Source of the DNA: Escherichia phage BUCT632
Length of the DNA: 64,000 nucleotides
Reading direction: 5' to 3' (one strand)
Sequence record: PQ488502.1
Shown here: positions 1 through 64,000 of the stretch, in pieces
How positions within the stretch are numbered: position 1 is the first letter of the stretch
How the letters are laid out: every line of letters begins with the position of its first letter
Program-made: the position numbers and the translations under genes
The notes under the pieces: model-generated
What the model was told of the DNA's origin: nothing
What the model saw: the letters and a program-made list of their open reading frames with translations, nothing else
Database searches by the model: none

Positions 1-1656
1 GCCCTTCTCATTCAGTTCATCCGGTCCACAGTCAGATACTAGGATAGATTTCTCACCCATCTCTAGAGAAGTCTGAAGTGCAACCCAAATACTGGATTCA
101 TCCGGGAACTCATAAGCATGAGCTTTTGACAGCATCTTACGGTGATGATTATAAAATGCTACTGGTTTATCAAACTCAATCAAAGAACCATACGCTTCAA
201 TTGTTTCTGCACTAATATCCCCATCAGATAATATAATAATTTTTGCAGTTGCAAGAATGTCCCGAAGAACCTGTATACATTCACGACGTTGTTTAACAAC
301 CGGGGCGAATAATAGGTCATTCATTACAGCATCACATTCATCGATAAAGATTACATCAATTTGACCAATAAAACTCTTGAACTTATGCAAAGAGTGAATA
401 GTTGTGGACATACGGTCAATAGCACCACGCTTAAAATTAAGCATATCTACGGACTTATCATATTGTCCTGCACTAAATTTCTTAGCATTTGAAGATACCA
501 GTGCTCGAGTATTGGTAATTGCTAAGAAATTACCTTTAATAACTCCTGAATCTAACCAACGCACAACCGCCGTAGTTTTACCTGTACCTAGACTTGCTTT
601 TACAAAAGTCATATAACCTTCTGGTGGTACAGTATTTAATTTCAAGAAGTTATCAGTTTCTAGAGAATTAGTTTCTAGCTTTTTAAGTGGAATACCTTTT
701 AAAACATCAGGTATATCACGTTTAGAATTATTAACAAATGCTTTCAGAGCCTGTTTACGACCGTTATTAAAGTAATCTTGAATATTACGACTATTATCTT
801 TAGTTGCAATATATTCTGATAAGGCTGGGCGGATTTCTTTTTCTAGCCATGCAAAATCAACACCATCCTCCAAAGCTCTGTGATAGAGTTTAGGTATAAT
901 ACGTAGATACACTCCATCCTCAGCTTCTTCTAGTTCGCTGATAGTTTCCTCTACTTTATCAGAGGCAGCTTTTTTACCCTTAATTTGATCGAGTAAAGAG
1001 TAAAACTCCTCCTTAAACTCACCTCTAGTTGTTTCATAGTCAACCAGATTATTGGGTAAATTTACTTTAGAACCCTTAACAAATACCAGACGTGAAGCAC
1101 CCTCCGCCTTAAACGGATCTACTATACCATCGGTAAATAACGGATCTGCAAAATAGTGGAGCTGTACAGAAGAGTAATAAGCTAAGTCGGCAATATCAAA
1201 GCCATACTTTTGTCTACTACTTTCGTTGATAGATGTAAATAAGAATTTGATTTGACCCTGAGTTACTTTAACATTAGACTCTAGTATTAAGTGCATTCGG
1301 ATACCTGGTTTTAGCCCAGCCGAAGACGATGCATGAGCGATAAACCCTGCATCAAGAGGAAACATATCCTCACTAATACTATTTAACATCCTAATAATAT
1401 GTCGAGCCATGCCAACAAGATCAAACTTGTTACAACCACCTGTATCTACAATACCATCCACGTCCATTGCAATTATATGGCTTGGATTAGATACATTAAA
1501 GTTGCCCTTCTTACGCCGCACATTATTTTTAGGTGCAAGACATCGACCTCGTACCGCAACGATATGAGGGTCAGACGTTAAACGTCTCATAAGAGGAAGC
1601 ATTTCTACTAGGGTTTGAGGATCAACTTCATCAATTACATCAAACTTGAAGGGCAT
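1..1656 (-). CDS. P-loop NTPase, putative replication primase/helicase-like protein (C-terminus beyond window start)
   Basis: Open minus-strand frame from ATG at 1656 to window edge, not in ORF track because no stop in window; Walker A GTGKTT and Walker B IFIDECD seen in translation; RBS-like AAGGT upstream. Confidence 0.55.
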   Translation of the reverse strand, partial: MPFKFDVIDEVDPQTLVEMLPLMRRLTSDPHIVAVRGRCLAPKNNVRRKKGNFNVSNPSHIIAMDVDGIVDTGGCNKFDLVGMARHIIRMLNSISEDMFPLDAGFIAHASSSAGLKPGIRMHLILESNVKVTQGQIKFLFTSINESSRQKYGFDIADLAYYSSVQLHYFADPLFTDGIVDPFKAEGASRLVFVKGSKVNLPNNLVDYETTRGEFKEEFYSLLDQIKGKKAASDKVEETISELEEAEDGVYLRIIPKLYHRALEDGVDFAWLEKEIRPALSEYIATKDNSRNIQDYFNNGRKQALKAFVNNSKRDIPDVLKGIPLKKLETNSLETDNFLKLNTVPPEGYMTFVKASLGTGKTTAVVRWLDSGVIKGNFLAITNTRALVSSNAKKFSAGQYDKSVDMLNFKRGAIDRMSTTIHSLHKFKSFIGQIDVIFIDECDAVMNDLLFAPVVKQRRECIQVLRDILATAKIIILSDGDISAETIEAYGSLIEFDKPVAFYNHHRKMLSKAHAYEFPDESSIWVALQTSLEMGEKSILVSDCGPDELNEKG

Positions 1657-2396
1657 TGAAGCTGGTTTACCTTCAGGATGCTTTGAGGAAAATCTTTTAG
1701 CAAAAAGATAGTCTTCTGCTTTAACTTCTCGCCAATTGCCTGTGGCTAAATCGCGATGAAATCCTGCATGACCTTGTAGGATTGAGAACACAACAATACT
1801 CCTGTGTTGGAAATGAAATAAGTTTTCTTTAGGACTATTCAGAAAGAATAGAACAACTGTTACTGTCAATTTCTCAACAAATTAATTGCAAATACTGAAG
1901 TGGGGTGGCAACTTCCACTTTCACGCTGCGCTGCTGCCTCATTATACCGCACAAATCCTTGAGGATGGCCGCTAAGCCAGATTTGCTCACCTAATGCTTC
2001 ATATACTAGCTCATACTAGATGCAATATAACTTACAGAATCACGTCTCGGTAGTTTTTCACTCCTCCCATCTCACTTCACAACCACCTCATACTAGGTTG
2101 CTTCGAGGCCTTACCAGGGTTCCTATGGGACGCAGATCGCTAAGTATTCTATTAACTATTTGTTTAAAAACTAACACGTAACAGTTAAAACAACCCTTAA
2201 TGGGGCAGCCTAACTGTTCCGTATCGCGGATTGTAAACAAGAAAAATTAGCAAAATCAATTTTTACTAATGTCTCTCAATTCAATATAAATATTATATCA
2301 AGATTTTGGGCATCATGCAAGTAAATTTTTCCCAAAGGTGCTATCAGTGTCTTTGAGCATAGAGAAAACCGAGCCAAAATGACTCGGTTATATGGA

Positions 2397-2591
2397 TTAA
2401 TCATAAAAAAGACCACGAATAGTATTAGCAAATTTAAGTATAATAGCGCGGTTTGAGCTACTTAACTTTTTAATATCGAAAGTGGGATCGGTCAAATATC
2501 TTGCCATAAATTTTACTTGCTTAGCTGAAAGTTGGCCCTTATTCCACTTTTTAATCTTACCATAACATACCCAATATTCTTTATTCATCAT
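2397..2591 (-). CDS. hypothetical protein
   Basis: 64 aa ORF in same-strand operon, start overlaps upstream stop. Confidence 0.4.
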   Translation of the reverse strand: MMNKEYWVCYGKIKKWNKGQLSAKQVKFMARYLTDPTFDIKKLSSSNRAIILKFANTIRGLFYD

Positions 2592-2973
2592 TTAATCCCG
2601 GAACATATATCCCAACACTATTTAATTGTTCTCTAGCTTCTTTGAGAATATCTGGAGTGTACTCCCAAATATCATCTTCCACCTGTAAAAGATGGGGCGA
2701 ACAACCATCATCCGGCACACGACATATGGCCAGACCACGTGGATGGAACAAAGAGAAATTTAGGGCAACAATCAAGCCCATAGCAGACAACTCATTCCAA
2801 TCCAATTCCCATTCCCCGGCGTATCCAGACAGGAAAACGCCAATGCACGGATCATCTGTTTGCTGCTCAGGAAAAGTGAAGGAGGCTTGTCTTACCCCCA
2901 ACCAACGTTGTAGCAGCTTTTCCGCACGCTTCACCAAACTAGGATCAATCTGACGCCAATATACTTGTTCCAT
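2581..2973 (-). CDS. hypothetical protein, paralog of adjacent gene
   Basis: 130 aa; shares PCIG and W-x-EL-x-MGL-x-ALN-x-LF-x-P motif block with 2983..3411 product. Confidence 0.55.
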   Translation of the reverse strand: MEQVYWRQIDPSLVKRAEKLLQRWLGVRQASFTFPEQQTDDPCIGVFLSGYAGEWELDWNELSAMGLIVALNFSLFHPRGLAICRVPDDGCSPHLLQVEDDIWEYTPDILKEAREQLNSVGIYVPGLNDE

Positions 2974-2982
2974 TGTGCCCCC

Positions 2983-3411
2983 TTAGGCAGTTAAACCCGG
3001 AATTTGATAACCAAAACGGCGAAGTTTTTGGATACCATCATTTACTTCTTCCGGTGAGTAAGACCAACCATAACGTTCATTAACCTGGAAACCAGGAGAT
3101 TCACTAGTTTTATAGTTAACAACGAGGCGATGCTTAGCAGGCATAAACAGCTTATAGTTTAACGCAAAAACTAAGCCCATTTCATCTAACTCTTTCCAGC
3201 CTACAATCTCTTCAAGACCCTCCTCTACCTGAACAATTAAACCAATACAGGGAGCCTCATCAATATCATCTTTAAAAGCAAAGGAGATTTCATTATTCTC
3301 ACACCATATTTTCAAGGAGTTAATAGCCTCATTATACAGGCTAGCGGGGAGAGTACGCCAAAAGTTAACTAAAATTGGGTTAGCTTCTTTAGAGAATACA
3401 TTATTGAACAT
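2983..3411 (-). CDS. hypothetical protein, paralog of adjacent gene
   Basis: 142 aa; tandem duplicate of 2581..2973 product (same conserved motif order). Confidence 0.55.
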   Translation of the reverse strand: MFNNVFSKEANPILVNFWRTLPASLYNEAINSLKIWCENNEISFAFKDDIDEAPCIGLIVQVEEGLEEIVGWKELDEMGLVFALNYKLFMPAKHRLVVNYKTSESPGFQVNERYGWSYSPEEVNDGIQKLRRFGYQIPGLTA

Positions 3412-3413
3412 AT

Positions 3414-3926
3414 TTACACCTTAAATTGTTGCAAGGATTTACACATTTCAAGATCTGGGCTAAATTCTAGCATATAGCTAACAGCTTTTAAATCTTGAAG
3501 ATTTATCCCAGTCCTACCATTGACTATAACCGTTGGATACTGATACATCATAGCACCGGCATCATCCAGCACACACCAATGTTTAAGCTTATGCTTTTCC
3601 ACGAAGCGAAGAACAGAATTACCCCTAGATAATCCACCACCAGTAAAATCCGTTGTACCAAGAAAACGATCGATAAGACCTAATCCGGTCATAATCTGAA
3701 CGTTCTCCATCTCATTCCGGACAGAGAACCATGAGGATACCCCAACAATCATTATCGAGGAAGGACGAATAAAATCTTGAAAAGCCTTGAGAAGCGGTTT
3801 GAAAACCCAGTCACTCCCAAAGAAAATCTTTTCATCATCAGGTGCATGATGGTGGGAGATGCTCGAATTGAGCACCCCATCAATGTCCAGAAAAATAATT
3901 GGAGTATTACTTATTTCTTGACACAT
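3414..3926 (-). CDS. HAD-superfamily phosphatase-like protein
   Basis: N-terminal IIFLDIDGVL matches HAD motif I (DxDG[TV]); 170 aa. Confidence 0.55.
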   Translation of the reverse strand: MCQEISNTPIIFLDIDGVLNSSISHHHAPDDEKIFFGSDWVFKPLLKAFQDFIRPSSIMIVGVSSWFSVRNEMENVQIMTGLGLIDRFLGTTDFTGGGLSRGNSVLRFVEKHKLKHWCVLDDAGAMMYQYPTVIVNGRTGINLQDLKAVSYMLEFSPDLEMCKSLQQFKV

Positions 3927-4722
3927 AAGGTCTACCCTCTAAATGAGCTTCTACACGAGCAATAAAATCAGGGTCACTGAAAGCATCTACCGCACCCTTA
4001 CTCCAATAAGGAATACCACGTTCTTCCAGCTGGTACATCTCACTACGAGTCATACCTTGATAGCCTGGCTCTGCTGCTAGGGCACTATCATAGTAGTTAA
4101 CAACCATAAGTTTCGCAGCAGTCAAATTAAGAACAGGAAATAATTCCCAGTAGAAGTTAATTACTTGGTTAGAGCAACCAACCACAACGATCATATCTTG
4201 ACTGGTAATATCATCAAAAACATTGTACATTTCTGCGTATGCAGGAGCATGCTCTCCAAAGAAGATTACATTAGGTTTAACCCATTTATAATCATCTGGA
4301 TCAATAGAATTATATCCTACATCAATAATCCGTTTATTGCTACTATTGTAGCTATCAGATACAACAACCTCTTTTAAATATCCGTGAATGTGCAGAATGT
4401 CACTATGTGGAACGCCAGCACGCTCAATAAGGTCATCAACGTTGGTAGTTAAGTTTACTACTTGACCTGGATATTGTTTATACCATTCACCAATACGCAA
4501 ATGTGCAAGATTGGGTTCAACAGTTTTTAGCTCTTCACGACGCTTGTTGTAAAACATATGGGTTTTATGATAAAAATTACCACGAAAGGCATGAATATTA
4601 CATACTTCTTCTAGATCATAATCATCCCACAATGCTTTACCACTAGCAGTATCAGTACGAAAAGCTCGTACACCACTTTCAACACTCAAACCTGCACCGC
4701 TAATAATAATTAATCTACGCAT
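3907..4722 (-). CDS. Sir2-family NAD-dependent deacylase-like protein
   Basis: Sirtuin motifs GAGLSVESGVRAFR, TTNVDDLIERAG, HIHG; no CxxC zinc ribbon seen. Confidence 0.7.
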   Translation of the reverse strand: MRRLIIISGAGLSVESGVRAFRTDTASGKALWDDYDLEEVCNIHAFRGNFYHKTHMFYNKRREELKTVEPNLAHLRIGEWYKQYPGQVVNLTTNVDDLIERAGVPHSDILHIHGYLKEVVVSDSYNSSNKRIIDVGYNSIDPDDYKWVKPNVIFFGEHAPAYAEMYNVFDDITSQDMIVVVGCSNQVINFYWELFPVLNLTAAKLMVVNYYDSALAAEPGYQGMTRSEMYQLEERGIPYWSKGAVDAFSDPDFIARVEAHLEGRPYVSRNK

Positions 4723-4936
4723 TTTTCACCTGTTCTCTGAAGTTTTGCCCAATACTATCTAACAGCTCAGCTAATTCTTTATTACCTTTCTCCATTAAGG
4801 TATTAGCAATAACTTCTAGCATAGTAGCGCAAGATTCAACACCATCCTTATAGCCAGTTTCCCAGTGCTGCATTAATGCGTTTTCCAAAGCGGCGTTTAA
4901 ACCCTTATCTGGTAGCATCGGCTTCGAGAATGCCAT
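4715..4936 (-). CDS. hypothetical protein
   Basis: 73 aa ORF, overlapping start/stop with neighbours (translational coupling). Confidence 0.45.
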   Translation of the reverse strand: MAFSKPMLPDKGLNAALENALMQHWETGYKDGVESCATMLEVIANTLMEKGNKELAELLDSIGQNFREQVKNA

Positions 4937-5108
4937 AAAGTTTCTCCTCTAGTTCCATAACACGATTTTCATAAGAGGCACGCAACTTTTCAATTGCCAG
5001 CGCACGCACTGTAACCTCATTAGAATTAATAGCTAATTGGGCCAGGTCTTCTGTTTCCATACGTCCGTTGTAAATTAAGCGATATTTAAGATGTTTTACA
5101 TTTTTCAT
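4905..5108 (-). CDS. hypothetical protein
   Basis: 67 aa ORF in operon. Confidence 0.45.
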   Translation of the reverse strand: MKNVKHLKYRLIYNGRMETEDLAQLAINSNEVTVRALAIEKLRASYENRVMELEEKLYGILEADATR

Positions 5109-5317
5109 TCTCGTTCCTCAAACATTTCAATTTCTGCATTAGCAATAGAAAGGGCGGGCTCAGATAAGCACAATCCCATCCTAGGATCGATCTTCCCTTC
5201 GCCAATCCAAGTACTTACTAAACATAATTTAGTTATATCCTCACGGAGAATCGAACCATATGCCCCAGAATCCATAATAAAATAGATACGTTCTTTATCT
5301 ACCTTGTGAACTCTCAT
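5105..5317 (-). CDS. hypothetical protein
   Basis: 70 aa ORF, ATGA overlap with downstream gene. Confidence 0.45.
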   Translation of the reverse strand: MRVHKVDKERIYFIMDSGAYGSILREDITKLCLVSTWIGEGKIDPRMGLCLSEPALSIANAEIEMFEERE

Positions 5318-5375
5318 AGCTTTCTCCTCTCAAATTTATAAATCAATTATACATAAGTTTTAGCTAGAAAGCAAA

Positions 5376-5410
5376 TAAAATAAAAGCCAGGTTGACTAGC
5401 AACCCGGCTG
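5376..5410 (-). terminator. putative rho-independent terminator after nrdD
   Basis: GC-rich imperfect hairpin followed by T-run on minus strand. Confidence 0.4.
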
Positions 5411-5416
5411 ATTAGC

Positions 5417-7291
5417 TTATTTAGCTCGAATATCCTGATGTTTCACTCTGCCCATCACCTCGTGCTGTTTGCCGGGGTTAAATGGACGAGCACCCGGATT
5501 TCCAAGATACCCACAAACTCGACGAGTTACTTCAAGAGTTTCGGGGTCATGATTACCACAGATAGGGCACTTAAATCCATCTTCGGATGCTATTGTTTCA
5601 CCTAAGAATCCGCATTTACCGCAAGAATCCACTGGAGTATTAATACCGAAGTAATGAACTTTACTAGCAGCATAATTAATAACCCATTCCAGTGCATCTG
5701 GGAATCGTTTCATATCCGGTAGTTCTACATAGGAAATGCATCCACCAGAAGCAATCGGAGTAAAGTTAGATTCATAATCAAATTTCACATTAGGAGCAAC
5801 TTTACGTTCCACATCAAGGTGGTGAGAGTTAGTGTAGTATCCTTTGGACAGAATATCTTCATGCTCTGGGAAATATTCACGGTCTAGACGACAAAAACGG
5901 TCACATAGGGATTCTGATGGTGTAGCATACAGGCTATAACCTAATTTAGTTTCTTCCTTCTTCTGATCGACTCTATCCCGCATGTACTGCAATACACGCT
6001 GAACAAACTTGATGCAGGTCTCGGACATTGTGTCTACATCTTTGCCAAACATGAACTGTAGCATTTCATGGCAGCCAATATACCCTAGAGATACAGAAGC
6101 ACGGTTATAGAAATGATCGAATACATACTCATCAGGCCCCAAGCGTAACCCAAAGGCTCCTGACATATAGAGGATGGGTGCAGCTTTAGCTTGAATGTAT
6201 TTTAAGCGATCAACTCTCCACTCCAATGCTTTTAACGCTGTATCCACACGTAGCTCAAGCAAATCAAAGAATAGATCAATATTTCCTTCAGCTTCGATAG
6301 CAATTCTAGGCAAGTTTACAGAAACAACACCTAAGTTATTACGACCAGCAGTTTCACCATCTTCTGTAGCAGCTAGGAATGAACGACAGCCCATAGAAAC
6401 TTTGTAGTCTCCAGTAACTTCTACAACTTTGTCATAGCTGATATAATCGGGATACATACGTTCAGCAGTACATTTCATAGCTAACTTCTTGATGTCATAA
6501 TTAACATCTCCTGGCTTCATATTTACGCCATCACGAAGTACAAATACCAGTTTCGGGAAGATAGCTGTACGTTTATTGATACCTAAACCATCCATGCGTA
6601 CTTTCAGTATTGCTTTCTGTACTAGACGTGCTTCCCAAGAAGTTCCTAGACCAAAACCAAAGGTAATAAATGGACTCTGACCGTTAGAGTTGAACATGGT
6701 ATTGATTTCATATTCTAAACCCTGACAAGCGTCATAGACTTCCTTTTCAGTCATCTCCGTAGCCATTACGGATGCTTTGGCTTCATCCTTAGTCCAACGT
6801 TTTGCAAACGCATGATTTTTGTCATATGATTTACGAACATAAGGGGCTAATACTTCATCAAGGCGGTCTACAGAAGTACCACCATACTGATGGGAGCTAA
6901 CCTGAGTGATAATCTGAGCAGTAATAGCCGCCGCAGTAGTGATAGAGTTTGGAGTGCTAATTTCAGCATTACCAACCTTCATACCATTCTTCAACATATC
7001 TTCCAGGGCTACCAGACAACAGTTAGTCATGCCTAATGCAGCATAATCAGCATCATGGAAATGAATATCCCCAATCATATGAGCATTTCGAATCTGAATT
7101 GGCATTTCTTCTAGAATTAGATACTTACTCAATTCACCTGCAAGCATATCCCTTTGTGTAGGGAAACGTTCTGAGGGTTTATTGGCATTATTAAACAGCA
7201 GCTCTTCATCTGCTGACCCTTCGATAATCTCTTTGCAGTTTCTAATTAGCGCCTGCATTTCTTTATACTTTAGTTCTTCATTGCGATTCAT
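5417..7291 (-). CDS. nrdD: anaerobic ribonucleoside-triphosphate reductase (class III RNR)
   Basis: 624 aa; C-terminal Cys cluster CGKCG...CPICG and glycyl-radical motif RVCGYLG. Confidence 0.85.
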   Translation of the reverse strand: MNRNEELKYKEMQALIRNCKEIIEGSADEELLFNNANKPSERFPTQRDMLAGELSKYLILEEMPIQIRNAHMIGDIHFHDADYAALGMTNCCLVALEDMLKNGMKVGNAEISTPNSITTAAAITAQIITQVSSHQYGGTSVDRLDEVLAPYVRKSYDKNHAFAKRWTKDEAKASVMATEMTEKEVYDACQGLEYEINTMFNSNGQSPFITFGFGLGTSWEARLVQKAILKVRMDGLGINKRTAIFPKLVFVLRDGVNMKPGDVNYDIKKLAMKCTAERMYPDYISYDKVVEVTGDYKVSMGCRSFLAATEDGETAGRNNLGVVSVNLPRIAIEAEGNIDLFFDLLELRVDTALKALEWRVDRLKYIQAKAAPILYMSGAFGLRLGPDEYVFDHFYNRASVSLGYIGCHEMLQFMFGKDVDTMSETCIKFVQRVLQYMRDRVDQKKEETKLGYSLYATPSESLCDRFCRLDREYFPEHEDILSKGYYTNSHHLDVERKVAPNVKFDYESNFTPIASGGCISYVELPDMKRFPDALEWVINYAASKVHYFGINTPVDSCGKCGFLGETIASEDGFKCPICGNHDPETLEVTRRVCGYLGNPGARPFNPGKQHEVMGRVKHQDIRAK

Positions 7292-7400
7292 TATACTCTC
7301 CTTCTCTAACTAAGACTACTATTATAACTCATTCGAGGGCGGATGTCAACAATATTTTACTATAAAGTTCTGTAACATGATCTGAGTCAAAAAATTTTAT

Positions 7401-7429
7401 TTGCCAACCTCTATTAAAAATTGTATAAT
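7401..7429 (+). promoter_or_regulatory. sigma70-type promoter (TTGCCA-17-TATAAT)
   Basis: A/T-rich upstream tract, -35/-10 hexamers with 17 bp spacer. Confidence 0.5.
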
Positions 7430-7541
7430 CACGCGCCTATGTACGCGGTATAAAATGATTATCTAGTATCACACATCTCCCGTTAAAAGCAAGCAAATTT
7501 TTTATTTAAATGCAATATCATAGGCTTATTTAAAATTGTAG

Positions 7542-7570
7542 TTGCTTTTTACTGTATATATTGGTATAAT
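7542..7570 (+). promoter_or_regulatory. sigma70-type promoter (TTGCTT-17-TATAAT)
   Basis: consensus hexamers upstream of phoH. Confidence 0.5.
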
Positions 7571-7643
7571 ATATTTGTAAGTTGATAAACAAGATCTTTT
7601 TGTTGATCCTCTGTTAGCGAAGTACACTATAGGAGTGTTATTT

Positions 7644-8396
7644 ATGGGAAAAGCACGTCAAAAAAGAGAGAACCGCAATGGTTCAAGAAAGCGTGGCAAC
7701 AAATATGAGAACAACGTAATTCAAGCTGATTTTTCTAATGATTACGCTAACCCAGTTGCTAAATCCCTAGTAGGTAAAAACCGCGAGCAAAAATCATATA
7801 TTAATATGATCAAGAACAACACAGTGACTGTGGGTATCGGTGAGCCAGGTACTGGTAAAACCTTTATTCCGTCCGTTCTTGCAGCTCAGGAACTCGTAGA
7901 CATTCACTCAGATATTGAGCAAGTGATTCTCGTACGTCCTAATGAACCTCTAGGTAAGTCTCTTGGTATGCTTCCTGGTGATCTAGCAGAAAAGCTAGAA
8001 CCTTGGTTAGAGCCAATAGCTGATGGTATGAAATGGGCCATCGGCGATCATGCCTATAAGGGATATGTCGAACGTCAGAAAATTAAATTTTTGGCTATCG
8101 AACATGCTCGTGGCAGAACTTTCAACAACTCCTATGTAATTGTCGATGAAGCTCAGAATATTTCCGTTGAGGCAATGATTTGTCTCCTAACTCGTGTAGG
8201 ACAAGACTGCCGTTTAATTATCTGCGGAGATATAGCTCAGAAAGACATTAAAGGTGACTCAGGTCTAGCACTCCTTATGGAAGTCTATGAAAAATACGAA
8301 AATGCCCCATTCTCAATGATCGAATTGATTGATAACGTTCGTTCTGTTGAGTCTAAAGCATTCTATGATATTTTTAAAGACATGGGGAAGGTGTAA
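7644..8396 (+). CDS. phoH: PhoH-like ATPase
   Basis: Walker A GEPGTGKTF, PhoH-like motif order; start moved to ATG 8 nt after AGGAG. Confidence 0.8.
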   Translation: MGKARQKRENRNGSRKRGNKYENNVIQADFSNDYANPVAKSLVGKNREQKSYINMIKNNTVTVGIGEPGTGKTFIPSVLAAQELVDIHSDIEQVILVRPNEPLGKSLGMLPGDLAEKLEPWLEPIADGMKWAIGDHAYKGYVERQKIKFLAIEHARGRTFNNSYVIVDEAQNISVEAMICLLTRVGQDCRLIICGDIAQKDIKGDSGLALLMEVYEKYENAPFSMIELIDNVRSVESKAFYDIFKDMGKV

Positions 8397-8397
8397 T

Positions 8398-8619
8398 ATG
8401 GGAAACGTCGTTCATCTGAGCCGTAAAACTAAAATACATCGTACTTCACTGAGTGCTGCTAATATGATTACACGTAAGGAAGGGGAAGAAAGTCCTAAGA
8501 CAACCCTAGCGTGGAAAATTGTAACCTCAAATCCAAATAAACCATTCAATTATAACGAGCTGAGCACCTCCATAGATATTCTATTAAAAGAAGTAGCTAG
8601 AGCTAAAGTAATTGAATAA
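8398..8619 (+). CDS. hypothetical protein
   Basis: ORF starting MGNVVHL overlapping phoH stop. Confidence 0.45.
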   Translation: MGNVVHLSRKTKIHRTSLSAANMITRKEGEESPKTTLAWKIVTSNPNKPFNYNELSTSIDILLKEVARAKVIE

Positions 8620-8761
8620 GCTAAAAAGCTAGACTGGTAATATACAGGGCCTGGGTATGAAAATACTCGGGCCTTTTCTATCAGAAAATTTTATTTGCCT
8701 AATGACCGATAATAAAGTAGAATATTCCTTAAATCCTGATAACTATAAAAAGGAAAGCCAA

Positions 8762-11092
8762 ATGAGCCATCGCATTGAAAAAGTAATTAAACGTGACGGT
8801 ACTGTAGAAGACTTTGCTCCTGAAAAACTCAATGGTTGGGCGGAGTATGGTTGCAAAACAGTTGATGTAAGTTGGTCAGCCATTACTATGGCTGCTCAAA
8901 AAACTCTGCCTAAAGGGGTTGTAGATTCCGACACTCTGATGGATGCATTAATTAAAGCTGCTGAAAGTCTTATCAAAGATAATCCAGCATATGATGTGCC
9001 AGCAAAGGAATTACGTCTTGCGCAAATGCGTAAACGCCTTTATGACTCTTTCGAACCACCTTCTCTACGCTTCTTCCATGACCACATGGTTAGCGTAGGT
9101 GCATGGGAAGACATGAGTGCGTGGATTACCGATGAGCAATTTGAAGCTCTGAATCAGGTTATTGACCATGATCGTGACCGTCTTTTTACTAGTGGTGGAC
9201 TGAAGCAGTTCTTTGATAAGTATTCCCGTCGTAACATAGCCACTGGTGAAATTTATGAAACTCCGCAGTTTGCCTACATGGGTATGGCAATGGCGATGTT
9301 ATCTCAACCTAACTGGACAATTCTAGATGCAATCGACCTCTACAACGCAATGTCACTCCACAAAATCAACGTTCCTACGCCGCCACTGGTTGGTCTGCGC
9401 TCTAGTGACCGTGGATTTGCTAGTTGCTGCCTCGTGGATTCCACTGACACGTTGGATTCAATCGACACCGCCGAGCACATCGTCTTCAAAATGGTCGCAG
9501 CCAGAGCGGGAATCGGGTATCATCTTGAAAGCCGATCAATTGCTGATCCGGTGCGAAATGGGGCATTCCCGCATTCCGGAAAACTGCCATATTATCGACA
9601 CATTGACCGCTCAGTAAAGGCCAATACTCAGCAAACTCGTGGTGGTTCTGCCACAGTGTCTTATCCATACTTCGACCCTGAAATCATTCAATTGATGCAG
9701 GTTAAGCAGCAACGTGCTACAGATGAGAATAAAATCGATAAGATGGATTATTCTCTGAGCTTTAACAATCTTTTGTTAAAACGTTATCTTAAAAACGAAG
9801 ATATTACGCTAATGTCATACTTCTATGCTCCAGAAGTTCATGAAGCGTTTTATAGTGATGACGAGGCTAAATTTGAAGAAATCTACGTGGCAGCGGAGAA
9901 ACGTGTGGCATCTCTTACAAAGATCGACCACGAAGGAAAAACAGTTCCAGCAGCTCCTAAAGTCTCTGCAAAAGAAATCCTAGATACTTGGCTACGTATC
10001 CGAATGGAAACAGGACGTATGTATGCGCATCACATCGGGGAATCTAACCGTCACGGTAACTTCCTTGATCCGATCCGTATGACAAACCTTTGTGTTGAAA
10101 TTACTCAGCCTACACGCCCGTTCCATCATATCACAGAACTGTATAAGACAAAAGAGCAGCTTGATCAAATGAAGCCGGAGGATATTGGTGAAGTATCTCT
10201 GTGTAACTTAGGTGGTGTTGTACTTGGACGCATGGAATCTCTGGCTGAGTGGGAAAAAACTTGCTACATCCTTCTGAAATTCGTTGATACAATTATTGAA
10301 ATTCAGGATTATCCGTTCCCAACTATGGAATACACAGCTAAGAAACGTCGTAACGTTGGTATTGGCCTGATGAACGCAGCAGGTGCAATGGCAGCAGAAG
10401 GTCTGGCTTATGAAGGTATTGAAGCCCGTAACTGGATCCACCGTGAGGCTGAAAAACTGTCTTACTTCCTGCATAAAGCCTCTGTACGCCTAGCTAAAGA
10501 ACAGGGTGCATGTGAGTGGTTTGATCGTACTAAACCGTCTAAAGGAATTCTGGTAATCGACACGTACAAGAAAACTGTTGATGAACTGGTATCTGTAGGT
10601 CTAGAAATGGATTGGGAGTCTCTGCGTGCAGATATTCTGAAATATGGTATGCGTAACTCTGTTCTGACTGCTCAGATGCCGGGAGAAAGTTCTTCTGTTC
10701 TGTTAGGTGTTACTAACTCTATCGAACCACCTCGTAAGATTGTATCTATCAAGGGTAGTGCAGTTAATAAAGTAATTGCAATTGCTCCAGGTGCAACTGA
10801 TTGGGAAACGTTAATGAGCTATAAACTGGCTTATGATGTAGATCGTATCGAGTGGATCAAATGGGTAGCAACTATGCAGAAATTCTTCAGTCAGTCTATC
10901 AGTACGAATATGTACTATGACTACACCAAGTTTGAGAATGAAATCATTCCTGGCCCAGTAGTAGTTCGTGATTTCATGACTGCTGTTAAGTATGGGTGGA
11001 AAACTTTCTACTATGCAAACTTCAATACCGCAAATGGTGGAGGTGCTGGAGAAGAAGCAGCCGGTTGTGCATCCGGTGGTTGTACTATTTAA
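8762..11092 (+). CDS. nrdA: ribonucleoside-diphosphate reductase alpha subunit (class Ia)
   Basis: ATP-cone-like N-terminus, catalytic-site motif NLCVEI and C-terminal Cys pair CASGGC; start chosen at MSHRIEK. Confidence 0.9.
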   Translation: MSHRIEKVIKRDGTVEDFAPEKLNGWAEYGCKTVDVSWSAITMAAQKTLPKGVVDSDTLMDALIKAAESLIKDNPAYDVPAKELRLAQMRKRLYDSFEPPSLRFFHDHMVSVGAWEDMSAWITDEQFEALNQVIDHDRDRLFTSGGLKQFFDKYSRRNIATGEIYETPQFAYMGMAMAMLSQPNWTILDAIDLYNAMSLHKINVPTPPLVGLRSSDRGFASCCLVDSTDTLDSIDTAEHIVFKMVAARAGIGYHLESRSIADPVRNGAFPHSGKLPYYRHIDRSVKANTQQTRGGSATVSYPYFDPEIIQLMQVKQQRATDENKIDKMDYSLSFNNLLLKRYLKNEDITLMSYFYAPEVHEAFYSDDEAKFEEIYVAAEKRVASLTKIDHEGKTVPAAPKVSAKEILDTWLRIRMETGRMYAHHIGESNRHGNFLDPIRMTNLCVEITQPTRPFHHITELYKTKEQLDQMKPEDIGEVSLCNLGGVVLGRMESLAEWEKTCYILLKFVDTIIEIQDYPFPTMEYTAKKRRNVGIGLMNAAGAMAAEGLAYEGIEARNWIHREAEKLSYFLHKASVRLAKEQGACEWFDRTKPSKGILVIDTYKKTVDELVSVGLEMDWESLRADILKYGMRNSVLTAQMPGESSSVLLGVTNSIEPPRKIVSIKGSAVNKVIAIAPGATDWETLMSYKLAYDVDRIEWIKWVATMQKFFSQSISTNMYYDYTKFENEIIPGPVVVRDFMTAVKYGWKTFYYANFNTANGGGAGEEAAGCASGGCTI

Positions 11093-11100
11093 TAAAAACA

Positions 11101-11128
11101 AGGAGATCTTCGGGTCTCCTTTTTCTTT
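11101..11128 (+). terminator. rho-independent terminator
   Basis: GGAGATC-TTCG-GGTCTCC hairpin followed by TTTTT. Confidence 0.6.
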
Positions 11129-11138
11129 GAAATTTTAC

Positions 11139-11168
11139 TTGCTAATCGCTACCAGATTTGCTATAATA
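11139..11168 (+). promoter_or_regulatory. sigma70-type early promoter
   Basis: TTGCTA -35 and TATAAT -10, 18 bp spacer. Confidence 0.5.
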
Positions 11169-11198
11169 TTCCTGAAATAGTGAGAAAGAGGAAAATCA

Positions 11199-12344
11199 AT
11201 GACTACTTTACTAAACCTGAATTGGGATCATACTAACGCTGACCTTTTCCTGGGAGATTCTCTCGGTATCGCAGATTATGTACGTGTAGCACATCCAGAA
11301 CTAGAACGTCTGGCACTTCTGCAACGCTCTCAATTTTGGACTGAAACTGAAACCAGTCTGGAAGCAGATAAGAAACAATGGCCTAATCTCCCACGTGAAA
11401 TTCAGGAAATTACACTCCTGAACTTAGCATGGCAGACTCAAACTGATTCCTTTATCAGTCGTGCCCCGGAAGCAGCTATTATGCCGCTTGTAAGTCGTCC
11501 AGAACTAGAGGGTATGCTCAAACAGTGGAGCTACTTCGAAGATCTGCATAGTCGTGCTTATAGCAATATTATCCGTAATGTGCTAACTGATCCAGCAGAA
11601 TTTATTGATTCTGTAACCAAAAACCAAGAAGCATTCGCACGCATCGCTGATTCTGTTGAACTATTCGATGAACTGTACCAGTTAGGTCAGTATTTCATTG
11701 CAGTACGCGATCATCGTGGCGACAATACATATCCAGAAACTGAGTTCCCTGAAGTTAAACGTGAAACTCAGGCTAAGCTATTAGATGCTTACTTTGCAAT
11801 CTACGGTCTGGAAGCAATGCAGTTTTACGCATCCTTTGCATGTACCTTTGCATTAGCAGAGAACGATATTCTGCAAGGTATTGCTAAAAACCTACAATTA
11901 ATCGCTAAAGATGAAGCTCTGCACACTCAGATGTCCAAAGCAATCATCCAGATTATGTTTCAGCAATTTGACAAAGATCTGGTAGATGAAGCAGTGGCTA
12001 AAGCACCAGCACAGCTCTTAAAAACTCTGAAAACTGAAATTGAATGGGGTCATTTCATTTTCAAAGGTCGTAGTCTGATTGGTTTGAACGCAGAACTTCT
12101 AGAAGAGTACCTATATTTTGTGGGACGTAATGCGTTTATGCACATTGGTGTAGAATGGCCTAGTCATTTACCAGTAATCACCAAAAACCCTATTCCGTGG
12201 ATCATGAACTGGTTGGATACCACTTCTTTACAGCCTGCTCCACAAGAAATCCAGATTGGTGCAGCCTACCGTGTAGGTCAGGTAACTGAGACCTCTACGG
12301 ATACTCTGAAAGATCTGGGCAATGAATTTGGAGATTTCTTATGA
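11199..12344 (+). CDS. nrdB: ribonucleoside-diphosphate reductase beta subunit
   Basis: 381 aa; di-iron/tyrosyl radical protein motif order, immediately downstream of nrdA. Confidence 0.9.
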   Translation: MTTLLNLNWDHTNADLFLGDSLGIADYVRVAHPELERLALLQRSQFWTETETSLEADKKQWPNLPREIQEITLLNLAWQTQTDSFISRAPEAAIMPLVSRPELEGMLKQWSYFEDLHSRAYSNIIRNVLTDPAEFIDSVTKNQEAFARIADSVELFDELYQLGQYFIAVRDHRGDNTYPETEFPEVKRETQAKLLDAYFAIYGLEAMQFYASFACTFALAENDILQGIAKNLQLIAKDEALHTQMSKAIIQIMFQQFDKDLVDEAVAKAPAQLLKTLKTEIEWGHFIFKGRSLIGLNAELLEEYLYFVGRNAFMHIGVEWPSHLPVITKNPIPWIMNWLDTTSLQPAPQEIQIGAAYRVGQVTETSTDTLKDLGNEFGDFL

Positions 12345-12874
12345 TAACGGCATTATATGCAGTTGGGCCGAATGGGGAGTTCGGCCTCCGAGGTAAACTC
12401 CCCTGGGGTTCCTTCAAAGAAGAACTAGATGCTTTCTACTCTCAACTGGACGTGTTGAACCCAGATAACATCATCATTGGTGCGGGTACTTATTTAGCAC
12501 TTCCAGAAGTTGTTCGGCAACGTATGATTGGAGAATCTGACCTCTTTATTCGTGCGGATCGTCCTCTGCCTGATGATATTAAACATGGTATTTACACTCC
12601 AATTTCTAAGATTGGGGATACATTACCTACATTCTTAAAAGATCAACAGACAGTGGTTTTAGGTGGCGCAACATTACTGTACGAAATGTATATTCATGGA
12701 CATATTGAAAGTGCTTTTGTATCAACAATCTTTAGTAATCAAAAACTAGAGGCAGATGTACATCTGGATAATATGATTCTAGATTACAACTATGAATCTA
12801 CTCGTTTAGTTTACGCAACCGGCGCAAACAGTGATAACAGCCTGCGATTTGTACAGGAATTGGTTACTTATTAA
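12341..12874 (+). CDS. frd: dihydrofolate reductase
   Basis: N-terminal DHFR signature ...[10 protein letters not shown]...LPW...; ATGA overlap with nrdB. Confidence 0.85.
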
Positions 12875-13728
12875 TGGATCAGTATATCGAAGTTGGAAAA
12901 CGTATTCTATCAGAAGGTCAGTGGGTAACGAACCCTAGAACAGGGGTTCGTTGCCTCACTATTATTGACGCAGACTTTACTTTTAACGTGGGTGCAGGGG
13001 AATTTCCACTTATTACTACTCGTAAGGCGTTTGCAAAACAAGCAATAATGGAAATGATTGGGTATCTACGTGGGTATGACTCAGCAGCACAATTCCGCGC
13101 TATTGGTGTTAACACATGGAATGCTAATGCAAATGAAAACTTAGCTTGGCTAGACAATCAATACCGTAAAGGTGAGGATGATATGGGACGAGTCTATGGT
13201 GTTCAAGGACGTCAGTGGACTAATTCCGATGGTCTTATGTTTGACCAACTAGCCAAGATTTATCATAACCTGAAGAAGGGCATTGATGATCGTGGGGAAA
13301 TTCTAACATTCTGGAATCCGGGAGAGTTCTCAAAGGGTTGCTTACGTCCATGTATGCACACTCATCAATTCTCTATTTTGGGAGATACATTATACCTGAA
13401 CTCTTTCCAGAGATCTAATGACTTCCTGTTAGGCCAAGTATTTAACATGGTTCAGTGCTATACGCTTCTAGCATTAATGGCACAGATTACAGGTCTTAAA
13501 CCAGGAATTGCACGCCAGAAGATTATCAATCTTCATATCTATGAGGATCAGTATAATGTTTTGATGGAGCATAAGCAATTCGATCGTGAACCTTTTGCGC
13601 ATCCTACTCTAGAAATCAATCCAAACATCCGAACTCTGGAGGATGTATTGACCTGGGTAAGTAAGGATGATTTTACTGTTCGTGGTTACGAACACCACCC
13701 TGCTATTGCATATCCATTCACTGTGTAA
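12874..13728 (+). CDS. thyA: thymidylate synthase
   Basis: 284 aa; ThyA-like motifs including catalytic Cys region [10 protein letters not shown]. Confidence 0.85.
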
Positions 13729-13735
13729 TTTAAAT

Positions 13736-13758
13736 AGCCCTTCGGGGCTATTATATTT
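13736..13758 (+). terminator. rho-independent terminator
   Basis: AGCCC-TTCG-GGGCT hairpin plus T-rich tail. Confidence 0.55.
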
Positions 13759-13768
13759 GAAATTGTAT

Positions 13769-13798
13769 TTGCTTATTAAGTACAATTTCAAATATAAT
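13769..13798 (+). promoter_or_regulatory. sigma70-type early promoter inside palindrome
   Basis: TTGCTT-18-TATAAT embedded in inverted repeat TTTGAAATTGTA/TACAATTTCAAA. Confidence 0.45.
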
Positions 13799-13827
13799 AT
13801 ACTCAATAAGTACAAAAGGATAATAAA

Positions 13828-14211
13828 ATGAGTAAAGAAATTGAATTAGAACAAGCCCTTCTGAGTTACTCCAATTACTTGCAGAGTGATAAAGAAACTA
13901 TTACTAAGGAACAGGTATTATTAATACTAGACTCTATCACTTCTAAATTCAGGACTTTAGAAGACTACTACTCTGTAGGCAATGGAGATGAGAAGGTAGA
14001 GTTACGTCTAAATCTTCTAGAAGATATGGGTTGGGACGAGGAAGATCAATTAGGACATTTAGGTATATCTACAGAAATTCTAGAAAATACAGAGTATGAA
14101 AATATACTTGAAGTAAAGAGCAGAAGTGCTATTCGATATAATACTTATGGTACAGGTATTACAGGAATAAAAGCATTACTTAGTATAGACATAGGATGGT
14201 TAGATGAATAA
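13828..14211 (+). CDS. hypothetical protein
   Basis: 127 aa ORF with RBS. Confidence 0.5.
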   Translation: MSKEIELEQALLSYSNYLQSDKETITKEQVLLILDSITSKFRTLEDYYSVGNGDEKVELRLNLLEDMGWDEEDQLGHLGISTEILENTEYENILEVKSRSAIRYNTYGTGITGIKALLSIDIGWLDE

Positions 14212-14752
14212 AAAGTTACCTAGCCAAGAAAGATTAAAAGAATTATTAATCTATGATCCAGATACCGGTATATTTACTAATAAGGTAAGTCGTGGTAGGG
14301 GAGGAAAAGCAGGTTCACCCGCTGGATACCTAAGAAAAGATGGCTATATAACTATTAAGATAGATAAAATAGATTATTTAGCACATAGACTAGCCTTTCT
14401 ATACATGACAGGATCAATACCAGATTTAATAGACCACAAAAATAGGATTAGGTCAGATAATAGGTGGATAAACCTAAGAGAAGCTACAAGCCAGTCTAAT
14501 AATAGAAACTGTACCGCATCGAGTAAATCTGGATATCTAGGTGTACACTGGAACAAACAATTGCAGAAATGGCAAGTACAGGTGATTGATAATAATGGTA
14601 AAAATATTTACGGGGGTGTTTTTGACTACTTAGACCTAGAAAGTGCGGTCATAAAGGCTAATGAACTAAGAAAAACACTTCATGGTAGCGAAGCTGTTAT
14701 AGAAGATTTCTATACCAACTATTACCCACCAATAGAGGAACTTAATAAGTGA
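14204..14752 (+). CDS. HNH homing endonuclease-like protein
   Basis: HNH-like motif DHKNRIRSDNRWINLREAT plus AP2-like segment YLGVHWNK. Confidence 0.7.
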   Translation: MNKKLPSQERLKELLIYDPDTGIFTNKVSRGRGGKAGSPAGYLRKDGYITIKIDKIDYLAHRLAFLYMTGSIPDLIDHKNRIRSDNRWINLREATSQSNNRNCTASSKSGYLGVHWNKQLQKWQVQVIDNNGKNIYGGVFDYLDLESAVIKANELRKTLHGSEAVIEDFYTNYYPPIEELNK

Positions 14753-15225
14753 GCGTTTTCCACATTTACACAGATGGTGCTTGTAAGTCTAACCCAGGTC
14801 CAGGTGCTTGGGGTTTTATTGTCTATGATGATAACGACGATCGTTTAGGTTCTAAATCTGGTTATAATCCTAAAACTACAAATAATGAGATGGAACTCAC
14901 AGCTATTGTAGAAGCTCTACGTTGGTCTGTTAAAAAAGATAATAGACCGATTGCTATCTATACTGACTCTGCTTATTGCAAAAATGGTATGGAAAGTTGG
15001 ATGTTTTCTTGGCAAAGGAAAGGTTGGAAGAAAGCAGATGGTGAAGTTCCTCTTAATCTAGAACTTTGGCAGGAAGCATTTAAATTAACACAGCAGTATA
15101 TCAACTTTCATAACACTAACCCTACCTTTATTAAGGTTAAAGGACATTCTGGTATTAGTGGTAATGAAGCTGTAGATGCCTTATGTAATACAGTTATTAC
15201 TGAAGCTGAAATGGCTGAGATGTGA
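14749..15225 (+). CDS. rnhA: ribonuclease H
   Basis: RNase H N-terminal IYTDGAC...GPGAWG and catalytic-residue spacing. Confidence 0.8.
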   Translation: MSVFHIYTDGACKSNPGPGAWGFIVYDDNDDRLGSKSGYNPKTTNNEMELTAIVEALRWSVKKDNRPIAIYTDSAYCKNGMESWMFSWQRKGWKKADGEVPLNLELWQEAFKLTQQYINFHNTNPTFIKVKGHSGISGNEAVDALCNTVITEAEMAEM

Positions 15226-15245
15226 TAAATAAACTAAAAATTTTC

Positions 15246-15274
15246 TTGCTTAAAACCCTCTAATTTAGTATAAT
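15246..15274 (+). promoter_or_regulatory. T5-type early promoter cassette
   Basis: AAAATTTTCTTGCTT..17..TATAAT. Confidence 0.6.
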
Positions 15275-15301
15275 ATTCGTATTGAAAGTGAGGAGGGCTT
15301 T

Positions 15302-15580
15302 ATGCGAATTTATAACTCAAATTCATTAGGGTTTAAACCATTGAGAAAACGTGCACAATCACCTCGTAAAATAAGAAAGGCTAATATTGGTGAGCCAGAA
15401 ACACGTCTTCCACCTCCACCAGAACAACGTTTAGTTTACCTGGATGAAGAATTAGCTGAACGCGAAAGAAAAGCTCAAGAAGAGATTGAGCGTAAGAAAA
15501 TGTGTACTGCTCCAGCGTATAATAAAGGGGCGTATCAATATGTCTCAGATGCCGAACAAGCTAAGATGGTTGGTAGATAA
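15302..15580 (+). CDS. hypothetical protein
   Basis: 92 aa ORF after promoter and GAGGAGG RBS. Confidence 0.5.
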   Translation: MRIYNSNSLGFKPLRKRAQSPRKIRKANIGEPETRLPPPPEQRLVYLDEELAERERKAQEEIERKKMCTAPAYNKGAYQYVSDAEQAKMVGR

Positions 15581-15596
15581 TTTTTAAAAAATTCAT

Positions 15597-15625
15597 TTGC
15601 TAAACGCTTCAAATTCTCGTATAAT
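15597..15625 (+). promoter_or_regulatory. T5-type early promoter cassette
   Basis: AAAAAATTCATTTGCTA..17..TATAAT..CATAAATTGATAAAC. Confidence 0.65.
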
Positions 15626-15663
15626 ATACTTCATAAATTGATAAACAAAAAGGAAAATAAATA

Positions 15664-16179
15664 ATGGCTAAGCAGAAAACCGCAAAAACTCAAGCAGCTC
15701 CGGCAGTTAAAACTTTCCCGCAGACCGAGGCTAATCGCAAAGCTCGTCTGGAACGCCACCTGCGTAAGCATCCTACCGATGCTCAGGCTGCTCAAGCACT
15801 GAATAATCCGGCTCCGATTCGTCAGAAGCCTAAGGCTAAAAATGCCACACGTCAATTCTACAAAATGGTTATGTATGTAGAAAATTACGGCCACAAATCT
15901 GTCCCAGTTTCCCTGAGCTTCAACGCTGGGGCTGAATTGTTCTCTCGTAATGGTATGTCTATGAAAGACTATGAAAAGGCAGTTAACCAGAAGCGTAAAC
16001 CAACAGCAGATGTATTGCGTGATACTCGTGGACAGTTTGGCTCTGTTAAACCAAATATCTTTGGCGTAGAGTATAGTAAAGATAATGTTCGTGCTCTGTG
16101 TTACGGTGTAGGCATTAAGTTCACGGGTGATTCTGCTCGTAAATCTGCTAAACCAGCTCGTAAGCGTAAAGCGAAGTAA
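15664..16179 (+). CDS. hypothetical basic protein
   Basis: 171 aa Lys/Arg/Ala-rich ORF. Confidence 0.55.
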   Translation: MAKQKTAKTQAAPAVKTFPQTEANRKARLERHLRKHPTDAQAAQALNNPAPIRQKPKAKNATRQFYKMVMYVENYGHKSVPVSLSFNAGAELFSRNGMSMKDYEKAVNQKRKPTADVLRDTRGQFGSVKPNIFGVEYSKDNVRALCYGVGIKFTGDSARKSAKPARKRKAK

Positions 16180-16188
16180 TAGATAAAT

Positions 16189-16212
16189 AGGGGCGAAAGC
16201 CCCTCTTATTTG
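16189..16212 (+). terminator. rho-independent terminator
   Basis: AGGGGC-GAAA-GCCCCT hairpin plus T-rich tail. Confidence 0.6.
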
Positions 16213-16220
16213 GAGAGACT

Positions 16221-16457
16221 ATGCGTAATTTTGTAGCAAAGAATGATTTTAACCGTGCTAGCACTCATAAGTCCGCTAGAGATTACACGCGACTTTCTAG
16301 TCATGAGGTAATGGACACCTGTTATGAAGAGCTGGAAGGTAGCTGGAATGAATGGCCCGACTTCTCTATGGAAGAGAACTGGGATGTCAGTGAGGATATG
16401 CTTCCTGGTTTTAAAGACCCCAAGAAGTGGGAGTCTATTAAAGAGACAGCTCTTTAA
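16221..16457 (+). CDS. hypothetical protein
   Basis: 78 aa acidic ORF. Confidence 0.45.
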   Translation: MRNFVAKNDFNRASTHKSARDYTRLSSHEVMDTCYEELEGSWNEWPDFSMEENWDVSEDMLPGFKDPKKWESIKETAL

Positions 16458-16485
16458 TAGTTTTCTACACAATAAAGGATAAGTT

Positions 16486-17187
16486 ATGAAAGTAAAACCA
16501 TTTGGTATGCTAGATATTGAATCTCTAGGAACTCCAGGAGATTGTGGTACTACTCATATCGCAATGCCTTCATTCGCTTTTGTAGCTATGCATGGAATTG
16601 ATAAAGACCCTGGTCTAGTATTTGTTACTTTGGATGTACAAGATCAGCTTAATTCTGGTGCTAAAGTTACAGCGTCTACTCTAGCATTCTGGATGGATCA
16701 AGCTAAGCATAGCCCGTCTGCTATCCACATTATGGAAGCTATGAACGAGCGTAATCCAAAGCTGATTGCATTCCAAAACGGTAAACATCATTGTACTAGT
16801 AAACTCGGCTCTAACTATGCTGCCTACTCTAAGGCCCAAAATATTATGGAGTTGGCTCTAGGCGATAATGCTTTGTATTATGGCAACGGCCCAGAGTTCG
16901 ATATGACTATCTACTCTGCAAACACTTTCCATGCTGGAACCAATGAAGAAATAGTTCCGTGGAAATTCTGGAACTTGGGTAATGTTCGATCTCTTCGTAA
17001 TCTCTGGATGCAAACTGGCTATAGTTATAAAGCTCTAGAAACCGAAGCTATTAGCTGGGCAATAGCTAAAATGGAGAAAATGGACACTATTCGTTATGGG
17101 ATCTATCCGGTTAAGCATGATCCAGCATTCGATGCCTTAGTTGAGAGCTATTGTGTTGCAGCTATGATCGAAAAAATGAAAATTTGA
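16486..17187 (+). CDS. putative DEDD-type 3'-5' exonuclease
   Basis: N-terminal GMLDIESLG resembles DnaQ-like exo motif I (D-x-E). Confidence 0.45.
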   Translation: MKVKPFGMLDIESLGTPGDCGTTHIAMPSFAFVAMHGIDKDPGLVFVTLDVQDQLNSGAKVTASTLAFWMDQAKHSPSAIHIMEAMNERNPKLIAFQNGKHHCTSKLGSNYAAYSKAQNIMELALGDNALYYGNGPEFDMTIYSANTFHAGTNEEIVPWKFWNLGNVRSLRNLWMQTGYSYKALETEAISWAIAKMEKMDTIRYGIYPVKHDPAFDALVESYCVAAMIEKMKI

Positions 17188-17188
17188 T

Positions 17189-17217
17189 TTGCTTTCGGCT
17201 CCAAAATTCTGTATAAT
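17189..17217 (+). promoter_or_regulatory. T5-type early promoter cassette
   Basis: TTGCTT-17-TATAAT then CATAAATTTGAGAAAAC leader. Confidence 0.65.
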
Positions 17218-17257
17218 ATATTCATAAATTTGAGAAAACAATAAAAGGAAAACAAAT

Positions 17258-17440
17258 ATGCCAGTATCTAAAAATGTTCGTAAAAATGGTAAGAAAGCTA
17301 CTCGTAATCTGGGTATCCGTCGTATGGCTGAACGTCAATCAGGTATCCAGAAAATCTTTGATCTGCTAAATCGTGCTAATCCTAAAATTGATAACAGTAA
17401 CGATACTGTTCTGCGCACTCTGCTGGCAATTGGTCTGTAA
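17258..17440 (+). CDS. hypothetical protein
   Basis: 60 aa basic ORF after promoter cassette. Confidence 0.5.
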   Translation: MPVSKNVRKNGKKATRNLGIRRMAERQSGIQKIFDLLNRANPKIDNSNDTVLRTLLAIGL

Positions 17441-17493
17441 TAGACCAAATTTAAACAAATTCAAATCTCAAACTTCATATAAGGAAGCAAATA

Positions 17494-18132
17494 ATGACTA
17501 CTCGTATTTCTAAAACTCGCGCTCTGGCAACTATCAAATCTCTGGAAGCTAAAATCCGTAAAGCTACTGAACAACAGCTTCTGATCGCTGTTGGTGAAGG
17601 TAAGGATAAAAATAAGGTTGTAGTTGGCGCTGCAATCGAAGTAGATGACCTGTCTACCCGTATTAAGACTGATTTCCAATCTCTGCTGGATATGATGTCC
17701 CAGCGTGATCGTATCAAAGCTGCTCTGATTAAGAGCAATGCAGAAACAATCGTTGAGATTGGTTCTCGTAAAATGACTGTTGCGGAAGCAATTGAAGCTA
17801 AGCGTTCTATGGAGCTTAAAGCTCAACTGCTGGCTAACATGCGTAAGCAGTTCCATGCCGCTACGGTTAAGTTTAATACGCAGAAAGCACAGTTTGATGC
17901 TAAATATGAGCGTTTGCAGGATAGCATGGCTACCCGCGATAAGAAAACTTCCGAAGATGAAGTTAAAATGCAGCTCAACCTGCTGGAACTCAAGAATACT
18001 CCATTCTTGATTGATCCTCTGGAACTGGAGAAGCTGATTAAGCAGCATGACGAGGAATACCAGGACTTTGCAACAAATGTTGACTTTGTTCTGTCCGAGT
18101 CTAACGCTTCTACCTTCATTGAAGTAGAGTAA
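17494..18132 (+). CDS. hypothetical coiled-coil protein
   Basis: 212 aa, heptad-like charged sequence, RBS AAGGAAG; preferred over antisense shadow ORF. Confidence 0.55.
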   Translation: MTTRISKTRALATIKSLEAKIRKATEQQLLIAVGEGKDKNKVVVGAAIEVDDLSTRIKTDFQSLLDMMSQRDRIKAALIKSNAETIVEIGSRKMTVAEAIEAKRSMELKAQLLANMRKQFHAATVKFNTQKAQFDAKYERLQDSMATRDKKTSEDEVKMQLNLLELKNTPFLIDPLELEKLIKQHDEEYQDFATNVDFVLSESNASTFIEVE

Positions 18133-18515
18133 TAATTTAAAAGCTAGTAAATCGGTAGACGAAAGCCCAAGCATCTTACCTCGCAGCAGCGGTTGAAATA
18201 CGAGGTTAAATAAGACCGCTGACCATACTATAAAGTATAATCTATTGGAGATTATGTTTATTACACCAGCCTTTTAAGCTGACACGTAAGAACAAAGCGT
18301 CGTTGATATTACCGACACAACTTCAAAGATAAACATTTAAGTATGAAAGCTGAAAAGTTTAAAGAACTCAAACTTCTAAACTTCTAAAGCTAAAAGATGC
18401 AAAGTATTCGTTGATGATTCAAACCCTAGATCAAAGGTACATGGCTCATAAGATATGGCCTGTGGCGCCTCTAGGCTGTTTATCGGTTTACTAGTTTCAC
18501 AATTTAAAAATGTAT

Positions 18516-18544
18516 TTGCTAATTTACTAAGTTATCTGTATAAT
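18516..18544 (+). promoter_or_regulatory. T5-type early promoter cassette
   Basis: TTGCTA-17-TATAAT with A-rich upstream element. Confidence 0.6.
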
Positions 18545-18574
18545 ATATTTTTAAATTGATGAAACGAGGCTATT

Positions 18575-18892
18575 ATGACTTTTCATATTTTGATTGATGA
18601 TGTGCGTAATCTTCACGGAATGGACATTATCATTCGAACCCCAGAAGCCGCTGTAGAGTTTCTGAATAAAACTGATACCACAGGCCATTTCGTTTATATG
18701 GATAATGACTTGGCTGTAGATGGTATGGAAGGTTATCAAATTCTTCGTTTACTCTTAGAATTTGGGCAGAGACCAAAGAAAGTGGTACTAGTAACCTCGA
18801 ACCCAGTAGCTAAGCAAAATATGCGTAATGATTTGCTTGACTTAGGGTATAAAGAAAATCCCAATCGTGTTGAATATGATTGGCAGGAGTAA
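18575..18892 (+). CDS. hypothetical protein
   Basis: 105 aa ORF. Confidence 0.5.
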   Translation: MTFHILIDDVRNLHGMDIIIRTPEAAVEFLNKTDTTGHFVYMDNDLAVDGMEGYQILRLLLEFGQRPKKVVLVTSNPVAKQNMRNDLLDLGYKENPNRVEYDWQE

Positions 18893-19347
18893 AAAGAATG
18901 AAGGCAGCTTTGCTTTTAGTAGCTGCCCTTACCTTCAGCTTTAGTAGTCAGGCATCGCACGATGCAAAAGAAATAGATTGCATTGCTAAAAATATCTATT
19001 TCGAGAGTCGTGGTGAGGGCATAAAGGGAATGACGGCGATTGCACATGTTACTAAAAACCGTGTAAACTCCGGTAAATTCCCAGATTCCTACTGTAAAGT
19101 AGTATATCAGTCTAACCAGTTCTCTTGGGTATCTAAGAGACCAAAAGTTGATAAAACCGATGAGGCTTGGCAAACAGCCAAGAATTTAGCTAGAGTGATA
19201 TACTACGTTGATTTACCACAAGATCCTACACATGGAGCACTATACTTCCATAGTGGTAAAGATAAACCTTATTGGACAAAGAAGTTTAAGAAAACAACTA
19301 AGATTAAGGGACATACGTTTTATAAACCTGTTGTCACTAAAACTTAA
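18880..19347 (+). CDS. secreted SleB-like cell-wall hydrolase family protein
   Basis: signal peptide MKAALLLVAALTFSFSSQA; motif NIYFESRGEG...AIAHVTKNRV typical of SleB/Hydrolase_2 family. Confidence 0.55.
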   Translation: MAGVKRMKAALLLVAALTFSFSSQASHDAKEIDCIAKNIYFESRGEGIKGMTAIAHVTKNRVNSGKFPDSYCKVVYQSNQFSWVSKRPKVDKTDEAWQTAKNLARVIYYVDLPQDPTHGALYFHSGKDKPYWTKKFKKTTKIKGHTFYKPVVTKT

Positions 19348-19355
19348 AAATTTAC

Positions 19356-19384
19356 TTGCTTAAATACTTAAATTTCTGTATAAT
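19356..19384 (+). promoter_or_regulatory. T5-type early promoter cassette
   Basis: TTGCTT-17-TATAAT. Confidence 0.6.
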
Positions 19385-19415
19385 ACTTCCATAAACTAAT
19401 GAGAGGAAGCGAAAT

Positions 19416-19586
19416 ATGAAATCAGTTGTAATTATTGGTGTTAACACTCGCGGTATTCGTACTACGAAAACTGTTAAAACATCTAACGTGGCTGAAATTA
19501 CTACTAACCCTAAAAAGTTTGATTTCGCCAAAGTCTCGGCAGTTATGACAGAACAATCTTTTAACCAAGCGTTAGGAATGAAATAA
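19416..19586 (+). CDS. hypothetical small protein
   Basis: 56 aa ORF (below ORF-track cutoff) with GAGAGGAAG RBS. Confidence 0.4.
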   Translation: MKSVVIIGVNTRGIRTTKTVKTSNVAEITTNPKKFDFAKVSAVMTEQSFNQALGMK

Positions 19587-20029
19587 TGGAAGAGAATATT
19601 TTAGATGTTTTGCGTAGAGCTTTGCAGGATTCTAAGTTTAATGGTTCTGATAAAGAAGTCGCTAAAAGCTACCAGACCATAATCGGGGATCTTCAGCGTA
19701 TTGATAAAGATTTCATCACTTCTGAACAATTTGTGTCTTATCTCAAAGCTCAACTAAAAAGCATTAACCAGATGAAAGCTAAACTTCATGGTCGAGATCT
19801 TGATAGCTATAGCTTACAGTCTGCTCAGTATGAATACATTCTAAATAAGTGGTTGCAGGAGTATCTGCCTCCTCAGTTATCTGATACTGAGATTCGTAAA
19901 TACTTTGCAGAATTAGTTAAGCTAAACCCTGGAATTACAAAGGGTATGCTGATGAAAGCGATTAAGGAAGAATTTCCTGGGCGTTATGATGGTGGTACTG
20001 CTGCTCAGATTGCTGGCGAATTTAATTAA
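19586..20029 (+). CDS. hypothetical protein
   Basis: 147 aa ORF, ATAATG overlap. Confidence 0.55.
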   Translation: MEENILDVLRRALQDSKFNGSDKEVAKSYQTIIGDLQRIDKDFITSEQFVSYLKAQLKSINQMKAKLHGRDLDSYSLQSAQYEYILNKWLQEYLPPQLSDTEIRKYFAELVKLNPGITKGMLMKAIKEEFPGRYDGGTAAQIAGEFN

Positions 20030-20037
20030 AAATTCAT

Positions 20038-20066
20038 TTGCTAAATGCTTATAAATTCTGTATAAT
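20038..20066 (+). promoter_or_regulatory. T5-type early promoter cassette
   Basis: AAAAATTCATTTGCTA..17..TATAAT; reads into ~900 nt without a plus-strand ORF. Confidence 0.6.
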
Positions 20067-20289
20067 ATATTCATAAATTAGGGAACAGCGAGCCGATTAC
20101 GCTGAGTGCAGAATCCCAACCGGAGCGCATTGAATAGAGTCGGTGGGTTAGTTGTAAAACTAGTACACAGGGGGCGGCAATCCCGGTTAGTGGCTAGAAC
20201 GTGTAAAATGAGGCGTCTGAAACCTCTCCCCTAAACTCTTCTCTAATTTATAAATAGTGGGGTGTGGAAATCACTTATGTAGTAACACT

Positions 20290-20361
20290 GCCGTCCTAGT
20301 ATAATTGGTATTATCAAGCCGTAACTGGTGGAAGATGTAGGTTCGAATCCTACGGTCGGTA
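20290..20361 (+). ncRNA. tRNA-like element (aberrant anticodon arm)
   Basis: perfect T arm GTAGG-TTCGAAT-CCTAC, D arm with AATTGGTA loop, acceptor with one mismatch; no canonical anticodon stem. Confidence 0.35.
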
Positions 20362-20863
20362 AGAACTGGATAACTGATGCTTTTAACGTAAAAGCTTCCG
20401 AGGTTAGTTGCGCACTGCCTAAACCACGCGGTAGTTGGTTCCAGACTAACCAACCAGTCTGCTGAATAGTTTTATTACGATTTAACTATGTCCAGGCTAA
20501 AGAAGAACTTTAGAAGGTATTCTAGGATAGTGAAGTTCTTTCTCCATATCGGAGTAGTTTTTCAAGCTATCCACAAAGTGGGAAATGCTGACATGAGAGA
20601 TGTCACTAATGGTGCACAATAGCACAGGTAATTCGCGATAACTCCTGTTGAGTAGCAGCAAAAGGCGGGAAGTCATGACCCCAAGCCTAACCGAGTCCTC
20701 AATATACCGCAGGATATAACCACTAAGTCACCCTGACTTAAACTGGAAAATAATAGACGTTACCGTATTTTGTCTTGAAATACTTAATGAGTGAGACTTA
20801 TGACTCTCCCGGTATCGTCTGTATTTTTAAGAGTTTTTACGAGAGTTCTTAAAAATACTTAAA

Positions 20864-20935
20864 CGGGGTGTAGTCTAAGGGAGAGGCAGGAGTCTTCTAA
20901 ATTCCTTTATGCAGGTTCGAATCCTGTCACCTCGG
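20864..20935 (+). tRNA. tRNA-Arg(TCT)
   Basis: manual cloverleaf: acceptor CGGGGTG/CACCTCG, anticodon loop CTTCTAA, T-loop TTCGAAT, CCA encoded. Confidence 0.8.
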
Positions 20936-20972
20936 CCAATTTTATTAACTGTAACTAAAACAAAGGAAACAT

Positions 20973-21920
20973 ATGTTTAATACTAAAAATATGAAAGAAC
21001 TGACTTCTGAGCAGAAAGTAATTCGTACTATTAAACGTTGGGGTATTGGTGCTGTAGTTGGTTTAGCAGGCTTGATTCTAGCTTTTAATTCATATACTAT
21101 TGTTTCTGATGGTACGGTTAAAACCCAAACATTCCTGGGTAAAGTAGATCCTAATCCAGTATTGCCTGGTTTCCATCTTGTAAATCCGTTTGCATCTTTC
21201 GATACTTTTAGTACAAAAGATATTGCTGTAAAATTAGATAAACTTCAGGTTCCTAGCCAGGATAAGTTTAAATCCACTGTTGACCTGACTGTTATGTTGC
21301 AGTTTGATGGTTCTAAGGCACCGATTAACCGTATTAACGCAGGTACTCAGGATCAGGCACTAGACAAGTATGTAACTGAAAAATTATTGTCTACTATTCG
21401 TGAGTTTGGTAAGTCTGTACCTAAAGCACAAGATTTGTTTGATGCTAAAATTCAGGCTCAATTACAAACTGCAATTCAACAGGAAGTTGAAGAGTATGCA
21501 CGCCCATATGGTTACACAGTTAAGCAGGTGTTCCTTCAGGATATTACTCTGCCACCAGTAATCATGGAGCAGGTACAGAATACCAAAGTTCGTGAAGAGC
21601 AAGTTAATGCTGCGAAAGCTGAACTGGCTCGTGTTGAACAGGAAGCACAGCAGAAGGTTAAACAAGCAGAAGCAGATCGTGAAGCTCGTAATAACCAAGC
21701 TATTGCTAATGAACGTGACGCAGATGCTAAACTGTATGCAGCTAAGAAAGAAGCTGAAGCTAACGCCGCACTGCAACGTACCATTACTCCTGAGATGATT
21801 CGTTGGAAACAACTGGAAGTTGAAATGATTCGTGCTCAGAAATATCAAGGTGGTGTACCGCAGACTGTGGTTGGCACTGGCTATGATGGCCAAATGATTA
21901 TGGATATGCGTAATAAATAA
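20973..21920 (+). CDS. SPFH/band-7 (prohibitin-like) domain membrane protein
   Basis: N-terminal TM helix then SPFH-like region and long Ala/Gln/Glu-rich coiled coil. Confidence 0.65.
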   Translation: MFNTKNMKELTSEQKVIRTIKRWGIGAVVGLAGLILAFNSYTIVSDGTVKTQTFLGKVDPNPVLPGFHLVNPFASFDTFSTKDIAVKLDKLQVPSQDKFKSTVDLTVMLQFDGSKAPINRINAGTQDQALDKYVTEKLLSTIREFGKSVPKAQDLFDAKIQAQLQTAIQQEVEEYARPYGYTVKQVFLQDITLPPVIMEQVQNTKVREEQVNAAKAELARVEQEAQQKVKQAEADREARNNQAIANERDADAKLYAAKKEAEANAALQRTITPEMIRWKQLEVEMIRAQKYQGGVPQTVVGTGYDGQMIMDMRNK

Positions 21921-21945
21921 TACCCGCATGTAACATCTGAAGTAA

Positions 21946-21979
21946 GCCCTGCGTTCCCTGGAGAGCGCAGGGTTTTTCT
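21946..21979 (+). terminator. rho-independent terminator
   Basis: CCCTGCG...CGCAGGG hairpin plus TTTTT. Confidence 0.6.
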
Positions 21980-21998
21980 GTATTTAAGATAAAAGAAA

Positions 21999-22032
21999 AG
22001 CCCCTAAGTCTTTCGACTAGGGGCTTTATTGT
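21999..22032. terminator. bidirectional terminator between convergent genes
   Basis: GCCCCTAAG...CTAGGGGC hairpin with flanking A/T runs. Confidence 0.5.
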
Positions 22033-22244
22033 TTGGTTCTTTAGAACCATATACTCTTATTACAGCAACCACCCATACGGGAGGCCAATCTTGACTGAAA
22101 ATCTACTCTAGGGGGCAGGATAAGAGTAGGCTTAAAGGCAAACGGATTGAACGCCGGTATTTGCGTAAACATTGCTGGAGAGCAACAACGTGCTACAGGC
22201 ATTGGGCAGCACGAAACAGATTTTCTGCAACACATAATTCCTCC

Positions 22245-22661
22245 TTAGGAGTTATTACCACCATTTTGAGCTTTTGCAACTTGGCTTTGGCAGAAGCTAT
22301 TAAACTTACCCATAAGTGATACAAGCTGTTTCCCATCCTCTGTCTTTGCGAAGTCTTCGAAAAGGGCTAGTACTGCCTGTCCTTCCGCAGAAACCTGCGA
22401 TTGTTGGGTTTGTTGCTGAACTTGCTGCTGCGGCACCTGTTGCTGCATTTGTTGAGGCATTTGCGACTGCCCGCTCATTTGCTGCATCATTTGTATAGGA
22501 CTCACACTTCCAGGGTTTTGCTGGAGTTGTTGCTGCATCTGTTGCGCTTCTGCTAAACGCTGTTGCAATTGTTGTAAGTAGGGGTTATCCAGACCCGGAA
22601 TGGGCTGCTGGGAGCCCATACTTTGATTAAGTCCGTTATTTACAAAACCATATTTACTCAT
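22245..22661 (-). CDS. Gln-rich low-complexity protein
   Basis: 138 aa, >30% Q, repetitive QQ(M/L)QQ tracts. Confidence 0.5.
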   Translation of the reverse strand: MSKYGFVNNGLNQSMGSQQPIPGLDNPYLQQLQQRLAEAQQMQQQLQQNPGSVSPIQMMQQMSGQSQMPQQMQQQVPQQQVQQQTQQSQVSAEGQAVLALFEDFAKTEDGKQLVSLMGKFNSFCQSQVAKAQNGGNNS

Positions 22662-22682
22662 AATGGGCTCCTCCCCTTAATA

Positions 22683-23732
22683 TTAAGCCGGCAGTTTAGC
22701 CTGCAGACCAGCCAGAGTCTGAGTGATAGCACCAAGACTTAAAGCGATTTGATTAATTACCTGACCGTTAGCACCGCTACCTGCAGCGATTGCTTCACGT
22801 AGGCGACATGCATCTAACTCATCCTGGATACGCGCAGTAGTTACACCAGCGATCGCAGTCTGAAGTTCACAGCAACATTCAGCGATCTGACGTTCCAGAG
22901 AGTTCTGGTTAGCACACATCTGAGCCTGAACAGCGGCAAACTGGTTATTAGTTTGTAAAGTCTGCTGGAAAGCGATCTGTGCAGAATCAAACTTATCTTG
23001 TGCACGAGCTATCTGGTTAGCTGCGAAAGATTGATCAATCTGGCGAGAAAGATCGAACTGACCCTGAATAACGTTGCGAGTTTCCTGGCAGATCTGATTA
23101 GATAGATTAGCACCTGTACCATAGATCGTAGTTAGTACAGACTGAGTATCACGGCTCTGGTTTTGGGATGTCTGGCTAAAACCATTGTTAACTGCGCTTA
23201 AAACAGCTCCAGTACCCTGGTTAGCTTCTGTACGAGTAGTGTTAATAGCTGCTAGAATACTAGCGGTATCTTGGTTCTGAAGTACTGCATCAACTGCGGT
23301 ACCTTCACCAACTACACCACGTCCACCGAATCCACCGAAACCACCGAATCCGCCTGTTAATAGAGCACCGATTAGGATAGCTCCGAATAGTCCCATACCT
23401 TCACCACCGAAAGCACCTGCGTTTGCTGGGTAACCACCCAGTAGGCCAGGGAAGCCACTAGTGAATACGTTTACTGGTTCTTGCATTTTATGTTTTCCAT
23501 ATTTATGACAATGTTCATCATCATCTTCTTCATCATCTTCATCGTGTTCGCGATGTTTCTCTTCGTAGGCTCTGACCTTCTCCCACTTTTTCTTATCTGA
23601 TTCCTCGTGACGGTGCAGTTCTGCTGCAACGCTAGCGACGGTCTCAGGACTCTTAGCTACTTCTTCTGTCATTTTTTGACACCTCCTAGTATATAGAAAA
23701 TGTGTGTCTCTTTGATCACTCATCCATAACAT
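22683..23732 (-). CDS. hypothetical protein with acidic tract and glycine-zipper segment
   Basis: DEDDEEDDDE tract, GGFGGFGGFGG hydrophobic Gly-rich segment, Q/N/A-rich C-terminal half; true start may be an internal Met. Confidence 0.5.
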   Translation of the reverse strand: MLWMSDQRDTHFLYTRRCQKMTEEVAKSPETVASVAAELHRHEESDKKKWEKVRAYEEKHREHDEDDEEDDDEHCHKYGKHKMQEPVNVFTSGFPGLLGGYPANAGAFGGEGMGLFGAILIGALLTGGFGGFGGFGGRGVVGEGTAVDAVLQNQDTASILAAINTTRTEANQGTGAVLSAVNNGFSQTSQNQSRDTQSVLTTIYGTGANLSNQICQETRNVIQGQFDLSRQIDQSFAANQIARAQDKFDSAQIAFQQTLQTNNQFAAVQAQMCANQNSLERQIAECCCELQTAIAGVTTARIQDELDACRLREAIAAGSGANGQVINQIALSLGAITQTLAGLQAKLPA

Positions 23733-23879
23733 ATACTTTACACTACCCCAGCGAAAATGTCAAGGGGTCTTTAAAAATTGCCCCCGGATTTTTAGTGGGG
23801 TCACAAATTTTGGTCCTCACCACTTATCTGCTACCCTTAAGTGCCCTATGATTTTCCTCTAAAAAGTTAAAAAATTTGA

Positions 23880-23908
23880 TTGCTTGAATGCTAAATTCTC
23901 TGTATAAT
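23880..23908 (+). promoter_or_regulatory. T5-type early promoter cassette (PN25-like)
   Basis: AAAAAATTTGATTGCTT..17..TATAAT..ATAAATTTGAGAGAGGA closely resembles T5 PN25 (from memory). Confidence 0.7.
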
Positions 23909-23938
23909 ATATCTATAAATTTGAGAGAGGAACCAAAT

Positions 23939-24457
23939 ATGAATGTTGATGAGCTAACACAGCACCTCTTATCTAGAGGATTTGATACAGATAAATATCA
24001 TTGCTGGTTAAGTCCGGAAGGGTGGCTAACAGTCCCGTTGTATGATTTCTCTGGAATGTTGAGGGGCTATCAAACTTATAATCCTTCTGCTCCAAAAGGT
24101 CATGGTAAGTGCCCATTTGAAGCTAAATACTTTACTTATTCTACTACACAGTGTGTATGGGGACTAGAAACTCTCAATGGAGATGAAAAAGTAGTATTGA
24201 TCGCTGAATCTGTATTTAAGGCAGTTGCGTTACATAATGCGGGTTATCCAGCCCTGGCAATGTTGGGTTCTTCTCCAGGAAAAGCGTTATTAAAGCAACT
24301 GAAATTACTACCTTTTAAATTGGTAGCTGTTGGAGACAATGATCCCGATGGTGAAAAATTTGCTAGACAATTAAATGGATTTGTTTCTCCTGTAGATGTA
24401 GATGAGATGTCTACCGAAAACTTGAAAAATTTTCTTGCTATGAAGCTAAATTTCTAA
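23939..24457 (+). CDS. hypothetical protein
   Basis: ORF starting MNVDELTQ after RBS of promoter cassette. Confidence 0.55.
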   Translation: MNVDELTQHLLSRGFDTDKYHCWLSPEGWLTVPLYDFSGMLRGYQTYNPSAPKGHGKCPFEAKYFTYSTTQCVWGLETLNGDEKVVLIAESVFKAVALHNAGYPALAMLGSSPGKALLKQLKLLPFKLVAVGDNDPDGEKFARQLNGFVSPVDVDEMSTENLKNFLAMKLNF

Positions 24458-24463
24458 TATAAT
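24435..24463 (+). promoter_or_regulatory. early promoter overlapping CDS 3' end
   Basis: TTGCTA-17-TATAAT reading into tRNA-Ser. Confidence 0.5.
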
Positions 24464-24478
24464 ATATCTTATAAATTC

Positions 24479-24564
24479 GGAAGAATAGCATAACGGTATT
24501 GCAGCAGATTGCTAATCTGTCGGTTTGAAATATAGCCTTGTGGGTTCGATTCCCACTTCTTCCG
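24479..24564 (+). tRNA. tRNA-Ser(GCT)
   Basis: acceptor GGAAGAA/TTCTTCC, anticodon loop TTGCTAA, long variable arm, T-loop TTCGATT, CCA encoded. Confidence 0.75.
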
Positions 24565-24573
24565 CCAGATTTT

Positions 24574-24648
24574 GGTTCTCAAGCTCATATGGTATGAGCA
24601 CCCGGCTCATAACCGGAAGGTACGTAGGTTCGAATCCTCGGGGAGCCA
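24574..24648 (+). tRNA. tRNA-Met(CAT), initiator-like
   Basis: anticodon loop CTCATAA; three G:C pairs next to loop; weak T stem; CCA encoded. Confidence 0.65.
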
Positions 24649-24669
24649 CCAATTAAATAGAGGTCACAA

Positions 24670-24858
24670 ATGGATCTATATATAGTTTATGTTGTGTTTA
24701 TTCAAGATAGAGAATACCCGGGTGAATATAAAAAAGGATATAGGTTAGCCAGAGCTACCTCTGAAGCCCAAGCTATGGATAAAGTGGCGGATTATATGAT
24801 TACAGTAGAAAACGTACACTATATCGACTACCTTGAAGCCTCAAAAGTAATTGACTAA
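24670..24858 (+). CDS. hypothetical protein
   Basis: 62 aa ORF between tRNAs. Confidence 0.4.
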   Translation: MDLYIVYVVFIQDREYPGEYKKGYRLARATSEAQAMDKVADYMITVENVHYIDYLEASKVID

Positions 24859-24865
24859 ACTACAC

Positions 24866-24939
24866 GGGGGTGTAATCGAATTGGCATAGGTACTGGACTT
24901 AAAATTCAGGTTTTGTGGGTTCGAATCCCACCACCCCTA
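24866..24939 (+). tRNA. tRNA with anticodon TAA (Leu-decoding, short variable arm)
   Basis: acceptor GGGGGTG/CACCCCT, anticodon stem CTGGA/TTCAG, loop CTTAAAA, T-loop TTCGAAT, CCA encoded. Confidence 0.55.
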
Positions 24940-24956
24940 CCAAATTAAGGAAATAA

Positions 24957-25124
24957 GATGTATAGACATCCACCTCCGCCAACACGTCGTTCTAGGGAAG
25001 TCGTCCTTATGGAATTGACTAAAAACTTCAAGGCAACTCTTGAAGATAGAGATCTGGGCACGGATGAAGACATTGATTTTATTTGTAGACTATTAAAGAT
25101 GAAACTGGAGAAACAACATGGCTA
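24957..25124 (+). CDS. hypothetical small protein
   Basis: 55 aa ORF with AAGGAAA RBS. Confidence 0.3.
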
Positions 25125-25324
25125 ATCCTGAAATTACCGCACAACGTTTCATGCTTAAAGGCATGATTGCTGAGGCAGGTATAACTCAAGAGGTTGCAGA
25201 TTTTCATAAGCAATTTCTTGACATTATAACTCTAGCTAAAGAGACTGGAGAAAAAGAACATGGAGCGGCAATTATGGCTATATCTCTTATTAGTCTAGAC
25301 TTGGCTGAAGAATCTGGAGTTTAG
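25118..25324 (+). CDS. hypothetical protein
   Basis: 68 aa ORF. Confidence 0.45.
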   Translation: MANPEITAQRFMLKGMIAEAGITQEVADFHKQFLDIITLAKETGEKEHGAAIMAISLISLDLAEESGV

Positions 25325-25354
25325 CTCCTCCAAACAGAATTTTTAAAAATGTAC

Positions 25355-25384
25355 TTGCCTTTTGCTTTAAATTTCTGATATAAT
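25355..25384 (+). promoter_or_regulatory. T5-type early promoter cassette
   Basis: TTGCCT-18-TATAAT then ATAAATTGATGAAGGAG leader. Confidence 0.6.
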
Positions 25385-25414
25385 AGTTATATAAATTGAT
25401 GAAGGAGTTAACGA

Positions 25415-25690
25415 ATGCAAAATCGTGTTATAGCTGCTGGTATTGAAAGTGCAATCTGTAAATCCTGGGAAGGCTGGGAAGGTGAGATTGAATGGCTTTA
25501 TTTCTACGATGTAGAACTTCTGCCGGAAATTAAAGCTAAATGTATTGAAGCTGGCATGGCTCCAGATGCAAAAGCTGATATTGATATTTCAATGTCTGAA
25601 CTTAAAGGTCGTGTAATCACTGTTAGTGATGAGGGCGAAGAAGTTTTTGAACTTCCATTCTCCTTAACTGTCACTCCTAAGTTCGACTAA
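25415..25690 (+). CDS. hypothetical protein
   Basis: 91 aa acidic ORF. Confidence 0.5.
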   Translation: MQNRVIAAGIESAICKSWEGWEGEIEWLYFYDVELLPEIKAKCIEAGMAPDAKADIDISMSELKGRVITVSDEGEEVFELPFSLTVTPKFD

Positions 25691-25726
25691 CTAATACAGC
25701 ATTGGGCAAGTTCTTTAAAATTTGAC

Positions 25727-25755
25727 TTGCTCAGTGCCTTAAAACTTGATATAAT
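25727..25755 (+). promoter_or_regulatory. early promoter upstream of tRNA-Tyr
   Basis: TTGACT/TTGCTC -35, TATAAT -10; ~110 nt leader with hairpin precedes tRNA. Confidence 0.5.
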
Positions 25756-25879
25756 AGTTATCTAATTTGGAAACATATCTGAATGAGAAGTAATTAGGCG
25801 AGTTGCTTTTAGGGGTAAAGTCAGGAAATCCTGAAATATTCCACCTTGAGTTTAACCGACTTACTTTTCATTCAAATAT

Positions 25880-25957
25880 GGGGGATTGGCTCAGCGGCGA
25901 CGGCGCCTGGCTGTAGACCGGGTATATCACGCGGAGGTTCGAGTCCTCCATCCCCCA
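25880..25957 (+). tRNA. tRNA-Tyr(GTA)
   Basis: acceptor GGGGGAT/ATCCCCC, anticodon loop CTGTAGA, 10-nt variable region, T-loop TTCGAGT, CCA encoded. Confidence 0.7.
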
Positions 25958-25978
25958 CCAAATTACTAAGGAAGTAAT

Positions 25979-26524
25979 ATGCACAATAAGTTAATAAATG
26001 AGCTTCAAAAAAGACAGATAATAACAAAAACTAAGGAGTTTGATATAACTCCAGATTTAATAGTTGAATGCTCGAAAGTTTACTTAGAGTTAAGTAATAC
26101 AAAGGCTAAGAAAGTCTCCTTAGGAGATCTTAGATATAATGTTAAACTATTGTGCTTATCCTTAATTAAATTTAAGCAAAAAAATAAACTTCCCATAAAA
26201 GAAGGCTTCATATATTTTATAGCAAATAAGGCCTGGCCCAATTATTTTAAGATTGGTATGTCAGCTAACCCAAAGAAACGCTTAGCAAACTATCAAACAT
26301 ATAGCCCTTTTAGGGACTATACAATGCTACACTGGTCTTTCTGGTTTGATAGAAAGGAAGGCAAAAAGTTTGTCCATAGCCTCTATCAAGATAGGGATCA
26401 TGAATGGGTTAAGTTGCCTCGAAGAAAACTAAATAAAATATTTGAACAAATTAATAAACTTTCTGGCTTGGAACATTTAGTACAGAAAGTTAATAAAGAA
26501 ATAGTTAATGCACCTATCGTCTAA
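25979..26524 (+). CDS. T5orf172/GIY-YIG-like domain protein
   Basis: GFIYFIANKAW...YFKIGMSANPKKRLANYQT resembles GIY-YIG/T5orf172 motif. Confidence 0.55.
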   Translation: MHNKLINELQKRQIITKTKEFDITPDLIVECSKVYLELSNTKAKKVSLGDLRYNVKLLCLSLIKFKQKNKLPIKEGFIYFIANKAWPNYFKIGMSANPKKRLANYQTYSPFRDYTMLHWSFWFDRKEGKKFVHSLYQDRDHEWVKLPRRKLNKIFEQINKLSGLEHLVQKVNKEIVNAPIV

Positions 26525-26581
26525 TGGTTAGGACATCAGGATTTCAATCTGAGAATCGGAGTTCAATTCTCCGTGGGTGTA
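26510..26581 (+). tRNA. tRNA-Glu(TTC)
   Basis: acceptor GCACCTA/TGGGTGT, D arm GTCT/GGAC, anticodon loop ATTTCAA, T-loop TTCAATT, CCA encoded; 5' end overlaps CDS stop region. Confidence 0.7.
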
Positions 26582-26593
26582 CCAATTTCTGCA

Positions 26594-26666
26594 TTCCTAG
26601 AGTGTTACTGGACAGCATGTCGGTCTCCAAAACCGTACGGTCTAGGTTCGAGTCCTAGTAGGTTTG
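26594..26666 (+). tRNA. tRNA-Trp(CCA), acceptor pairing uncertain
   Basis: anticodon arm TCGGT-CTCCAAA-ACCGT, T arm CTAGG-TTCGAGT-CCTAG, CCA encoded; 5' acceptor strand not cleanly complementary. Confidence 0.5.
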
Positions 26667-26675
26667 CCAAAATTT

Positions 26676-26747
26676 GCACCTTTAGCTGAGATGGATTAGC
26701 GCTTGCCTGAAGAGCTTGAGAGGTTCGTTCGATACGAACAGGGTGCA
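26676..26747 (+). tRNA. tRNA-Phe(GAA)
   Basis: acceptor GCACCTT/AGGGTGC, D arm GCTG/TAGC, anticodon loop CTGAAGA, T-loop TTCGATA, CCA encoded. Confidence 0.65.
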
Positions 26748-26767
26748 CCAAATTGAAGGAGCTGCTG

Positions 26768-27040
26768 ATGCATCCTGAAAACTTCTTTATTTACTGCGCG
26801 GATAAGTCGCTGAAACGTAGAATTAACAAAGTCTATCATTATCGTGCTAGTCAACAGCCTTATGTATACGCTTTTGACGGTGATCACATTCCACTAGAAC
26901 AATTATCTTGTGATTACATGATATTGAAGAACTTTGACGAGACGAAGATCTCAAGCGTTCATAATCGACAGAATCCATTAACGTGGAAATATAAGAAGAA
27001 AAAGAAAGGCATCAAATTCTTAAAAAATGTAGTTGCTTAG
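26768..27040 (+). CDS. hypothetical protein
   Basis: ORF starting MHPENFF 7 nt after AAGGAG. Confidence 0.45.
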   Translation: MHPENFFIYCADKSLKRRINKVYHYRASQQPYVYAFDGDHIPLEQLSCDYMILKNFDETKISSVHNRQNPLTWKYKKKKKGIKFLKNVVA

Positions 27041-27061
27041 TTTCCAAAAGTTCTGTATAAT
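27033..27061 (+). promoter_or_regulatory. T5-type early promoter cassette driving tRNAs
   Basis: TTGCTT-17-TATAAT; cassette RBS followed by a 10-codon vestigial ORF running into tRNA-Cys. Confidence 0.6.
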
Positions 27062-27109
27062 AATTACATAAATTGAACTGGAGAAGCAACATGACAGAAC
27101 AAGATAAAT

Positions 27110-27182
27110 CGACCGTTGGCTGAATGGCTTAGGCGAAGGATTGCAAATCCTTTTTATGTGAGTTCAAATCTCATGCGGTCGT
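27110..27182 (+). tRNA. tRNA-Cys(GCA)
   Basis: acceptor CGACCGT/GCGGTCG, anticodon arm AAGGA-TTGCAAA-TCCTT, T-loop TTCAAAT, CCA encoded. Confidence 0.75.
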
Positions 27183-27337
27183 CCAATTTGCTGAAAGAAT
27201 TGTTAAATCAATTCAGGCACGCGTAGGAACACTGTCTCCGTAATTGAAAGATGGGGCACGGTTTGGAGAGGTATGCCGCTACACGCTACGGTGCTAACTC
27301 CGTCTAGGTGAAAATCCTAGTCAGCAATGTAAATTTA

Positions 27338-27417
27338 GGGTCGTTAGCCAAGCGGTTTGGCGGCGGATTGTTAATCCGTGTCGAAAGACAACGTAGGTTC
27401 GAATCCTACACGGCCCG
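27338..27417 (+). tRNA. tRNA-Asn(GTT) with extended variable arm
   Basis: acceptor GGGTCGT/ACGGCCC, D arm GCCA/TGGC, anticodon loop TTGTTAA, 13-nt variable hairpin, T-loop TTCGAAT, CCA encoded. Confidence 0.7.
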
Positions 27418-27522
27418 CCAAATTCTGTGTAGAGTTAAGTAAACCGGTAGCCAATCAGCTATCATTGCTGACATCGAATTCAGCCACAGATACCATTTTC
27501 ATTAATAACTGAGGAAACAAGC

Positions 27523-27708
27523 ATGTCCAAGAATGTAATTGCACAGTTAGAAGTTCATCGTGATAGCACTATCAACAATATTGAAGTTGAGAAGAAATAC
27601 ATCGAAGAACTTAAACATGATATACTAGTAAGTCTTAATCGTCTTAATGTACGAAAAGAGTTTCTTAAAGAACTTAATGCAGCTATTGAAAAACTCAAAG
27701 CTGAGTAA
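27523..27708 (+). CDS. hypothetical protein
   Basis: 61 aa charged ORF. Confidence 0.4.
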   Translation: MSKNVIAQLEVHRDSTINNIEVEKKYIEELKHDILVSLNRLNVRKEFLKELNAAIEKLKAE

Positions 27709-27717
27709 ATGAATTAT

Positions 27718-27791
27718 GCGACCGGGGCTGGCTTGGTAATGGTACTCCCCTGTCACGGGAGGGAATGTGGGTTCAAATCCCATCGGTCGCG
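27718..27791 (+). tRNA. tRNA-Asp(GTC)
   Basis: acceptor GCGACCG/CGGTCGC, anticodon arm CTCCC-CTGTCAC-GGGAG, T-loop TTCAAAT, CCA encoded. Confidence 0.8.
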
Positions 27792-27820
27792 CCAAACTAA
27801 ACTAGCACGAGAAAAATGCT

Positions 27821-28168
27821 ATGATTAATGCTAAAGAAGAATTGTTACTTGCCCTAAAGAATACTAATTCTGAAGTTAAGTGTATTAAGATAGAATTCGG
27901 TTATTATGGGGACAAAGAAGTTTGGGTATTACCCGTAGGTTATACAGAAAAAGATATTGAAGATTTTCTAAATAATCTAGACTTTAAATATGATTCTGGT
28001 TTCGGTGGACAATTGCTTTATGGTAACGTATGGTTTACTGATGGAACTTGGTTAGAACGTGGTGAATATGATGGTTCTGAATGGTGGGAGTATAAGACTA
28101 CACCAGCAATCCCTGAGGAATGCCGAACAATTAATGGTGAGGTAGATAATACTTTACGGTTAAACTAA
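27821..28168 (+). CDS. hypothetical protein
   Basis: 115 aa ORF. Confidence 0.5.
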   Translation: MINAKEELLLALKNTNSEVKCIKIEFGYYGDKEVWVLPVGYTEKDIEDFLNNLDFKYDSGFGGQLLYGNVWFTDGTWLERGEYDGSEWWEYKTTPAIPEECRTINGEVDNTLRLN

Positions 28169-28290
28169 TAAAATTTCAGTGCAGAACACGGAGCTAGCAA
28201 TTCGGAAGTGCTGACTCATGATAAGCTGCCTATGTACTTGCGAAGCGGTCGTGTCCAAGACTCGGACTCTTGCACTGAAAACAATCAAAC

Positions 28291-28411
28291 ATTCTAGCGT
28301 GGTTGATGGGGAAACCAGCTTGGCGAGGGCAGAAGCTCGTTCGATTCGAGTGAAAGAATGGTTCTCGTAAGTCCGCACAAGTGATAACAGGTTCGAGTCC
28401 TGTCTAGAATG
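28291..28411 (+). ncRNA. oversized tRNA-like RNA (~121 nt) with two T-arm-like hairpins
   Basis: complementary acceptor strands ATTCTAG/CTAGAAT, D arm TGGT-TGATGGGGAA-ACCA, hairpins CTCG-TTCGATT-CGAG and ACAGG-TTCGAGT-CCTGT; too long for a canonical tRNA. Confidence 0.35.
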
Positions 28412-28559
28412 ACACTATAAAGTTTACTTATTATGTAGGTTCCGGTAGATCGGCGGGTCTATTCTGGCATTTAAGAGGGGTCTCGCAAACTTCTTTGTCA
28501 GCCGTGGGGTTGGTAGCCTCCAGGCGGCCTACACAATAAGTAAATTTATTAAAAATTCA

Positions 28560-28588
28560 TTTGCTATTCTGCTTAATTCTCTGTATAA
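28560..28588 (+). promoter_or_regulatory. T5-type early promoter cassette
   Basis: AAAAATTCATTTGCTA..17..TATAAT. Confidence 0.6.
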
Positions 28589-28621
28589 TATATTTTATAA
28601 AGTGAAGAGAAGGAAAGCAAA

Positions 28622-28780
28622 ATGAAACACAAGATAGCTCAAGTTTTTATGGCATTATGGTGTATGCCAATAGCTGTAACAGCTTTTAATCTAGATACTT
28701 TTACTATAGAAGAAAAATGTATCGGATTAGTTAGCGGCTTTAGTATGCTTGGCTTATCTTTGTTGTGGTTGAAGAAATAA
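28622..28780 (+). CDS. hypothetical small membrane protein
   Basis: 52 aa hydrophobic ORF after GAAGGAAAG RBS. Confidence 0.35.
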   Translation: MKHKIAQVFMALWCMPIAVTAFNLDTFTIEEKCIGLVSGFSMLGLSLLWLKK

Positions 28781-28784
28781 TATT

Positions 28785-28859
28785 CTCCGTGTAGCTCAGT
28801 TTGGCCAGAGCGTTTCGTTTGGGGCGATAGGGTCGGGGGTTCAAATCCTCCCACGGAGA
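28785..28859 (+). tRNA. tRNA-Pro(TGG)
   Basis: acceptor CTCCGTG/CACGGAG, D arm GCTC/GAGC, anticodon loop TTTGGGG, T-loop TTCAAAT, CCA encoded. Confidence 0.65.
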
Positions 28860-28868
28860 CCAAACAAT

Positions 28869-28943
28869 TGCGGGTTAGATCTCTGGTAGAGATCGCTAGT
28901 CTCATAAGCTAGAAAGAGGTAGGTTCGATTCCTGCACCCGCTT
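28869..28943 (+). tRNA. tRNA(CAT) Met or Ile2
   Basis: D arm GATC/GATC, anticodon arm CTAGT-CTCATAA-GCTAG, T-loop TTCGATT, CCA encoded; position 1-72 mismatch. Confidence 0.65.
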
Positions 28944-28965
28944 CCATTTTAATAGGGGATTTCGA

Positions 28966-29133
28966 AATGAAAGTATTTCGATTAGTAGTAAGTGACAAAC
29001 GTTTAGGTAAGAATACCTCAAAATCATTACTTGCTCATTATGGTAAAAATTGGGATGAAGTAATGGTAGAGTTTAATACTAATCACCCTTACTTGAAAGT
29101 TCACTCTATTAAAGAAGTATACAATGGTTACTA
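28966..29133 (+). CDS. hypothetical small protein
   Basis: 55 aa ORF between tRNAs. Confidence 0.35.
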
Positions 29134-29134
29134 A

Positions 29135-29210
29135 TAGATCGCTAGCTCAATAGGTTTAGTAGCATCCGACTTTTAATCGGAAGGTTCTGGGTTCGAGTCC
29201 CAGGCGATCT
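29135..29210 (+). tRNA. tRNA-Lys(TTT)
   Basis: acceptor AGATCGC/GCGATCT, anticodon arm TCCGA-CTTTTAA-TCGGA, T-loop TTCGAGT, CCA encoded. Confidence 0.75.
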
Positions 29211-29232
29211 ACCAATTTCAAGAAAAACGCAG

Positions 29233-29261
29233 TTGCTTGATGCTTAATTTCTTGTTATAAT
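29233..29261 (+). promoter_or_regulatory. T5-type early promoter cassette without ORF
   Basis: TTGCTT-17-TATAAT; cassette RBS GAGGAG lies in hairpin GATGAGGA-GAAA-TCCTCATC and no ATG follows. Confidence 0.55.
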
Positions 29262-29284
29262 ATTTATATAAATTGATGAGGAGA

Positions 29285-29499
29285 AATCCTCATCATAGTT
29301 CACTAAGGTATTAGCTCGACCTAGGACTGGCTGCCAAAAAGCACGATCCCCATGATTCGGGAGAAGTTCTAGATTGGTCCACTAGATTCAGCGGCAACTG
29401 AATAGTGTATTGGGTTTGCGAGATGACGCAGTTCCTTCCGCTCGAAGCGAAGGTGCTGTAGTTACGCCGAGCTAATAGCCTTAGTAAACTAAAGAATTT
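29285..29499 (+). ncRNA. putative structured leader/noncoding RNA upstream of tRNA-Ala
   Basis: ~215 nt promoter-proximal, no plus-strand ORF, several hairpins (e.g. TTCAGCGGCAACTGAA, CCTTCCGCTCGAAGCGAAGG). Confidence 0.3.
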
Positions 29500-29575
29500 G
29501 GGGAATGGGTCTGCATGGAGTGGACACCTCGCTTGCACCGAGGACATCAGAACGGTTCGATTCCGTTATTCTCCA
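29500..29575 (+). tRNA. tRNA-Ala(TGC)
   Basis: acceptor GGGGAAT/ATTCTCC, D arm GTCT/GGAC, anticodon arm CCTCG-CTTGCAC-CGAGG, T-loop TTCGATT, CCA encoded. Confidence 0.75.
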
Positions 29576-29583
29576 CCAAATAC

Positions 29584-29657
29584 GCGTGATTGATGGAATT
29601 GGCATACATACCGTCCTTAGAAGTCGGGTTTTGAGGGTTCGAATCCCTTGTCACGCA
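29584..29657 (+). tRNA. tRNA-Leu(TAG), short variable arm
   Basis: acceptor GCGTGAT/GTCACGC, anticodon loop CTTAGAA, T-loop TTCGAAT, CCA encoded. Confidence 0.6.
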
Positions 29658-29691
29658 CCAAATTTGATGGTCAGAGTAAATTAAACCTACT

Positions 29692-29736
29692 ATCTCGGTT
29701 GAGCTGTTTTAATGGGTTCGAATCCCAGCGAGGCGT
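29692..29736 (+). ncRNA. tRNA minihelix-like element (acceptor + T arm only)
   Basis: T arm TGGG-TTCGAAT-CCCA flanked by partly complementary TCTCGGT / AGCGAGG; no D or anticodon arm. Confidence 0.2.
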
Positions 29737-29772
29737 AACTGCCTGGTGTGATAGAGGCATCATCTTATTATT

Positions 29773-29860
29773 GGAAGAGCAAATCGAATTGGCGACGAAA
29801 ACCGCTTGGAAAGTGGCTGACTGGTAAAACGGCTTGAGAGTTCAAATCTCTCCTCTTCCG
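29773..29860 (+). tRNA. tRNA-Ser(GGA)
   Basis: acceptor GGAAGAG/CTCTTCC, anticodon loop TTGGAAA, 18-nt variable arm, T-loop TTCAAAT, CCA encoded. Confidence 0.7.
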
Positions 29861-29882
29861 CCAAACACTTGAGGTAATAATA

Positions 29883-30230
29883 ATGCTAGCAAAAGATAAA
29901 GCTCTAGAGTTTTTAGCATCTTTAGATGAAGATAAGATTATAGATGCTGCTGAAAAAGCTGGAATGCCAGATTTAACATATCTGGAACGTGCTATTATTG
30001 CTCGTGATAAACTACAGAAAGAGTTTGCTATTGCTCAGGAGGAGTTTTATACTCGCTATAACGCTCTTACTAAGCAAATTGAAAATGAGTGTTCTCATAC
30101 TTGGGGAGTAACAGAAAACCTAGGTAATGATCACGATGGCTGGTCTAAAGTAAAAATTACCTACTACCATCGTAGGACTTGTAAAATTTGTGGAAAAGTA
30201 GAAAACTTCACTAGTACGAGTGACTATTAG
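29883..30230 (+). CDS. hypothetical protein
   Basis: 115 aa ORF with C-terminal CxxC. Confidence 0.5.
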   Translation: MLAKDKALEFLASLDEDKIIDAAEKAGMPDLTYLERAIIARDKLQKEFAIAQEEFYTRYNALTKQIENECSHTWGVTENLGNDHDGWSKVKITYYHRRTCKICGKVENFTSTSDY

Positions 30231-30243
30231 TATAATAAATACT

Positions 30244-30330
30244 AGAAGATAGGACGTAGTGGTATGTAACTGGTCTTGAAAACCAGCCCGCTGTAGTGAT
30301 ACGGTGATGGTTCGACTCCATTATCTTCTG
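30244..30330 (+). tRNA. tRNA-Ser(TGA)
   Basis: acceptor AGAAGAT/ATCTTCT, anticodon arm CTGGT-CTTGAAA-ACCAG, 19-nt variable arm, T-loop TTCGACT, CCA encoded. Confidence 0.75.
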
Positions 30331-30353
30331 CCAATTAACTATAAGGAAATCTT

Positions 30354-30527
30354 ATGAGCAAAACAGTTACTGTAACAATGAAGGATGGTAAAAAATTTAA
30401 AGCATGTCTTCATGAAACAGATAAGGGATGGATGGCTTATTTGCCACACCTAGATTCCACCGGGTACGGAATGACCCAACGTGAAGCTATTGTTGATGCT
30501 TTAAATGAGGCTTCTGCTGGTTTATAA
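30354..30527 (+). CDS. hypothetical small protein
   Basis: 57 aa ORF after AAGGAAA RBS. Confidence 0.4.
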   Translation: MSKTVTVTMKDGKKFKACLHETDKGWMAYLPHLDSTGYGMTQREAIVDALNEASAGL

Positions 30528-30541
30528 AAATTCTTGAAGTA

Positions 30542-30666
30542 TGCCGGAATTGGTAGACGGGGCTGCCTAAAAGGTTTATAGAGAACATCCACTCTCTACA
30601 ACATACCTCATAAAGCGGCTGAGATAAATGGTCTATCTCGTGAAGGTTCAAGTCCTTCTGCTTCTT
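30542..30666 (+). ncRNA. tRNA-like RNA with Leu-type D arm and distal T arm
   Basis: D-arm signature CCGGAATTGGTAGACGG and T arm GAAGG-TTCAAGT-CCTTC ~100 nt apart; internal hairpins; no complementary acceptor found. Confidence 0.25.
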
Positions 30667-30782
30667 GATACATCTATGGCTCAAAGTGTAACGGTGCTAT
30701 TTGATGCTCTTAGTAAGACTTCCCCGACATGCGTTCGGGAGTAAGCTGCTAAGGCTAGAGTAGAAGAGTTTCTGAGAGCCGC

Positions 30783-30895
30783 CACAATTGAAAATTCGTA
30801 CTCGTCTTGAGCTGCGTGCAATAGGAGATAACTTGATTAGTATTCTAGAACATGCTAATTGAGGAAGGTTTCGCTAACCCTGCGAGTTTTCAATT
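30783..30895 (+). repeat. 13-bp inverted repeat pair abutting the tRNA-His 5' end
   Basis: CCACAATTGAAAA (30783-30795) is the exact reverse complement of TTTTCAATTGTGG (30883-30895). Confidence 0.6.
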
Positions 30896-30969
30896 GTGGC
30901 TATATTATAATTGGTTAATGATCCTGATTGTGAATCAGGCCTATGTGGATTCGAATTCCACTAGCCACC
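30896..30969 (+). tRNA. tRNA-His(GTG)
   Basis: acceptor GTGGCTA/TAGCCAC, discriminator C, anticodon arm CCTGA-TTGTGAA-TCAGG, T-loop TTCGAAT, CCA encoded. Confidence 0.8.
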
Positions 30970-30997
30970 CCAAATTAACTTAAATAGGAAATAAAAT

Positions 30998-31198
30998 ATG
31001 GCTGATTTCTGCAAACAATGCTCTATTGATATGTGGGGTAAAGATACTGGTGATCTTTCTGGTTTGATTACAGAAGCTGAAGTTAAAGAAGGTTACGGTG
31101 CTGTTGTGCTTTGCGAGGGATGCGGAGTTATTCGTGTAGATCATGAAGGCAAACGTCTAGAAGAACCAGAACCAATAGCCACGGTTCCTGTAGAGTAA
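30998..31198 (+). CDS. zinc-ribbon small protein
   Basis: 66 aa with CKQC...CEGC pairs. Confidence 0.5.
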   Translation: MADFCKQCSIDMWGKDTGDLSGLITEAEVKEGYGAVVLCEGCGVIRVDHEGKRLEEPEPIATVPVE

Positions 31199-31206
31199 AG
31201 AATTAT

Positions 31207-31279
31207 TGGAGTGTAGATCAATTGGCAGATCGTCGGCCTCTGACTCCGAAGGTTCCTGGTTCGATCCCAGGCACTCCAG
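31207..31279 (+). tRNA. tRNA-Gln(CTG)
   Basis: acceptor TGGAGTG/CACTCCA, D arm GATC/GATC, anticodon loop CTCTGAC, T-loop TTCGATC, CCA encoded. Confidence 0.7.
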
Positions 31280-31288
31280 CCAAACAAT

Positions 31289-31361
31289 TGGAGAGTAGTG
31301 TAACGGTTAGCACAACGGCCTTTGACCCCGTTAATGGTAGGTTCGATTCCTCCTTCTCCAG
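31289..31361 (+). tRNA. tRNA-Gln(TTG)
   Basis: acceptor TGGAGAG/TTCTCCA, anticodon loop CTTTGAC, T-loop TTCGATT, CCA encoded. Confidence 0.65.
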
Positions 31362-31372
31362 CCAAATAATAA

Positions 31373-31452
31373 GCGGTTAAGCACACGGGTTGTGTCGCAG
31401 GCCTTCCAAGCCTCGCTGAGTAGGGTTCGATTCCCTCTAGCCGCTCCAACTT
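31373..31452 (+). tRNA. tRNA-Gly(TCC)
   Basis: acceptor GCGGTTA/TAGCCGC, anticodon arm AGGC-CTTCCAA-GCCT, T-loop TTCGATT, CCA encoded. Confidence 0.6.
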
Positions 31453-31464
31453 TAAGGAAACATT

Positions 31465-31716
31465 ATGCACGTTTTTGAGTTTCGTAATAAAAGTACCGAT
31501 AAACGAGTTATTGTTATTGGAGAAACATACCGAGCATACGAACAAACTGACGGCTCTGTTATCCTGAATGATGAGAAAGGAGGTTTTAGCTTTTATCCAG
31601 AAGAACCTTATGAAGAGTTTCGAAAACAATTTAACCTAGACTGGAGAAAGCATTTAAACACTGTTGCTTCATCCGTAGTATTGCCAACTACCAGTACTGT
31701 ACTCTCTAATGGCTGA
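31465..31716 (+). CDS. hypothetical protein
   Basis: 83 aa ORF. Confidence 0.5.
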   Translation: MHVFEFRNKSTDKRVIVIGETYRAYEQTDGSVILNDEKGGFSFYPEEPYEEFRKQFNLDWRKHLNTVASSVVLPTTSTVLSNG

Positions 31717-31873
31717 TAACCTAAAAGTCAAGATCGATAAACAAAAGAAACGTGTAGAAGTAGAGATTGGTGAAGAACGTGTAGCCTTCACCTTTGAATT
31801 TCTACAACAAATGGCAATGACAGTTATGACTGACAAGTCTCTTGTTATTGAAAAAGAAATCCCGTTGAAATAA
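31709..31873 (+). CDS. hypothetical small protein
   Basis: 54 aa ORF overlapping upstream stop. Confidence 0.3.
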   Translation: MADNLKVKIDKQKKRVEVEIGEERVAFTFEFLQQMAMTVMTDKSLVIEKEIPLK

Positions 31874-31882
31874 CGGGTTTTT
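31857..31882 (+). terminator. rho-independent terminator
   Basis: CCCGTT-GAAATA-ACGGG hairpin plus TTTTT. Confidence 0.55.
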
Positions 31883-31954
31883 GCTCCTAAAGCATTGTTG
31901 GCGATGCAGTTGCCTTGTAAGCATCTGAACCGGGTTCGATTCCTGGTGGGAGCA
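31883..31954 (+). tRNA. tRNA-Thr(TGT)
   Basis: acceptor GCTCCTA/TGGGAGC, D arm GCAT/ATGC, anticodon loop CTTGTAA, T-loop TTCGATT, CCA encoded. Confidence 0.75.
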
Positions 31955-31972
31955 CCAAATTTAAAAATTCAT

Positions 31973-32001
31973 TTGCTTTCTCTCTTATTTCTTGTTATAA
32001 T
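31973..32001 (+). promoter_or_regulatory. T5-type early promoter cassette
   Basis: AAAAATTCATTTGCTT..17..TATAAT. Confidence 0.6.
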
Positions 32002-32031
32002 ACTTGTATAAATTAACGAGAGGGAAACCAA

Positions 32032-32325
32032 ATGAAACGTTATCTTTCTGTTATGTTCCAAACTGGTGGTCAACGCTATACCTATGAATTTCCTAGCTCT
32101 TGGAAAATCAAAGAAGGTGATCAAGTAGTTGTACTAACACCGCGTGATGGGTACAAGGTAGTAACGGTTAAGCAAGTCTTTCCAAAAGATTATACGCCAT
32201 CTAAGTCTATTAATTATAAGATGATTCATGGTGTAGTTCGTCAAGTACCCCGAGTGGACATCGAGGTCAAAGTAGATAAAGATGGTAAACTTAAATATAC
32301 CTCTTGCTTAGACGAGTTGCTATAA
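32032..32325 (+). CDS. hypothetical protein
   Basis: 97 aa ORF after cassette RBS. Confidence 0.5.
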   Translation: MKRYLSVMFQTGGQRYTYEFPSSWKIKEGDQVVVLTPRDGYKVVTVKQVFPKDYTPSKSINYKMIHGVVRQVPRVDIEVKVDKDGKLKYTSCLDELL

Positions 32326-32531
32326 TGAGAATTACTTTCACAGAAAAGATTATGGGTGATGGTGTTATGATCATTACCGCATGGGATGGTAATCAGTGGT
32401 GTAGTGTTTCAGGTATTAAGCCTGAAGAACAAACACTAGAAAATATCTCAAAGATTAAGCGAAGAATGGCAGAACGTGCACGACTTCCAGGTGCGCCTAG
32501 AAATGGTAAACGTTCTGCAATTAAATGTTAA
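32325..32531 (+). CDS. hypothetical protein
   Basis: ORF starting MRITFTEK, start overlapping upstream stop. Confidence 0.45.
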   Translation: MRITFTEKIMGDGVMIITAWDGNQWCSVSGIKPEEQTLENISKIKRRMAERARLPGAPRNGKRSAIKC

Positions 32532-32532
32532 T

Positions 32533-32606
32533 GCTTCGGTAGCTTAGCGATCTAAAGCACTCGGCTGATAACCGAGAGATCGGGGGTTTAAATCCCTCCC
32601 GGAGTA
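32533..32606 (+). tRNA. tRNA-Ile(GAT)
   Basis: acceptor GCTTCGG/CCGGAGT, D arm GCTT/AAGC, anticodon arm CTCGG-CTGATAA-CCGAG, unusual T-loop TTTAAAT, CCA encoded. Confidence 0.7.
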
Positions 32607-32705
32607 CCAAATTTAGGAATTAAGACTATGCGTCCAGGAAAGTTTAAAAAAGCTAATTGGTCTAAAGAGTATAAAGAATACTTACTTAGTCTAATAAAAC
32701 ATAAT

Positions 32706-32778
32706 AGTTAGTTGGCAGAGTGGTTATGCACCTCCTTCATACGGAGCGACTACAGTGGTTCAAATCCACTACTAACTA
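32706..32778 (+). tRNA. tRNA(CAT) Met or Ile2
   Basis: acceptor AGTTAGT/ACTAACT, anticodon loop TTCATAC, T-loop TTCAAAT, CCA encoded. Confidence 0.65.
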
Positions 32779-32818
32779 CCATTAAAATAGCTAGAGATAG
32801 CTAAATTTAGGAGCAGCT

Positions 32819-33013
32819 ATGTTAACAATTAAAATAATGTCAGCCAAGAATGGGGAACAGATTCATACAGGCAAAAGTGTAAGCTTTAATCCTAGAAATA
32901 AAAGATTGGCTATAGTTGGAGTAGATCAAGCCATCTTTTTAAAAGAAGATGAAGTAGCATATGTCATGAACCAAACTGGTAAGACAGTTTCCGTATACTA
33001 TGGAAAAGTATAA
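32819..33013 (+). CDS. hypothetical protein
   Basis: 64 aa ORF. Confidence 0.45.
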   Translation: MLTIKIMSAKNGEQIHTGKSVSFNPRNKRLAIVGVDQAIFLKEDEVAYVMNQTGKTVSVYYGKV

Positions 33014-33055
33014 AGAATAAATAGCTGAGCCAAATTCTAACATCGGGGAGATCTA

Positions 33056-33424
33056 ATGAAAGCATATCAAAATCTTAAATCTGGCGTAATTAACCTTGTT
33101 CATGAAAATCAGATTATTCAGCTATACTCCGACAATGGTGAACTTAAACAGAAAGTTCTAGTTGAAGATCTAGAAGGTATCACACCACAATTCGATCCCG
33201 AAGCCTTCCGTGAAGTCAAAGTGGAAGTCGCTCCTCAAATCGAAGGTGGTCAGCACCTAAATGTCAATGTATTAAGCCGTGATCAGCTTTTGGATGCGCA
33301 GAAACATCCTGAAAAATATCCTCAGCTGACAATCCGTGTCTCTGGCTATGCTGTTCGATTTAATGCATTGACGCGTGAACAACAGAACGACGTTATTAGT
33401 CGTACATTTACTCAGGCGATGTAA
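33056..33424 (+). CDS. hypothetical protein
   Basis: 122 aa ORF. Confidence 0.5.
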
Positions 33425-33505
33425 TGGGGTTTGGATACGGTTTCTCCGAACTACGCAAGGTAGTCGAGCAAACTCCATTTATCTCCCAAGTTTTAGGAGA
33501 AATGT

Positions 33506-33811
33506 GTGGATCGAGCATTAAGACGCCATCACCGGCAACGTGTGAAAAACAACCGCAAGAAGTATTGGACAGTCTTCCCACATGAAGAAAGTCCCAAGCG
33601 GTTAGGTATTGTCACTACTACTCCTTGCATCTGTTCTTGCTGGATGTGTGGGAACCCTCGCAAGTATTATAAGAATAGTAAAGCAGGCATGAAAACCTCG
33701 GAGATCCGGAAAATGGAAGCGATGATTGCGGACATCACCTATACTGGTGGTATTTCAAATGATGAATTTGATGGCTTCGTAGCGTTCGAAGATGAACGCC
33801 CCGATCTGTAA
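33506..33811 (+). CDS. Cys-cluster small protein
   Basis: 101 aa with CICSCWMCGNP motif. Confidence 0.5.
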   Translation: MDRALRRHHRQRVKNNRKKYWTVFPHEESPKRLGIVTTTPCICSCWMCGNPRKYYKNSKAGMKTSEIRKMEAMIADITYTGGISNDEFDGFVAFEDERPDL

Positions 33812-33820
33812 TTAATAACA

Positions 33821-33858
33821 AACCCCAGCTATTGAATAAGTAGTCTGGGGTTTTTCTG
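33821..33858 (+). terminator. rho-independent terminator
   Basis: AACCCCAG...CTGGGGTT hairpin plus TTTTCTG. Confidence 0.6.
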
Positions 33859-33932
33859 TATAAAGGTACATAATATATGTATAATAAAATCCATCCACAT
33901 TAGGTTAACTTAAAAGACTTAATGGAGGTAAT

Positions 33933-34280
33933 ATGAGCCGTACTTATCGTAGACAATCTGGGGATCAGTGGTGGAAGTCTAAAGAACAATTCTCTCAAGA
34001 ATATTCTTTCCTCAAAGAAAATGGCTACTGGATTCGTGTTATTTATGCTAAATCCTGGGATGATGTAGAGCAGGAAATGAAGGAAGCAACCATTCGTAAT
34101 GAGAAAAAGGATGGTTATAACTGGAATTCTATTAGTAAGAATGTTAAGTGGCATTCTAATAAAATGGTTCGTCAAGGGAATCGTCAAGAACTCCACCGCG
34201 TGATGAAAGATCCAGAAAATTATGACTATAATCGCGATCATGACATGCGTAAGCGTGGATTATGGTGGTGCTATGACTAA
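33933..34280 (+). CDS. hypothetical protein
   Basis: 115 aa Trp-rich basic ORF. Confidence 0.5.
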   Translation: MSRTYRRQSGDQWWKSKEQFSQEYSFLKENGYWIRVIYAKSWDDVEQEMKEATIRNEKKDGYNWNSISKNVKWHSNKMVRQGNRQELHRVMKDPENYDYNRDHDMRKRGLWWCYD

Positions 34281-34297
34281 TTTCTGAAATAATTCAT

Positions 34298-34326
34298 TTG
34301 CTAAACCTCTCTTTTCTTGCTATAAT
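34298..34326 (+). promoter_or_regulatory. T5-type early promoter cassette
   Basis: AATAATTCATTTGCTA..17..TATAAT. Confidence 0.6.
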
Positions 34327-34356
34327 ATGTTTATAAATTGATGAGAGAGGTTTGAA

Positions 34357-34638
34357 ATGAAAACTCGTCTAGACTGTGCTGTTCATGTTCTTGAACATGA
34401 TGTTGCAGGAACCTGTATGTCTTACCACGAAGCAGGTCGTTTAATTAAAGAACGTGTGGCAGATGTGTGCGGATTGAAGATTACTGCTGAGGAAGCTGAT
34501 GATCTTTTAGGCCAAGCACTGGAGAAAACCGAAATGTTTCTCTGCGATTCTTGTTCTTGGTGGTGTGAAGCTCACGAACGTTCTTTCAACGATTATGATG
34601 TATGTCGTGACTGTAGTGGGGAGGATGAAGATGAATAA
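34357..34638 (+). CDS. Cys-rich acidic small protein
   Basis: 93 aa with CDSCSWWC and CRDCSG motifs. Confidence 0.5.
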   Translation: MKTRLDCAVHVLEHDVAGTCMSYHEAGRLIKERVADVCGLKITAEEADDLLGQALEKTEMFLCDSCSWWCEAHERSFNDYDVCRDCSGEDEDE

Positions 34639-34930
34639 GTTTATTATTGCACTGGTGATCTCCGCAGTTAGTTTCGGTTCTCTGGCGTCTACCAAAGTTT
34701 CTATGAAAAATGGCAGTGTTAAAGTCCAACAGAACGGCATTATTACCGAGTATGGTAAAGTTCGTGATGTTAAGGAACGTAATGGTAAAGTAGAAATATA
34801 TACTAATAAAAACTTCTCTACTCCAGCCGTTACTATTAGCAAACGCGGTGAAATAACCACTCAACGTACTAATAGCTCCAGTTCTTTTACTTGTCGTTAT
34901 GATTGCGACTTTGAAGGTGAAGATGAATAA
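34630..34930 (+). CDS. secreted small protein
   Basis: signal-peptide-like N-terminus MNKFIIALVISAVSFGSLAS. Confidence 0.5.
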
Positions 34931-35318
34931 TTTAGACCCTAGAATTAAATTTGCAATTACAGAAATCCAAGATCAAATTGATGAGGATTTCACTGTTTGG
35001 TCAAGGTCTGGTAATGGAGAATATTGCCAGCTTTATAGTATGAAAATGGGTATCTCAATTGAGCTTAATATCAACTCTGAAGGTAAAGTAGAAGCCCAAC
35101 CCATGTTCAGTATTCCAGGCTTCTCTGGATTTGTTGAAGGTATAAAACTATGCCTACCAAATAACCATCTTCATCGAGTTATTTGTCAGTTAGAGACTAT
35201 TAAGCATTTCTTGCCAGAGGGTAACATTAATGACTACTACCATGAAGTTGTAGCAGCTCATATGATGAAAGAACGCAAACGTCGGAGAGAAGAACGTGAA
35301 AAGACTAAACATCAATAG
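34923..35318 (+). CDS. hypothetical protein
   Basis: ORF starting MNNLDPRIKF. Confidence 0.45.
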   Translation: MNNLDPRIKFAITEIQDQIDEDFTVWSRSGNGEYCQLYSMKMGISIELNINSEGKVEAQPMFSIPGFSGFVEGIKLCLPNNHLHRVICQLETIKHFLPEGNINDYYHEVVAAHMMKERKRRREEREKTKHQ

Positions 35319-35592
35319 CACAGTGCAGATTCCAGCAACTAAGGATGTTTTAACATTCCTACGTAGTGAGAATACCCAGTTTTGGCATGACTATATTCAG
35401 GAAAATAAAAATAATCCAGATATAGTTGCCTTTGCAAAAAAACGTATCGAAGAATATAAAGATCCAGAGATTAAAGATGGGATGATCACTATGCAATTGT
35501 GGGTAGCCATGAATACGTTTGGCCCTACTATGAGTCTAGGAGTTACTCCACTGTTTACTAATATTCTAATTAATGAAAAGGATCTGAAATGA
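35296..35592 (+). CDS. hypothetical protein
   Basis: 98 aa ORF. Confidence 0.45.
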   Translation: MKRLNINSTVQIPATKDVLTFLRSENTQFWHDYIQENKNNPDIVAFAKKRIEEYKDPEIKDGMITMQLWVAMNTFGPTMSLGVTPLFTNILINEKDLK

Positions 35593-35873
35593 TTATCTCT
35601 CCATTTGCTCTTTGGTTCGTCATTGGATCTATAGTAGCTATTTACAGCTTGGTTGATGATCTGTATATTTCTAAGAATAAAGATGTAATATTATACGTTA
35701 TACATAAAACTCGACCGTTAGATCTGCCTCCTCTTGATGATAAAACATTACTCAGATGTGCTAGATCTATGATATTTATTGTAGATATTCTTCTAGGCCC
35801 AACATCTGTGTTTTTCTTTTATAGAAAGACTCGTAATATGAAAAAATTTAAAGCTGAAATGCAGAATACCTAA
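35589..35873 (+). CDS. hypothetical membrane protein
   Basis: 94 aa with hydrophobic N-terminus. Confidence 0.45.
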   Translation: MIISPFALWFVIGSIVAIYSLVDDLYISKNKDVILYVIHKTRPLDLPPLDDKTLLRCARSMIFIVDILLGPTSVFFFYRKTRNMKKFKAEMQNT

Positions 35874-35983
35874 AGAACTCGCGTAGGACCGAGTTGCGTC
35901 ACCTGCAACTGTTACGGATAAGGGAGTCGTGCCCCTTAGTGCGGTAAGTGGTGAGGTGGCTGCTAGCCATAACTGGAGATAAT

Positions 35984-36328
35984 ATGACTATATTACTAAT
36001 TCTTGTTACAACTTGGTTTTTAATCGGTGCTGTATATGCGATAGCTATTATTAGACATTTGGACGAATATTCTGCTGAATGGTTTATTAAGTATCTACGT
36101 ATTGATGATCAAGAACAGAAGTTTAAAGATGAAAAGCAGAAAAAAGCAGTAAATAATATGACAGCCAAAGAATGCTTGTTCTACATGCGTATTGTAGGGT
36201 TCTTTGGACTATTAGTTGCTGGCCCAATTGGTTCTACCATTGCTCCATATAAAGAAACAGTTGCTGACATCAAATTGTGGAGAAATGCAGGGGTACTACG
36301 CAAAGCTAGAGAAACTAATATTACATAA
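35984..36328 (+). CDS. hypothetical membrane protein
   Basis: ORF starting MTILLILVTTWFLIGAVYAIAII, two predicted TM segments. Confidence 0.45.
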   Translation: MTILLILVTTWFLIGAVYAIAIIRHLDEYSAEWFIKYLRIDDQEQKFKDEKQKKAVNNMTAKECLFYMRIVGFFGLLVAGPIGSTIAPYKETVADIKLWRNAGVLRKARETNIT

Positions 36329-36372
36329 GATTGATGCTAAATCAACTTACTAGCAAAAGCAAATAATGACAA

Positions 36373-36409
36373 AGCCCAGCCTGCACTTTTGCGACTGGGC
36401 TATTTTTAT
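36373..36409 (+). terminator. rho-independent terminator
   Basis: GCCCAG...CTGGGC hairpin plus TATTTTTAT. Confidence 0.55.
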
Positions 36410-36423
36410 AATAAAATTTTAGT

Positions 36424-36451
36424 TGCTTAGATGCCCAAACTTTTGTATAAT
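36424..36451 (+). promoter_or_regulatory. T5-type early promoter cassette
   Basis: TTGCTT-17-TATAAT. Confidence 0.55.
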
Positions 36452-36482
36452 ATGTTTATAGATTGAGGCAAGAGGATTAAAT

Positions 36483-37181
36483 ATGAGGATTATTTCTAAG
36501 TTCGCCGATGTGTATGATTTGCAGAACAGTTTGTTCGACCCAGATCGTGTGTGGGAACGTAAAACTGAGGAGTTGCTGGTTAAAGTAACTGATGATGCAG
36601 AAAAGAACATTGTGCATACTCGCCAGGTATTTCGTGATGGTTCACTATCCTTCCGTGGTGATTTCGAATATTTTGTAAACCCACTATTTGTTGCAGGTGA
36701 AGTTTACTGGTTGCACGAGCTGTACTGCTGGCATCCGGCATTTAGCTTCAAAACGTTCAACCTAGACACTATGTTCGATAAAATGGAAGAGATGGGATTG
36801 CATGCCCGCTCTTATTTAATGGATAAGAGTCGCGGAGATGTTCGTGAAACAATGCGTGATTTGCTCGCTGAAGCAAAACCTAAAGCAGAACGTATCTTAT
36901 CCGAACTGCGTGTACCGATTGCATATGTGAAAGGTATTAAAAAGAACGATAACGATGATGTTCGTAACTTCGTGATTCAGACTAACATTCGTTTCCATCA
37001 GTCAGGTATTCCGTGGCAGGAAATTGAAAGTAACTTATACCGTTTACACCAAGTTCTCGAACAGTATATCTTCGGTGTACTAGGAACTGGTGAGCCTGAT
37101 ATGATTAAAGTATCAGATAAAGACAGGTTAGCAGCGCATGGATTTGATACAAAAACTTCTTTCAGGAATATGGCACGGTAA
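36483..37181 (+). CDS. hypothetical protein
   Basis: 232 aa ORF. Confidence 0.55.
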   Translation: MRIISKFADVYDLQNSLFDPDRVWERKTEELLVKVTDDAEKNIVHTRQVFRDGSLSFRGDFEYFVNPLFVAGEVYWLHELYCWHPAFSFKTFNLDTMFDKMEEMGLHARSYLMDKSRGDVRETMRDLLAEAKPKAERILSELRVPIAYVKGIKKNDNDDVRNFVIQTNIRFHQSGIPWQEIESNLYRLHQVLEQYIFGVLGTGEPDMIKVSDKDRLAAHGFDTKTSFRNMAR

Positions 37182-37587
37182 GTGGTATATCCTGGGAGCA
37201 GGTCTAGCGATAGGCATCGGGTTCGGTGCTTATCACTTAGTAAATAAAGTGGAGACTTTGGCGGGAGATCTTGCGGTAGCTACTAAAAAGATTTCTTCTC
37301 TAGAGACTTCCCTTAACAAGGTGAAAGCTGAAAGCGAACTTCGTGAGACTAGAATGAATCAGTATTTCACGATGAATAATATTTCTCAAGCAGATCTAGA
37401 TAAGAAAATTAGTCAGCTTGATAAAGCACTTAGTCGTCAAGACATTATAGCTGCAAAGCCTAGATTGGTAACATTAATTGCTAAAAAGCAGGGTAAGGAG
37501 TTCGAGGAAAGATTAGCATGTTTAACTGGAAACTTGGAATACTGCTCGCAGCCGCAATCACAATCACAGGCTGTGCACAAGAAATAA
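37138..37587 (+). CDS. hypothetical membrane-anchored coiled-coil protein
   Basis: 149 aa, N-terminal TM helix; start uncertain. Confidence 0.45.
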   Translation: MDLIQKLLSGIWHGKWYILGAGLAIGIGFGAYHLVNKVETLAGDLAVATKKISSLETSLNKVKAESELRETRMNQYFTMNNISQADLDKKISQLDKALSRQDIIAAKPRLVTLIAKKQGKEFEERLACLTGNLEYCSQPQSQSQAVHKK

Positions 37588-37871
37588 AGACAGAATCTAC
37601 ACATGAGCTACCAACAGCTCATGTAGACTGGCCCAAAGGACTTCAACCTTGTAGCTTTGACTTTAAGTTTGAAAAGAAATTAGCTACAAATGGAGAAGAT
37701 GGCGTAGTAGTTGTTGTACCATATAAAGACTGGAATATGTTGGCAAAATGCCGTGAGGCAGAATATTCCTATATTTCACGACTGACTGGTATGGTTTGCT
37801 TCTATCGCCAAGATTTACAAGAAAAACGTTGCTTAGTTTACTATCCACCAATTAACAATAGGAAAGATTAA
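37518..37871 (+). CDS. putative lipoprotein
   Basis: signal peptide with lipobox-like ITGCAQE. Confidence 0.5.
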   Translation: MFNWKLGILLAAAITITGCAQEIKTESTHELPTAHVDWPKGLQPCSFDFKFEKKLATNGEDGVVVVVPYKDWNMLAKCREAEYSYISRLTGMVCFYRQDLQEKRCLVYYPPINNRKD

Positions 37872-38623
37872 TGTCAGTATTAGTCGGTTTACATGGTGAA
37901 GCTGGTTCGGGAAAAGATACTGTTGCAAAATTAATTATCGATTGGTGTAATGACACGTATCCAACGTGTTTACCCCGTCGTTACAGTTTTGCTAAGCCCG
38001 TTTATGAACTTGCATCCGTAATCCTCGGTGTAACTCCAGAGTTTCTAGGAGAGCGCAGGGGAAAAGAGGTTGACCAATGGTTTACAGTCACACAATCTCA
38101 ATTGGAGCGAGCCAGAGATGTGTGGTTTAAGTACGGTATCGATAAGTTTGAAGACTTCTCGTACGTTTGGCCTATTTTTGAGGAAAAATATCTTAATCCT
38201 CAACAACTTATCTCAGAGAATAAAGAAGACGGACTTTATAGTTTATTTATTTCTCCGAGAAAAATGTTACAGCTCGTAGGGACAGAGCTAGGAAGGCAGC
38301 TGGTGCATGAACGCATTTGGCTCATAATTCTGGAGCAATCCATCGCTAAAGACGACCCAGATGTCGCCGTAATAACAGATGTTAGATTCCCCAATGAAGG
38401 AGAGCTACTCAGAGAAACAAACCATTTAGATATGGATTCTTTGATAGTAAATGTAGTACCCGCTGAGCAGAAGTTCACTATTAAATCAGATCATCCATCT
38501 GAAAGTGGTATTCCTGCAAAATATATTACTCACGAATTAGTTAATAAATTCGATGGTATCAATAACCTTAAACTAGAAGTTTATAACTTCTGTGACTTAG
38601 AGCTAGAACCACTAGTAGGATAA
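37871..38623 (+). CDS. deoxynucleoside monophosphate kinase-like P-loop protein
   Basis: N-terminal Walker A GLHGEAGSGKDT; 250 aa. Confidence 0.6.
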   Translation: MSVLVGLHGEAGSGKDTVAKLIIDWCNDTYPTCLPRRYSFAKPVYELASVILGVTPEFLGERRGKEVDQWFTVTQSQLERARDVWFKYGIDKFEDFSYVWPIFEEKYLNPQQLISENKEDGLYSLFISPRKMLQLVGTELGRQLVHERIWLIILEQSIAKDDPDVAVITDVRFPNEGELLRETNHLDMDSLIVNVVPAEQKFTIKSDHPSESGIPAKYITHELVNKFDGINNLKLEVYNFCDLELEPLVG

Positions 38624-38635
38624 TCAAGGATCGCT

Positions 38636-39235
38636 ATGACTAATAAAAAAGAAGAAAAGACTAACCTGTTTCACTCCATTCGCCAATCTAACGAGTATAC
38701 CTTTTTCTTTGATGAAGAATTAGGGCCGCCGGATGAATACCGTGATTTATCAATGGTACTTATGCAGGCAAATGAGGACGACGAAATTAATCTGATGATT
38801 AATGGCCCGGGTGGTTATGTTGATACTGCTGCACAGTTATCTAACTTAATTGCTAATTGCCGTGGAACAGTTATAGGACATCTGATTGGTCCTAGTGCTT
38901 CTGCTTACTGCACAATTTTCCTATCCTGTCATGGATGGGTAGTACATCCACATGCTACGCTAATGGGACACACGTTCTCTGGCGGGTTCTGTGAGAAAGG
39001 TCAAGAAATCAAGAAAGCCTATGAATCTTACAACAAGTTTGTAGAAGATATGATGCTAGATGTCTACTATCCATTTTTCTCAATAGATGAAATCGACGAG
39101 ATGGTAAAAGACAACAAAAATATCTATCTAGATAGCAAAGAAATCCATAAGCGTATTGAAATCTTGGCAAAATATCGATCTGAGCAATATAATAAAGCCC
39201 AGTTACCTCAATCCGGGGAGCACAACGAAGAGTAA
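38636..39235 (+). CDS. ClpP-like serine protease
   Basis: ClpP-like motif order GPGGYV...GPSASAY...HPHATLMGH (Ser/His candidates). Confidence 0.55.
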   Translation: MTNKKEEKTNLFHSIRQSNEYTFFFDEELGPPDEYRDLSMVLMQANEDDEINLMINGPGGYVDTAAQLSNLIANCRGTVIGHLIGPSASAYCTIFLSCHGWVVHPHATLMGHTFSGGFCEKGQEIKKAYESYNKFVEDMMLDVYYPFFSIDEIDEMVKDNKNIYLDSKEIHKRIEILAKYRSEQYNKAQLPQSGEHNEE

Positions 39236-39245
39236 GTAATTTTAA

Positions 39246-39278
39246 GCCAGGGTTTAACGACCCTGGCTTTTCTTTTAT
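39246..39278 (+). terminator. rho-independent terminator
   Basis: AGCCAGGGT...ACCCTGGCT hairpin plus T-run. Confidence 0.65.
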
Positions 39279-39391
39279 CTAAAATTCTTCTTGACAACGA
39301 CAAAATTTTATGCTCCAGAAGTGATCTTTAAAAACACATTGTAATTTTCCTCCAAAATTAGTATAATGGTACTGGTTAGAGGAGGTTACAA

Positions 39392-40048
39392 TTGGAAAAG
39401 TTCTTACAATTATTAACGGTACTGCTCCAAGAAGCGAAAGATCCAGCATCGCTTCTTAAACGTCTGCTAACTATCTTAGTTGCTGTCATTATTTTCTTAT
39501 TTGTTAGTAATACTAGCGAGGTGATGTCATTCTTAAAGACTTTCTCCACGTCTGCGGTTCTACAGGATGTTCAAACTCAAAGGATAGATAACTTTCCTAA
39601 TGTAGCTAGAGAGAAGAGCATGGTACTCTTTTCTCAAACGGGTGCGGATGCTGTTTTTGTCGTCAAGTATAAACCCGATGCCATTAATGATTATTCTAAC
39701 ATTATTGCATGGGAAAGCAATGCGCAATTAGATAGGGCTGACTTGGCCGATAAAGCGGTAAATAAAACGTCTGAGCTATATAGACGTCACTTGGAAGGCT
39801 TTAACTACGCATCGGATTTAAGTGTAAAAGTAAATAAATACATGGGGTTAAATATACCTGCGTTTAAGAACGTTACTTTTAATTACATATACACTTGTCC
39901 GTATTTCAATCTAAACAATATCTATGCTGGATATATTGGTATTGCTTGGAAAGATAATCCTGTAGATGCAGCCGATTCTGAGAAATTTAACGAGTATTTA
40001 ACAAAGCTCTGTTCCCCACAACAGAGATCTTTAGGTAGATCAATATGA
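39392..40048 (+). CDS. putative holin/membrane protein (TTG start)
   Basis: 218 aa with N-terminal TM helix, directly upstream of endolysin-like gene. Confidence 0.45.
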   Translation: MEKFLQLLTVLLQEAKDPASLLKRLLTILVAVIIFLFVSNTSEVMSFLKTFSTSAVLQDVQTQRIDNFPNVAREKSMVLFSQTGADAVFVVKYKPDAINDYSNIIAWESNAQLDRADLADKAVNKTSELYRRHLEGFNYASDLSVKVNKYMGLNIPAFKNVTFNYIYTCPYFNLNNIYAGYIGIAWKDNPVDAADSEKFNEYLTKLCSPQQRSLGRSI

Positions 40049-40458
40049 GTTTTAAATTTGGTAAAAATAGCGAAAAACAATTAGCTACCGTTAAGCCAGA
40101 GCTACAAAAAGTAGCTCGTAGAGCTTTAGAATTATCTCCGTATGATTTCACGATCGTACAGGGTATTCGTACAGTAGCACAAAGTGCCCAGAATATTGCT
40201 AATGGTACTTCATTTTTAAAAGATCCTAGTAAAAGCAAGCATATTACTGGGGATGCCCTTGATTTTGCTCCATACATTAATGGCAAAATTGATTGGAATG
40301 ATTTAGAAGCATTTTGGGCAGTTAAAAAGGCTTTTGAACAAGCTGGTAAAGAACTGGGCATTAAACTTCGCTTTGGTGCTGATTGGAATGCTTCGGGAGA
40401 TTATCACGATGAAATAAAACGTGGTACCTATGATGGCGGTCATGTCGAACTAGTTTAA
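40045..40458 (+). CDS. putative endolysin (M15-type peptidase-like)
   Basis: 137 aa; His/Asp-containing motifs HITGDALDF, GDYHDE; size and context match T5 endolysin (from memory). Confidence 0.55.
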   Translation: MSFKFGKNSEKQLATVKPELQKVARRALELSPYDFTIVQGIRTVAQSAQNIANGTSFLKDPSKSKHITGDALDFAPYINGKIDWNDLEAFWAVKKAFEQAGKELGIKLRFGADWNASGDYHDEIKRGTYDGGHVELV

Positions 40459-40469
40459 TTAATAACTGA

Positions 40470-40492
40470 GGCGGGAATATTCCCGCCTTTTT
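40470..40492 (+). terminator. rho-independent terminator
   Basis: GGCGGGA-ATAT-TCCCGCC hairpin plus TTTTT. Confidence 0.65.
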
Positions 40493-40535
40493 AGGCAAAG
40501 GGGGCTTTAATAATTTTTGAAGATAGGAGAAAGCC

Positions 40536-40952
40536 ATGTTTGCAGAACTATTCACTATGATGCTGCTAGGTATCTGGAAAATAAGTCTAGTAGTATTCGT
40601 TTTAATGATAGTCTTTACTATCCTTGCATTAACTACCCGAAATAGCTTATTAATAAAGGTTATTCACGGACTAGAGTATATAATTATGGGTTCATTCGGC
40701 GTTTGTAAATGCAATTGCCATAGAGATACGAAATATTGTTGGTTATGGATGGAACTAGAGAATCCTATATCCATAGCTTTGGCTGTTTCATTCGGTATGA
40801 TTCTTATGGCCCTTACTCTAGCATTAATACCTTTGATGTTAGCTGGGGGAGTTACAGCGTATTTCACCCTTTTCTCCCCGATACTTATGTACTCAATTTA
40901 CCCAATAACTATGTATCTAGTTAGGAAAAGATTTATACATGTAGTAGATTAA
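40536..40952 (+). CDS. hypothetical multi-pass membrane protein
   Basis: 138 aa, 3-4 hydrophobic segments. Confidence 0.5.
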   Translation: MFAELFTMMLLGIWKISLVVFVLMIVFTILALTTRNSLLIKVIHGLEYIIMGSFGVCKCNCHRDTKYCWLWMELENPISIALAVSFGMILMALTLALIPLMLAGGVTAYFTLFSPILMYSIYPITMYLVRKRFIHVVD

Positions 40953-40965
40953 GATAAAAAAGTAG

Positions 40966-40994
40966 TTGACTTTTAGTCCTAGTTATTATATAAT
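40966..40994 (+). promoter_or_regulatory. T5-type early promoter cassette
   Basis: TTGACT-17-TATAAT then CATAAATTAGTTAAGAGAGG leader. Confidence 0.6.
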
Positions 40995-41027
40995 ATATAC
41001 ATAAATTAGTTAAGAGAGGTATATATT

Positions 41028-41459
41028 ATGTCTGATCGTTTCTATACTCAAATGGCGGAACATTTTCGTATACCACATTACGAGCTAAACATTGCACTCC
41101 GTGATCATGACTCTCCTGAGTACAAAAAGCTCGAAAAGAAAGCGGAAAAATCTATTGATACAAAGGTAGGTGCATCTATGTCTAAGGGCAAAAAGTTAAC
41201 TCGTCTTGATCTTAATAAAATTTTAACTGAACTTTTGGGTACTGATATTGAAGGTGCTAAATTACCGCTTCTTGTACTAGAGACTATGATTAAAAAGGTC
41301 AAAAATAAAGAGTATAAAAAGGTAGAAGTCCCAGAAGGCAGATTAAAAGCTCCTTATCAGGAAGCATTAACCGAGTGTTTGGGTGTAAATCTTGATCTAA
41401 GCACTGCAACCGTAAAAACTATGAGAAACTTCTTAGAGGCCATTAATAACTATGAGTAA
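41028..41459 (+). CDS. hypothetical protein
   Basis: 143 aa ORF. Confidence 0.5.
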   Translation: MSDRFYTQMAEHFRIPHYELNIALRDHDSPEYKKLEKKAEKSIDTKVGASMSKGKKLTRLDLNKILTELLGTDIEGAKLPLLVLETMIKKVKNKEYKKVEVPEGRLKAPYQEALTECLGVNLDLSTATVKTMRNFLEAINNYE

Positions 41460-41742
41460 ATTAGTATATCTATTGAAAGGTTCCACTTGCAATCCTTGCA
41501 AAATGTTTGAGCCAGTATTTGATAAAGTAGTCAATGACTATAATTTGGAAATCCATAAAGAGACTGATAATACAGAATTAATGCAGAAATTTGGTGTGCG
41601 CCAAGTTCCTGTAGTAGTTCTGGCGGATCGCTTACCTAATGGTCGAGTAGAAGCTAATCATATTCTGATTGGACGTCAGCTTCGTAAAGAAACTATGCAC
41701 GAAGCTATTAAAAATTTCCTGGATGATAATCCAGAGGACTAA
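41452..41742 (+). CDS. thioredoxin/glutaredoxin-like protein
   Basis: CNPC redox motif near N-terminus, 96 aa. Confidence 0.5.
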   Translation: MSKLVYLLKGSTCNPCKMFEPVFDKVVNDYNLEIHKETDNTELMQKFGVRQVPVVVLADRLPNGRVEANHILIGRQLRKETMHEAIKNFLDDNPED

Positions 41743-41750
41743 TAAACAAA

Positions 41751-41781
41751 GCCTGATCTTAGCTGATCAGGCTTTTATTTT
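41751..41781 (+). terminator. rho-independent terminator
   Basis: GCCTGATC...GATCAGGC hairpin plus TTTTATTTT. Confidence 0.65.
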
Positions 41782-41783
41782 AC

Positions 41784-41812
41784 TTGCTTTTTGCTAAAAA
41801 TTTTGGTATAAT
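41784..41812 (+). promoter_or_regulatory. T5-type early promoter cassette
   Basis: TTGCTT-17-TATAAT. Confidence 0.6.
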
Positions 41813-41921
41813 ACTTATATAAATTGATGAGAGACATTAATATGATTATGTCACATATCTTTGTATGGATTTTAGTCATATTAATGGCTTTCTTTGTCCT
41901 TCAAGAAATAGGAGTATTACG

Positions 41922-42299
41922 ATGAACTATGCATATCTTATTATTAATAATAATGTAGTTTGTGGTACTCGCGCCGTTGAGATGGGTATTACAGAAGAAA
42001 AGTATAAGTCACTTCCAGAAAAGGAACAACAATATTATGTTGAAGAAGCTGCTTGGGAATATGCTGATGTTTATCCCGAACAACGTGAAGATCGCGTTAC
42101 TATTGTTGTTTCTTTGGGGTTGGTTGGCTGTGATACCGAAGTTGATACAGACCTAGAGACTTTAGAAGAATGGGGAGAATTAGACATTTTAGCTAAAAAC
42201 TCTTTAATCCGTGAGGCTTTTTGGGAAGCAGTTGACTGCCATGTTGTCTTTGAGCCTAACGATGAGGAAGCTGAGAAGCATACTAATCACTGGAGATAA
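41922..42299 (+). CDS. hypothetical acidic protein
   Basis: ORF starting MNYAYLIINN after GGAG RBS. Confidence 0.45.
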   Translation: MNYAYLIINNNVVCGTRAVEMGITEEKYKSLPEKEQQYYVEEAAWEYADVYPEQREDRVTIVVSLGLVGCDTEVDTDLETLEEWGELDILAKNSLIREAFWEAVDCHVVFEPNDEEAEKHTNHWR

Positions 42300-42303
42300 T
42301 TAA

Positions 42304-42549
42304 ATGTTAGCAGAACAAGCAAAACGTTTAACCAGAATAAATAGAGCTGCACTTCTTAAGAGCAGAAAGAAATCATATAAGTATGTTAAAAAGAGAATAG
42401 TTTCTTCTGTGGAGATTGGGGGTTCTTTTGTACAGTTTAATCGTGATGAAATTAGTTATGAAGCTATAAAAGCCCTCTATAAAGAGGGTTATACTCTCCA
42501 ACTATCTAATGATTATGGCACAACTATTTTAACTGTTATTTGGGAATAA
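42304..42549 (+). CDS. hypothetical protein
   Basis: 81 aa ORF. Confidence 0.45.
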   Translation: MLAEQAKRLTRINRAALLKSRKKSYKYVKKRIVSSVEIGGSFVQFNRDEISYEAIKALYKEGYTLQLSNDYGTTILTVIWE

Positions 42550-43415
42550 TTATGAAAAAAGAATTTAATGTACATAAAACTCTAGTAGTGCCTGATGACG
42601 CCAACTTATTTTTCGTTGGTGATATTCATGGATGCAATGATTTGCTAGAAGATGCGTTGAAATTAGCAGGGTATAATGGCAAAAAAGATTGCTTAGTATG
42701 TGTTGGTGACTTAATTGACCGAGGCACACAAAACCTACAAGTTTTAGCCAAATTCCTGTATAATCCACATTTTATCAGTGTCCGTGGTAATCATGACCAA
42801 TTTATGATTGCAGGAGATTGGGCTAATTGGATGTATAACGGTGGTATGTGGGCTATGGATGAGCTGGATGCAGACACCATTAAAAATATTGCCGAAGATA
42901 TGGCTGAAAAAATGCCAGTATTCCTAACTGTTAGACATCGTGGTAAGAAGTATGGTGTTGTTCACGGTGGCGTACCTTTTACGTACAAAGAATGTGGTAA
43001 TGAAGTAGAAACCCCAATATGGGATAATCTTATTGCACAAGTAGAAGCAGCTAAGGAAGACCCACATGACCATCCTGGATACCATATTGAACCATATTTA
43101 TGGGATCGAGATGTAATCCAAGAAATAGGCTTCTACTTGTCCAAAAATGGTGAAGAACACCCGTATTTCCAGCGTTATGCAGGATTTAAAGAAAAATATA
43201 TGGTAGAAGTGCCAGAGGTTAAAGGGGTAGATTTCGTATTTCACGGACATACTGGGGTTCCTTACCCACTTCTTTATAAAAACCGTGTTTATCTTGATAC
43301 TGGCGGTGTTTTCAACGGGCAGTTGACGATTGCGCAAGTTAATGATGAAACGGGTAAAATCACCACATTTACTACACTCCGGGAAGATAGCTGTGGTGTA
43401 CAGAGGGTTCTTTAA
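42540..43415 (+). CDS. Ser/Thr protein phosphatase (metallophosphatase)
   Basis: calcineurin-like motifs GDIHGC, GDLIDRG, GNHD. Confidence 0.7.
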   Translation: MGIIMKKEFNVHKTLVVPDDANLFFVGDIHGCNDLLEDALKLAGYNGKKDCLVCVGDLIDRGTQNLQVLAKFLYNPHFISVRGNHDQFMIAGDWANWMYNGGMWAMDELDADTIKNIAEDMAEKMPVFLTVRHRGKKYGVVHGGVPFTYKECGNEVETPIWDNLIAQVEAAKEDPHDHPGYHIEPYLWDRDVIQEIGFYLSKNGEEHPYFQRYAGFKEKYMVEVPEVKGVDFVFHGHTGVPYPLLYKNRVYLDTGGVFNGQLTIAQVNDETGKITTFTTLREDSCGVQRVL

Positions 43416-43936
43416 TGAAAGTTCGCTTTTGGAGTGATCTCCACTTGTGGCATGCAAATATTACTAAATTCAGACCAATCTTCTCTACTATGGAAGAGCA
43501 TGACGAATTTATTATGGATACTATTACATCCGTGAAAGATAAGCGTACAGTATTCTATATTTTAGGAGACGCATTTGTATCTAGAAATGGTTTGGAGAAG
43601 TTCGAAAAACTCTTTGGCAATGTTAGAACTACGTTAGTTTTGGGAAACCACGACTTAGAACGAGAAGGATTATCTTTCAAAGACTTAATAGGGATTGTAG
43701 ATAATGTACAATCACTAGTTAAGTATAAAAACTTCTGGCTTTCCCATGCTCCAATACACCATGGGGAGCTGAGAGGTAAGAAGAACTTACATGGGCATAC
43801 TCACTTTGAGCTAATGGGGGATCCTCGTTATATTAACGTTTGTGTCGAGTATGCAAAATCACCAGTACGTCTGGAAGACATCATGAGTGGTAAGTATACC
43901 TCACATGATAAAACTAGCTGGATGTTAAATGTCTGA
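43415..43936 (+). CDS. calcineurin-like metallophosphoesterase
   Basis: GNHD and GHTH motifs; overlapping start with upstream phosphatase. Confidence 0.55.
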   Translation: MKVRFWSDLHLWHANITKFRPIFSTMEEHDEFIMDTITSVKDKRTVFYILGDAFVSRNGLEKFEKLFGNVRTTLVLGNHDLEREGLSFKDLIGIVDNVQSLVKYKNFWLSHAPIHHGELRGKKNLHGHTHFELMGDPRYINVCVEYAKSPVRLEDIMSGKYTSHDKTSWMLNV

Positions 43937-44044
43937 GTATATAGCTGAGGCTATTATTAAACGAATCATACAAGCGATAGCAATACTTATAATCATTTAT
44001 ATTGCTATTGGCACAGGATTAGGCATTTTAATTAAAAGTTTTAT

Positions 44045-44073
44045 TTGCTAAAATGCTTAAGTTTCTGTATAAT
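44045..44073 (+). promoter_or_regulatory. T5-type early promoter cassette
   Basis: TTGCTA-17-TATAAT. Confidence 0.6.
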
Positions 44074-44103
44074 TACTTTATAAATTGATGAGAGGGAATC
44101 AAA

Positions 44104-44535
44104 ATGAACAAAGTTGATAAAGCTCTAGTTTTCGCAGCAGCAGATAAGTTTGAACAAGTTAAGGCAACTTTCCGAACCTTATTCCAGTCTTACGTTCAGG
44201 ATAAGTCTAACCCTATCTCTGAACGTTTGATGGTCTGGGAATGTCATGCTTGCAATGCCCTATTAATTGCTGATTATCGTAGCGATATAGATAAAGATCT
44301 GTGCGAAATTCTTATCCCTGAGGAGGCAGAACGTTATCAGTTAATCTCTTTCCAAGATTTGGCGGAGCATATCATTCCTGATGATCTTTGGGATAAATAC
44401 TATGGTGATCCTGAAGATGAAGGAATGACTCCAGAAGCCTGTATTGAGCTGATCTGCAAAGATCATCCTGAAATTGCAGAGAAATTTGAAAAAGTTTTTG
44501 CTTCTGAGTTCTCCGGCGTTGTTAACGATTGGTAA
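44104..44535 (+). CDS. hypothetical acidic protein
   Basis: 143 aa ORF. Confidence 0.5.
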   Translation: MNKVDKALVFAAADKFEQVKATFRTLFQSYVQDKSNPISERLMVWECHACNALLIADYRSDIDKDLCEILIPEEAERYQLISFQDLAEHIIPDDLWDKYYGDPEDEGMTPEACIELICKDHPEIAEKFEKVFASEFSGVVNDW

Positions 44536-44552
44536 GTAATTAAAAAATTCAG

Positions 44553-44581
44553 TTGCTTTAAGCCTTAAAATTCTGTATAAT
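44553..44581 (+). promoter_or_regulatory. T5-type early promoter cassette
   Basis: AAAAAATTCAGTTGCTT..17..TATAAT. Confidence 0.6.
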
Positions 44582-44613
44582 AAGTTCATAAATTAATGAG
44601 AGAGGAAATTCTA

Positions 44614-44865
44614 ATGGAAAACATGACTAAAAACGAAATGGCTAACGTTCTGGCAATTCTCCTCGACATGCAGGGTTTTGAGGGTCAGCTCATGAAGATG
44701 TCTATTCCAGCAATGAAAAAGATGTATGATTCTCTGAATAAGAATGCTATGGCATTCAACCTTGCAAAACAGGAAGCACGTTTTGCTAAAGAGCATCAGG
44801 CGACTGCCGAACGCCGTGCAGCATCTTTTGAGCGTGAAGTTAAGCAACTGAAAGGTAAGAAATAA
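44614..44865 (+). CDS. hypothetical protein
   Basis: ORF starting MENMTKNE after cassette RBS. Confidence 0.5.
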   Translation: MENMTKNEMANVLAILLDMQGFEGQLMKMSIPAMKKMYDSLNKNAMAFNLAKQEARFAKEHQATAERRAASFEREVKQLKGKK

Positions 44866-45031
44866 TAATGGAAAGAGTATCAATTTCAATACTGTCATTC
44901 CTTATAGGAATACTAATATATAATATGGTTTCTCTTAACATACGCTTAACTGAAGTAGACAAGTCTCTTCATGAGCTAAACGTAGAGATTTGCAAAGTAA
45001 CTCCAAATAACGAAAAATGTAGGGGTATTTA

Positions 45032-45313
45032 ATGTTAATTGAAATTCTCATTGGATTGCTAGTGCTTATGACACTAGCAGCGATTGGTGGAGTTATTGGT
45101 ATTGTAAGCATACGAAAAAATATGGAGAGTATGCTTATTACTAATAGTGGACTCCACTGTCGCTTAATAGAACAAGAACAAGATATTGAACTAGCACAAA
45201 GACGCTCAGATATTCTAAAAGAAAAACTAAACAATATTGAAGCAATAGCTGGGGATACAAAATTACCTAATAAAGTAATGCGTGCACAGATAATTACGGA
45301 GATTAAAAAATGA
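45032..45313 (+). CDS. hypothetical membrane protein
   Basis: 93 aa, N-terminal TM helix. Confidence 0.45.
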   Translation: MLIEILIGLLVLMTLAAIGGVIGIVSIRKNMESMLITNSGLHCRLIEQEQDIELAQRRSDILKEKLNNIEAIAGDTKLPNKVMRAQIITEIKK

Positions 45314-45555
45314 TGATGTTTATTCTAGCGTTTTATCTAATTGTGGTTGGTGTACTGGTTACTAAATACCACACATGGACGCCAAAGAATGTTGTTAAGG
45401 TAGCCTTATTTGTTATTCCAGTTCCACTTATTATCTTTTCTATGTTACTGGTGATGTTAGTTGGTAAAGTAACAAAAACCGATATTAAACGTATTGCTGA
45501 TGAATTGCAACAGTCTTGTGATATGGTAGAGGATATTCTTAAAGATGAAGCTTAA
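45310..45555 (+). CDS. hypothetical membrane protein
   Basis: 81 aa, two hydrophobic segments. Confidence 0.45.
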   Translation: MMMFILAFYLIVVGVLVTKYHTWTPKNVVKVALFVIPVPLIIFSMLLVMLVGKVTKTDIKRIADELQQSCDMVEDILKDEA

Positions 45556-45871
45556 TTTTAATGAATTAAATACCTTACATGAGATACTACAGTTTGTGAA
45601 TAATAATATTAGTATTCCAGATGATACATTAGAAGTTCTCACGTTAATCGAGAAAAAGGTAGGAATTGAGATTGAGGACTCTTGGAAACCACTTTCTGTA
45701 TTAACACCACTTAATATGAAAGTGATAGTTAAAAATATTGATACTGGTGAAGAGTGTGAAATGATTCGTAAAGAACTAGCTGATAGCTATTCACCAAAGT
45801 CTGTAGTAATGTACCATGATGATACCGCTAAGACTCTACAGACAGCTAATTACGTATGGCGTCTCCCATGA
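45545..45871 (+). CDS. hypothetical protein
   Basis: 108 aa ORF. Confidence 0.45.
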   Translation: MKLNFNELNTLHEILQFVNNNISIPDDTLEVLTLIEKKVGIEIEDSWKPLSVLTPLNMKVIVKNIDTGEECEMIRKELADSYSPKSVVMYHDDTAKTLQTANYVWRLP

Positions 45872-45970
45872 TTGATTTAGTACCAATTACTGCGGGGCTA
45901 ATAGCACTATTAGTGCTTGCAGTTTTTATTATTGTGGAGCAGGCCAAAGTAATAAGGAGACTTAAAAACA

Positions 45971-46171
45971 ATGATAAAACGTCTTGTTTATCAGGCACCA
46001 AAGATTGTAACTGAGTATTTTGTATTACTTCCTCAGATTGTATTTCTAACAGCATTATTTAATATACTTTTTCGACATCTAGGAATAACGGAAAATATCT
46101 TCTACACTTCTGGACTACTTCCTTTTATGTACGAAGGCATCATCGTGGCAATTAACGGAGTTCGTAAATGA
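45971..46171 (+). CDS. hypothetical protein (frame uncertain)
   Basis: 66 aa ORF; alternative small membrane ORF from ATG 45868 in another frame. Confidence 0.3.
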   Translation: MIKRLVYQAPKIVTEYFVLLPQIVFLTALFNILFRHLGITENIFYTSGLLPFMYEGIIVAINGVRK

Positions 46172-46629
46172 CAGCACTACAACAACTACAGAATTACTGG
46201 TTTGATAATCAATTTAACGATCTCTTTATCCAGTTATTTGTCGAAACGAACGGACGCTTCAACTACCGATTCTTTAATAAGTTTCATGAAACAAAATTCT
46301 CCCATACAGAAATTAATGCAGCGATCCAAGACCTAACTGGTTCTAAAGTAGTTCAATATCGTGAAGTAGACTTTACACCAGATTGTTTTGGGTTTGAATT
46401 GTTTAAGAAAGCATATAAATTTGGTAAGTTTGAAGATGCTCGTCAATGGGTTCATGATTTCTGGTACAACACTGATATTGTTCCTAGTCGTGTACTGATT
46501 CTTAACTGGATTGCTAAACAACATCCACCTAAAACTCAATCGTCCTTCTTACCAACTGACACAGGAAACCTCTACCATGACAGAAAAGAAAAATCCATTG
46601 CTGGAGCAGATGAAGGAATGGGAGAGTAA
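46168..46629 (+). CDS. hypothetical protein
   Basis: 153 aa ORF. Confidence 0.5.
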   Translation: MTALQQLQNYWFDNQFNDLFIQLFVETNGRFNYRFFNKFHETKFSHTEINAAIQDLTGSKVVQYREVDFTPDCFGFELFKKAYKFGKFEDARQWVHDFWYNTDIVPSRVLILNWIAKQHPPKTQSSFLPTDTGNLYHDRKEKSIAGADEGMGE

Positions 46630-46948
46630 TATTGAATCTGGTCTAGTAGACGGTGAAGATATTGTTAACTCCATGTTAGAAGTAACAATAGATAATATTA
46701 ATCCTATTTTGGCGGGGGAAGCTTCTGATCTTATAGGACTTTCTAGTACTTTCGATTCTTTGGCTAAATTAGCTTTAGATGATGAAGAGATAACCAAAGA
46801 AGATCTCGCCTCAGCTATGAATATGGCTATTAACGCTTACATTGGCAAACGTACCGATGAACTCGACAAACAAATCAAAAAGCGTGATACAACGTTAAAT
46901 CTTATGGAAACGGCCACTATGTTAAGAAGTGGTAAACAACTTCATTAA
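46574..46948 (+). CDS. hypothetical acidic protein
   Basis: ORF from internal Met MTEKKNPLL. Confidence 0.4.
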   Translation, partial: TMTEKKNPLLEQMKEWESNIESGLVDGEDIVNSMLEVTIDNINPILAGEASDLIGLSSTFDSLAKLALDDEEITKEDLASAMNMAINAYIGKRTDELDKQIKKRDTTLNLMETATMLRSGKQLH

Positions 46949-46955
46949 TTCTAGA

Positions 46956-46986
46956 GGCCAGGACTTAATTGTTCTGGCCTTTTGTG
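46956..46986 (+). terminator. rho-independent terminator
   Basis: GGCCAG...CTGGCC hairpin plus TTTTGTG. Confidence 0.55.
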
Positions 46987-47002
46987 TTTCAAGGAATTTC
47001 AA

Positions 47003-47206
47003 ATGCAAGTATACGTCCTTACTAGAGATATAAATGAGTATAATCAGGATGGTGAATATTTTGTAAAGGTATTCGCTGAAAAGCCAAGTAAACAACAATT
47101 ATTAGATGCTGGAGTACCAGAAGACCAGGCTAAGTGTATATTACAAGATAAAGAGTTTACTGGTGATGCTTACGAATGTTTCTACCTTAGCTGTGAGAAT
47201 ATCTAA
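47003..47206 (+). CDS. hypothetical protein
   Basis: ORF starting MQVYVLTRD. Confidence 0.45.
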   Translation: MQVYVLTRDINEYNQDGEYFVKVFAEKPSKQQLLDAGVPEDQAKCILQDKEFTGDAYECFYLSCENI

Positions 47207-47207
47207 T

Positions 47208-47654
47208 ATGAGAGAAAAAGTAAATGAATTACTAATCGAGGAAGCTAACAACTTCCCAATAAATAGGTTTATCAAATCGGATGGATCTATTAATAGAACC
47301 AAGATTAAGCAGCTACATCCCGACTTTCAGCAAGAAGCACTAAATCTTATATTTATCAAGAAAGCTGTTGCAGTTCATGGAGCTTTCTTTGGGTATGAGC
47401 GTGTAAATTACAAAACAATGCAACAGCAAGTCGAGATCTATTGTCCGGACCATGAAGGGTATTACTGGCAAACTGCTAGATCTCATTTAGAAGGGCATGG
47501 TTGTCGACTGTGTGCACACAAGGTTGTGCAGCGTGTCACAGATTATGGAACCTACACCGTGCCAGCATGTTACCATAAATTTGTAATTGACGATAATCAT
47601 ATAGTTTGGTATAATAAGTTTTCAAAGTTAAGAATGGAGATAAATAGTGAGTAA
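47208..47654 (+). CDS. hypothetical Cys/His-rich protein
   Basis: ORF starting MREKVNELL; CPDHEGYYWQ...HGCRLCAHK. Confidence 0.45.
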   Translation: MREKVNELLIEEANNFPINRFIKSDGSINRTKIKQLHPDFQQEALNLIFIKKAVAVHGAFFGYERVNYKTMQQQVEIYCPDHEGYYWQTARSHLEGHGCRLCAHKVVQRVTDYGTYTVPACYHKFVIDDNHIVWYNKFSKLRMEINSE

Positions 47655-47937
47655 CTATATTATATGGTCAAATCCATTAGCAGCACTTAGTAACAAACTA
47701 TTTAAAACAACGTGGGGCTATAATGAAATAGACTTAAGCAGTCGCCCAATACCAAATACATGCTCACTAGTCCCAGATCTGTATAAAGTAGTAATAAATA
47801 ACGTAGAATATTTGGTTGACGAATTTGATAGAAGGCATATACTAGAGAGTATTTATGATGCCAATATATCAATGAATGAATTAATAGATCATGCCCAAAT
47901 GTGTGATAAAAGCTGGATGTTAATATGGAAATCATAG
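47647..47937 (+). CDS. hypothetical protein
   Basis: 96 aa ORF. Confidence 0.45.
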   Translation: MSNYIIWSNPLAALSNKLFKTTWGYNEIDLSSRPIPNTCSLVPDLYKVVINNVEYLVDEFDRRHILESIYDANISMNELIDHAQMCDKSWMLIWKS

Positions 47938-48158
47938 CAATTATTTTAGTAGTTATGTTATTCATCGTAGTACTTGTATCTTTTGCTATTATGCGTAGAG
48001 CTAGAGAACTAGCAGAAGATCTAGTAAAATTACGTGGTGAGTTAGCTGCTCTTAAATTACAACGAGAGGCCTTAAAAGTATTTGTAGCTCAAGGTAGCGC
48101 AGCGCATACAGCAGAAGACTTCATCGTATATCTCAAACGTTACGTGGGAATCAAATAA
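47925..48158 (+). CDS. hypothetical membrane protein
   Basis: 77 aa, N-terminal TM helix. Confidence 0.45.
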   Translation: MEIIAIILVVMLFIVVLVSFAIMRRARELAEDLVKLRGELAALKLQREALKVFVAQGSAAHTAEDFIVYLKRYVGIK

Positions 48159-48343
48159 TGGAAACATTACTTCTTGTATTATTAGGAGGCTCACTCCTAA
48201 TAATCCTGGGACTGATACTGATTTGCAGTCGCCTCAATACTAAGAATCTAGAGTTAACCTGTGAGAATGAAATTCTCAATAATGAACTCTTTCAATATAA
48301 CATCGCAGCCCATAAACTGTTAGACAAACTGGAGAATAAATAA
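48158..48343 (+). CDS. hypothetical membrane protein
   Basis: 61 aa, N-terminal TM helix. Confidence 0.4.
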   Translation: METLLLVLLGGSLLIILGLILICSRLNTKNLELTCENEILNNELFQYNIAAHKLLDKLENK

Positions 48344-48963
48344 TGACTTTTAATGCACAACAACCTATTCAAGTAGTACCGGATCATGAACTGAACACAT
48401 GGGATTATAGCTTTAAAGATTTAACTGCTACTGTACAATTTAAATCTATGAAGCTAACATTTGCACATAATGACCTTAGAGCATGTAAAGATCTTGAGGA
48501 TAAGCTCGAAGATGCTCGTAAGATTTTTGGCAAGGCTCGCATCCCAGCTGATAATCTAATTAACGCATTAATCGATGCAGGGTACAAACTTGTGAAGACT
48601 GAGGTGAACCGCCCTAGTACTCCAGTGACTATTAGAGATCCGTGGCAGTCAGGGACAATCTCAATGCTGAATAACTCCGATAAAAGATTAATGTCGGATA
48701 TGCACAATGTTCCTTGTGGGGGTGTGGTAAGTAGTACGCAGTCATATAAGTTTGTGGAAGATTACGGCCCTTCTGTACAGTTGAAACATACTCAAGAAGC
48801 TTTTGAATCTGATATGCGAAGCGTAGCACCTGCGGATGTTGGAGTTTCTAGGAGTTCTGTTTGTACTATTCATTTTAATAATCCTGGTCAACATGGAAGT
48901 TTAGAAGATGCTATTATGGAGGCGTTGGGAGCTGCCATTAATGAAGATAATAGGGGTAGCTAA
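48343..48963 (+). CDS. hypothetical protein
   Basis: 206 aa ORF. Confidence 0.5.
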   Translation: MTFNAQQPIQVVPDHELNTWDYSFKDLTATVQFKSMKLTFAHNDLRACKDLEDKLEDARKIFGKARIPADNLINALIDAGYKLVKTEVNRPSTPVTIRDPWQSGTISMLNNSDKRLMSDMHNVPCGGVVSSTQSYKFVEDYGPSVQLKHTQEAFESDMRSVAPADVGVSRSSVCTIHFNNPGQHGSLEDAIMEALGAAINEDNRGS

Positions 48964-49041
48964 TCCTCTAATACATGAGCCTCTACGGAGGCTCTAAAAT
49001 AAAAAGAAGGTCATCCAGACCTTAAAAATGAGAGATAAATA

Positions 49042-49926
49042 ATGTATAACTTTAAAGATAAACTAAGACAAAATGCTGGCAAAGGAAAGGCAAAGGAGAA
49101 TAATAGTGTTCCTAATGCTAAAGTACTTCCGTTTCCTGAACTAACTCAAGAAGAAAAAGATAAACTAGCATTTATGTTCGATGCACTTATAGGATTAAGT
49201 GGACGACTGTACTCCACCCTTAGTCTTAATGAGAAACGTCTAGTAGAGATGTTTTGTAAACGTTACCCAGTTACTTCAAAGGGCAATGCCCATAAAGAAG
49301 GTGAAAAAGCATTCACAGTCTTAAAAATCAGTGCATATGCACATCGTTTCTTAGTTTATGGGTTACAGATGGAATACTTCACCATTCCACCATTTAAGTC
49401 ATTTCACATTTTTGAAGATGAACGAATGAATATTGATGATCTCTATGGAGATACGTACAAATATTCAGGGAGTCCATTCCATGATGCATTAAGAAGCTAT
49501 CCTACTAGTTATTTACCAGTTAGGGCATCACAAGGTAAAGCTAGCATCTTTGCGGTATACTCAGGATCTAAAGCATCTGATCTAGAAACTTATATATTTA
49601 AAGAGCGTAAATCTGTGCTTCCAGATGAAGCATTATATAATAATCCATTGCTTCCAGAAAAAGAACCAGAGAAAATTGATGTAACCCCACCAACCCCATC
49701 TGATTCTCCTTATCTGAAGTTTGAAAATCAAGTTGGATGGGTTCTAGAAATGGGTGTAGCCTCACCGCTTGCTGCAGCATTCATCAATAGGTATCTAGAA
49801 ATTCCTGACGAGTTCCACTCACGTTATAATACGAATATTCAGATTACAGATGAATTAATAGCCATTGCAAAAGGTACACCTACTGACACTGAGGCGTATC
49901 AAAAAGCATACCAAGAGTTACTATAA
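49042..49926 (+). CDS. hypothetical protein
   Basis: 294 aa ORF, last gene before repeat region. Confidence 0.5.
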   Translation: MYNFKDKLRQNAGKGKAKENNSVPNAKVLPFPELTQEEKDKLAFMFDALIGLSGRLYSTLSLNEKRLVEMFCKRYPVTSKGNAHKEGEKAFTVLKISAYAHRFLVYGLQMEYFTIPPFKSFHIFEDERMNIDDLYGDTYKYSGSPFHDALRSYPTSYLPVRASQGKASIFAVYSGSKASDLETYIFKERKSVLPDEALYNNPLLPEKEPEKIDVTPPTPSDSPYLKFENQVGWVLEMGVASPLAAAFINRYLEIPDEFHSRYNTNIQITDELIAIAKGTPTDTEAYQKAYQELL

Positions 49927-50339
49927 GATCCTGCATGTCTCGGTGCACAATACCTGTACCGAGACTCAAATACAAACTCTCGTTGACAGATAGCTAAATG
50001 TATGTTATCATAACTCTATGAGTTAATAGAATTAACCATTTAGAGTTGCCACACAGAAGGTGTGGTGGTTCAGTAATTTAAAATTACTAACTTGTAGCGG
50101 AGGATACGGAGCGACAGGACAAGTTAATAAGTAATTTAATATAAATTGCTAGAAACATCACGAGACCTTCTGGCGGGGCAAAGCTCTATATGAGAACCCT
50201 GGGGGGATCTTATATTTAAAATAAAAGTAAAACTTTTGACCACATAATTTACATTCAAGATGATACACCGGTTGCCGCTCATCTGCTAGGATGGCACAAC
50301 ACTTTCCTAAAAACTCCAGAGTTCTCACGAAATATCACA

Positions 50340-50425
50340 CTTCTAGTGGGCGGTTCTCCTAAGTTTCTAGGAACATATACTAGGCGGTTTAATACAGGGC
50401 GGTTATTGGGAGGGCGGTTATTTCT
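50340..50425. repeat. GGGCGGTT short direct repeats (4 copies)
   Basis: GGGCGGTT recurs four times within ~80 bp. Confidence 0.6.
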
Positions 50426-50463
50426 AGAAGGCATTTTTCCAAAACACATTTCCAGAAATTACT

Positions 50464-51063
50464 GTCGGATTTGCACACTGACATAAGTTTAAAAACTGGT
50501 CGGATTTGCACAATTGCCTAAGTTTTTAGGAACATATAATCTCCTGAAAATGGCAGCATTATTTCGGGCCGAAGGCCCATGATTGCCTGAGTTTTTAGAG
50601 CCACAGAAATTTTCACTTGTCAAGCTATTTTGCCCCATTTTGCTAATAAAATTTTACTTTATCTCACCCCAAGCCCAATTAACCCAAATCTTCTCAACTC
50701 TTCCCCAAAAACGCAGCAAATCAGGCGTTGCACGCCACCAATGCTGCTCCTCTCGCAGTTCCCCCTATTTTCTCTCGCTCTCTCATCTTATCCCCAAACC
50801 CACACAATCACACACCCTCTCATCGAAGTCACAAAAATCTTGTCGGATTCGCACATCTTAATCCTAGAAAAACCGTGTCGGATTTGCACATACCCCACAG
50901 GATTCGAACGCAGTTCGAGATTGCTGGAGTTTTTGGGAGACAGATTCGTCACTCTCACGAATTTATAAATTTTTCGGGTCGGATTTGCACACTACCAAAA
51001 ATTGTCGGATTTGCACATACACGCCCGCACGTAACACCCGTGGAGCAATGTCGGATTTGCACA
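50464..51063. repeat. dispersed 14-bp direct repeat GTCGGATTTGCACA (7 copies, one GTCGGATTCGCACA variant)
   Basis: copies at 50464, 50499, 50842, 50877, 50978, 51004, 51050. Confidence 0.85.
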
Positions 51064-51089
51064 AAAGCGCAGGGCAATTGCCCTGCGCT
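51064..51089. repeat. perfect palindrome GCGCAGGGCAATTGCCCTGCGC
   Basis: 22-bp perfect inverted repeat seen directly. Confidence 0.8.
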
Positions 51090-51300
51090 AAATGAGAATA
51101 AAAATAAGAATCATTCTCATTTAAAAAGCGGAATGAGAATGATAATAATTCGCATTTAGAAAGTGAAACGATTCTCACTTAGAAAGTGGAATGATTCTCA
51201 TTTAAAAAACGGAATGAAAATTATTCAGGAAGTGAAACGATTCTCATTTAGAAAGTGGAATGCGAATGATAATGATTCGCATTTAAGAATGGAAGTGAGA
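51090..51300. repeat. iteron-like tandem/inverted repeat array
   Basis: recurring AGAAAGTG(A/G)AA(C/T)G, TCATTTAAAAA(G/A)CGGAATGA and ATTCGCATTTA/AATGCGAAT units. Confidence 0.7.
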
Positions 51301-51316
51301 AACACTGCTATTTAAG

Positions 51317-51430
51317 TTATCCACAGACTTATCAACAGCACGATTTGACTTGACAAAATCCTAGCCATTTTGAAGCGTTATTAACAGACTTATCCACAGC
51401 TTATCCTACTGTATAAATATACAGTATTCC
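51317..51430. promoter_or_regulatory. DnaA-box cluster with palindrome (left copy)
   Basis: TTATCCACA at 51317 and 51390; palindrome TACTGTATAAATATACAGTA. Confidence 0.6.
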
Positions 51431-51569
51431 TATGCAGTGAATAATTCTAATATACCGCTAAAACGCTCTCAAAGATTGGAGGAGGCTTGAAAATTAGTTA
51501 GCCCGCTAACGATCACACAAGGCGACACGTAACACCCTAATCATTAGCAGGCTAACCATCGCGGGCGCT

Positions 51570-51592
51570 GTCAAATAAGAATGATTCTTATT
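51570..51592. repeat. perfect palindrome CAAATAAGAATGATTCTTATTTG
   Basis: 23-bp inverted repeat. Confidence 0.7.
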
Positions 51593-51744
51593 TGAGAATT
51601 GGGGGCACTTCCTGATAGTTGCGCCCCGTGATTATTATAGTAGTGGGCAATCGTTACGCTTTGCCCACTCCCGCCACTCATCTTGATGCCTAGACTTGCG
51701 ACGGCGTACTAAAAACCGTTTGTACCAGTGATTAAACCATCGTT

Positions 51745-51948
51745 TCATAAATCTTCCTCCGGTAGTCGATGCGTGATTTTTTCCTCTTCCCCGTAGGAAT
51801 CCACTAAATACTGATAATAACCATCGTGATCATAAATCACTTTATCATACTCGCCACGCTCGACCGCTTGTCTATTTTCCGGCGTATCGGGCACGTAAAA
51901 AACATCAACCATTGTGCTAGTTTTGGTCACAACAATTTTATTGCTCAT
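51745..51948 (-). CDS. hypothetical protein
   Basis: 67 aa ORF. Confidence 0.45.
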   Translation of the reverse strand: MSNKIVVTKTSTMVDVFYVPDTPENRQAVERGEYDKVIYDHDGYYQYLVDSYGEEEKITHRLPEEDL

Positions 51949-52000
51949 AATAACGCTCCGTTACTATATAATCTCGTTGCAATACACCAAAATTATATAG

Positions 52001-52216
52001 TTACTCATATTCTAGCTCGAAAATATCCTCACCATATAATTTGATTAAATCAACTAAATAAAACGCTGTGCCAGTATTATTATTTCTCCTTATAAATCTA
52101 TGATTCGCGTCTTTAAATACAGTGAATACATCACCTGTTTTACCTACTCCCCATAAATCCTGTGTTAATTTTACCCGTTTAACCTTTAGCAACATATTCC
52201 AAGTAATTTCATTCAT
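52001..52216 (-). CDS. hypothetical protein
   Basis: 71 aa ORF. Confidence 0.45.
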   Translation of the reverse strand: MNEITWNMLLKVKRVKLTQDLWGVGKTGDVFTVFKDANHRFIRRNNNTGTAFYLVDLIKLYGEDIFELEYE

Positions 52217-52572
52217 TGCGCCACCTTTCGAAACGCTGTTTCAATACTATCCGCAGTGGATTGAATATATGCGCCTTTCATTATCAGGCGCTCGGTGCAT
52301 ACTTTGCGGAAAATATTAATAAAATCATCTTCATTTTCTGCAATTAATGCTTCCCCCATAACTTGAACGTCACAAGATGCAAAGGTCAAAAATTGAAACG
52401 CTAGTTCACGGGCAACGACCGCATTGATTTTATAATGCGCCTTGCCCTCATAAATATTAATAACGCCCTTATAAGCTGGGGAAAGCTGATTTAAGTAGTT
52501 TGCTAGTAATGCCGGACGGCAATTAGCAACAAAACGATTACCTTCATAAATAACCATTTGACAACCTCCCAA
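52213..52572 (-). CDS. hypothetical protein
   Basis: 119 aa ORF, overlap with downstream gene. Confidence 0.5.
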   Translation of the reverse strand: MGGCQMVIYEGNRFVANCRPALLANYLNQLSPAYKGVINIYEGKAHYKINAVVARELAFQFLTFASCDVQVMGEALIAENEDDFINIFRKVCTERLIMKGAYIQSTADSIETAFRKVAQ

Positions 52573-52680
52573 TTATATAGCCGGATAATAACATAAAGAT
52601 CCCCAATGAAAGGGGATCATTCTTAAATAGGGTGGCTGTAAAACCGCCAACCATTGCAAGGATAATAACAATAACGCTTT

Positions 52681-52893
52681 TCATAGCACCCCACGAAACG
52701 CAGCGTAAAAGGTGGCAAAATGTTTAACCGTTTCAGCGATCACGTTGCCGCGCTTATCAAATTTCTTTTCTGTAACACGAAAAGCGTTTTTATTACGTGC
52801 TACATATTCGATTTTACAATCTTCCCGCTCGAACGTGTTAACATCCACCAGCTTAAATCCTTTCGAACGTGCAAGAGAAACGTTACGGATCAT
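52681..52893 (-). CDS. hypothetical protein
   Basis: 70 aa basic ORF. Confidence 0.45.
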   Translation of the reverse strand: MIRNVSLARSKGFKLVDVNTFEREDCKIEYVARNKNAFRVTEKKFDKRGNVIAETVKHFATFYAAFRGVL

Positions 52894-53091
52894 TTTTATT
52901 CTCCTTTACTAGTCATGCAGCCCAGCAGATAAGAAAACGCAGCAATGCCAGCGCCAATAATAACGGCGTGAACGCCAAAAGCTATTGCAAATAACGATAA
53001 AATAGCGCCCAAGATACCCGCCAGAATAGCTCGAAAAATAATCATTTTTATTCTCCTAGTCAGTGGGGGATATAATATCCCCCGTTACTAA

Positions 53092-53322
53092 TTACATTAA
53101 AACAATTTTTGCGGCTTGTTTTTTAGTGCAATGTTCAGCTTTCAGGGTATCCAGCAAAAAGCCCGCCGTTTGCTGATCGATTTTATCGGCGTTGTATAGT
53201 TCTTGGATGGTGTTATAAGTTTTAGCAATGCCGAACTCCTGCACCATTTCATGAATAACAACGCGATTGGACACCCAACCTTGAGCGGTAAACAGATGAG
53301 TAGCAGAAGAGTAAGCAACCAT
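53092..53322 (-). CDS. hypothetical protein
   Basis: 76 aa ORF. Confidence 0.45.
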   Translation of the reverse strand: MVAYSSATHLFTAQGWVSNRVVIHEMVQEFGIAKTYNTIQELYNADKIDQQTAGFLLDTLKAEHCTKKQAAKIVLM

Positions 53323-53426
53323 TTTAAGCCTCCAAATTTTTGGGAAATTTTCAATCCACCGTTTTGGTGTAAAGGCATTATAACAAAAAAGGCCACCATA
53401 AAAGGCGACCTTTACAAAACTTTACA

Positions 53427-53921
53427 TTAGACTACTTGTAAGGATTCAACATTGAAACATCGTTTCAATTCGTCATGCAAAACAGCGTATTCCTCCCATC
53501 GGGTACTATCAGGAATATAAACAAGCTGTTTTAATCGATTTGCGTATATTACCGCTTTGTTATCGACTATCTCGACGCCGCCATATTTAATAATTAATTT
53601 CATGACGGAATTAATAGGATCGCCGCCGTTTACATATGTGCCGGATTTACTTAGCTGATAATGATAAAGGCTTGCATATACGTTTTCATTTTCATACCAT
53701 TCGCCAGTTTCTTCGTCTTCATAGCCATCACTACCAAAACGAGAAGCATTATCAACAGCCATTTCCTGAGCAAAAGCGTCCAGATCCGTACCAGCAGGAA
53801 CAAAGTATTCCTCGGTGTTCCCTTCCCCGCAATAGCCAGTATGACAATCGACTAAAATGATCATATCATGTTTAGCCGTGCTTACTTCCCCTAGCGAGAA
53901 GCCGTATTTTTCCTCAGCCAT
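53427..53921 (-). CDS. hypothetical acidic protein
   Basis: 164 aa ORF. Confidence 0.5.
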   Translation of the reverse strand: MAEEKYGFSLGEVSTAKHDMIILVDCHTGYCGEGNTEEYFVPAGTDLDAFAQEMAVDNASRFGSDGYEDEETGEWYENENVYASLYHYQLSKSGTYVNGGDPINSVMKLIIKYGGVEIVDNKAVIYANRLKQLVYIPDSTRWEEYAVLHDELKRCFNVESLQVV

Positions 53922-53986
53922 TTATTAGCCTCCTATTAATTAACAAGGGAATAGTAAAGTGGGGAAATAATCCCCACTAAATATTA

Positions 53987-54997
53987 TTACTCGATTTCGG
54001 TGCTAGTGGTAAAAGTAGAAATATCAATACCTTTCACCATTTCATCAATCATTTCAGCGATGTTAAAACTTTGCACCATTTCCAGCATTGCCGCTTCCAT
54101 AGCCGCCCCCGCTACCGCTTTCGCCTTTTGGTTACTCGGTGCGTACTGGTCAACCGCCACACTCAGCAGGTTAGCAATCACTACTCGACCGATCGGCGTA
54201 TCAATATAACCTTTAATCATAAACGGTGCTTTTTTAGCCGCTACTTTCGTAATTTGAGTCAGTGCAATTTTACCCGCTTCCAGTTTTGCAGCATTTACAA
54301 CAGCGGATTTATTAGCGGCAACGATGTTAGCAATCTTGGTCATGGTGTTTTTTCCTTTGTTTTCAGTAGTTTGAGTATTAACGCTTTGAGTGTTAGAATT
54401 TACAGCATGGTTTTCTACGCTGTCAATAATCTGATCTTCATCTTTCCAGAAAGAAAAACCAGCGCTTTCTATATCCCCATCATAAATATACGGGTATAAC
54501 TCCCGTGGTAACAAAAAATTACCATCGCCATCAAAAGCCATTATACCAGTATATTGAGATCCGTCGTTATCCGGCTTATGCCATCCAGCGGGTAAATACT
54601 TCCAGATAACATCTAAAAATCCCTCAATGCTAGAAAGTCCATTTATCAGATCAAGCCCAATAAGCTCGAAACCATTTATATTAAATGATTGACGGCCTGA
54701 ATTGCTATGATACGCAACAATATTATTACCCTGCGTAATAATAAAATCGGCATCCGGCCCCGCTCCCCTGCCTGTAAAGATATGGCAATCCCGATTATAT
54801 AAAACTAGCGTTGCCCCTTGTTTATATAACGGCAAAAAACCATCCATATCATAAGCGTCATAATCATCAAAAAAGTTTTGATGAATAGTCTCAATCTTGT
54901 TAATAAAATGTTTAATGCTGGTTGACTTGCTACCGTCCAGCAGGTTGCGCAATGCACCCTTTAATACGGTGGCATTATCAGGTTTATACAGCCTCAT
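53987..54997 (-). CDS. hypothetical protein
   Basis: 336 aa ORF, largest gene of minus-strand cassette. Confidence 0.55.
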   Translation of the reverse strand: MRLYKPDNATVLKGALRNLLDGSKSTSIKHFINKIETIHQNFFDDYDAYDMDGFLPLYKQGATLVLYNRDCHIFTGRGAGPDADFIITQGNNIVAYHSNSGRQSFNINGFELIGLDLINGLSSIEGFLDVIWKYLPAGWHKPDNDGSQYTGIMAFDGDGNFLLPRELYPYIYDGDIESAGFSFWKDEDQIIDSVENHAVNSNTQSVNTQTTENKGKNTMTKIANIVAANKSAVVNAAKLEAGKIALTQITKVAAKKAPFMIKGYIDTPIGRVVIANLLSVAVDQYAPSNQKAKAVAGAAMEAAMLEMVQSFNIAEMIDEMVKGIDISTFTTSTEIE

Positions 54998-55261
54998 TTG
55001 TTCGGCCTCCTCGTTAATCGGTGAGTGAATGATATAGATATTTGTTCACTAGGGGCAAGAAAAAAGAAAATGTTTTTTATTCCTTGCCTAGCGCCTATTT
55101 TTATGCTAACCGCGCAGCGGTGTAATAAAGAGCAAAAAACGGCGAAGCCACCAGGCCGCAGCATTGAGGCTTTACTTTACTATTACCTTGCAGCGTTTAG
55201 CTCGTTAGAATGCGATTTAGGCCGCTTAAAATTGATTGCAGTTGTTAACACTACCTTTTTA

Positions 55262-55375
55262 CCCTGTATATTTATACAGTGGAATAACCTGTGGATAAGT
55301 CTGTGCAAAAGTCCTTATATCGCCGCCTATCGTGTCAAGTTATTTCGTGCTGTGGATAACGTTGTGGATAACTTA
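55262..55375. promoter_or_regulatory. DnaA-box cluster with palindrome (right, inverted copy)
   Basis: palindrome CTGTATATTTATACAG; TGTGGATAA at 55290, 55351, 55364; ~45 bp is the reverse complement of 51386-51430 at ~90% identity. Confidence 0.6.
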
Positions 55376-55622
55376 AATGATAGTGGTTCTCACTTAGGCC
55401 GATAGTTTCTTATAGTTATTATTTCTCATTAATTTATAAGTATATTATATATTATGAAATAGTTAGTTGGCTAATGAGATTTTTCGTGATTAATAGTCTG
55501 CTAATAGTTTACTCTGTTACAGTCCACCAGCATGATTATCATCCTAGCAATTATTATCCTGCTATCTTTCCGATACATACTAGCAAACAAAAGTCAATTA
55601 ATTTATTTCATAAAATAAGTAG

Positions 55623-55657
55623 TTATCCACTGGAAAATAAAAGTCAAGTGGATAACT
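55623..55657. promoter_or_regulatory. convergent DnaA-box pair
   Basis: TTATCCAC (55623) and GTGGATAAC (55649) in inverted orientation. Confidence 0.5.
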
Positions 55658-56102
55658 AGGAAAATTTCATTTTTGCTTTTGGGGATAAGTTATCAACAAG
55701 GCTAGAATGCGCCTAAAACGCCCTAGAACGCGATGAAGTTTTTAGCCATCCCATCATAAGGGGATAGGCCGTTTATCGCTGCCACGAGCTTTTTGGATTT
55801 TGTCAAGTAGGGCAAAGCAAATATAAATGAAAAAATTACTTGCCTATCTGCTTTATTTTGTGGTATTCGCGCGCCCGTTTCTTTTAATTTTAGGCCATCG
55901 CCGCACGGTGTCCGGTGAGTTTTGTCTTTACGTTTCTTTACAAAAATAAGGTTGCGCCATTTTCGGGAATCCCCTATTATTTATCACGTAGGGCGGCAAT
56001 GACGAACTACACGGCGGGAAGTTTACCGCCACGCTCTTTAAAAATTGGGTACATCTTAAAGCCTATCGGCGGTAAACTTATACATTATAAGGAATCGACG
56101 AT

Positions 56103-56306
56103 ATGAAACAAACGCTTTTGATCACTGGCAAGCCTATTAAGGCACTAGATAGCAAAACAAAAAATTTGTTGACAGTAGCTCAAAGATCAGTAAAATATAG
56201 ATTCACGCAGTACAAGAAAGGCCGCCAGCAAGGTTTAGAAATGATCTGGCGCAATATTATGATTGACCTGAAGGAAAATCATAAAAAATTGCAAAAAATT
56301 GTTTGA
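56103..56306 (+). CDS. hypothetical basic protein
   Basis: 67 aa ORF. Confidence 0.4.
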   Translation: MKQTLLITGKPIKALDSKTKNLLTVAQRSVKYRFTQYKKGRQQGLEMIWRNIMIDLKENHKKLQKIV

Positions 56307-56535
56307 CACCCTAGCCGATAGGCTTTAAGATGTACTCAGTTCGATAAGAGCGATAACTTGATAAAATTTGACGGTCGGTGCTTACCATAATGCATCCCGC
56401 CCCCTAACGGGATATAGCGGCCTACGTGGAGTTCTTTAAATTGATTATAGCGGCGGGAGGATTGTTACTTATTACCTGCTAGTATTTTCTAGTAGGTAAT
56501 GCGGAACAATCCCCAAATAACTAGGAGTTTATACT

Positions 56536-56787
56536 ATGCAAAACGTTATTACCGCGCCGAAAGTTGGTCAATCCGTCTTCATTCCTTTCGTTACTAAAAC
56601 GGATGAATTAACCGGAAAAGCCGAACGTATTAAAGGTGCGGCGCTTATGCCGTTCGATACAATCGACGCGGTATATGCTGAAAATGAACGCAGTAACAAC
56701 GGCAAGCCGATTTATAACGTTCGCGTTAAATCCGGCGACGTTGTAAAGGTTGTTCAACGCAACGAAAAATGGGAAGCTGTATTGTAA
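56536..56787 (+). CDS. hypothetical protein
   Basis: 83 aa ORF with RBS AGGAG. Confidence 0.5.
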   Translation: MQNVITAPKVGQSVFIPFVTKTDELTGKAERIKGAALMPFDTIDAVYAENERSNNGKPIYNVRVKSGDVVKVVQRNEKWEAVL

Positions 56788-56888
56788 TGTAGTGTTAACT
56801 TTATATTCCCCTGAAATATGGGGAATATATGGATTAACATTTAGTTAATCATTAAATCCCTTAAATTAAACTAATAGGAGTTTTTACC

Positions 56889-57296
56889 ATGACTAACGCA
56901 AAAACCGCAAAATTCGCATGGAACGAAGAAAACACTCAGAAAGCTGTTTCTATGTATCAGCAGTTAATCAACGAAAACGGTTTAGATTTCGCAAATAGCG
57001 ACGGTTTAAAAGAGATTGCAAAAGCAGTAGGCGCGGCTTCTCCCGTATCCGTTCGGTCAAAATTGACCAGTGCAAAAGCCTATCAAAAAAGCGATAAGCC
57101 GCGTAAAGTTGGCGGCGGTAGCTCTGTGCGTAAAGCTCACTATGTGCGCGTTATCGCTAAACATGCTATCGATTCCGGCATTATCAAAGACGCCGATGAT
57201 CTGGCAAGTCTGGAAAGTGCAAAACTTGAAACGCTGGACGCAGTAGCGCAATTGTTAGGCGTTGCTGATGAAGTAAAACAAGCCGCAGGCGAATAA
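56889..57296 (+). CDS. hypothetical protein
   Basis: 135 aa ORF followed by hairpin. Confidence 0.5.
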   Translation: MTNAKTAKFAWNEENTQKAVSMYQQLINENGLDFANSDGLKEIAKAVGAASPVSVRSKLTSAKAYQKSDKPRKVGGGSSVRKAHYVRVIAKHAIDSGIIKDADDLASLESAKLETLDAVAQLLGVADEVKQAAGE

Positions 57297-57386
57297 TAGT
57301 TATACCTTGCCCCCTTCTAGTGAGGGGGCAATAATATAACTGTTTAGCGATAGTTATTTTCTTCCCTTAAATCAGGAGTTTTAAAA

Positions 57387-57584
57387 ATGATTTTCTTCCC
57401 TACTGAATCTTTGATTCTAGGCTTGTTTATTATGGCGGCCTCATTATTGTTCGCTTATTTTCAAAATGATTTAGATTCGTATTATTTTAAACGTAAATCT
57501 AAGTTAGCAAAACGTTTAGGTCTGCTTTGTTTTATCGCTGCCGTTGCTTGTGGTGTTAGTTCTAGCCTAGTGCCTTTAAATTAA
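57387..57584 (+). CDS. hypothetical membrane protein
   Basis: 65 aa, two hydrophobic segments. Confidence 0.45.
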   Translation: MIFFPTESLILGLFIMAASLLFAYFQNDLDSYYFKRKSKLAKRLGLLCFIAAVACGVSSSLVPLN

Positions 57585-57674
57585 TGTTGCAAATTATAAC
57601 GCCTATTATTTGAGGCGTTATATTTGGCAATATTGCCATTATTAATCTAATCCCTTTAATGGAGTTTTATTACT

Positions 57675-59345
57675 ATGATTATTTCCGCAGAAAAACAAAC
57701 CGTTATCCTGAAAATGGCCGCTGACTTTAATTTCTATGGTAAACGTCTGCGCGCTACTAAACTGGAGGTCTGCGACGATATATCAAAAGCAGTCTACGAT
57801 ACAACGAAACATTCTACCGCCATTTGTGATTGGCTGGAAGCAAACAAACCAGCTAAACCGAAAGCGGCAAAAGTAGCAAAAGCCATTAAAAACGACGAGC
57901 GCCCCGAAGCGGCTGGGATTGTTTCTAGTACGGTTGAGCAATGGGAAGTAAAACAGGGTAAACGTTTTATTATTACGTCGATTCAGAATAATACTTTCCC
58001 GCATAAAAACTTTTTAGCAAGTCTGGAAAAATTCGCTGAATATATCGGTGCCGATTTGCTTGTTTCTAAGTATATTTATAATAAAAACGGCTTCCAAAAT
58101 GGAGAAGGTGCAGACGGAATCAAATATGATTCTGCGTTTGATAAATATATTTGCAGCAAAAACGTGTTTTTAAATAACCGCCGTTTTGCTTTCATGGCTG
58201 AAATTAATGTTTTGCCTACCGCAGATTATCCGCTTTCTGGATTCGCAGAAACTGCAACGGCTTTAAATATTGAAGGTCTGGCAATTGGTCACGCTAAAAT
58301 TACCGCTGAAAGCGTACCAGCTTTAAAAGGTGAAGTAGTGCGCCGTATGTACTCAACCGGAACGGCAACCCTCAAAAACTACATTCAGCAGAAAGCAGGA
58401 CAAAAGGCCGAGGCGCTGCATAACTTCGGTGCGCTGATTGTTGAGTTCGACGAGGACGGGGAATTTTTTGTTCGCCAGCTTGAAACGATGGACGAAAGCG
58501 GGGTATTTTATGATCTGAATGTGTGCGCTACTCCTGCCGGATGCTATGAGACATCGGGGCATGTTTTAGGCTTGCAGTATGGTGATATTCATGCAGAAAA
58601 ACTAGATGAGGCTTGCGCTCAAGCGTCTTGGGGTCATGGTGATACTTATGGGCTTGTGGATATTCTCAAACCGAAATATCAGTTTGTACATGATGTGCAT
58701 GATTTTACATCCCGCAATCATCATAACCGCGCTTCTGGTGTATTCCTAGCGAAACAGTACGCCGCCGGACGTGATAAGGTTATTGATGATCTTATCGATA
58801 CGGGGCGCGTGCTGGAATCAATGGAGCGTGATTTTTCTCAAACAATCATTGTTGAATCAAATCACGATTTGGCGTTATCCCGTTGGCTGGATGATCGAAA
58901 TGCTAACATCAAAGACGATCCAGCAAACGCCGAACTATATCACAGCCTAAACGCTGCAATCTATGCGGCTATTGCAAAGCAGGACGATACTTTCAACGTG
59001 CTAGATTATGCCTTGCGTAAGGTAGCAGGTTGTGAATTTAACGCCATTTTCCTGACCACTGACCAATCATTTAAAATTGCAGGCATTGAATGCGGCGTAC
59101 ACGGTCACAACGGCATTAACGGCAGCCGTGGCAACCCGAAACAATTTAAGAAATTGGGCAAGTTAAACACGGGGCATACGCATACCGCCAGCATTTACGG
59201 TGGCGTTTATACCGCTGGCGTTGCTGGTAGTCTGGATATGGGTTACAACGTTGGCGCGTCAAGCTGGACGCAAACGCATTTAATTACATACGCCAACGGC
59301 CAGCGCACTTTGATTGACTTTAAAAACGGCAAGTTTTTCGCATAA
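57675..59345 (+). CDS. A1: A1-like pre-early protein with metallophosphatase-like motifs
   Basis: 556 aa, same length as T5 A1 (from memory); motifs GDIHAE, GHGD, GHNG, GHTH. Confidence 0.55.
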   Translation: MIISAEKQTVILKMAADFNFYGKRLRATKLEVCDDISKAVYDTTKHSTAICDWLEANKPAKPKAAKVAKAIKNDERPEAAGIVSSTVEQWEVKQGKRFIITSIQNNTFPHKNFLASLEKFAEYIGADLLVSKYIYNKNGFQNGEGADGIKYDSAFDKYICSKNVFLNNRRFAFMAEINVLPTADYPLSGFAETATALNIEGLAIGHAKITAESVPALKGEVVRRMYSTGTATLKNYIQQKAGQKAEALHNFGALIVEFDEDGEFFVRQLETMDESGVFYDLNVCATPAGCYETSGHVLGLQYGDIHAEKLDEACAQASWGHGDTYGLVDILKPKYQFVHDVHDFTSRNHHNRASGVFLAKQYAAGRDKVIDDLIDTGRVLESMERDFSQTIIVESNHDLALSRWLDDRNANIKDDPANAELYHSLNAAIYAAIAKQDDTFNVLDYALRKVAGCEFNAIFLTTDQSFKIAGIECGVHGHNGINGSRGNPKQFKKLGKLNTGHTHTASIYGGVYTAGVAGSLDMGYNVGASSWTQTHLITYANGQRTLIDFKNGKFFA

Positions 59346-59356
59346 TTAAATTTATA

Positions 59357-59385
59357 AGCTGGAAATATTTCCAGCTTATACCCTT
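59357..59385 (+). terminator. putative terminator hairpin
   Basis: AGCTGGAAA-TAT-TTCCAGCT hairpin, weak T tail. Confidence 0.4.
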
Positions 59386-59410
59386 ATTAAATTAATTGGA
59401 GTTTATAACT

Positions 59411-59803
59411 ATGAAAAAGCAAAATATCCCATTCGATCGCGCTCAATCCTCAATCGTTCTGGTTTATTCTAATGGTGAACGTTACCACGTCGAGGCGGGG
59501 CACGTTGTTGATGATTTAATCGAGTTTAACGAGGCGTTACAGATCACGACTTTCGCCTATACGCAAGGCCGCGCAAGTAGTCACATCAAGGCCGCTGGCG
59601 TTTATGTTGACACGGTGAAACAAGAAACGATTATCATCGACGCCGTAAAATCCGGCCTAGCCTTTGCAGTTGTCGCGCCTTGCCCCGCTTGCCTAGATGA
59701 TCAGCTAACGAGTGCAAAGGTATATACCTGCGCGGGTATTCGTTCCAGTGTATCAGGTGAGGATGTTAGTTTTATCGCTGATGCGTTGGCTTATGGTCTT
59801 TAA
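59411..59803 (+). CDS. A2: A2-like pre-early protein
   Basis: ~130 aa ORF downstream of A1-like gene; assignment by size and synteny only. Confidence 0.4.
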   Translation: MKKQNIPFDRAQSSIVLVYSNGERYHVEAGHVVDDLIEFNEALQITTFAYTQGRASSHIKAAGVYVDTVKQETIIIDAVKSGLAFAVVAPCPACLDDQLTSAKVYTCAGIRSSVSGEDVSFIADALAYGL

Positions 59804-59882
59804 TAGTTAATTTATTATTACCCGCTTATAAATAGCGGGTAATGCTGAATTAATCTAATCCCTTAAATGGAGAACGTAACAA

Positions 59883-60617
59883 ATGAATAAAGCTATTATG
59901 AATATTTCCCGCAGCTTCCCGCATATTTCCCGCGTCATGATTTGGGATTTAGACGGCACTATCATTAATTCTTTCCATCGTGTAGCGCCTTGCTTTGATA
60001 GTGAGGGCAATTTAGATTTAAATAAGTATAAAAATGAAGCGTGTAAACATCATTTAATAATGCAGGATTCTTTATTGCCATTGGTTGAATACATGCGCCA
60101 ATGTATGAATGACGCAAATACTTTAAATATTATTTGTACCGCTCGACTAATGAGCAAGTCGGACTATTATTATTTGCGTAAACAAGGTCTGCGCGGTCGT
60201 GGTAATAGTAATATCCGCGTGTTTTCCCGCGATACACTGCATAAATATTTTAAAGCTGATAAGGTTAGCGAGATATACCACAGCAAAGACGCAGTTTATA
60301 AATCTTATTATTTTGAATTATTTAAACAGCTATATCCGAACGCTGATTTTACGATGATTGATGATCATAAAGGCGTATTATCAGCGGCGGCATCATACGG
60401 ATTTAAAACGCTGGACGCGCAAGCCGTTAACGATATTCTATCAATCGGGGTGGCATTGATAGGTGAAACCTTTATCGATGAATCGCTCGATGATGATAAT
60501 GATTATCAGTTCCTAGCCGATCGTTTGAAATTATGTTGGGAAGGTATGACCGAGGAAGAACGCGCAGAATATAGTTGCAGCCCGCAACAATACATGGAGA
60601 AATTAAAAGTTGCATAA
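59883..60617 (+). CDS. dmp: 5'-deoxyribonucleotidase-like HAD-family protein
   Basis: 244 aa; HAD motif I WDLDGTI; size and position next to A1/A2 candidates. Confidence 0.55.
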   Translation: MNKAIMNISRSFPHISRVMIWDLDGTIINSFHRVAPCFDSEGNLDLNKYKNEACKHHLIMQDSLLPLVEYMRQCMNDANTLNIICTARLMSKSDYYYLRKQGLRGRGNSNIRVFSRDTLHKYFKADKVSEIYHSKDAVYKSYYFELFKQLYPNADFTMIDDHKGVLSAAASYGFKTLDAQAVNDILSIGVALIGETFIDESLDDDNDYQFLADRLKLCWEGMTEEERAEYSCSPQQYMEKLKVA

Positions 60618-60768
60618 TAATTAAAGTTGAAATAGTCACGGTGTGTAACGATAACATGCCGTGACTATTAGCTTGCTAAGTACCGGGCGGTAATGAGACT
60701 TATTCTCATCTCGGGGGGCACTGGACACACCTCCATGTGTAATCTTATGAAATTTGGCAAAAGTCAAA

Positions 60769-61014
60769 TTAGCGCATAGAAGGGTCATCAAACCTGTGTT
60801 CTGGTCTGAACTCACGGAATCTCTTCCGCGACGCCCGAGATCCATCCGACCACTCCCGATCAAACTCCGCACGTTTCTCGTCAAACTTCCGCTCCCTTTC
60901 CGCAATCTCCCGCGCCACTTCCGCAATATATTTACGATGCTTGTTGATTGCCGCAGTCGTCCCGAAAACTCCCGCGAGTACCCCTATAATAAAAGCAATT
61001 ACAATACTAAACAT
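60769..61014 (-). CDS. hypothetical membrane-anchored protein
   Basis: N-terminal TM helix then Arg/Glu-rich region. Confidence 0.45.
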   Translation of the reverse strand: MFSIVIAFIIGVLAGVFGTTAAINKHRKYIAEVAREIAERERKFDEKRAEFDREWSDGSRASRKRFREFRPEHRFDDPSMR

Positions 61015-61423
61015 TATTTATATTCCCGTAGCTTACGTTCAATACGAGCTAAGTGGTTATCCAAGACACATTGCCCTAGAATTACCACAACTAATAAAAC
61101 AATAATTATTACCTCCATTAAAGCCACCCCGCCATAGCTGCTAACCAAAAGCCTACGAAGATTAGGAATAATACAAAACCAAATCCGTAAATATTAATCC
61201 ACGCTTCATACACTTCTCCGCGTCTGCTCTTTCTTTTGTTTGGCATATCTTTCACTCTCCAATAAATATGGTATTTTAAAGTATTTTATAGTTTGTACAT
61301 AACCAACCATGCTCGTGACTTCCTAGAAGGACTTCTACTTTTCTCACATAGTGGTTTCTGCTAGTACACCATCCAAGAAATAAAAAATTTAGTTTACTTG
61401 GATGTCTTTTTGCTTTATACTAA

Positions 61424-61690
61424 TTACAGGTAGTTAGATTGCTCTAGTTTAAATTTACAATCACCATATTTAAGGTCAAACTGACTGAGATCCCACCACC
61501 CAAACTTAGTACGGAGCTGTACTACTGGGAATCGATCTCCCTTAATACGAACTTTTTGAACCTTGAGGCCGTAATGTTCTTCTCCCGCACCACCAAAAGA
61601 TTTTACAAATCCAGTACAAAATGGTTTGGGAGCAGGTGCACAACCAGATAACATAACTGCGGCAACTAGTGCAATCACAAACTTTTTCAT
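61424..61690 (-). CDS. llp: Llp-like lipoprotein (receptor-blocking lipoprotein candidate)
   Basis: signal peptide + lipobox MLSGC; small size; divergent from receptor-binding protein gene. Confidence 0.55.
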   Translation of the reverse strand: MKKFVIALVAAVMLSGCAPAPKPFCTGFVKSFGGAGEEHYGLKVQKVRIKGDRFPVVQLRTKFGWWDLSQFDLKYGDCKFKLEQSNYL

Positions 61691-61775
61691 ATTTATCTCT
61701 CCATTTCTAATTTATGAGTATATTATAGCAAAATAGAGAGATGAAAGCAAATACATTTTTATAATAGGAGATTAT

Positions 61776-63533
61776 ATGGGTTTTTTCGCTGGAAAATATA
61801 GCGATGGTAAGACCGTACTATCTTTAAATACTGAATCTGGTGGTGACATTAATCGTCACTATAGTCCAAATGCCAATAGTATTTTTCATAGTGATATGCC
61901 ATTTGTCCTAGTTGATGGTACTTATGAGTCTGGGTTAGGTGATGCCGGTAATGGGTTTTTTGTATGTCAGATGCCCTCTGACATAATAAATATTAAATCC
62001 AATGACCCCGGTAGAGTTATATTAACTGCTATTGAGATTAATGGTACTCACAGAGCTTTTCTTAATGGTACTCAGAGTAAGGTGGGTCAAACTATAGTTG
62101 CCACTCAAGCAGATCCTTTTAGATCTTTTGCTAGTGTTTCCCAGACTAGTGGATTTGCATTTGGTAATAGCCTGGCATCTGGTACATATAACTATAATCC
62201 ATCTATAGGACATGAAGAATCTATTTCTAGGAATGGTACAGGGGGTACTACCTTACATAGTACGTATCATGGTATAGTTAGGCCAGGTGCAGGAGCTCCA
62301 GTAGGTATTACTGTTGCAGAAGCTTTTGCACAGTTAGGATTCCCTACTAATAGTAGTACAGTACCTATAGATAGTAATAACCAATATTACTGGGACCCAG
62401 GATGGATGTCTCCTTTAGGATCAGCACACAGAGGGCACGATTGGTTTTATGTTTGTAACTCTAACATACGTGGGTATGGTGGGGTAAGACAAGGTCTTCC
62501 TGGTAATGTAAATACTATGTATCATGATGGGGGTAATAGATTTGTTTGTAGAGGTTCTACAACTAATTTAGCTAATCAATCTGGTAACGCTACAATATTA
62601 CAGGATTGGTATAACATAACCCCTACTAAAGTTATTTGGTACGTTTTGAATTTAAGATACTCAAATGGTAATATGGGTATTTCTGGTAATCCTTTTACTG
62701 GCTCAGATATTCTTATCTCTCCCTCTAATTTTACTATAAAAGGGGTTAGTTTACCGAATACTGGGTATAAGTTTATCAACCAAAATGCTTTTGGTAACTT
62801 AGGTTATAGACCAGATATGGAATATATTGGAAATAACGCAGCGTACACCGGGGCCTTTGGGGATACCACTGCAAGATGTGAACTTGTAGGTTCTAGTAAC
62901 GGGAGTTTATGGTCTCCTGTAGACTATGGAGGGGCTAAGTCTCAAATTAGTATTTACAAATTCGGAGCTGGTAAGCAATGGTATGTAAATTCTAATGATA
63001 ATACTATCGGTAATGAACACGGGGTTGTTTGGGGGCCTTCAGCAGTTCCACTACGACTTTTTAGCGGAAATGTTGGTAGTTCTTACATGGGGGATGATAT
63101 TACTCCCAGCTATCCAGGAACTGGAGATAGATACGTTGGTTTATCAACTATTGGGCTAGGTATACCGGGTGGCAATGCTACTGTAATTCTTACCACTGAA
63201 GTTATATCAGGTAATCTTAACTGTGCAGGTGTTCCTGCTAATACATGGAATAACGGTGTGTTTCAAGTGCAGGGAAGAAGAGCATATAGTTATAGTAATG
63301 GAGACGCGATATTCCACCAGATTTTAACACTACCAGTAGGGTATTTAGTACCTTTTCATACTACATCTGCTTTTAGATACACACCTAACAATGCCCTAAG
63401 TAGAAATAGTTTTATATACACTGCTAAAAATCTGGGGAACGGAAATGTAGAGTTAGGGGTAGTTATGCACGTAAGTTTAGGTAGTGCAGTTTTTCTACCT
63501 AGATTAAGAGTAACAGTTCAACGCCTTACCTAA
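61776..63533 (+). CDS. putative receptor-binding tail protein (pb5-like)
   Basis: 585 aa Gly/Asn/Ser/Thr-rich protein divergent from Llp-like gene; assignment by context. Confidence 0.45.
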
Positions 63534-63543
63534 AGGAGGAAAT

Positions 63544-64000
63544 ATGGCAAATGATGTATTAGTACCAGATCTTATGTCCCCTGAAGGGATGGATGTGATT
63601 GAAGCTTATTTACAGTGCGGTAGCGATGTGCCTTCTGCCGCACGTAGTCTTGGAATGTCCGAAATTGCTTTCCGAGATATTATGAATCGTAGTGAAGTTA
63701 AGAATTACTTAAACGATATTTTTATGGAAAGTGGTTTCCGTAACAGGGATCGTTTATTTGGTGTTCTGGATGAAGTTATTAAGCGTAAGCTGGAGGAACT
63801 GGAAGAAACTGGCATGGGTTCTGACCAAGATATTATGGATATTCTCTGGAAAGCACATAAAATGAAAATGGAAGAAATGAAAATGATGGTAGAATTGGAG
63901 AAAGTGAAGGCAGCAGCCCGTACTCCAGCTAACCAGACCAATATCCAGAATAATATTATTGCTGGAGCTGGGGATCAAAACTACATGGACTTAATTACTT
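63544..64000 (+). CDS. putative DNA-binding late protein, possibly terminase small subunit (3' end beyond window)
   Basis: open frame from ATG 63544 to window edge after GGAGGA RBS; N-terminal HTH-like segment. Confidence 0.35.

What the first reader, a model, noticed from the sequence alone, without database searches (positions are those of the whole stretch)
2581..4722. Tandem paralog pair of unknown function adjacent to HAD-like phosphatase and zinc-less Sir2-like protein
The 130-aa and 142-aa products share a conserved motif block (PCIG...W-x-EL-x-MGL-x-ALN-x-LF-x-P) and sit directly downstream of a HAD-like phosphatase and a Sir2-family protein lacking the CxxC zinc ribbon, all co-oriented with overlapping stops/starts. 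Sir2 domains act on NAD+, so this could be a phage NAD+/ADP-ribose manipulation or counter-defence module. The function is an open inference.
Basis: partly seen in the sequence, partly recalled or inferred. Interest (0 to 1): 0.6.

Follow-up and report, generated by a model that had tools for sequence, protein, structure and literature searches.

The report
T5 early operon: Sir2, HAD, DUF7415 pair
These four genes are the well-conserved T5.102–T5.107 early genes of a T5-like phage: a zinc-less sirtuin and a phosphatase already predicted in the literature to repair cut RNA, followed by two old duplicate copies of an uncharacterised phage-only domain (DUF7415) that elsewhere travels with DNA-replication genes, not with sirtuins.

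Summary
On the minus strand a Sir2 protein (3907-4722), a HAD phosphatase (3414-3926) and two paralogs (2983-3411 and 2581-2973; 31% identity, E=1e-19) lie in one tight early operon of a Tequintavirus. They correspond to T5.102 and T5.105-T5.107.

The Sir2 keeps its catalytic motifs and has no zinc-binding cysteines. The Sir2 + 'Swiss-army-knife' HAD pairing in T5-like phages was already described by Iyer et al. 2022 and predicted to be a KptA-like, NAD+-dependent RNA end-healing system.

Both paralogs belong to Pfam DUF7415, and the model matches each half of each protein. AlphaFold models are confident (pLDDT 96 and 91) and share the same order of secondary-structure elements. No structural neighbour exists outside the family.

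DUF7415 occurs in 866 phage records. It sits beside or is fused to P2 early replication genes (gpA, Cox, Orf83, Orf91), is fused to thymidylate kinase, and lies between nrdD and nrdG. It is found next to Sir2 only within Demerecviridae.

Paralog A keeps the family's conserved residues and B has lost half of them, yet both are under strong purifying selection. This suggests a heteromeric binding or adaptor module. Its function is still unknown. The four-gene NAD+ module idea is only partly supported.

The parts
5346..5374 (-). Promoter-like site (TTGCTT, 17-nt spacer, TATAAT) for the early operon, just downstream of the nrdD terminator
   Evidence: Read from the sequence. The stretch is conserved with the T5 reference, where a promoter is annotated at the same place. 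It falls below the threshold of the consensus scan (3 of 6 in the -35 hexamer).
4715..5317 (-). Three small overlapping ORFs (70, 67 and 73 aa) of unknown function that open the operon
   Evidence: ORF list. They match phrog_20147, phrog_5236 and phrog_5827, all of unknown function, and have no Pfam family.
3907..4722 (-). Zinc-less Sir2-family protein (T5.102 ortholog), member of the phage sirtuin clade
   Evidence: PF02146 E=2.5e-25. The best PDB relative is E. coli CobB 1s5p, E=1.9e-17. The alignment shows GAGLS, FYNKRR (aligned to CobB FYNARR), TNVDD and HIHG conserved, with no Cys in the zinc module. Homologs occur in 993 phage records. dN/dS is 0.07-0.09.
3414..3926 (-). HAD-superfamily phosphatase of the 'Swiss-army-knife' RNA-repair type (T5.105 ortholog; often mis-annotated as Sir2)
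   Evidence: PF18143 HAD_SAK_2 E=2.8e-20, covering profile positions 1-138 of 139. The DxD motif (FLDIDGV) and the later DD (VLDDAG) are visible in the sequence. dN/dS is 0.03. It has no PDB sequence relative.
2983..3411 (-). Paralog B (T5.106 ortholog): two-unit DUF7415 protein, the divergent copy
   Evidence: PF24187 E=5e-36. The N-half (72 bits) and core half (55 bits) each hit independently. AF2 gives pLDDT 90.9 with the same order of secondary-structure elements as A. It keeps only 9 of 20 family-conserved columns, with substitutions fixed across B orthologs. dN/dS is 0.05-0.07.
2581..2973 (-). Paralog A (T5.107 ortholog): two-unit DUF7415 protein, the canonical copy
   Evidence: PF24187 E=1.4e-31. 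The N-half (59 bits) and core half (54 bits) each hit independently. AF2 gives pLDDT 96.1 and pTM 0.89. It keeps 17 of 20 family-conserved columns. dN/dS is 0.06-0.11.
2397..2591 (-). Last small ORF of the operon (64 aa), function unknown
   Evidence: ORF list; phrog_29527, unknown function.
2367..2389 (-). Intrinsic-terminator-like hairpin closing the operon
   Evidence: Terminator scan: 10-bp stem with 5 GC pairs, followed by a T-rich tail. T5 has an annotated terminator at the equivalent place after T5.107.

Best explanation
The region is the promoter-to-terminator early operon of a T5-like phage and holds two functionally separable things. (1) Sir2 + HAD is the phage-sirtuin/'Swiss-army-knife' HAD pair. 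It is predicted (not shown) to heal RNA ends cut by host metal-independent nucleases. The HAD phosphatase would process terminal or cyclic phosphates. The sirtuin, like KptA/Tpt1, would use NAD+ to transfer away a 2'-phosphate. (2) The two paralogs are DUF7415 proteins. Each is built from two DUF7415 units packed into one compact alpha/beta domain. They were duplicated before Tequintavirus and Sugarlandvirus diverged and have been kept in the same order ever since. Paralog A retains the family's conserved polar constellation, while B has replaced half of it. I infer that they assemble into an A/B hetero-oligomer, the counterpart of the homo-oligomers expected for single-unit DUF7415 proteins. 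In this complex A would supply the canonical binding site and B a specialised partner surface. From its fusions and neighbours elsewhere, DUF7415 most likely acts as a self-associating binding or adaptor module of the phage DNA-replication and nucleotide-metabolism apparatus, not as an obligate sirtuin accessory. Shown here: gene structure, homology, fold confidence, purifying selection and distribution. Inferred: oligomerisation, the binding role and every biochemical activity.
For: The window is a Tequintavirus and the genes are orthologs of T5.102-T5.107. The Sir2-HAD neighbourhood and its RNA-repair prediction are published (PMC9503650). The same Sir2 clade sits beside RNA ligase 1, polynucleotide kinase, phosphoesterase and tRNA genes in rV5-like and PVP-SE1 phages. 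HAD-Sir2 linkage persists, in a different order and without DUF7415, in Pantoea phage AAS21. For DUF7415: both halves of both paralogs exceed the Pfam cutoff independently, and both AF2 models are confident with the same order of secondary-structure elements. Core-only family members superpose on residues ~56-120 at about 1 A. B-type and A-type orthologs, in the same order, are found in Sugarlandvirus. dN/dS is 0.05-0.11 for both, and A keeps 17 of 20 conserved columns against 9 of 20 for B. In 46 of 67 diverse loci the DUF7415 gene directly adjoins a gpA replication initiator, and in 11 it is followed by a Dam methylase. Sixteen are fused to DUF3850/ASCH (the P2 Orf91 type) and 16 to DUF5405 (the P2 Orf83 type). 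Other cases are a thymidylate kinase fusion, a position between nrdD and nrdG in T4-like Klebsiella phages, and a position next to the origin-binding protein gene in T5. A fusion to the Cox winged-helix N-terminus replaces the C-terminal helices that mediate Cox oligomerisation (PMC3936717). This fits a self-association role.
Against: No biochemical or genetic data exist for any of the four proteins, and the literature has nothing on DUF7415. The locus survey was seeded with one peptide pattern and is dominated by related P2-like prophages, so the 46-of-67 figure overstates independent support. Other contexts are loose: between head and tail genes in phiCTX, before the terminase in TW1, and in T4-like regions of small ORFs. 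Strongly conserved polar residues could mean catalysis or ligand binding rather than an adaptor role. My own profile-profile test did not confirm that the N-half and the core half are homologous, so the 'two units' reading rests on the Pfam model. No RNA ligase or PNK is encoded in this 64-kb window, so the RNA-repair pathway would need a ligase encoded elsewhere in the phage genome or by the host. By sequence the Sir2 is closest to the protein deacylases CobB and SIRT5. Heteromer formation was not modelled.
Confidence: 0.45

Rival explanations
1. Four-gene NAD+/ADP-ribose module. The DUF7415 pair works with Sir2 and HAD, for example by binding the ADP-ribose-derived product (ADPR-1''P, ADPR>P, O-acyl-ADPR) or by presenting the RNA or protein substrate. 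The whole set would counter a host defence.
For: The genes are tightly packed and co-transcribed, with 2-20 nt junctions between one promoter and one terminator. The Sir2-B-A order is kept across Tequintavirus, Epseptimavirus and Sugarlandvirus although protein identity falls to about 35-50%. In Aeromonas phage PX29 a HAD homolog and a DUF7415 gene lie 1.8 kb apart with RNA ligase 1 between them. DUF7415 has many conserved polar residues compatible with a small-ligand site.
Against: There is no co-occurrence outside Demerecviridae. None of 80 DUF7415 loci has Sir2 or HAD. No DUF7415 lies near Sir2 in rV5-like, PVP-SE1, phi92 or KVP40-like phages. AAS21 has HAD-Sir2 without DUF7415. Iyer et al. 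2022 do not list the pair as part of the system in their text.
Confidence: 0.2
2. The Sir2 is an ordinary CobB-like protein lysine deacylase that resets host or phage protein acylation early in infection. HAD and the DUF7415 genes would be unrelated neighbours.
For: The best sequence relatives are the CobB and SIRT5 deacylases (E=1e-17 to 1e-12). The catalytic His, the NAD+-binding motifs and the class-III Y-x-x-R (FYNKRR aligned to CobB FYNARR) are conserved. This reading was proposed for the zinc-less Vibrio phage homologs (PMC5107563).
Against: All NCBIfam deacylase models score far below their cutoffs (about 101 bits against 243). The zinc module is missing. The clade recurs in RNA-repair neighbourhoods in three phage groups.
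Confidence: 0.25
3. DUF7415 proteins are anti-defence inhibitors (Acr-like binders or signal sponges) that happen to sit in early operons.
Confidence: 0.1

Closest known systems
Phage sirtuin + 'Swiss-army-knife-like' HAD neighbourhood (type 3 of Iyer, Burroughs, Anantharaman & Aravind 2022, typified by Escherichia phage SP15)
   Same: It is the same phage group (T5-like), the same two families (PF02146 Sir2, PF18143 HAD_SAK_2) and the same adjacency. SP15's paralog-B ortholog is 93% identical to the window's (P0004).
   Different: Nothing differs in the Sir2-HAD part. The published description does not discuss the two downstream DUF7415 genes, and the function is a computational prediction only.
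E. coli CobB / human SIRT5 (class III sirtuins; PDB 1s5p, 6rxj, 2b4y)
   Same: The Rossmann core, the GAGxS, N/D and HG catalytic motifs and the Y-x-x-R motif all align.
   Different: There are no zinc-binding cysteines. Scores are far below the NCBIfam equivalog cutoffs. A ~60-aa C-terminal extension is present. The genomic context points to RNA ends rather than acyl-lysine.
KptA/Tpt1 RNA 2'-phosphotransferase (functional analogy only)
   Same: The proposed chemistry is the same: NAD+-dependent removal of an RNA 2'-phosphate as ADP-ribose 1''-2'' cyclic phosphate.
   Different: The fold is unrelated (KptA belongs to the ART superfamily), and the activity has not been demonstrated for any phage sirtuin.
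Pfam DUF7415 (PF24187) / PHROG 2502, 3954, 33705, 1812
   Same: Both paralogs are clear members (108-123 bits).
   Different: The T5-type proteins carry two matches to the 53-residue model plus a C-terminal helix with a G-[FY]-x-[IV]-P-G-L tail. Most family members are single-unit proteins of 65-100 aa or fusions.
P2 early-operon accessory genes Orf83 (DUF5405), Orf91 (DUF3850/ASCH) and Cox
   Same: In P2 relatives, DUF7415 is fused to exactly these proteins and flanks the gpA replication initiator. The T5.106 annotation already noted similarity to an 'ORF91'.
   Different: P2 itself has no DUF7415 in this region, and T5-like phages have no gpA. The shared feature is the early replication-region context, not the partner.
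AcrIC4 anti-CRISPR (PDB 8dfo_M)

Membership tests
Sir2 family (PF02146) | Profile score above Pfam's gathering threshold | tested here: met
   89.9 bits against a cutoff of 24, covering profile positions 1-178 of 180.
Sir2 family (PF02146) | NAD+-binding GAGxS motif, conserved N/D and catalytic His (HG) | tested here: met
   GAGLS, TNVDD and HIHG align with CobB's GAGIS, QNIDN and HMHG.
Sir2 family (PF02146) | Four-cysteine zinc-binding module | tested here: not met
   There is no Cys between the catalytic His and the FGE motif; the only cysteines are C41 and C183. The same was noted earlier for KVP40-type phage sirtuins (PMC5107563).
CobB-type protein deacylase (NCBIfam equivalogs) | Score above the curated equivalog or subfamily cutoff | tested here: not met
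   The best score is 101 bits against a cutoff of 243 (NF001753), and 90 against 320 for NF040867.
Phage sirtuin RNA-repair clade (Iyer et al. 2022) | Conserved neighbourhood with RNA end-processing enzymes (here a SAK-type HAD) and no adjacent Macro domain | tested here: met
   HAD_SAK_2 overlaps the Sir2 stop by 20 nt, and no Macro domain is found in the operon's proteins. The same clade sits next to Rnl1, PNK and a phosphoesterase in rV5 and PVP-SE1 types.
Phage sirtuin RNA-repair clade (Iyer et al. 2022) | NAD+-dependent removal of RNA 2'-phosphate | not testable with these tools
   This needs a biochemical assay. No ligase or PNK partner was found in this window.
HAD superfamily, HAD_SAK_2 (PF18143) | Profile score above the gathering threshold, with the catalytic DxD motif I and the acidic motif IV | tested here: met
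   73.5 bits against 27.5, covering profile positions 1-138 of 139. FLDIDGV and VLDDAG are read from the translation.
DUF7415 (PF24187) | Profile score above the gathering threshold | tested here: met
   Paralog A scores 108.8 bits and B 123 bits against a cutoff of 27. Each half scores 54-72 bits on its own.
DUF7415 (PF24187) | Conserved core signature DWNE-S--GL---IN---LHP-GLA--R----G-S-G------DG-WEY | tested here: inconclusive
   Paralog A keeps 17 of 20 conserved columns. Paralog B keeps only 9 of 20, with fixed substitutions.
Defence-type Sir2 effectors (ThsA, DSR1/2, Sir2-HerA, pAgo-associated) | Match to PADLOC models, or fusion or adjacency to SLOG, HerA or pAgo partners | tested here: not met
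   No PADLOC Sir2 model matches. The only hit is a spurious E=0.018 match to a type I restriction enzyme model.
Phage NAD+ reconstitution pathways (NARP1/2/3) | Adps/Namat, Nampt/Nmnat or NadR/PnuC-type enzymes | tested here: not met
   None of the operon's proteins hits such families in Pfam, NCBIfam or PHROGs. The NARP3 components are described in PMC13464706.

The most novel reading that the evidence does not exclude
DUF7415 is a previously unrecognised fold that forms oligomeric pockets for a nucleotide- or ADP-ribose-derived small molecule. In T5-like phages the A/B heteromer would capture or deliver the product or substrate of the neighbouring sirtuin/HAD pair. That would make the operon a four-component NAD+-linked counter-defence system, and the stand-alone 65-100-aa DUF7415 proteins a new, widespread class of phage 'sponges' or sensors.
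Probability: 0.1. Interest if true: 0.7.

Novelty: already known. Interest (0 to 1): 0.33.

Why it matters
The genes themselves are not new. They are 95% identical to those of hundreds of sequenced T5-like phages, the Sir2-HAD pairing is published, and the paralogs are catalogued as a Pfam DUF. What this analysis adds is a clearer target. DUF7415 is present in about 1.7% of phage records across T5-, T4- and P2-like lineages. It has a confidently predicted fold with no known structural relative and a strongly conserved polar signature, and no function has been assigned to it. Its recurrent attachment to early replication and nucleotide-metabolism genes, and the canonical/degenerate paralog pair in model phage T5, make it experimentally tractable. 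The T5 operon is also a convenient place to test the still unproven idea that phage sirtuins repair RNA.

Tried and rejected
- **Internal duplication.** My own hhalign of the N-half profile against the core profile was not significant (probability below 1%). The two-unit architecture therefore rests on the Pfam model hitting each half separately.
- **Literature.** Searches for DUF7415, PF24187, the PHROG ids and the T5 locus tags returned nothing.
- **P0035.** This 718-aa 'homolog' with 13 matched stretches is made of perfectly identical repeats and looks like an assembly artefact, so I excluded it.
- **Window 1-2400.** The apparent lack of ORFs there is simply the origin-binding/primase gene running off the window edge.
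- **MazG-like fusion.** The N-terminal domain I suspected in P0083 was not confirmed by Pfam, so I do not use it.
- **Defence-system Sir2 membership.** Rejected, because PADLOC finds nothing.
- **Alignment-based locus search.** The first attempt, with the full alignment, failed for lack of a conserved stretch. I repeated it with core-only members, which biases the sample towards P2-like prophages.
Full report
**1. What is there**

The window is a Tequintavirus (T5-like phage). Bases 2300-5400 match 446 phage records, with about 95% identity to the best ones. The neighbouring genes are nrdD, phoH, nrdA and a cluster of 22 tRNA genes.

On the minus strand a promoter-like site (TTGCTT-17-TATAAT, 5374-5346) follows the nrdD terminator. 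It is conserved with the promoter annotated in T5. After it come, in order:
- three small ORFs (5317..4715);
- a Sir2 protein (4722..3907);
- a HAD protein (3926..3414);
- paralog B (3411..2983);
- paralog A (2973..2581);
- a 64-aa ORF (2591..2397);
- a terminator hairpin (2389-2367).

The junctions between genes are 2-32 nt overlaps or gaps, and the genes have Shine-Dalgarno-like sequences. In the T5 reference these are T5.102 (Sir2), T5.105 (HAD, mis-annotated as Sir2), T5.106 (B) and T5.107 (A). They are followed by a terminator and by the origin-binding protein gene T5.108. That last gene is the ORF that runs off the left edge of the window.

All four genes are under strong purifying selection against T5 and SIA3lw (dN/dS 0.03-0.11).

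**2.

The paralogs share 31% identity over 124 residues (E=1e-19), and the quoted motifs are present. Pfam assigns the Sir2 to PF02146 and the HAD to PF18143, 'HAD domain in Swiss Army Knife RNA repair proteins'.

Aligned to E. coli CobB (1s5p), the Sir2 keeps GAGLS, TNVDD, the catalytic HIHG and the class-III Y-x-x-R (FYNKRR aligned to FYNARR). It has no cysteine where CobB binds zinc.

**3. Sir2 and HAD are already described**

Zinc-less phage sirtuins, with T5 named as a carrier of a homolog, were noted in 2016 (PMC5107563). Iyer et al. 2022 (PMC9503650, sec. 3.7.3) define a distinct phage sirtuin clade and three conserved neighbourhoods. [quoted passage not shown] SP15 is a close relative of this window (P0004).

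They predict that the sirtuin acts like KptA and removes RNA 2'-phosphates using NAD+. My checks are consistent with this:
- The clade is found in 993 phage records.
- In rV5-like and PVP-SE1 phages it sits among RNA ligase 1, polynucleotide kinase, phosphoesterase and tRNA genes.
- Pantoea phage AAS21 keeps HAD and Sir2 together in a different order.

Two caveats apply. The window encodes no RNA ligase or PNK homolog. By sequence, the nearest characterised enzymes are protein deacylases, although all NCBIfam deacylase models score far below their cutoffs. No PADLOC defence model matches.

**4. The paralogs are DUF7415 proteins**

Both hit PF24187 strongly. Scanned separately, the N-terminal half and the core half of each protein each exceed the cutoff (54-72 bits against 27). 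By the curated model, then, each protein holds two DUF7415 units. My own profile-profile comparison of the two halves was not significant, so the internal duplication stays probable rather than proven.

AlphaFold2 with a 58-59-sequence alignment gives confident models: A at pLDDT 96.1 and pTM 0.89, B at 90.9 and 0.82. Both have the same order of elements, beta-alpha-beta-beta-beta-alpha-alpha-beta-beta-alpha.

The fold has no recognisable relative:
- Foldseek against the PDB: best E=0.3.
- BFVD: only DUF7415 proteins. Single-unit members superpose on residues ~56-120 at about 1 A.

**5. Distribution and context of DUF7415**

An exhaustive HMMER search of 1.84 billion cluster representatives finds only 66 clusters at E of 1e-3 or better. 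tblastn finds the domain in 866 of 50,697 phage records.

Contexts seen in annotated phages:
- a 77-aa gene between nrdD and nrdG in T4-like Klebsiella phages;
- next to rnlA in Aeromonas phage PX29;
- near a Nudix hydrolase, a dCMP deaminase or a Dam methylase in others;
- between head and tail genes in phiCTX.

I also surveyed 80 IMG/VR loci (pattern-seeded, rich in P2-like prophages), of which 67 gave usable gene calls:
- In 46 of the 67 the gene directly adjoins a gpA replication initiator.
- In 11 it is followed by a Dam methylase.
- Sixteen are fused to DUF3850/ASCH and 16 to DUF5405. These are the P2 Orf91 and Orf83 positions flanking gene A.

Further fusions join DUF7415 to thymidylate kinase and to the winged-helix N-terminus of Cox. 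In the Cox fusion it replaces the C-terminal helices that mediate Cox oligomerisation (PMC3936717).

**6. Is the pair part of the Sir2 system?**

Comparative evidence says not necessarily.
- None of the 80 DUF7415 loci has a Sir2 or HAD relative.
- Sir2 in rV5-like, PVP-SE1, phi92 and KVP40-like phages has no DUF7415 within 6-12 kb.
- AAS21 has HAD-Sir2 without DUF7415.
- Sugarlandvirus has Sir2-B-A without HAD.

The linkage is confined to Demerecviridae, where it may simply reflect inherited gene order. Cooperation in T5 is not excluded. The operon is tight, and the order survives divergence down to about 35-50% identity.

**7. The two copies are not equivalent**

Of 20 columns conserved in at least 75% of single-unit family members, paralog A keeps 17 and paralog B keeps 9. 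B's replacements (N to K, S to D, H to M, G to K/N, L to H, A to R, D to R) are fixed in all B orthologs.

A-type and B-type orthologs are distinguishable in Sugarlandvirus and occur in the same order, so the duplication is old. Both copies are constrained.

I infer a hetero-oligomer in which A carries the canonical site and B a specialised surface. This would be analogous to the homo-oligomers expected for single-unit proteins. The inference is untested.

**8. Verdict**

The genes and families are already known, and the function of DUF7415 is not. Interest is modest, at about 0.33. The value lies in flagging DUF7415 as a widespread phage domain with an orphan fold and in a tractable experimental handle in T5. 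The most novel reading not excluded is that DUF7415 is a new class of small-molecule binders cooperating with the sirtuin. I put that at about 10% probability.

Noticed in passing
window 20864-32781 (+): A cluster of 22 tRNA genes, typical of T5-like phages. It is relevant background for any tRNA-repair role of the Sir2-HAD pair.
   Followed up: no
window 3414-3926 and 2581-3411; L001, L005: Misleading annotations are propagating in public records. The HAD phosphatase is labelled 'Sir2 (NAD-dependent deacetylase)' (T5.105, phrog_18062). The DUF7415 paralogs are variously labelled 'tail tube protein', 'exonuclease' or 'Phage exonuclease (ACLAME 70)'.
   Followed up: partly
window 3907-3926; L005 17244-17602; L001 5452-5543: The Sir2-HAD junction is variable among close relatives. 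There is a 20-nt overlap here, a 90-nt gap in phage SIA3lw, and two extra small ORFs (T5.103, T5.104) in T5.
   Followed up: partly
window 7321-7349 (-) and 7401-7429 (+): Divergent promoter-like sites lie between nrdD and phoH: a perfect 12/12 sigma-70 consensus facing nrdD and an 11/12 site facing phoH.
   Followed up: no
L002 3480-3713: In T4-like Klebsiella phages a 77-aa single-unit DUF7415 gene is wedged between the anaerobic ribonucleotide reductase genes nrdD and nrdG, overlapping both. In T5-like phages the DUF7415 pair also lies downstream of nrdD.
   Followed up: partly
P0053 (from the representative search): A natural fusion joins the P2 Cox winged-helix DNA-binding N-terminus (Pfam positions 1-56 of 87) to DUF7415, in place of the Cox C-terminal oligomerisation helices.
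   Followed up: partly
P0035 (from the representative search): A 718-aa predicted protein is made of 13 perfectly identical ~53-aa repeats that match the C-terminal segment of the paralog profile. It is most likely an assembly artefact of a looped contig.
   Followed up: partly
window 2642-2953 (+): A 103-aa TTG-initiated ORF lies antisense inside paralog A. It is probably spurious, given the strong coding signal on the minus strand.
   Followed up: no
window 3907-4722 (Sir2 residues ~57-62): The zinc-less Sir2 keeps the class-III sirtuin Y-x-x-R motif (FYNKRR aligned to CobB FYNARR), which in CobB and SIRT5 binds the carboxylate of succinyl- or malonyl-lysine. It could equally bind a phosphate if the enzyme acts on RNA 2'-phosphate (the phosphate idea is my inference).
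   Followed up: partly
L086 1661-2164 and 3989-4228 (Aeromonas phage PX29): A homolog of the T5 HAD (E=1e-19) and a single-unit DUF7415 gene lie 1.8 kb apart in a T4-like phage, with nrdA.1, denA and RNA ligase 1 between them and no Sir2. This echoes the old T5 annotation notes pointing to Aeh1 ORF303c and ORF299c.
   Followed up: partly

What the first reader, a model, noticed from the sequence alone, without database searches (positions are those of the whole stretch)
15246..44581. Stereotyped early promoter-leader cassette reused more than 20 times
A ~65-bp module (A-rich UP element, TTGCT(T/A), 17-bp spacer, TATAAT, then CATAAATT(G/T)A...GAGAGG RBS) recurs before many small genes and before tRNA groups, strongly resembling T5 PN25-type promoters. 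The -35 to start-codon architecture is copied, not just the hexamers, suggesting modular gene acquisition. Variants (29233 hairpin-locked RBS, 27033 vestigial ORF) show repurposing for RNA genes.
Basis: partly seen in the sequence, partly recalled or inferred. Interest (0 to 1): 0.5.

Follow-up and report, generated by a model that had tools for sequence, protein, structure and literature searches.

The report
Phage T5-type early promoters, already known
The repeated 65-base module is the classic strong early promoter and short leader of phage T5; the window is a T5-like phage, every copy sits where T5 already has an annotated promoter, so the finding is real but ordinary.

Summary
TTGCTW-N16-18-TATAAT occurs 22 times against 0.22 expected, and a position matrix finds 27 copies in the window, 21 of them inside 15246-44581. 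All point the same way as the genes downstream. Conservation runs from an A-tract at about -45 to about +18: TTGCT(T/A), a 17-bp spacer, TATAAT, an ATATT discriminator, ATAAATT at +1 and a GAGAGG ribosome-binding site. The ATG lies 21-27 nt after the predicted start in 17 copies.

The window is a T5-like phage. Each copy maps one-to-one to a promoter annotated in T5 (AY543070), including P-H207, P-D/E33, P-F30 and P10a to P16-17. This promoter class has been known since the 1980s.

"Modular gene acquisition" is not supported. In 55 related loci the cassettes are fixed landmarks, and variable inserts carry their own cassette in only 2 of 118 cases. Junctions with a cassette are no more variable than other gene junctions (p=0.32). 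The only segments found at more than one site are homing-endonuclease genes.

Both variants hold up. The ORF at 27091 is a 10-codon deletion remnant. The copy at 29256 drives a highly structured RNA, placed where T5 annotates RNA2H.

Verdict: already known, low interest.

The parts
7530..7595 (+). Cassette, -10 at 7565. Orthologue of the T5 promoter upstream of phoH. Long 67-nt leader.
11127..11192 (+). Cassette, -10 at 11162, directly behind a terminator hairpin. Orthologue of the T5 hegH/nrdB promoter. T5 has a 523-bp HNH gene inserted just after the -10.
13758..13823 (+). Degenerate cassette with an 18-bp spacer, -10 at 13793, behind a terminator. Orthologue of the unnamed T5 promoter between thy and rnh. 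In the window two extra genes follow it, one of them an HNH endonuclease.
15234..15299 (+). Cassette, -10 at 15269. Orthologue of the T5 promoter of T5.090. 21-nt leader.
15585..15650 (+). Cassette, -10 at 15620. Identical in sequence to T5 P-H207.
17177..17242 (+). Cassette, -10 at 17212. Orthologue of the T5 promoter of T5.086.
18504..18569 (+). Cassette, -10 at 18539. Orthologue of the T5 promoter of T5.084.
19344..19409 (+). Cassette, -10 at 19379. Orthologue of T5 P-D/E33.
20026..20091 (+). Cassette, -10 at 20061. Orthologue of T5 P16-17. No ribosome-binding site or start codon. Drives a non-coding stretch (RNAX in T5), a tRNA-like element at 20290-20361 and tRNA-Arg.
23868..23933 (+). 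Cassette, -10 at 23903. Orthologue of T5 P15a and the closest copy to PN25 in the window (52 of 70 positions). Absent, together with the 1.9-kb minus-strand block upstream, in four related loci.
24423..24488 (+). Cassette, -10 at 24458. Orthologue of T5 P15b. tRNA-Ser begins about 8-9 nt after the predicted start, and there is no ribosome-binding site.
25344..25409 (+). Degenerate cassette (TTGCCT, 18-bp spacer), -10 at 25379. Orthologue of T5 P15c.
25715..25780 (+). Degenerate cassette (TTGCTC), -10 at 25750. Orthologue of T5 P14a. Precedes tRNA-Tyr.
27021..27123 (+). Cassette, -10 at 27056 (T5 P14b), plus the 10-codon remnant ORF at 27091-27123 (MTEQDKSTVG) that overlaps the start of tRNA-Cys (27110).
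28549..28614 (+). Cassette, -10 at 28584. Orthologue of T5 P13a. Drives a 52-aa ORF, then tRNA-Pro and tRNA-Met.
29221..29499 (+). Cassette, -10 at 29256 (T5 P13b), plus its structured non-coding transcript (29268-29499). A 5' hairpin buries GAGGAG. tRNA-Ala and tRNA-Leu follow.
31961..32026 (+). Cassette, -10 at 31996. Orthologue of T5 P11.
34286..34351 (+). Cassette, -10 at 34321. Orthologue of the T5 promoter of T5.053.
36411..36476 (+). Cassette, -10 at 36446. Orthologue of the T5 promoter of T5.047, where T5 annotates an overlapping terminator.
40954..41019 (+). Degenerate cassette (TTGACT), -10 at 40989. Orthologue of the T5 promoter of T5.038.
41772..41837 (+). Cassette, -10 at 41807, directly behind an 11-bp-stem terminator (41748-41775). 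Orthologue of the T5 promoter of T5.036. In the window it is followed by about 470 bp that T5 lacks.
44033..44098 (+). Cassette, -10 at 44068. Orthologue of T5 P-F30.
44541..44606 (+). Cassette, -10 at 44576. Highest matrix score (69.7). Orthologue of the T5 promoter of T5.032.
5321..5386 (-). Cassette on the minus strand, -10 at 5351. Orthologue of the T5 promoter of T5.100. Outside the reported interval.
2267..2332 (-). Degenerate minus-strand copy (TTGCAT), -10 at 2297. No ribosome-binding site or start codon within 70 nt. Not mapped to T5.
55419..55484 (-). Weak minus-strand copy (TAGCCA, 18-bp spacer), -10 at 55449, in the part of the window that matches the T5 terminal repeat. It lies in the unaligned gap between the two T5 matches, opposite the stretch of T5 that holds hegG and an annotated promoter; orthology was not tested.
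61697..61762 (-). Minus-strand cassette, -10 at 61727. 25-nt leader and an 88-aa ORF. It lies beyond the end of the T5 terminal-repeat match.

Best explanation
The modules are the early-class promoters of a T5-like phage, read by the host sigma-70 RNA polymerase and fused to a short standard leader. In order:
- An A-tract at about -45 to -37 acts like a proximal UP element.
- The -35 element is TTGCT(T/A), followed by a 17-bp spacer and a perfect TATAAT.
- An A+T-rich ATATT discriminator precedes the start, and transcription begins at the A of ATAAATT.
- In coding copies a GAGAGG-type ribosome-binding site lies at about +11 to +18, with the ATG at +22 to +28.

The module has two separable functional parts. 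The promoter plus the first transcribed bases is kept in every copy, including those that drive tRNAs or non-coding RNA. The ribosome-binding site and start codon are kept only where a protein gene follows.

The likeness between copies reflects selection for one promoter type (strength, promoter escape and probably early-class timing) at fixed places in the genome, not recent copying.

Shown here: the sequence pattern, its statistics, its orientation, its orthology to the T5 annotation, and its conservation in distant relatives. Taken from the literature or from memory: that the T5 counterparts are active promoters, and where transcription starts. Inferred: the roles of the A-tract, discriminator and initial transcribed bases in this particular phage.
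For: Pattern: 22 matches against 0.22 expected. 27 matrix hits against a shuffle maximum of -3.3.

Position profile: A-tract, TTGCTW, TATAAT, A/T/x/T/T after the -10 and ATAAATT from the position predicted as +1.

Orientation and leader: all copies point the same way as the genes downstream, and the leader is 21-27 nt in 17 copies.

T5 orthology: the window is a T5-like phage. Each copy maps to a promoter feature in AY543070, including P-H207, P-D/E33, P-F30 and P10a to P16-17, and the P-H207 sequence is identical.

Literature: Klimuk et al. 2020 (PMC7472727) state that all known T5 early promoters carry ATATT in the discriminator. They saw primer-extension products for 11 of 19 promoters tested, and detected early promoter P15A. 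The N25 initial transcribed sequence is a standard model for promoter escape (Kammerer et al. 1986, cited in PMC4005639).

Two-part structure: RNA-driving copies keep ATAAATT but lack the ribosome-binding site and ATG (20061, 24458, 29256).

Depth of conservation: the same architecture occurs in contigs of 118-123 kb that share only 30-70% protein identity with the window.

Specificity: generic sigma-70 matches are at chance level.
Against: No transcript 5' ends were measured for this phage, so the start sites are carried over from T5. Several conserved positions are not explained by standard sigma-70 contacts: C at about -24, T at -16, G at -13, and the initial transcribed bases. Another factor may therefore read them. 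Five copies are degenerate (13793, 25750, 40989, 55449, 2297) and may be weak or inactive. The PN25 sequence and its start site were recalled from memory, and Gentz and Bujard 1985 could not be read.
Confidence: 0.93

Rival explanations
1. The cassettes are, or double as, portable stretches of homology that drive gene shuffling, like the promoter-early stem-loop (PeSL) cassettes of T4-type phages. On this view genes are gained, lost and swapped by recombination between copies.
For: Homology breaks inside cassette-bearing junctions pile up at the two cassette edges: 6 sites at -40 to -31 and 13 at +20 to +49 from the -10 start, against 4 in the 50-bp core. One contig (L011) has a hybrid cassette, with the P13b upstream part joined to the P11 core, and lacks the 2.7 kb between them. 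Different gene bodies share the same promoter, leader and first four codons (MTEQ) at the P14b site. About five cassettes sit directly behind a terminator, as PeSLs do. A 1.9-kb block is present or absent together with the P15a cassette.
Against: Cassette junctions are not clearly more variable than other junctions: 17/22 against 52/80 have at least one break (p=0.32), and the density is 10.1 against 15.0 per kb. Only 1 of 179 events has the cassette-to-cassette signature. Only 2 of 118 relative-specific segments carry a cassette. No gene other than homing-endonuclease-like genes was found at two different sites. Thirteen of 22 cassettes are never missing. The edge clustering is expected in any case, because BLAST alignments run through any conserved motif and stop where the gene begins.
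Confidence: 0.1
2. The class-specific positions beyond the sigma-70 hexamers (spacer, ATATT discriminator, ATAAATT) are a recognition mark for a phage-encoded factor that times the early class. The module would then be an operator-like site as well as a promoter.
For: These positions are conserved among copies and in distant relatives. Klimuk et al. 2020 report that gpT5.026 binds RNA polymerase and weakens its contact with the discriminator. They suggest that the shared ATATT explains its different effect on early and late genes. A pre-early promoter of T5 (P-H22) lacks these features.
Against: The same paper finds no strong effect of gpT5.026 in vitro. The initial transcribed bases of N25 affect escape with host polymerase alone (Kammerer 1986; from memory), so no extra factor is needed to explain their conservation. 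Nothing in the sequence identifies a binding protein.
Confidence: 0.2
3. The conserved +1 to +20 part works mainly at the RNA level, as a standard 5' leader that sets translation efficiency or transcript stability, rather than in transcription.
For: The ribosome-binding site and the fixed 21-27 nt distance to the ATG are kept in coding copies. At 29256 the same bases are used to build a 5' hairpin.
Against: ATAAATT is kept in copies where nothing is translated, and where the tRNA starts about 8-9 nt after the predicted start (24458). The purine-rich part is lost in exactly those copies. So the two halves behave differently, and only the second half looks translational.
Confidence: 0.12
4. The copies are recent duplicates spread by copy-and-paste, and they look alike by descent rather than through function.
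For: The shared stretch (about 65 bp) is longer than the two hexamers.
Against: Pairwise identity at unconstrained positions inside the module (eleven positions below 0.33) and in both flanks (0.26-0.30) equals the background of 0.262. Conserved and free positions are interleaved. The positions are orthologous across relatives that differ by 8-15% in DNA, and the architecture persists at 30-70% protein identity.
Confidence: 0.02

Closest known systems
Bacteriophage T5 early promoters (PN25, P-H207, P-D/E33, P15a and others; Gentz and Bujard 1985; annotated in AY543070)
   Same: Everything that defines them is present: the A-rich block near -43, TTGCT(T/A), a 17-bp spacer, TATAAT, the ATATT discriminator, an N25-type start ATAAATT(T/G)GAGAGAGG and a short leader. 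The genome positions are orthologous, and one copy is identical in sequence to P-H207.
   Different: Nothing essential. The host phage is a close relative of T5, about 92% identical over the aligned parts. The genes next to some cassettes differ from those in T5.
PeSL cassettes (promoter-early stem-loop) of T4-type phages (Arbiol et al. 2010, PMC2839356; Comeau et al. 2014, PMC4122927)
   Same: Both are a stereotyped strong early sigma-70-type promoter repeated many times among small non-essential genes. Some copies abut a terminator stem-loop. One hybrid cassette with the intervening DNA deleted was seen.
   Different: Most copies have no stem-loop. Indels are seldom bounded by two cassettes (1 of 179), and inserts seldom carry one (2 of 118). 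The cassettes are positionally fixed.
UP elements of E. coli promoters (contacted by the C-terminal domain of the RNA polymerase alpha subunit)
   Same: An A-tract, AAAAATT, lies just upstream of the -35 at about -45 to -37, where the proximal UP subsite lies (placement of the subsite is from general knowledge).
   Different: Binding was not tested. In about five copies the same A/T run is also the tail of the upstream terminator.
Free-standing HNH homing endonuclease genes of T5 (hegA to hegH)
   Same: They account for about a third of the variable segments that sit next to the cassettes, and they are the only segments found at several sites.
   Different: They are the mobile units in this region. 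The promoter cassettes are not.

Membership tests
T5 early (PN25-type) sigma-70 promoters | -35 TTGCT(T/A), 17 +/- 1 bp spacer, -10 TATAAT | tested here: met
   22 exact matches against 0.22 expected. 23 of the 27 copies found have a 17-bp spacer.
T5 early (PN25-type) sigma-70 promoters | A-rich block upstream of the -35 (around -43) | tested here: met
   A in 17-18 of 19 copies at four consecutive positions, about -45 to -42 from the predicted start.
T5 early (PN25-type) sigma-70 promoters | ATATT in the discriminator (Klimuk et al. 2020, PMC7472727) | tested here: met
   The positions after TATAAT read A 18/19, T 13/19, A 8 or T 7, T 16/19, T 10/19.
T5 early (PN25-type) sigma-70 promoters | N25-type initial transcribed sequence ATAAATT...GAGAGG | tested here: met
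   ATAAATT sits at the predicted +1 in 15 of 27 copies, and near variants or a one-base shift in 6 more. The reference N25 sequence was recalled from memory.
T5 early (PN25-type) sigma-70 promoters | Positional orthology to promoters mapped or annotated in T5 | tested here: met
   blastn of the T5 promoter features with 200 nt on each side places each one on a window copy. P-H207 is identical.
T5 early (PN25-type) sigma-70 promoters | Transcription starts at the predicted +1 early in infection | not testable with these tools
   Only literature on T5 itself is available: promoters selected by function (Gentz and Bujard 1985, not readable) and primer extension in Klimuk et al. 2020.
PeSL-type mobile regulatory cassettes | Composite of a terminator stem-loop plus an early promoter | tested here: not met
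   Only about 5 of 27 copies abut a terminator (11162, 13793, 36446, 41807, 5351).
PeSL-type mobile regulatory cassettes | Indels between relatives bounded by cassettes, with hybrid cassettes at the joints | tested here: not met
   1 of 179 unique events (L011). Cassette junctions are not enriched for breaks (p=0.32).
PeSL-type mobile regulatory cassettes | Variable genes travel with a cassette | tested here: not met
   2 of 118 relative-specific segments hold an internal cassette. No gene other than homing-endonuclease-like genes was seen at two sites.
PeSL-type mobile regulatory cassettes | Mini-circles formed by exchange between neighbouring cassettes | not testable with these tools
   Needs PCR or sequencing of infected cells.
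Extended -10 promoters | TG at -15/-14, one base before the -10 hexamer (TGnTATAAT) | tested here: not met
   The common form is CTGTATAAT, with TG directly against the hexamer. In 25001-45000 the scan flags TGn for only two cassettes (25355 and 34298).
UP element | A/T-rich proximal subsite at about -46 to -38 bound by the alpha subunit C-terminal domain | tested here: inconclusive
   The sequence fits. Binding cannot be tested here.

The most novel reading that the evidence does not exclude
In T5-like phages the early promoter-leader cassette, sometimes including the first few codons, may serve as a shared landing strip. New gene bodies would then be recombined in directly behind a resident promoter and translation start. 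This would be a weaker, one-sided version of PeSL-mediated shuffling, and it has not been described for this family. The hints are the break clusters at the cassette edges, the MTEQ start shared by unrelated ORFs at P14b, and one hybrid cassette.
Probability: 0.12. Interest if true: 0.4.

Novelty: already known. Interest (0 to 1): 0.12.

Why it matters
It matters little as a discovery. T5 early promoters are among the best-studied strong sigma-70 promoters, they are the basis of common expression vectors, and they are annotated in the T5 reference genome.

The useful outputs are practical:
- A position matrix that finds this promoter class with no false hits in unrelated phage DNA, which could annotate the many T5-like genomes that lack regulatory features.
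- A clear split of the module into a transcription part, kept before RNA genes, and a translation part.
- A negative result on the idea that the cassettes move genes around. In this region the mobile units are homing-endonuclease genes, and the large deletions arise between tRNA genes.

Tried and rejected
1. A generic sigma-70 consensus scan gave 56 sites against 58.6 expected, so it carries no information here. A first attempt on 5000-25000 failed on the size limit.
2. I searched for PN25 itself in the window and in T5 10-59 kb. It is not there. The best paralogue is P15a, at 52-54 of 70 positions.
3. Gentz and Bujard 1985 (PMC214212) is not held. Searches for a T5 transcription-start map found nothing relevant.
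4. Rfam at gathering threshold found only tRNAs, so no family covers the RNAX-like or RNA2H-like stretches.
5. PeSL-like shuffling was tested four ways and not supported: junction enrichment, cassettes inside inserts, the same segment at different sites, and presence or absence of each cassette.
6. Recent duplication is rejected, because identity at free positions equals background.
7. Loci L030-L032, L034-L042 and L044-L046 came in through a shared SPFH/Band 7 protein. They do not align with the window at the DNA level, apart from 765 bp of that gene in L034. Eight of them (L030-L032, L034, L039, L042, L044, L046) served as negative controls.
8. The gene map used for the junction test was heuristic, with seven calls added and seven removed by hand. 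Break positions are BLAST alignment ends and are only accurate to a few bases.

Full report
**What is in the sequence**

TTGCTW, 16-18 bases, TATAAT occurs 22 times in the window against 0.22 expected from shuffles. I aligned the 19 plus-strand copies that have a 17-bp spacer on their -10 element. Information content is above background over about 65 bp. In order, the conserved parts are:
- an A-tract (A in 17-18 of 19 copies at four positions) followed by TT;
- TTGCT(T/A);
- a spacer with a few favoured bases;
- an invariant TATAAT;
- A-T-x-T-T;
- ATAAATT, starting at the base expected to be the transcription start;
- a purine-rich GAGAGG-like stretch.

A two-part position matrix with a variable spacer finds 27 copies on both strands. 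Twenty-three are on the plus strand between 7.5 and 44.6 kb. Four are on the minus strand, at 2297, 5351, 55449 and 61727. Twenty-one lie in the reported interval. Five shuffled sequences never scored above -3.3, while copies not used to build the matrix score 19 to 50. All copies point the same way as the genes downstream. In 17 copies a ribosome-binding site and an ATG follow 21-27 nt after the predicted start.

Two controls show that the signal is specific. A generic TTGACA/TATAAT scan is at chance level (56 found, 58.6 expected). The matrix gives no hit in about 140 kb of unrelated phage loci.

**What it is**

The window is a T5-like phage. Its 15-35 kb stretch is 96-97% identical to several Citrobacter, Salmonella and Escherichia phages classed in or near Tequintavirus. 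It is about 92% identical to T5 itself over the aligned parts, with the window's plus strand corresponding to the T5 minus strand.

The T5 reference record AY543070 carries 75-bp promoter features throughout the syntenic region. Many have names from earlier functional work: P-H207, P-D/E33, P-F30, P16-17, P15a/b/c, P14a/b, P13a/b, P11 and P10a. I ran blastn with each T5 promoter plus 200 nt on each side. It places each one on a window copy, and the P-H207 sequence is identical to the copy at 15597.

The literature fits. Klimuk et al. 2020 (PMC7472727) state that all known T5 early promoters share ATATT in the discriminator. They report primer-extension products for 11 of 19 promoters tested, and they detected the early promoter P15A. 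The initial transcribed sequence of T5 N25, AUAAAUUUGAGAGAGGAG as I recall it, is a standard model for promoter escape (Kammerer et al. 1986, cited in PMC4005639). I could not read Gentz and Bujard 1985. The PN25 sequence I used is from memory. Its closest match in the window is the P15a orthologue, at 52 of 70 positions.

**How it most likely works**

The host sigma-70 polymerase reads TTGCTW and TATAAT across a 17-bp spacer. The A-tract lies where a proximal UP subsite would lie. The A+T-rich discriminator and the ATAAATT start are the features that earlier work ties to open-complex behaviour and escape. The purine-rich stretch is the ribosome-binding site.

The window itself shows that the module has two parts. 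The copies that drive RNA genes keep ATAAATT but have no ribosome-binding site or start codon:
- 20061 precedes a non-coding stretch, a tRNA-like element and tRNA-Arg.
- 24458 precedes tRNA-Ser, which begins about 8-9 nt after the predicted start.
- 29256 precedes a structured RNA and then tRNA-Ala and tRNA-Leu.

So the first part serves transcription and the second part serves translation. Start sites in this phage are inferred, not measured.

**Is the likeness due to copying?**

Pairwise identity among 21 copies varies by region:

| Region | Pairwise identity |
|---|---|
| -10 element | 1.00 |
| -35 element | 0.88 |
| A-tract, discriminator and initial transcribed bases | 0.55-0.60 |
| Eleven interleaved positions inside the module | below 0.33 |
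| Upstream flank (-60 to -41) and downstream stretches (+31 to +59) | 0.26-0.30 |
| Background expectation | 0.262 |

That is the pattern of selection on particular contacts, not of recent duplication. The same architecture, down to ATAAATT and an ATG about 24 nt later, is present in contigs of 118-123 kb whose proteins are only 30-70% identical to those of the window.

**Test of "modular gene acquisition"**

I fetched 66 related loci from the viral contig collection and used the 53 that align with the window, plus T5 and phage Stokescottia. I chained their blastn matches to the window and collected 179 distinct insertion, deletion or replacement events.

- Breaks are concentrated at gene junctions in general, at 10-15 per kb against 1.5 per kb inside genes.
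- The 22 junctions that hold a cassette are not clearly more variable than the 80 that do not. Seventeen of 22 against 52 of 80 have at least one break (Fisher p=0.32). The mean is 1.73 against 1.01 sites per junction (one-sided Mann-Whitney p=0.048), but cassette junctions are longer and their density per kb is lower.
- Of 118 segments of at least 150 bp that are specific to a relative, only 2 contain a cassette of their own. The cassettes detected near the others are the resident ones at the edges.
- About a third of these segments match T5 homing-endonuclease genes. These are the only variable segments found at more than one site. Two window-specific genes next to cassettes are of this kind: an HNH_3 protein at 14204-14752 and a T5orf172 protein at 25979-26524.
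- Thirteen of the 22 cassettes are aligned through in every locus that spans them. Losses occur only within deletions of the tRNA region and with one 1.9-kb block at 21.98-23.9 kb.

Three observations do point towards recombination at cassettes:
- Breaks within cassette junctions cluster at the two cassette edges.
- One contig (L011) has a hybrid of the P13b and P11 cassettes, with the 2.7 kb between them missing.
- Unrelated ORFs share the promoter, leader and first four codons at P14b.

The first of these is expected from how alignments end. The other two are single cases. I therefore rate a PeSL-like role (Arbiol et al. 2010, Comeau et al. 2014) as unlikely but not excluded.

**The two variants**

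At 27056 the ORF is ATG ACA GAA CAA GAT AAA TCG ACC GTT GGC TGA, giving MTEQDKSTVG. In phage Stokescottia the same promoter is followed by two ORFs. The first begins MTEQ and the second ends QDKSTVG. In T5 a different 42-aa ORF also begins MTEQ. The window ORF is thus an in-frame fusion left by a deletion between two AACAAGA repeats, so "vestigial" is correct.

At 29256 the leader UGAUGAGGA-GAAA-UCCUCAUCA forms a 9-bp hairpin that contains the GAGGAG. The whole 232-nt stretch up to tRNA-Ala folds at -85.7 kcal/mol, with a z-score of -5.97 against shuffles. Relatives show A-U, G-U and G-C states at one stem pair. T5 annotates a stable RNA of unknown function (RNA2H) at this place. So "hairpin-locked RBS" is a fair description. 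That the hairpin stabilises the RNA is my inference.

**Verdict**

It is a rediscovery of a well-known, annotated promoter class in a close relative of T5. The evolutionary reading, that genes were acquired as promoter-plus-gene modules, is not supported by the comparison with relatives. Novelty: already known. Interest: low.

Noticed in passing
window 27091-27123: The ten-codon ORF MTEQDKSTVG is an in-frame fusion of the first 4 codons of one ORF and the last 6 codons of another. Both full ORFs are present in phage Stokescottia. The joint lies at a 7-bp repeat, AACAAGA. T5 has a third, unrelated 42-aa ORF behind the same MTEQ start.
   Followed up: yes
window 29268-29499: A non-coding stretch between the P13b-type promoter and tRNA-Ala folds very stably (-85.7 kcal/mol, z -5.97), with a 5' hairpin and a long closing helix. 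No Rfam family matches it. It lies where T5 annotates 'RNA2H, stable RNA of unknown function'. One stem pair shows A-U, G-U and G-C states among relatives.
   Followed up: partly
L011 14816-14873 (window 29280 to 31963): A hybrid promoter cassette: the upstream part of P13b is joined to the core of P11, and the 2.7 kb between them (tRNA-Ala to tRNA-Thr) is absent. This is the only clean cassette-to-cassette deletion among 179 events.
   Followed up: yes
window 24639 to 31337 (L027, L068); 24929 to 29593 (L069); 31879 to 32711 (L007, L067): Large deletions in relatives have both ends in or at tRNA genes. The joints overlap by 16 and 55 bp in the first two cases. One is between the two tRNA-Leu genes. 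The tRNA genes seem to act as the repeats that delete parts of this region.
   Followed up: partly
window 21983-23896: A block of three or four minus-strand genes with its own TTGACA-type promoter (T5 P12), together with the P15a cassette that restarts plus-strand transcription, is absent from four related loci (L004, L017, L018, L023). There the terminator is followed directly by the next gene, with a different leader.
   Followed up: partly
window 14204-14752 and 25979-26524: Two genes lacking from T5 at these places are homing-endonuclease-like: one matches HNH_3 (E 8e-14) and one matches the T5orf172 domain (E 3e-8). About a third of all relative-specific inserts in the region match T5 heg genes, at many different intergenic sites.
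   Followed up: partly
window 20290-20361 and 24574-24648: Rfam's tRNA model finds two more tRNA-like elements (35.5 and 40.3 bits) that ARAGORN did not report. The second lies where T5 annotates tRNA-Ile2 (CAU). The first lies inside the stretch that T5 calls RNAX.
   Followed up: no
window 20973-21920; loci L034-L041: The SPFH/Band 7 lipoprotein-like gene has homologues at 76-80% amino-acid identity on contigs of 142-180 kb that otherwise do not align with the window. The T5 record notes similarity to ORFs of T4-type phages Aeh1 and 44RR. This looks like a gene shared between two phage families.
   Followed up: no
window 41842-41925: The cassette at 41807 is followed by a 27-codon hydrophobic ORF (MIMSHIFVWILVILMAFFVLQEIGVLR) that overlaps the start of a DUF7167 gene through ATGA. 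T5 and ten related loci lack this ~470-bp segment, and the homology break lies in the leader.
   Followed up: partly
window 48867-60636: This part matches the T5 left terminal repeat (first-step-transfer region, 84-89% identity) in reverse orientation. The window continues for 3.4 kb past the point that corresponds to the T5 genome end, so the source record is probably permuted or joined across the terminal repeat.
   Followed up: no
window 28413-28419: An insertion hot spot: five different insert lengths (192 to 388 bp) occur in relatives at the same 6-bp site, about 170 bp upstream of the P13a-type cassette. None of them matches a heg gene.
   Followed up: no

What the first reader, a model, noticed from the sequence alone, without database searches (positions are those of the whole stretch)
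20038..20972. ~900 nt promoter-driven region without ORFs, containing an aberrant tRNA-like element and a hairpin abutting tRNA-Arg
A consensus early promoter at 20038 reads into sequence with no plus-strand ORF until 20973. It holds a tRNA-like element (20290-20361) with perfect T arm and D arm but no anticodon stem, several strong hairpins (e.g. 20378-20395, 20424-20460) and a 12-bp inverted repeat (20821-20858) just upstream of tRNA-Arg. This suggests stable ncRNAs, a tRNA pseudogene, or processing signals.
Basis: seen in the sequence. Interest (0 to 1): 0.5.

Follow-up and report, generated by a model that had tools for sequence, protein, structure and literature searches.

The report
Large structured noncoding RNA of T5-like phages
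The gene-free stretch is the little-known "RNAX" locus of T5-like phages, and comparison across relatives shows it encodes a large, multi-domain folded RNA kept by selection, with the odd "tRNA" being an optional tRNA-shaped branch rather than a dead tRNA gene.

Summary
The window is a Tequintavirus (T5-like phage), 99.6% identical here to Salmonella phage 5. Positions 20038-20972 are promoter P16-17, the annotated rnaX gene ("stable RNA with unknown functions", about 20079-20863) and tRNA-Arg(UCU). No paper in the searchable library and no Rfam family describes RNAX.

Comparison with about 45 distinct homologues from five Demerecviridae lineages shows a string of folded domains with strong compensatory base-pair changes. 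No reading frame is conserved. Frequent G·U pairs place the structure on the transcribed strand.

- **tRNA-like element (20290-20361):** it keeps a tRNA elbow but sits on a 12-bp helix formed by its own leader and trailer. Its "anticodon arm" is a variable hairpin. It is replaced by a plain hairpin in some phages, so it is neither a decoder nor a pseudogene.
- **Inverted repeat (20821-20858):** it is a 17-bp hairpin ending 5 nt before tRNA-Arg. It is probably the protected 3' end left by RNase P cleavage.

The closest analogues are GOLLD and ROOL, large phage RNAs found beside tRNA islands, but their Rfam models do not match. Function is unknown. Self-association through palindromic loops is a weakly supported idea.

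The parts
20038..20066 (+). Early sigma-70 promoter P16-17 (TTGCTA, 17-nt spacer, TATAAT). Transcription start lies at about 20073-20079.
   Evidence: Consensus scan. Annotated as promoter P16-17 in phage 5 and T5 records. Sequence-similar copies (76-94% identity) occur elsewhere in most related loci.
20075..20253 (+). Module M1, the 5' domain. Closing helix AAAUUAGGGA 20075-84 with UCUCUAAUUU 20240-49. Hairpin S1: 20086-90 with 20100-04. The S1 loop, 20092-98, pairs with 20138-44 (S2, a pseudoknot). This module is optional: T5 keeps only the closing helix.
   Evidence: S1 pairs 5 of 5 and S2 pairs 6-7 of 7 in every lineage. Compensatory changes occur in Pantoea and Pectobacterium phages. The closing helix covaries, GAGA/UCUC against GAUG/CAUC. 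M1 is absent from T5 and replaced by an HNH ORF in S147-type phages.
20254..20430 (+). Module M2, the conserved core junction. P1: 20257-60 with 20424-27. P2, the leader-trailer helix: 20270-83 with 20365-78. P3 is the acceptor-like stem. P4 hairpin: 20379-95. P5 hairpin: 20403-19.
   Evidence: Alignment A1, 37 distinct sequences, 41 pairs. 91.0% of cells paired against 81.9% in shuffles. 23 pairs change on both sides against 12.4. Covariation score 0.304 against 0.139, reached by 0 of 500 shuffles. Slid-partner controls score 0.04-0.07. P2 is 99.5% paired, with 7 of 12 pairs doubly changed. The Proteus phage version has P1 UGGG/CCCA and P2 UUGU/ACAA (checked by eye).
20290..20361 (+). tRNA-shaped domain on top of P2/P3. 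It has an acceptor stem with a U-U mismatch, a D arm with GG, a canonical T arm (UUCGAAU), and a third arm of 3 bp with the 6-nt loop GUAACU. It is not a decoding tRNA.
   Evidence: Rfam tRNA 35.5 bits, above the gathering score of 29. ARAGORN is silent here and gives SeC, Ser, Leu or Ser in orthologues. The stems covary. The domain is replaced by a plain hairpin in some phages.
20431..20573 (+). Module M3, a variable run of hairpin cassettes. It includes hairpin 20435-41 with 20449-55. Different cassettes occupy this slot in different phages.
   Evidence: Sequence comparison. The first stem covaries in SB13, GUUGAUU/AAUCAAC (by eye). No statistics were run.
20574..20748 (+). Module M4, a multi-helix domain. 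Ha: 20578-81 with 20720-23. Hb: 20589-94 with 20600-05. He: 20610-13 with 20690-93. Hd: 20624-28 with 20644-48, its loop holding palindrome UCGCGA at 20633-38. Hf: 20663-69 with 20680-88, its loop AGUCAUGA at 20671-78. Hg: 20695-99 with 20711-15. Hh: 20726-30 with 20734-38. Then the conserved linker UUAAACUGGAA.
   Evidence: MAFFT alignment A2: 97.9% paired, 7 doubly changed pairs, 0 of 500 shuffles reach the observed values. Covariance model R1 finds the domain in Pantoea, Yersinia and Klebsiella phages. Model-fitted alignment A3: 96.8% paired, 28 of 36 pairs doubly changed, score 0.461 against 0.145. Palindromic Hd loops differ by lineage.
20755..20820 (+). Module M5, a three-way junction. 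Closing stem AGACG/CGUCU, two hairpins, and the conserved joining motif CUUAAU.
   Evidence: Each sequence type folds on its own into the same three-way junction with unrelated stem sequences: AGACG/CGUCU, GACGG/CCGUC, CAGUAG/CUACUG, GACAG/CUGUC. No shuffle statistics were run.
20821..20858 (+). Terminal 17-bp A/U-rich hairpin with a UACG loop, 5 nt upstream of tRNA-Arg. Probably a 3'-end protector or processing element.
   Evidence: 97.1% paired in 18 variants. Variation is mostly one-sided through G·U, and covariation is not significant. The sequence is over 90% conserved even in Pectobacterium phage DU_PP_V. No U-tract follows it.
20864..20938 (+). tRNA-Arg (anticodon UCU), co-transcribed. 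Its 5' end would define the 3' end of RNAX after RNase P cleavage.
   Evidence: ARAGORN and Rfam at 49.3 bits. Annotated in phage 5 and T5 directly abutting rnaX.

Best explanation
The region is the rnaX gene of T5-like phages.

**Shown:** it is a non-coding RNA of about 785 nt made of autonomously folding domains (M1 to M5) that selection maintains.

**Inferred, transcription:**
- It is driven by an early sigma-70 promoter.
- It is co-transcribed with tRNA-Arg and the downstream SPFH gene.

**Inferred, maturation and stability:**
- RNase P cutting at the 5' end of tRNA-Arg creates the RNAX 3' end.
- The 17-bp terminal hairpin shields that end from 3' exonucleases.
- The M1 closing helix, which starts at or near +1, shields the 5' end. 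Together these would explain a 'stable RNA'.

**Shown, role of the tRNA-like element:** it is an optional tRNA-shaped branch. Its elbow and acceptor stem are conserved and its third arm varies. It is mounted on the conserved M2 core.

**Inferred, speculative:** it may serve as a handle for a factor that recognises tRNA elbows.

**Inferred, function:** I think RNAX most likely acts in trans as a structured accessory RNA of the phage tRNA island. That makes it a functional analogue of GOLLD and ROOL, dispensable in laboratory hosts. It may self-associate through two palindromic apical loops.
For: - **Identity:** 99.6% to phage 5, where the stretch is annotated rnaX; the same annotation exists in T5, BF23 and DT571/2.
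- **Structure of M2:** 23 of 41 pairs change on both sides, 0 of 500 shuffles reach the score, and slid-partner controls are flat.
- **Structure of M4:** significant both in a plain MAFFT alignment and in a model-fitted alignment spanning Pantoea, Yersinia and Klebsiella phages.
- **Structure of M1 and M5:** the M1 pseudoknot and the M5 junction are kept with different sequences.
- **Breadth:** the same layout is seen in Hongcheonvirus and Novosibvirus.
- **Strand:** many G·U pairs place the fold on the + strand RNA.
- **Not coding:** no conserved ORF.
- **One transcript:** no terminator lies inside the region; the first is at 21944-21975.
- **Hairpin position:** it ends 5 nt before tRNA-Arg.
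- **Self-association idea:** the Hd loop carries a palindrome of a different sequence in each lineage, and the Hf loop AGUCAUGA is the same in every homologue aligned.
Against: - No expression, end-mapping or stability data were available to me. 'Stable RNA' rests only on the GenBank annotation.
- The modules behave independently. M1 is missing in T5. The tRNA-like branch is replaceable. M3 cassettes are swapped. In Proteus phage 1 the M4-type hairpin lies before M2. This fits separate small RNAs at least as well as one integrated fold.
- The single-sequence folding energy is unremarkable, z = -1.32.
- Covariation in the terminal hairpin is not significant.
- Support for the palindromic loops is modest. 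Per-lineage P values run from 0.007 to 0.56, my own Fisher combination gives about 0.01, and the lineages are not independent.
- GOLLD and ROOL models do not match.
- The T5 tRNA-rich region is a known deletion hotspot, so any function is conditional (PMC12483538).
Confidence: 0.5

Rival explanations
1. The region is a polycistronic precursor of several independent small structured RNAs (M1, the M2 core with its tRNA-like branch, M4, and M5 plus hairpin, each about 100-180 nt). These would be cut apart by RNase P, RNase E or RNase III, like the other 70-170-nt 'stable RNAs' of the T5 tRNA region.
For: - Each module is closed by its own helix.
- Modules are gained, lost, swapped and, in Proteus phage 1, reordered.
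- A/U-rich single-stranded linkers lie between modules.
- T5 annotates seven other small stable RNAs of 73-172 nt in the tRNA island.
- The tRNA-like branch could be an RNase P site.
Against: - The depositors annotate a single 719-785-nt RNA.
- Helices P1 and P2 tie the leader to the trailer around the putative RNase P site, so cleavage would not separate the strands.
- Protective helices sit at the extreme 5' and 3' ends of the whole unit.
- No processing data exist either way.
Confidence: 0.3
2. The region is a cis-acting structured leader. It would control processing, stability or translation of the co-transcribed tRNA-Arg and SPFH-family gene, or insulate them from upstream transcription.
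For: - It shares a transcription unit with tRNA-Arg and the SPFH gene, with no internal terminator.
- The hairpin lies directly upstream of tRNA-Arg, or of an inserted ORF's ribosome-binding site in other phages.
Against: - At 0.6-1.3 kb, five covarying domains are far more than known leaders need.
- tRNA-Arg would be excised by RNase P, which uncouples the leader from the mRNA.
- ORFs can be inserted between RNAX and tRNA-Arg without loss of RNAX.
- In Klebsiella phages other genes follow the hairpin.
Confidence: 0.08
3. The region is a DNA-level element or recombination debris: decayed tRNA genes, homing-endonuclease scars or target sites, or protein-binding palindromes, with no RNA function.
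For: - The region is mosaic and flanked by homing-endonuclease insertions (HNH_3).
- The terminal hairpin is conserved in sequence rather than by covariation.
- GC-rich palindromes could be protein-binding sites.
- The tRNA island is a deletion hotspot.
Against: - Dozens of compensatory double changes keep the pairing.
- G·U pairs would be A-C mismatches on the other strand or in DNA.
- The long-range helices P1, P2 and He make no sense as DNA sites.
- The region is conserved across Demerecviridae subfamilies.
Confidence: 0.05

Closest known systems
rnaX / RNAX of phages T5, BF23, phage 5 and DT571/2 (GenBank misc_RNA, 'stable RNA with unknown functions')
   Same: It is the same locus. Identity to phage 5 is 99.6%. 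The promoter (P16-17) and the abutting tRNA-Arg are the same.
   Different: The annotation gives only coordinates. It describes no structure, family or function, and I found no paper on it in the searchable library. T5 itself lacks the interior of M1 and has an extra 82-nt duplication.
GOLLD and ROOL large ornate phage RNAs (Rfam families; Kretsch et al. 2025, PMC12286853)
   Same: They are phage-encoded and 0.5-0.8 kb or more. They have many covarying helices and lie next to tRNA islands. tRNAs sometimes sit in a variable linker. Function is unknown. Kissing loops mediate their assembly.
   Different: Neither Rfam model matches at E up to 10 in the window or up to 1 in distant homologues. The hosts are enterobacterial T5-like phages. 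The domain order is not fixed. Oligomerisation of RNAX is untested.
T4 'species 1 and 2' stable RNAs in the T4 tRNA cluster (from my own knowledge, not checked here)
   Same: They are small or medium stable RNAs of unknown function. They are co-transcribed with phage tRNAs and matured by the tRNA-processing machinery.
   Different: The T4 RNAs are much smaller. No homology was tested or is expected.
MALAT1/mascRNA-type 3'-end formation (from my own knowledge)
   Same: A tRNA or tRNA-like structure immediately downstream recruits RNase P. The cut creates the 3' end of a long ncRNA, and an adjacent stable structure protects that end.
   Different: That system is eukaryotic and protects the end with a triple helix. 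Here the protector is a 17-bp hairpin, and the RNase P step is inferred rather than shown.
tRNA-like modules in other ncRNAs: YrlA/Y RNA, the tmRNA tRNA-like domain, plant-virus TLS (from my own knowledge)
   Same: A tRNA elbow with T-loop and D-loop is embedded in a larger RNA that does not decode.
   Different: In YrlA the strands leave through the anticodon-stem position. Here they leave through an extended acceptor helix. ARAGORN finds no tmRNA. No Rfam Y RNA or tmRNA hit was found.

Membership tests
T5-group rnaX (annotated locus) | Orthologous position and sequence: promoter P16-17, then an ORF-free RNA, then tRNA-Arg(UCU) | tested here: met
   99.6% identity over 946 nt to AJ604531, with rnaX, the promoter and tRNA-Arg annotated there. 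The same layout is annotated in T5.
tRNA (RF00005), for 20290-20361 | Score at or above the Rfam gathering threshold | tested here: met
   35.5 bits against a gathering score of 29. Orthologues score 26-39 bits.
tRNA (functional decoder), for 20290-20361 | A 5-bp anticodon stem with a 7-nt loop, and one consistent anticodon across orthologues | tested here: not met
   Infernal leaves the arm unaligned. The arm is 3 bp with a 6-nt loop here. Elsewhere it carries tetraloops or a 30-nt hairpin. ARAGORN gives no call here and SeC-TCA, Ser-CGA, Leu-TAG or Ser-AGA in orthologues.
tRNA pseudogene (decaying copy) | Neutral decay: stems lost and no compensatory changes | tested here: not met
   Acceptor stem, T stem and third arm all show double compensatory changes.
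GOLLD (Rfam) | Match to the family covariance model | tested here: not met
   No hit at E up to 10 in the 946-nt region, nor at E up to 1 in five distant homologues.
ROOL (Rfam) | Match to the family covariance model | tested here: not met
   Same searches.
Large ornate phage RNAs (GOLLD/ROOL kind) | Phage-encoded, over 500 nt, many covarying helices, next to a tRNA island | tested here: met
   The RNA is 785 nt here and about 1.3 kb in Klebsiella phages. Covariation is shown. The 22-gene tRNA island begins at its 3' end.
Large ornate phage RNAs (GOLLD/ROOL kind) | RNA-only homo-oligomeric assembly | not testable with these tools
   The only hint is indirect: palindromic apical loops.
tmRNA | A split tRNA-like domain plus a tag reading frame | tested here: not met
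   ARAGORN finds none. No Rfam hit.
Intrinsic terminator, for hairpin 20821-20858 | A G+C-rich stem followed by a U-tract | tested here: not met
   The stem is A/U-rich and is followed by UUAAAC. The terminator scan does not list it.
RNase P substrate, at the tRNA-Arg 5' end and possibly at 20289/20290 | Cleavage by RNase P | not testable with these tools
   Inferred from the canonical tRNA-Arg (49.3 bits) and the conserved elbow of the tRNA-like branch.

The most novel reading that the evidence does not exclude
RNAX is a third, unrelated class of giant ornate phage RNA associated with tRNA islands. It would assemble into homodimers or larger RNA-only complexes through two self-complementary apical loops. 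One is the Hd loop, which is UCGCGA, CGCGCG, CUCGAG, GUGCGCAC or UCCGCGGA depending on lineage. The other is the Hf loop AGUCAUGA, identical in every homologue aligned. The optional tRNA-shaped branch would be displayed or enclosed as cargo or adaptor, for example for a tRNA-binding host or phage factor such as the neighbouring YqeY-like protein.
Probability: 0.15. Interest if true: 0.85.

Novelty: new variant of a known kind. Interest (0 to 1): 0.68.

Why it matters
T5 is a classic, genetically tractable model phage. Its tRNA island is now studied for counter-defence roles. Yet recent T5 and BF23 papers ignore RNAX, and many genome records fill the region with spurious small CDSs or 'tRNA-Sec', 'tRNA-Pro' or 'tRNA-OTHER' calls.

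If RNAX is a covariation-supported multi-domain RNA of 0.6-1.3 kb conserved across Demerecviridae, three things follow:
- E. coli and Salmonella phages have their own counterpart of GOLLD and ROOL, and those RNAs' function is a standing open question.
- In T5 that question could be tested directly by knock-outs, defence-system panels, pull-downs and cryo-EM.
- The annotation of several hundred phage genomes can be corrected.

Tried and rejected
- **Known RNA families:** Rfam at permissive thresholds, on the window and on distant homologues, returned only tRNA hits and noise. There was no GOLLD, ROOL, tmRNA, group I intron, Y RNA or riboswitch.
- **Literature:** searches for RNAX, T5 stable RNAs or T5 transcriptomes describing this locus found nothing relevant.
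- **Small-protein coding:** rejected, because ORFs differ in frame, start and length between relatives.
- **Intrinsic terminator for the 3' hairpin:** rejected, because there is no U-tract.
- **Repeated cassettes elsewhere in the window:** none were found beyond T-loop matches.
- **Wider distribution:**
  - A motif scan for the tRNA-like element returned only T5-like contigs plus chance hits from IMG/VR, and six matching stretches from metagenomes.
  - Of those six, the five carrying the T5-type promoter, and the sixth by its Sugarland-type sequence, looked T5-like.
  - A scan of IMG/VR for the M4 motif gave the same picture. Of its hits outside known T5-like genomes, the M4 model confirmed none.
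- **Hairpin GUGC/GCAC at 20612-25 in M4:** dropped in favour of the long-range helix He and helix Hd, which covary with the type-2 sequences.
- **Structural alignment:** mafft-xinsi and mafft-qinsi were not usable.
- **Single-sequence folding energy:** uninformative, z = -1.32.
- **Model R1 on two distant phages:** it did not recover M4 in Pectobacterium DU_PP_V. It scored it only 5.6 bits (E = 0.29, not significant) in Proteus phage 1.
Full report
**Identity of the locus.** The window is a Tequintavirus (T5-like phage) genome.
- Positions 20030-20975 are 99.6% identical to Salmonella phage 5 and match 441 phage records by megablast.
- In the phage 5 tRNA-region record this stretch is annotated as promoter P16-17, then misc_RNA rnaX ('RNAX, stable RNA with unknown functions'), then tRNA-Arg.
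- Converted to window coordinates, rnaX is 20079-20863 and tRNA-Arg is 20864-20938.
- The same rnaX feature is annotated in T5 (T5s08, 719 nt), BF23 and DT571/2.
- T5 lists eight such 'stable RNAs with unknown functions' in its tRNA island.
- I found no paper in the searchable library that describes RNAX.
- No Rfam family covers it. The only Rfam hits in the region are tRNA-Arg and the tRNA-like element.
- That RNAX is 'stable' therefore rests on the depositors' annotation alone.

**Check of the observation.**
- The promoter TTGCTA-17-TATAAT sits at 20038-20066.
- No + strand ORF of 60 aa or more lies before 20973. The four ORFs of 25-45 aa are not conserved in relatives.
- The tRNA-like element at 20290-20361 scores 35.5 bits with the Rfam tRNA model (gathering score 29). 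Its anticodon arm is left unaligned. ARAGORN ignores it.
- The hairpin at 20379-20395 and the inverted repeat at 20821-20858 are real.
- The inverted repeat is a 17-bp hairpin with a UACG loop, ending 5 nt before tRNA-Arg.

**Comparative material.**
- A sensitive BLAST search finds the region in 525 phage records. These include Salmonella, Escherichia, Klebsiella, Citrobacter, Yersinia, Pantoea and Pectobacterium phages.
- I fetched representatives of Tequintavirus, Epseptimavirus, Sugarlandvirus, Hongcheonvirus (Pectobacterium DU_PP_V) and Novosibvirus (Proteus phage 1), plus an unclassified Pantoea phage.
- I added IMG/VR and metagenome contigs.
- The region is mosaic:
  - The distance from promoter to tRNA-like element is 100 nt in T5, 247 nt here, and up to 551 nt elsewhere.
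  - In S147-type phages that slot holds an HNH homing-endonuclease ORF.
  - A 169-aa ORF can sit between the terminal hairpin and tRNA-Arg.
  - In Klebsiella phages the ORF-free stretch is about 1.3 kb.

**The tRNA-like element is a branch on a larger conserved core (module M2, 20254-20430).**
- An alignment of 37 distinct sequences shows that the leader (20270-83) pairs with the trailer (20365-78). This forms a 12-bp helix, P2, directly below the acceptor-like stem.
- A further helix, P1 (GUGG 20257-60 with CCAC 20424-27), closes the domain.
- P4 (20379-95) and a variable-length P5 complete a four-way junction.
- Pair counts on a plain MAFFT alignment:
  - 41 pairs, 91.0% paired against 81.9% in shuffles.
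  - 23 pairs with changes on both sides, against 12.4.
  - Covariation score 0.304 against 0.139, reached by 0 of 500 shuffles.
  - Slid-partner controls score 0.04-0.07.
  - P2 is 99.5% paired, with 7 of 12 pairs doubly changed.
- Examples of P2 variants, read from the sequences: UAGU/ACUG, UAAC/GUUG, UGAU/AUCA, UAGC/GCUA, CGGU/AUCG.
- P1 becomes ACGG/CCGU in the Pectobacterium phage and UGGG/CCCA in the Proteus phage (by eye).
- Abundant G·U pairs would be A-C mismatches on the other strand. The fold therefore belongs to the + strand RNA.

**Nature of the tRNA-shaped branch.**
- Acceptor stem, T stem and the short third arm all covary.
- The T loop (UUCGAAU) and the D-loop GG are kept, so the tRNA elbow is under selection.
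- The 'anticodon arm' is not an anticodon arm. It takes these forms:

| Lineage | Third arm |
|---|---|
| This window | 3 bp plus GUAACU loop |
| S147 | 4 bp plus UUCACC loop |
| Pantoea phage | GAGA tetraloop |
| DU_PP_V | 5 bp plus UAGG loop |
| Yersinia phage | 6 bp plus GCGAA loop |
| Sugarland-type phages | 30-nt hairpin |

- ARAGORN assigns SeC-TCA, Ser-CGA, Leu-TAG or Ser-AGA to orthologues.
- In SH9, STG2 and Sds2 the whole tRNA body is replaced by a simple hairpin (CCAGA...UCUGG) while P1, P2, P4 and P5 are retained.
- The Proteus phage also has a plain hairpin there and no Rfam-detectable tRNA-like element.
- The element is therefore neither a decoder nor a decaying pseudogene. It is an optional tRNA-shaped decoration.

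**Other modules.**
- *M4 (20574-20748)* is a second closed domain with eight helices.
  - In a MAFFT alignment of 18 collinear sequences, 97.9% of cells pair and 7 pairs are doubly changed. No shuffle of 500 reaches the observed values.
  - A covariance model built from it finds the domain in these phages:

| Phage group | Score (bits) |
|---|---|
| Pantoea | 92 |
| Divergent Epseptimavirus types | 75-77 |
| CitS1 | 49 |
| Yersinia | 40 |
| Klebsiella | 23-27 |

  - On the model-fitted alignment, 28 of 36 pairs are doubly changed, and the score is 0.461 against 0.145. That alignment leans towards the model.
- *M1 (20075-20253)* has three parts.
  - Its closing helix starts at or near +1.
  - It has a 5' hairpin, S1.
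  - The S1 loop pairs downstream to form S2, a pseudoknot.
  - All three are kept, with compensatory changes.
  - T5 retains only the closing helix capped by an 8-nt loop.
- *M5 (20755-20820)* folds in every sequence type into the same three-way junction with unrelated stem sequences. It has a conserved CUUAAU joiner (no shuffle statistics).
- *M3 (20431-20573)* is a slot for interchangeable hairpin cassettes.
- *The terminal hairpin* is 97.1% paired, but it is conserved mainly in sequence. Its variation is one-sided through G·U, and covariation is not significant.

**Coding and DNA-level alternatives.**
- No ORF is conserved in frame or extent.
- There is no internal terminator. The first lies after the SPFH gene at 21944-21975.
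- Compensatory changes, G·U pairs and long-range helices argue against a purely DNA-level element.

**How it most likely works.** These steps are inferred.
- The early promoter drives a transcript through RNAX, tRNA-Arg and the SPFH gene.
- RNase P cuts at the 5' end of tRNA-Arg and so creates the RNAX 3' end.
- The 17-bp hairpin 5 nt upstream blocks 3' exonucleases.
- The M1 closing helix at the 5' end limits 5'-end-dependent decay.
- The resulting RNA acts in trans.

Whether it stays as one molecule or is cut at the A/U-rich linkers into several small RNAs cannot be decided here. Two things favour the multi-RNA rival: the modules' independence, and the reversed order of the M4-type hairpin and M2 in Proteus phage 1. 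Two things favour one RNA: the protective helices at the two extreme ends, and the depositors' single-RNA annotation.

**Comparison with known systems.**
- GOLLD and ROOL are large ornate RNAs of phages and prophages. [quoted passage not shown] They assemble by kissing loops (PMC12286853).
- RNAX shares the genomic setting, the size, the richness in covarying helices and an embedded tRNA-shaped unit.
- It does not match either Rfam model. It is an analogue, not a member.
- One lead towards similar behaviour concerns two apical loops.
  - The Hd apical loop carries a GC-rich palindrome in every lineage, but with different sequences: UCGCGA, CGCGCG, CUCGAG, GUGCGCAC, UCCGCGGA, and only CGCG in two lineages.
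  - The Hf loop AGUCAUGA, identical in every homologue aligned, contains UCAUGA.
  - Shuffle tests give per-lineage P values of 0.007-0.56. My Fisher combination is about 0.01, and the lineages are not independent.
  - This is a hypothesis, not a finding.

**Context for function.**
- The T5 tRNA-rich region is a deletion hotspot and dispensable in the laboratory (PMC12483538).
- T5 tRNAs are now linked to evasion of tRNA-targeting defences (PMC10644984).
- The gene immediately upstream is a weak YqeY/GatB-C-terminal-like protein (25.4 bits, just under the cut-off of 27). That family is tRNA-associated (from my own knowledge). It is a candidate partner only.

**Verdict.** The finding is real, and the locus already carries a name. 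Its nature had not been worked out. It is a conserved, covariation-supported, multi-domain non-coding RNA with an optional tRNA-shaped branch. It is best seen as a new, unrelated variant of the 'large phage RNA beside a tRNA island' kind.

Noticed in passing
window 24574-24648, 31372-31445, 30535-30666: ARAGORN misses two Rfam-supported tRNAs. One scores 40.3 bits with the tRNA model. The other scores 30.9 bits with the tRNA-Sec model, where T5 annotates tRNA-Gly. A third, aberrant tRNA-like element with a long insertion scores 25 bits, below the gathering score, and corresponds to T5's 'RNA1, tRNA-like stable RNA'.
   Followed up: no
L003 (T5) and L113, inserted after the position matching window 20748: An 82-nt insertion is flanked by a 23-nt direct repeat (AGTCACCTTGACTTAAACTGGAA) that duplicates hairpin Hh. 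This accounts for the extra 82 nt between the tRNA-like element and tRNA-Arg in T5 (661 nt against 579 here).
   Followed up: partly
L004 1002-1499 and 2087-2596 (S147); similar in L034, L121, L005: An HNH_3 homing-endonuclease ORF replaces module M1. A 169-aa ORF with no Pfam match sits between the terminal hairpin and tRNA-Arg. RNAX is flanked by mobile-gene insertion hotspots.
   Followed up: partly
window 19586-20029: The gene directly upstream of RNAX is a weak YqeY/GatB-C-terminal-like protein (25.4 bits, cut-off 27). Its homologue (about 31% identity by tblastn) sits in the same place in Proteus phage 1. No such gene is annotated directly upstream of the RNAX homologue in Klebsiella Sugarlandviruses.
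   Followed up: partly
L118 1066-2086, L033 1611-2525, L036 1537-1622, L004 1537-1610: Many GenBank records fill the RNAX homologue with small 'hypothetical' or 'tail protein' CDSs. Others label the tRNA-shaped branch tRNA-Sec, tRNA-Pro or tRNA-OTHER. These are likely annotation artefacts.
   Followed up: partly
L139 3436-4224 (Proteus phage 1): An RNAX homologue of about 790 nt has its modules rearranged. The AGUCAUGA hairpin lies before the M2 core. There is no tRNA-like branch and no A/U-rich terminal hairpin. The M1 pseudoknot and the CUUUAAUCUG motif are kept.
   Followed up: partly
window 20668-20680: The conserved Hf loop reads GGAAG-UC-AUG (GGAG-UC-AUG in most relatives). This resembles a Shine-Dalgarno sequence plus a start codon. 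The following frame is not conserved and is AUG ACC UAA in many phages.
   Followed up: no
window 20435-20461: The loop CAGACU of hairpin 20435-55 is complementary to AGUCUG at 20456-61, which could form a pseudoknot. That pairing is not kept in S147 or SB13, whereas the hairpin stem is.
   Followed up: partly
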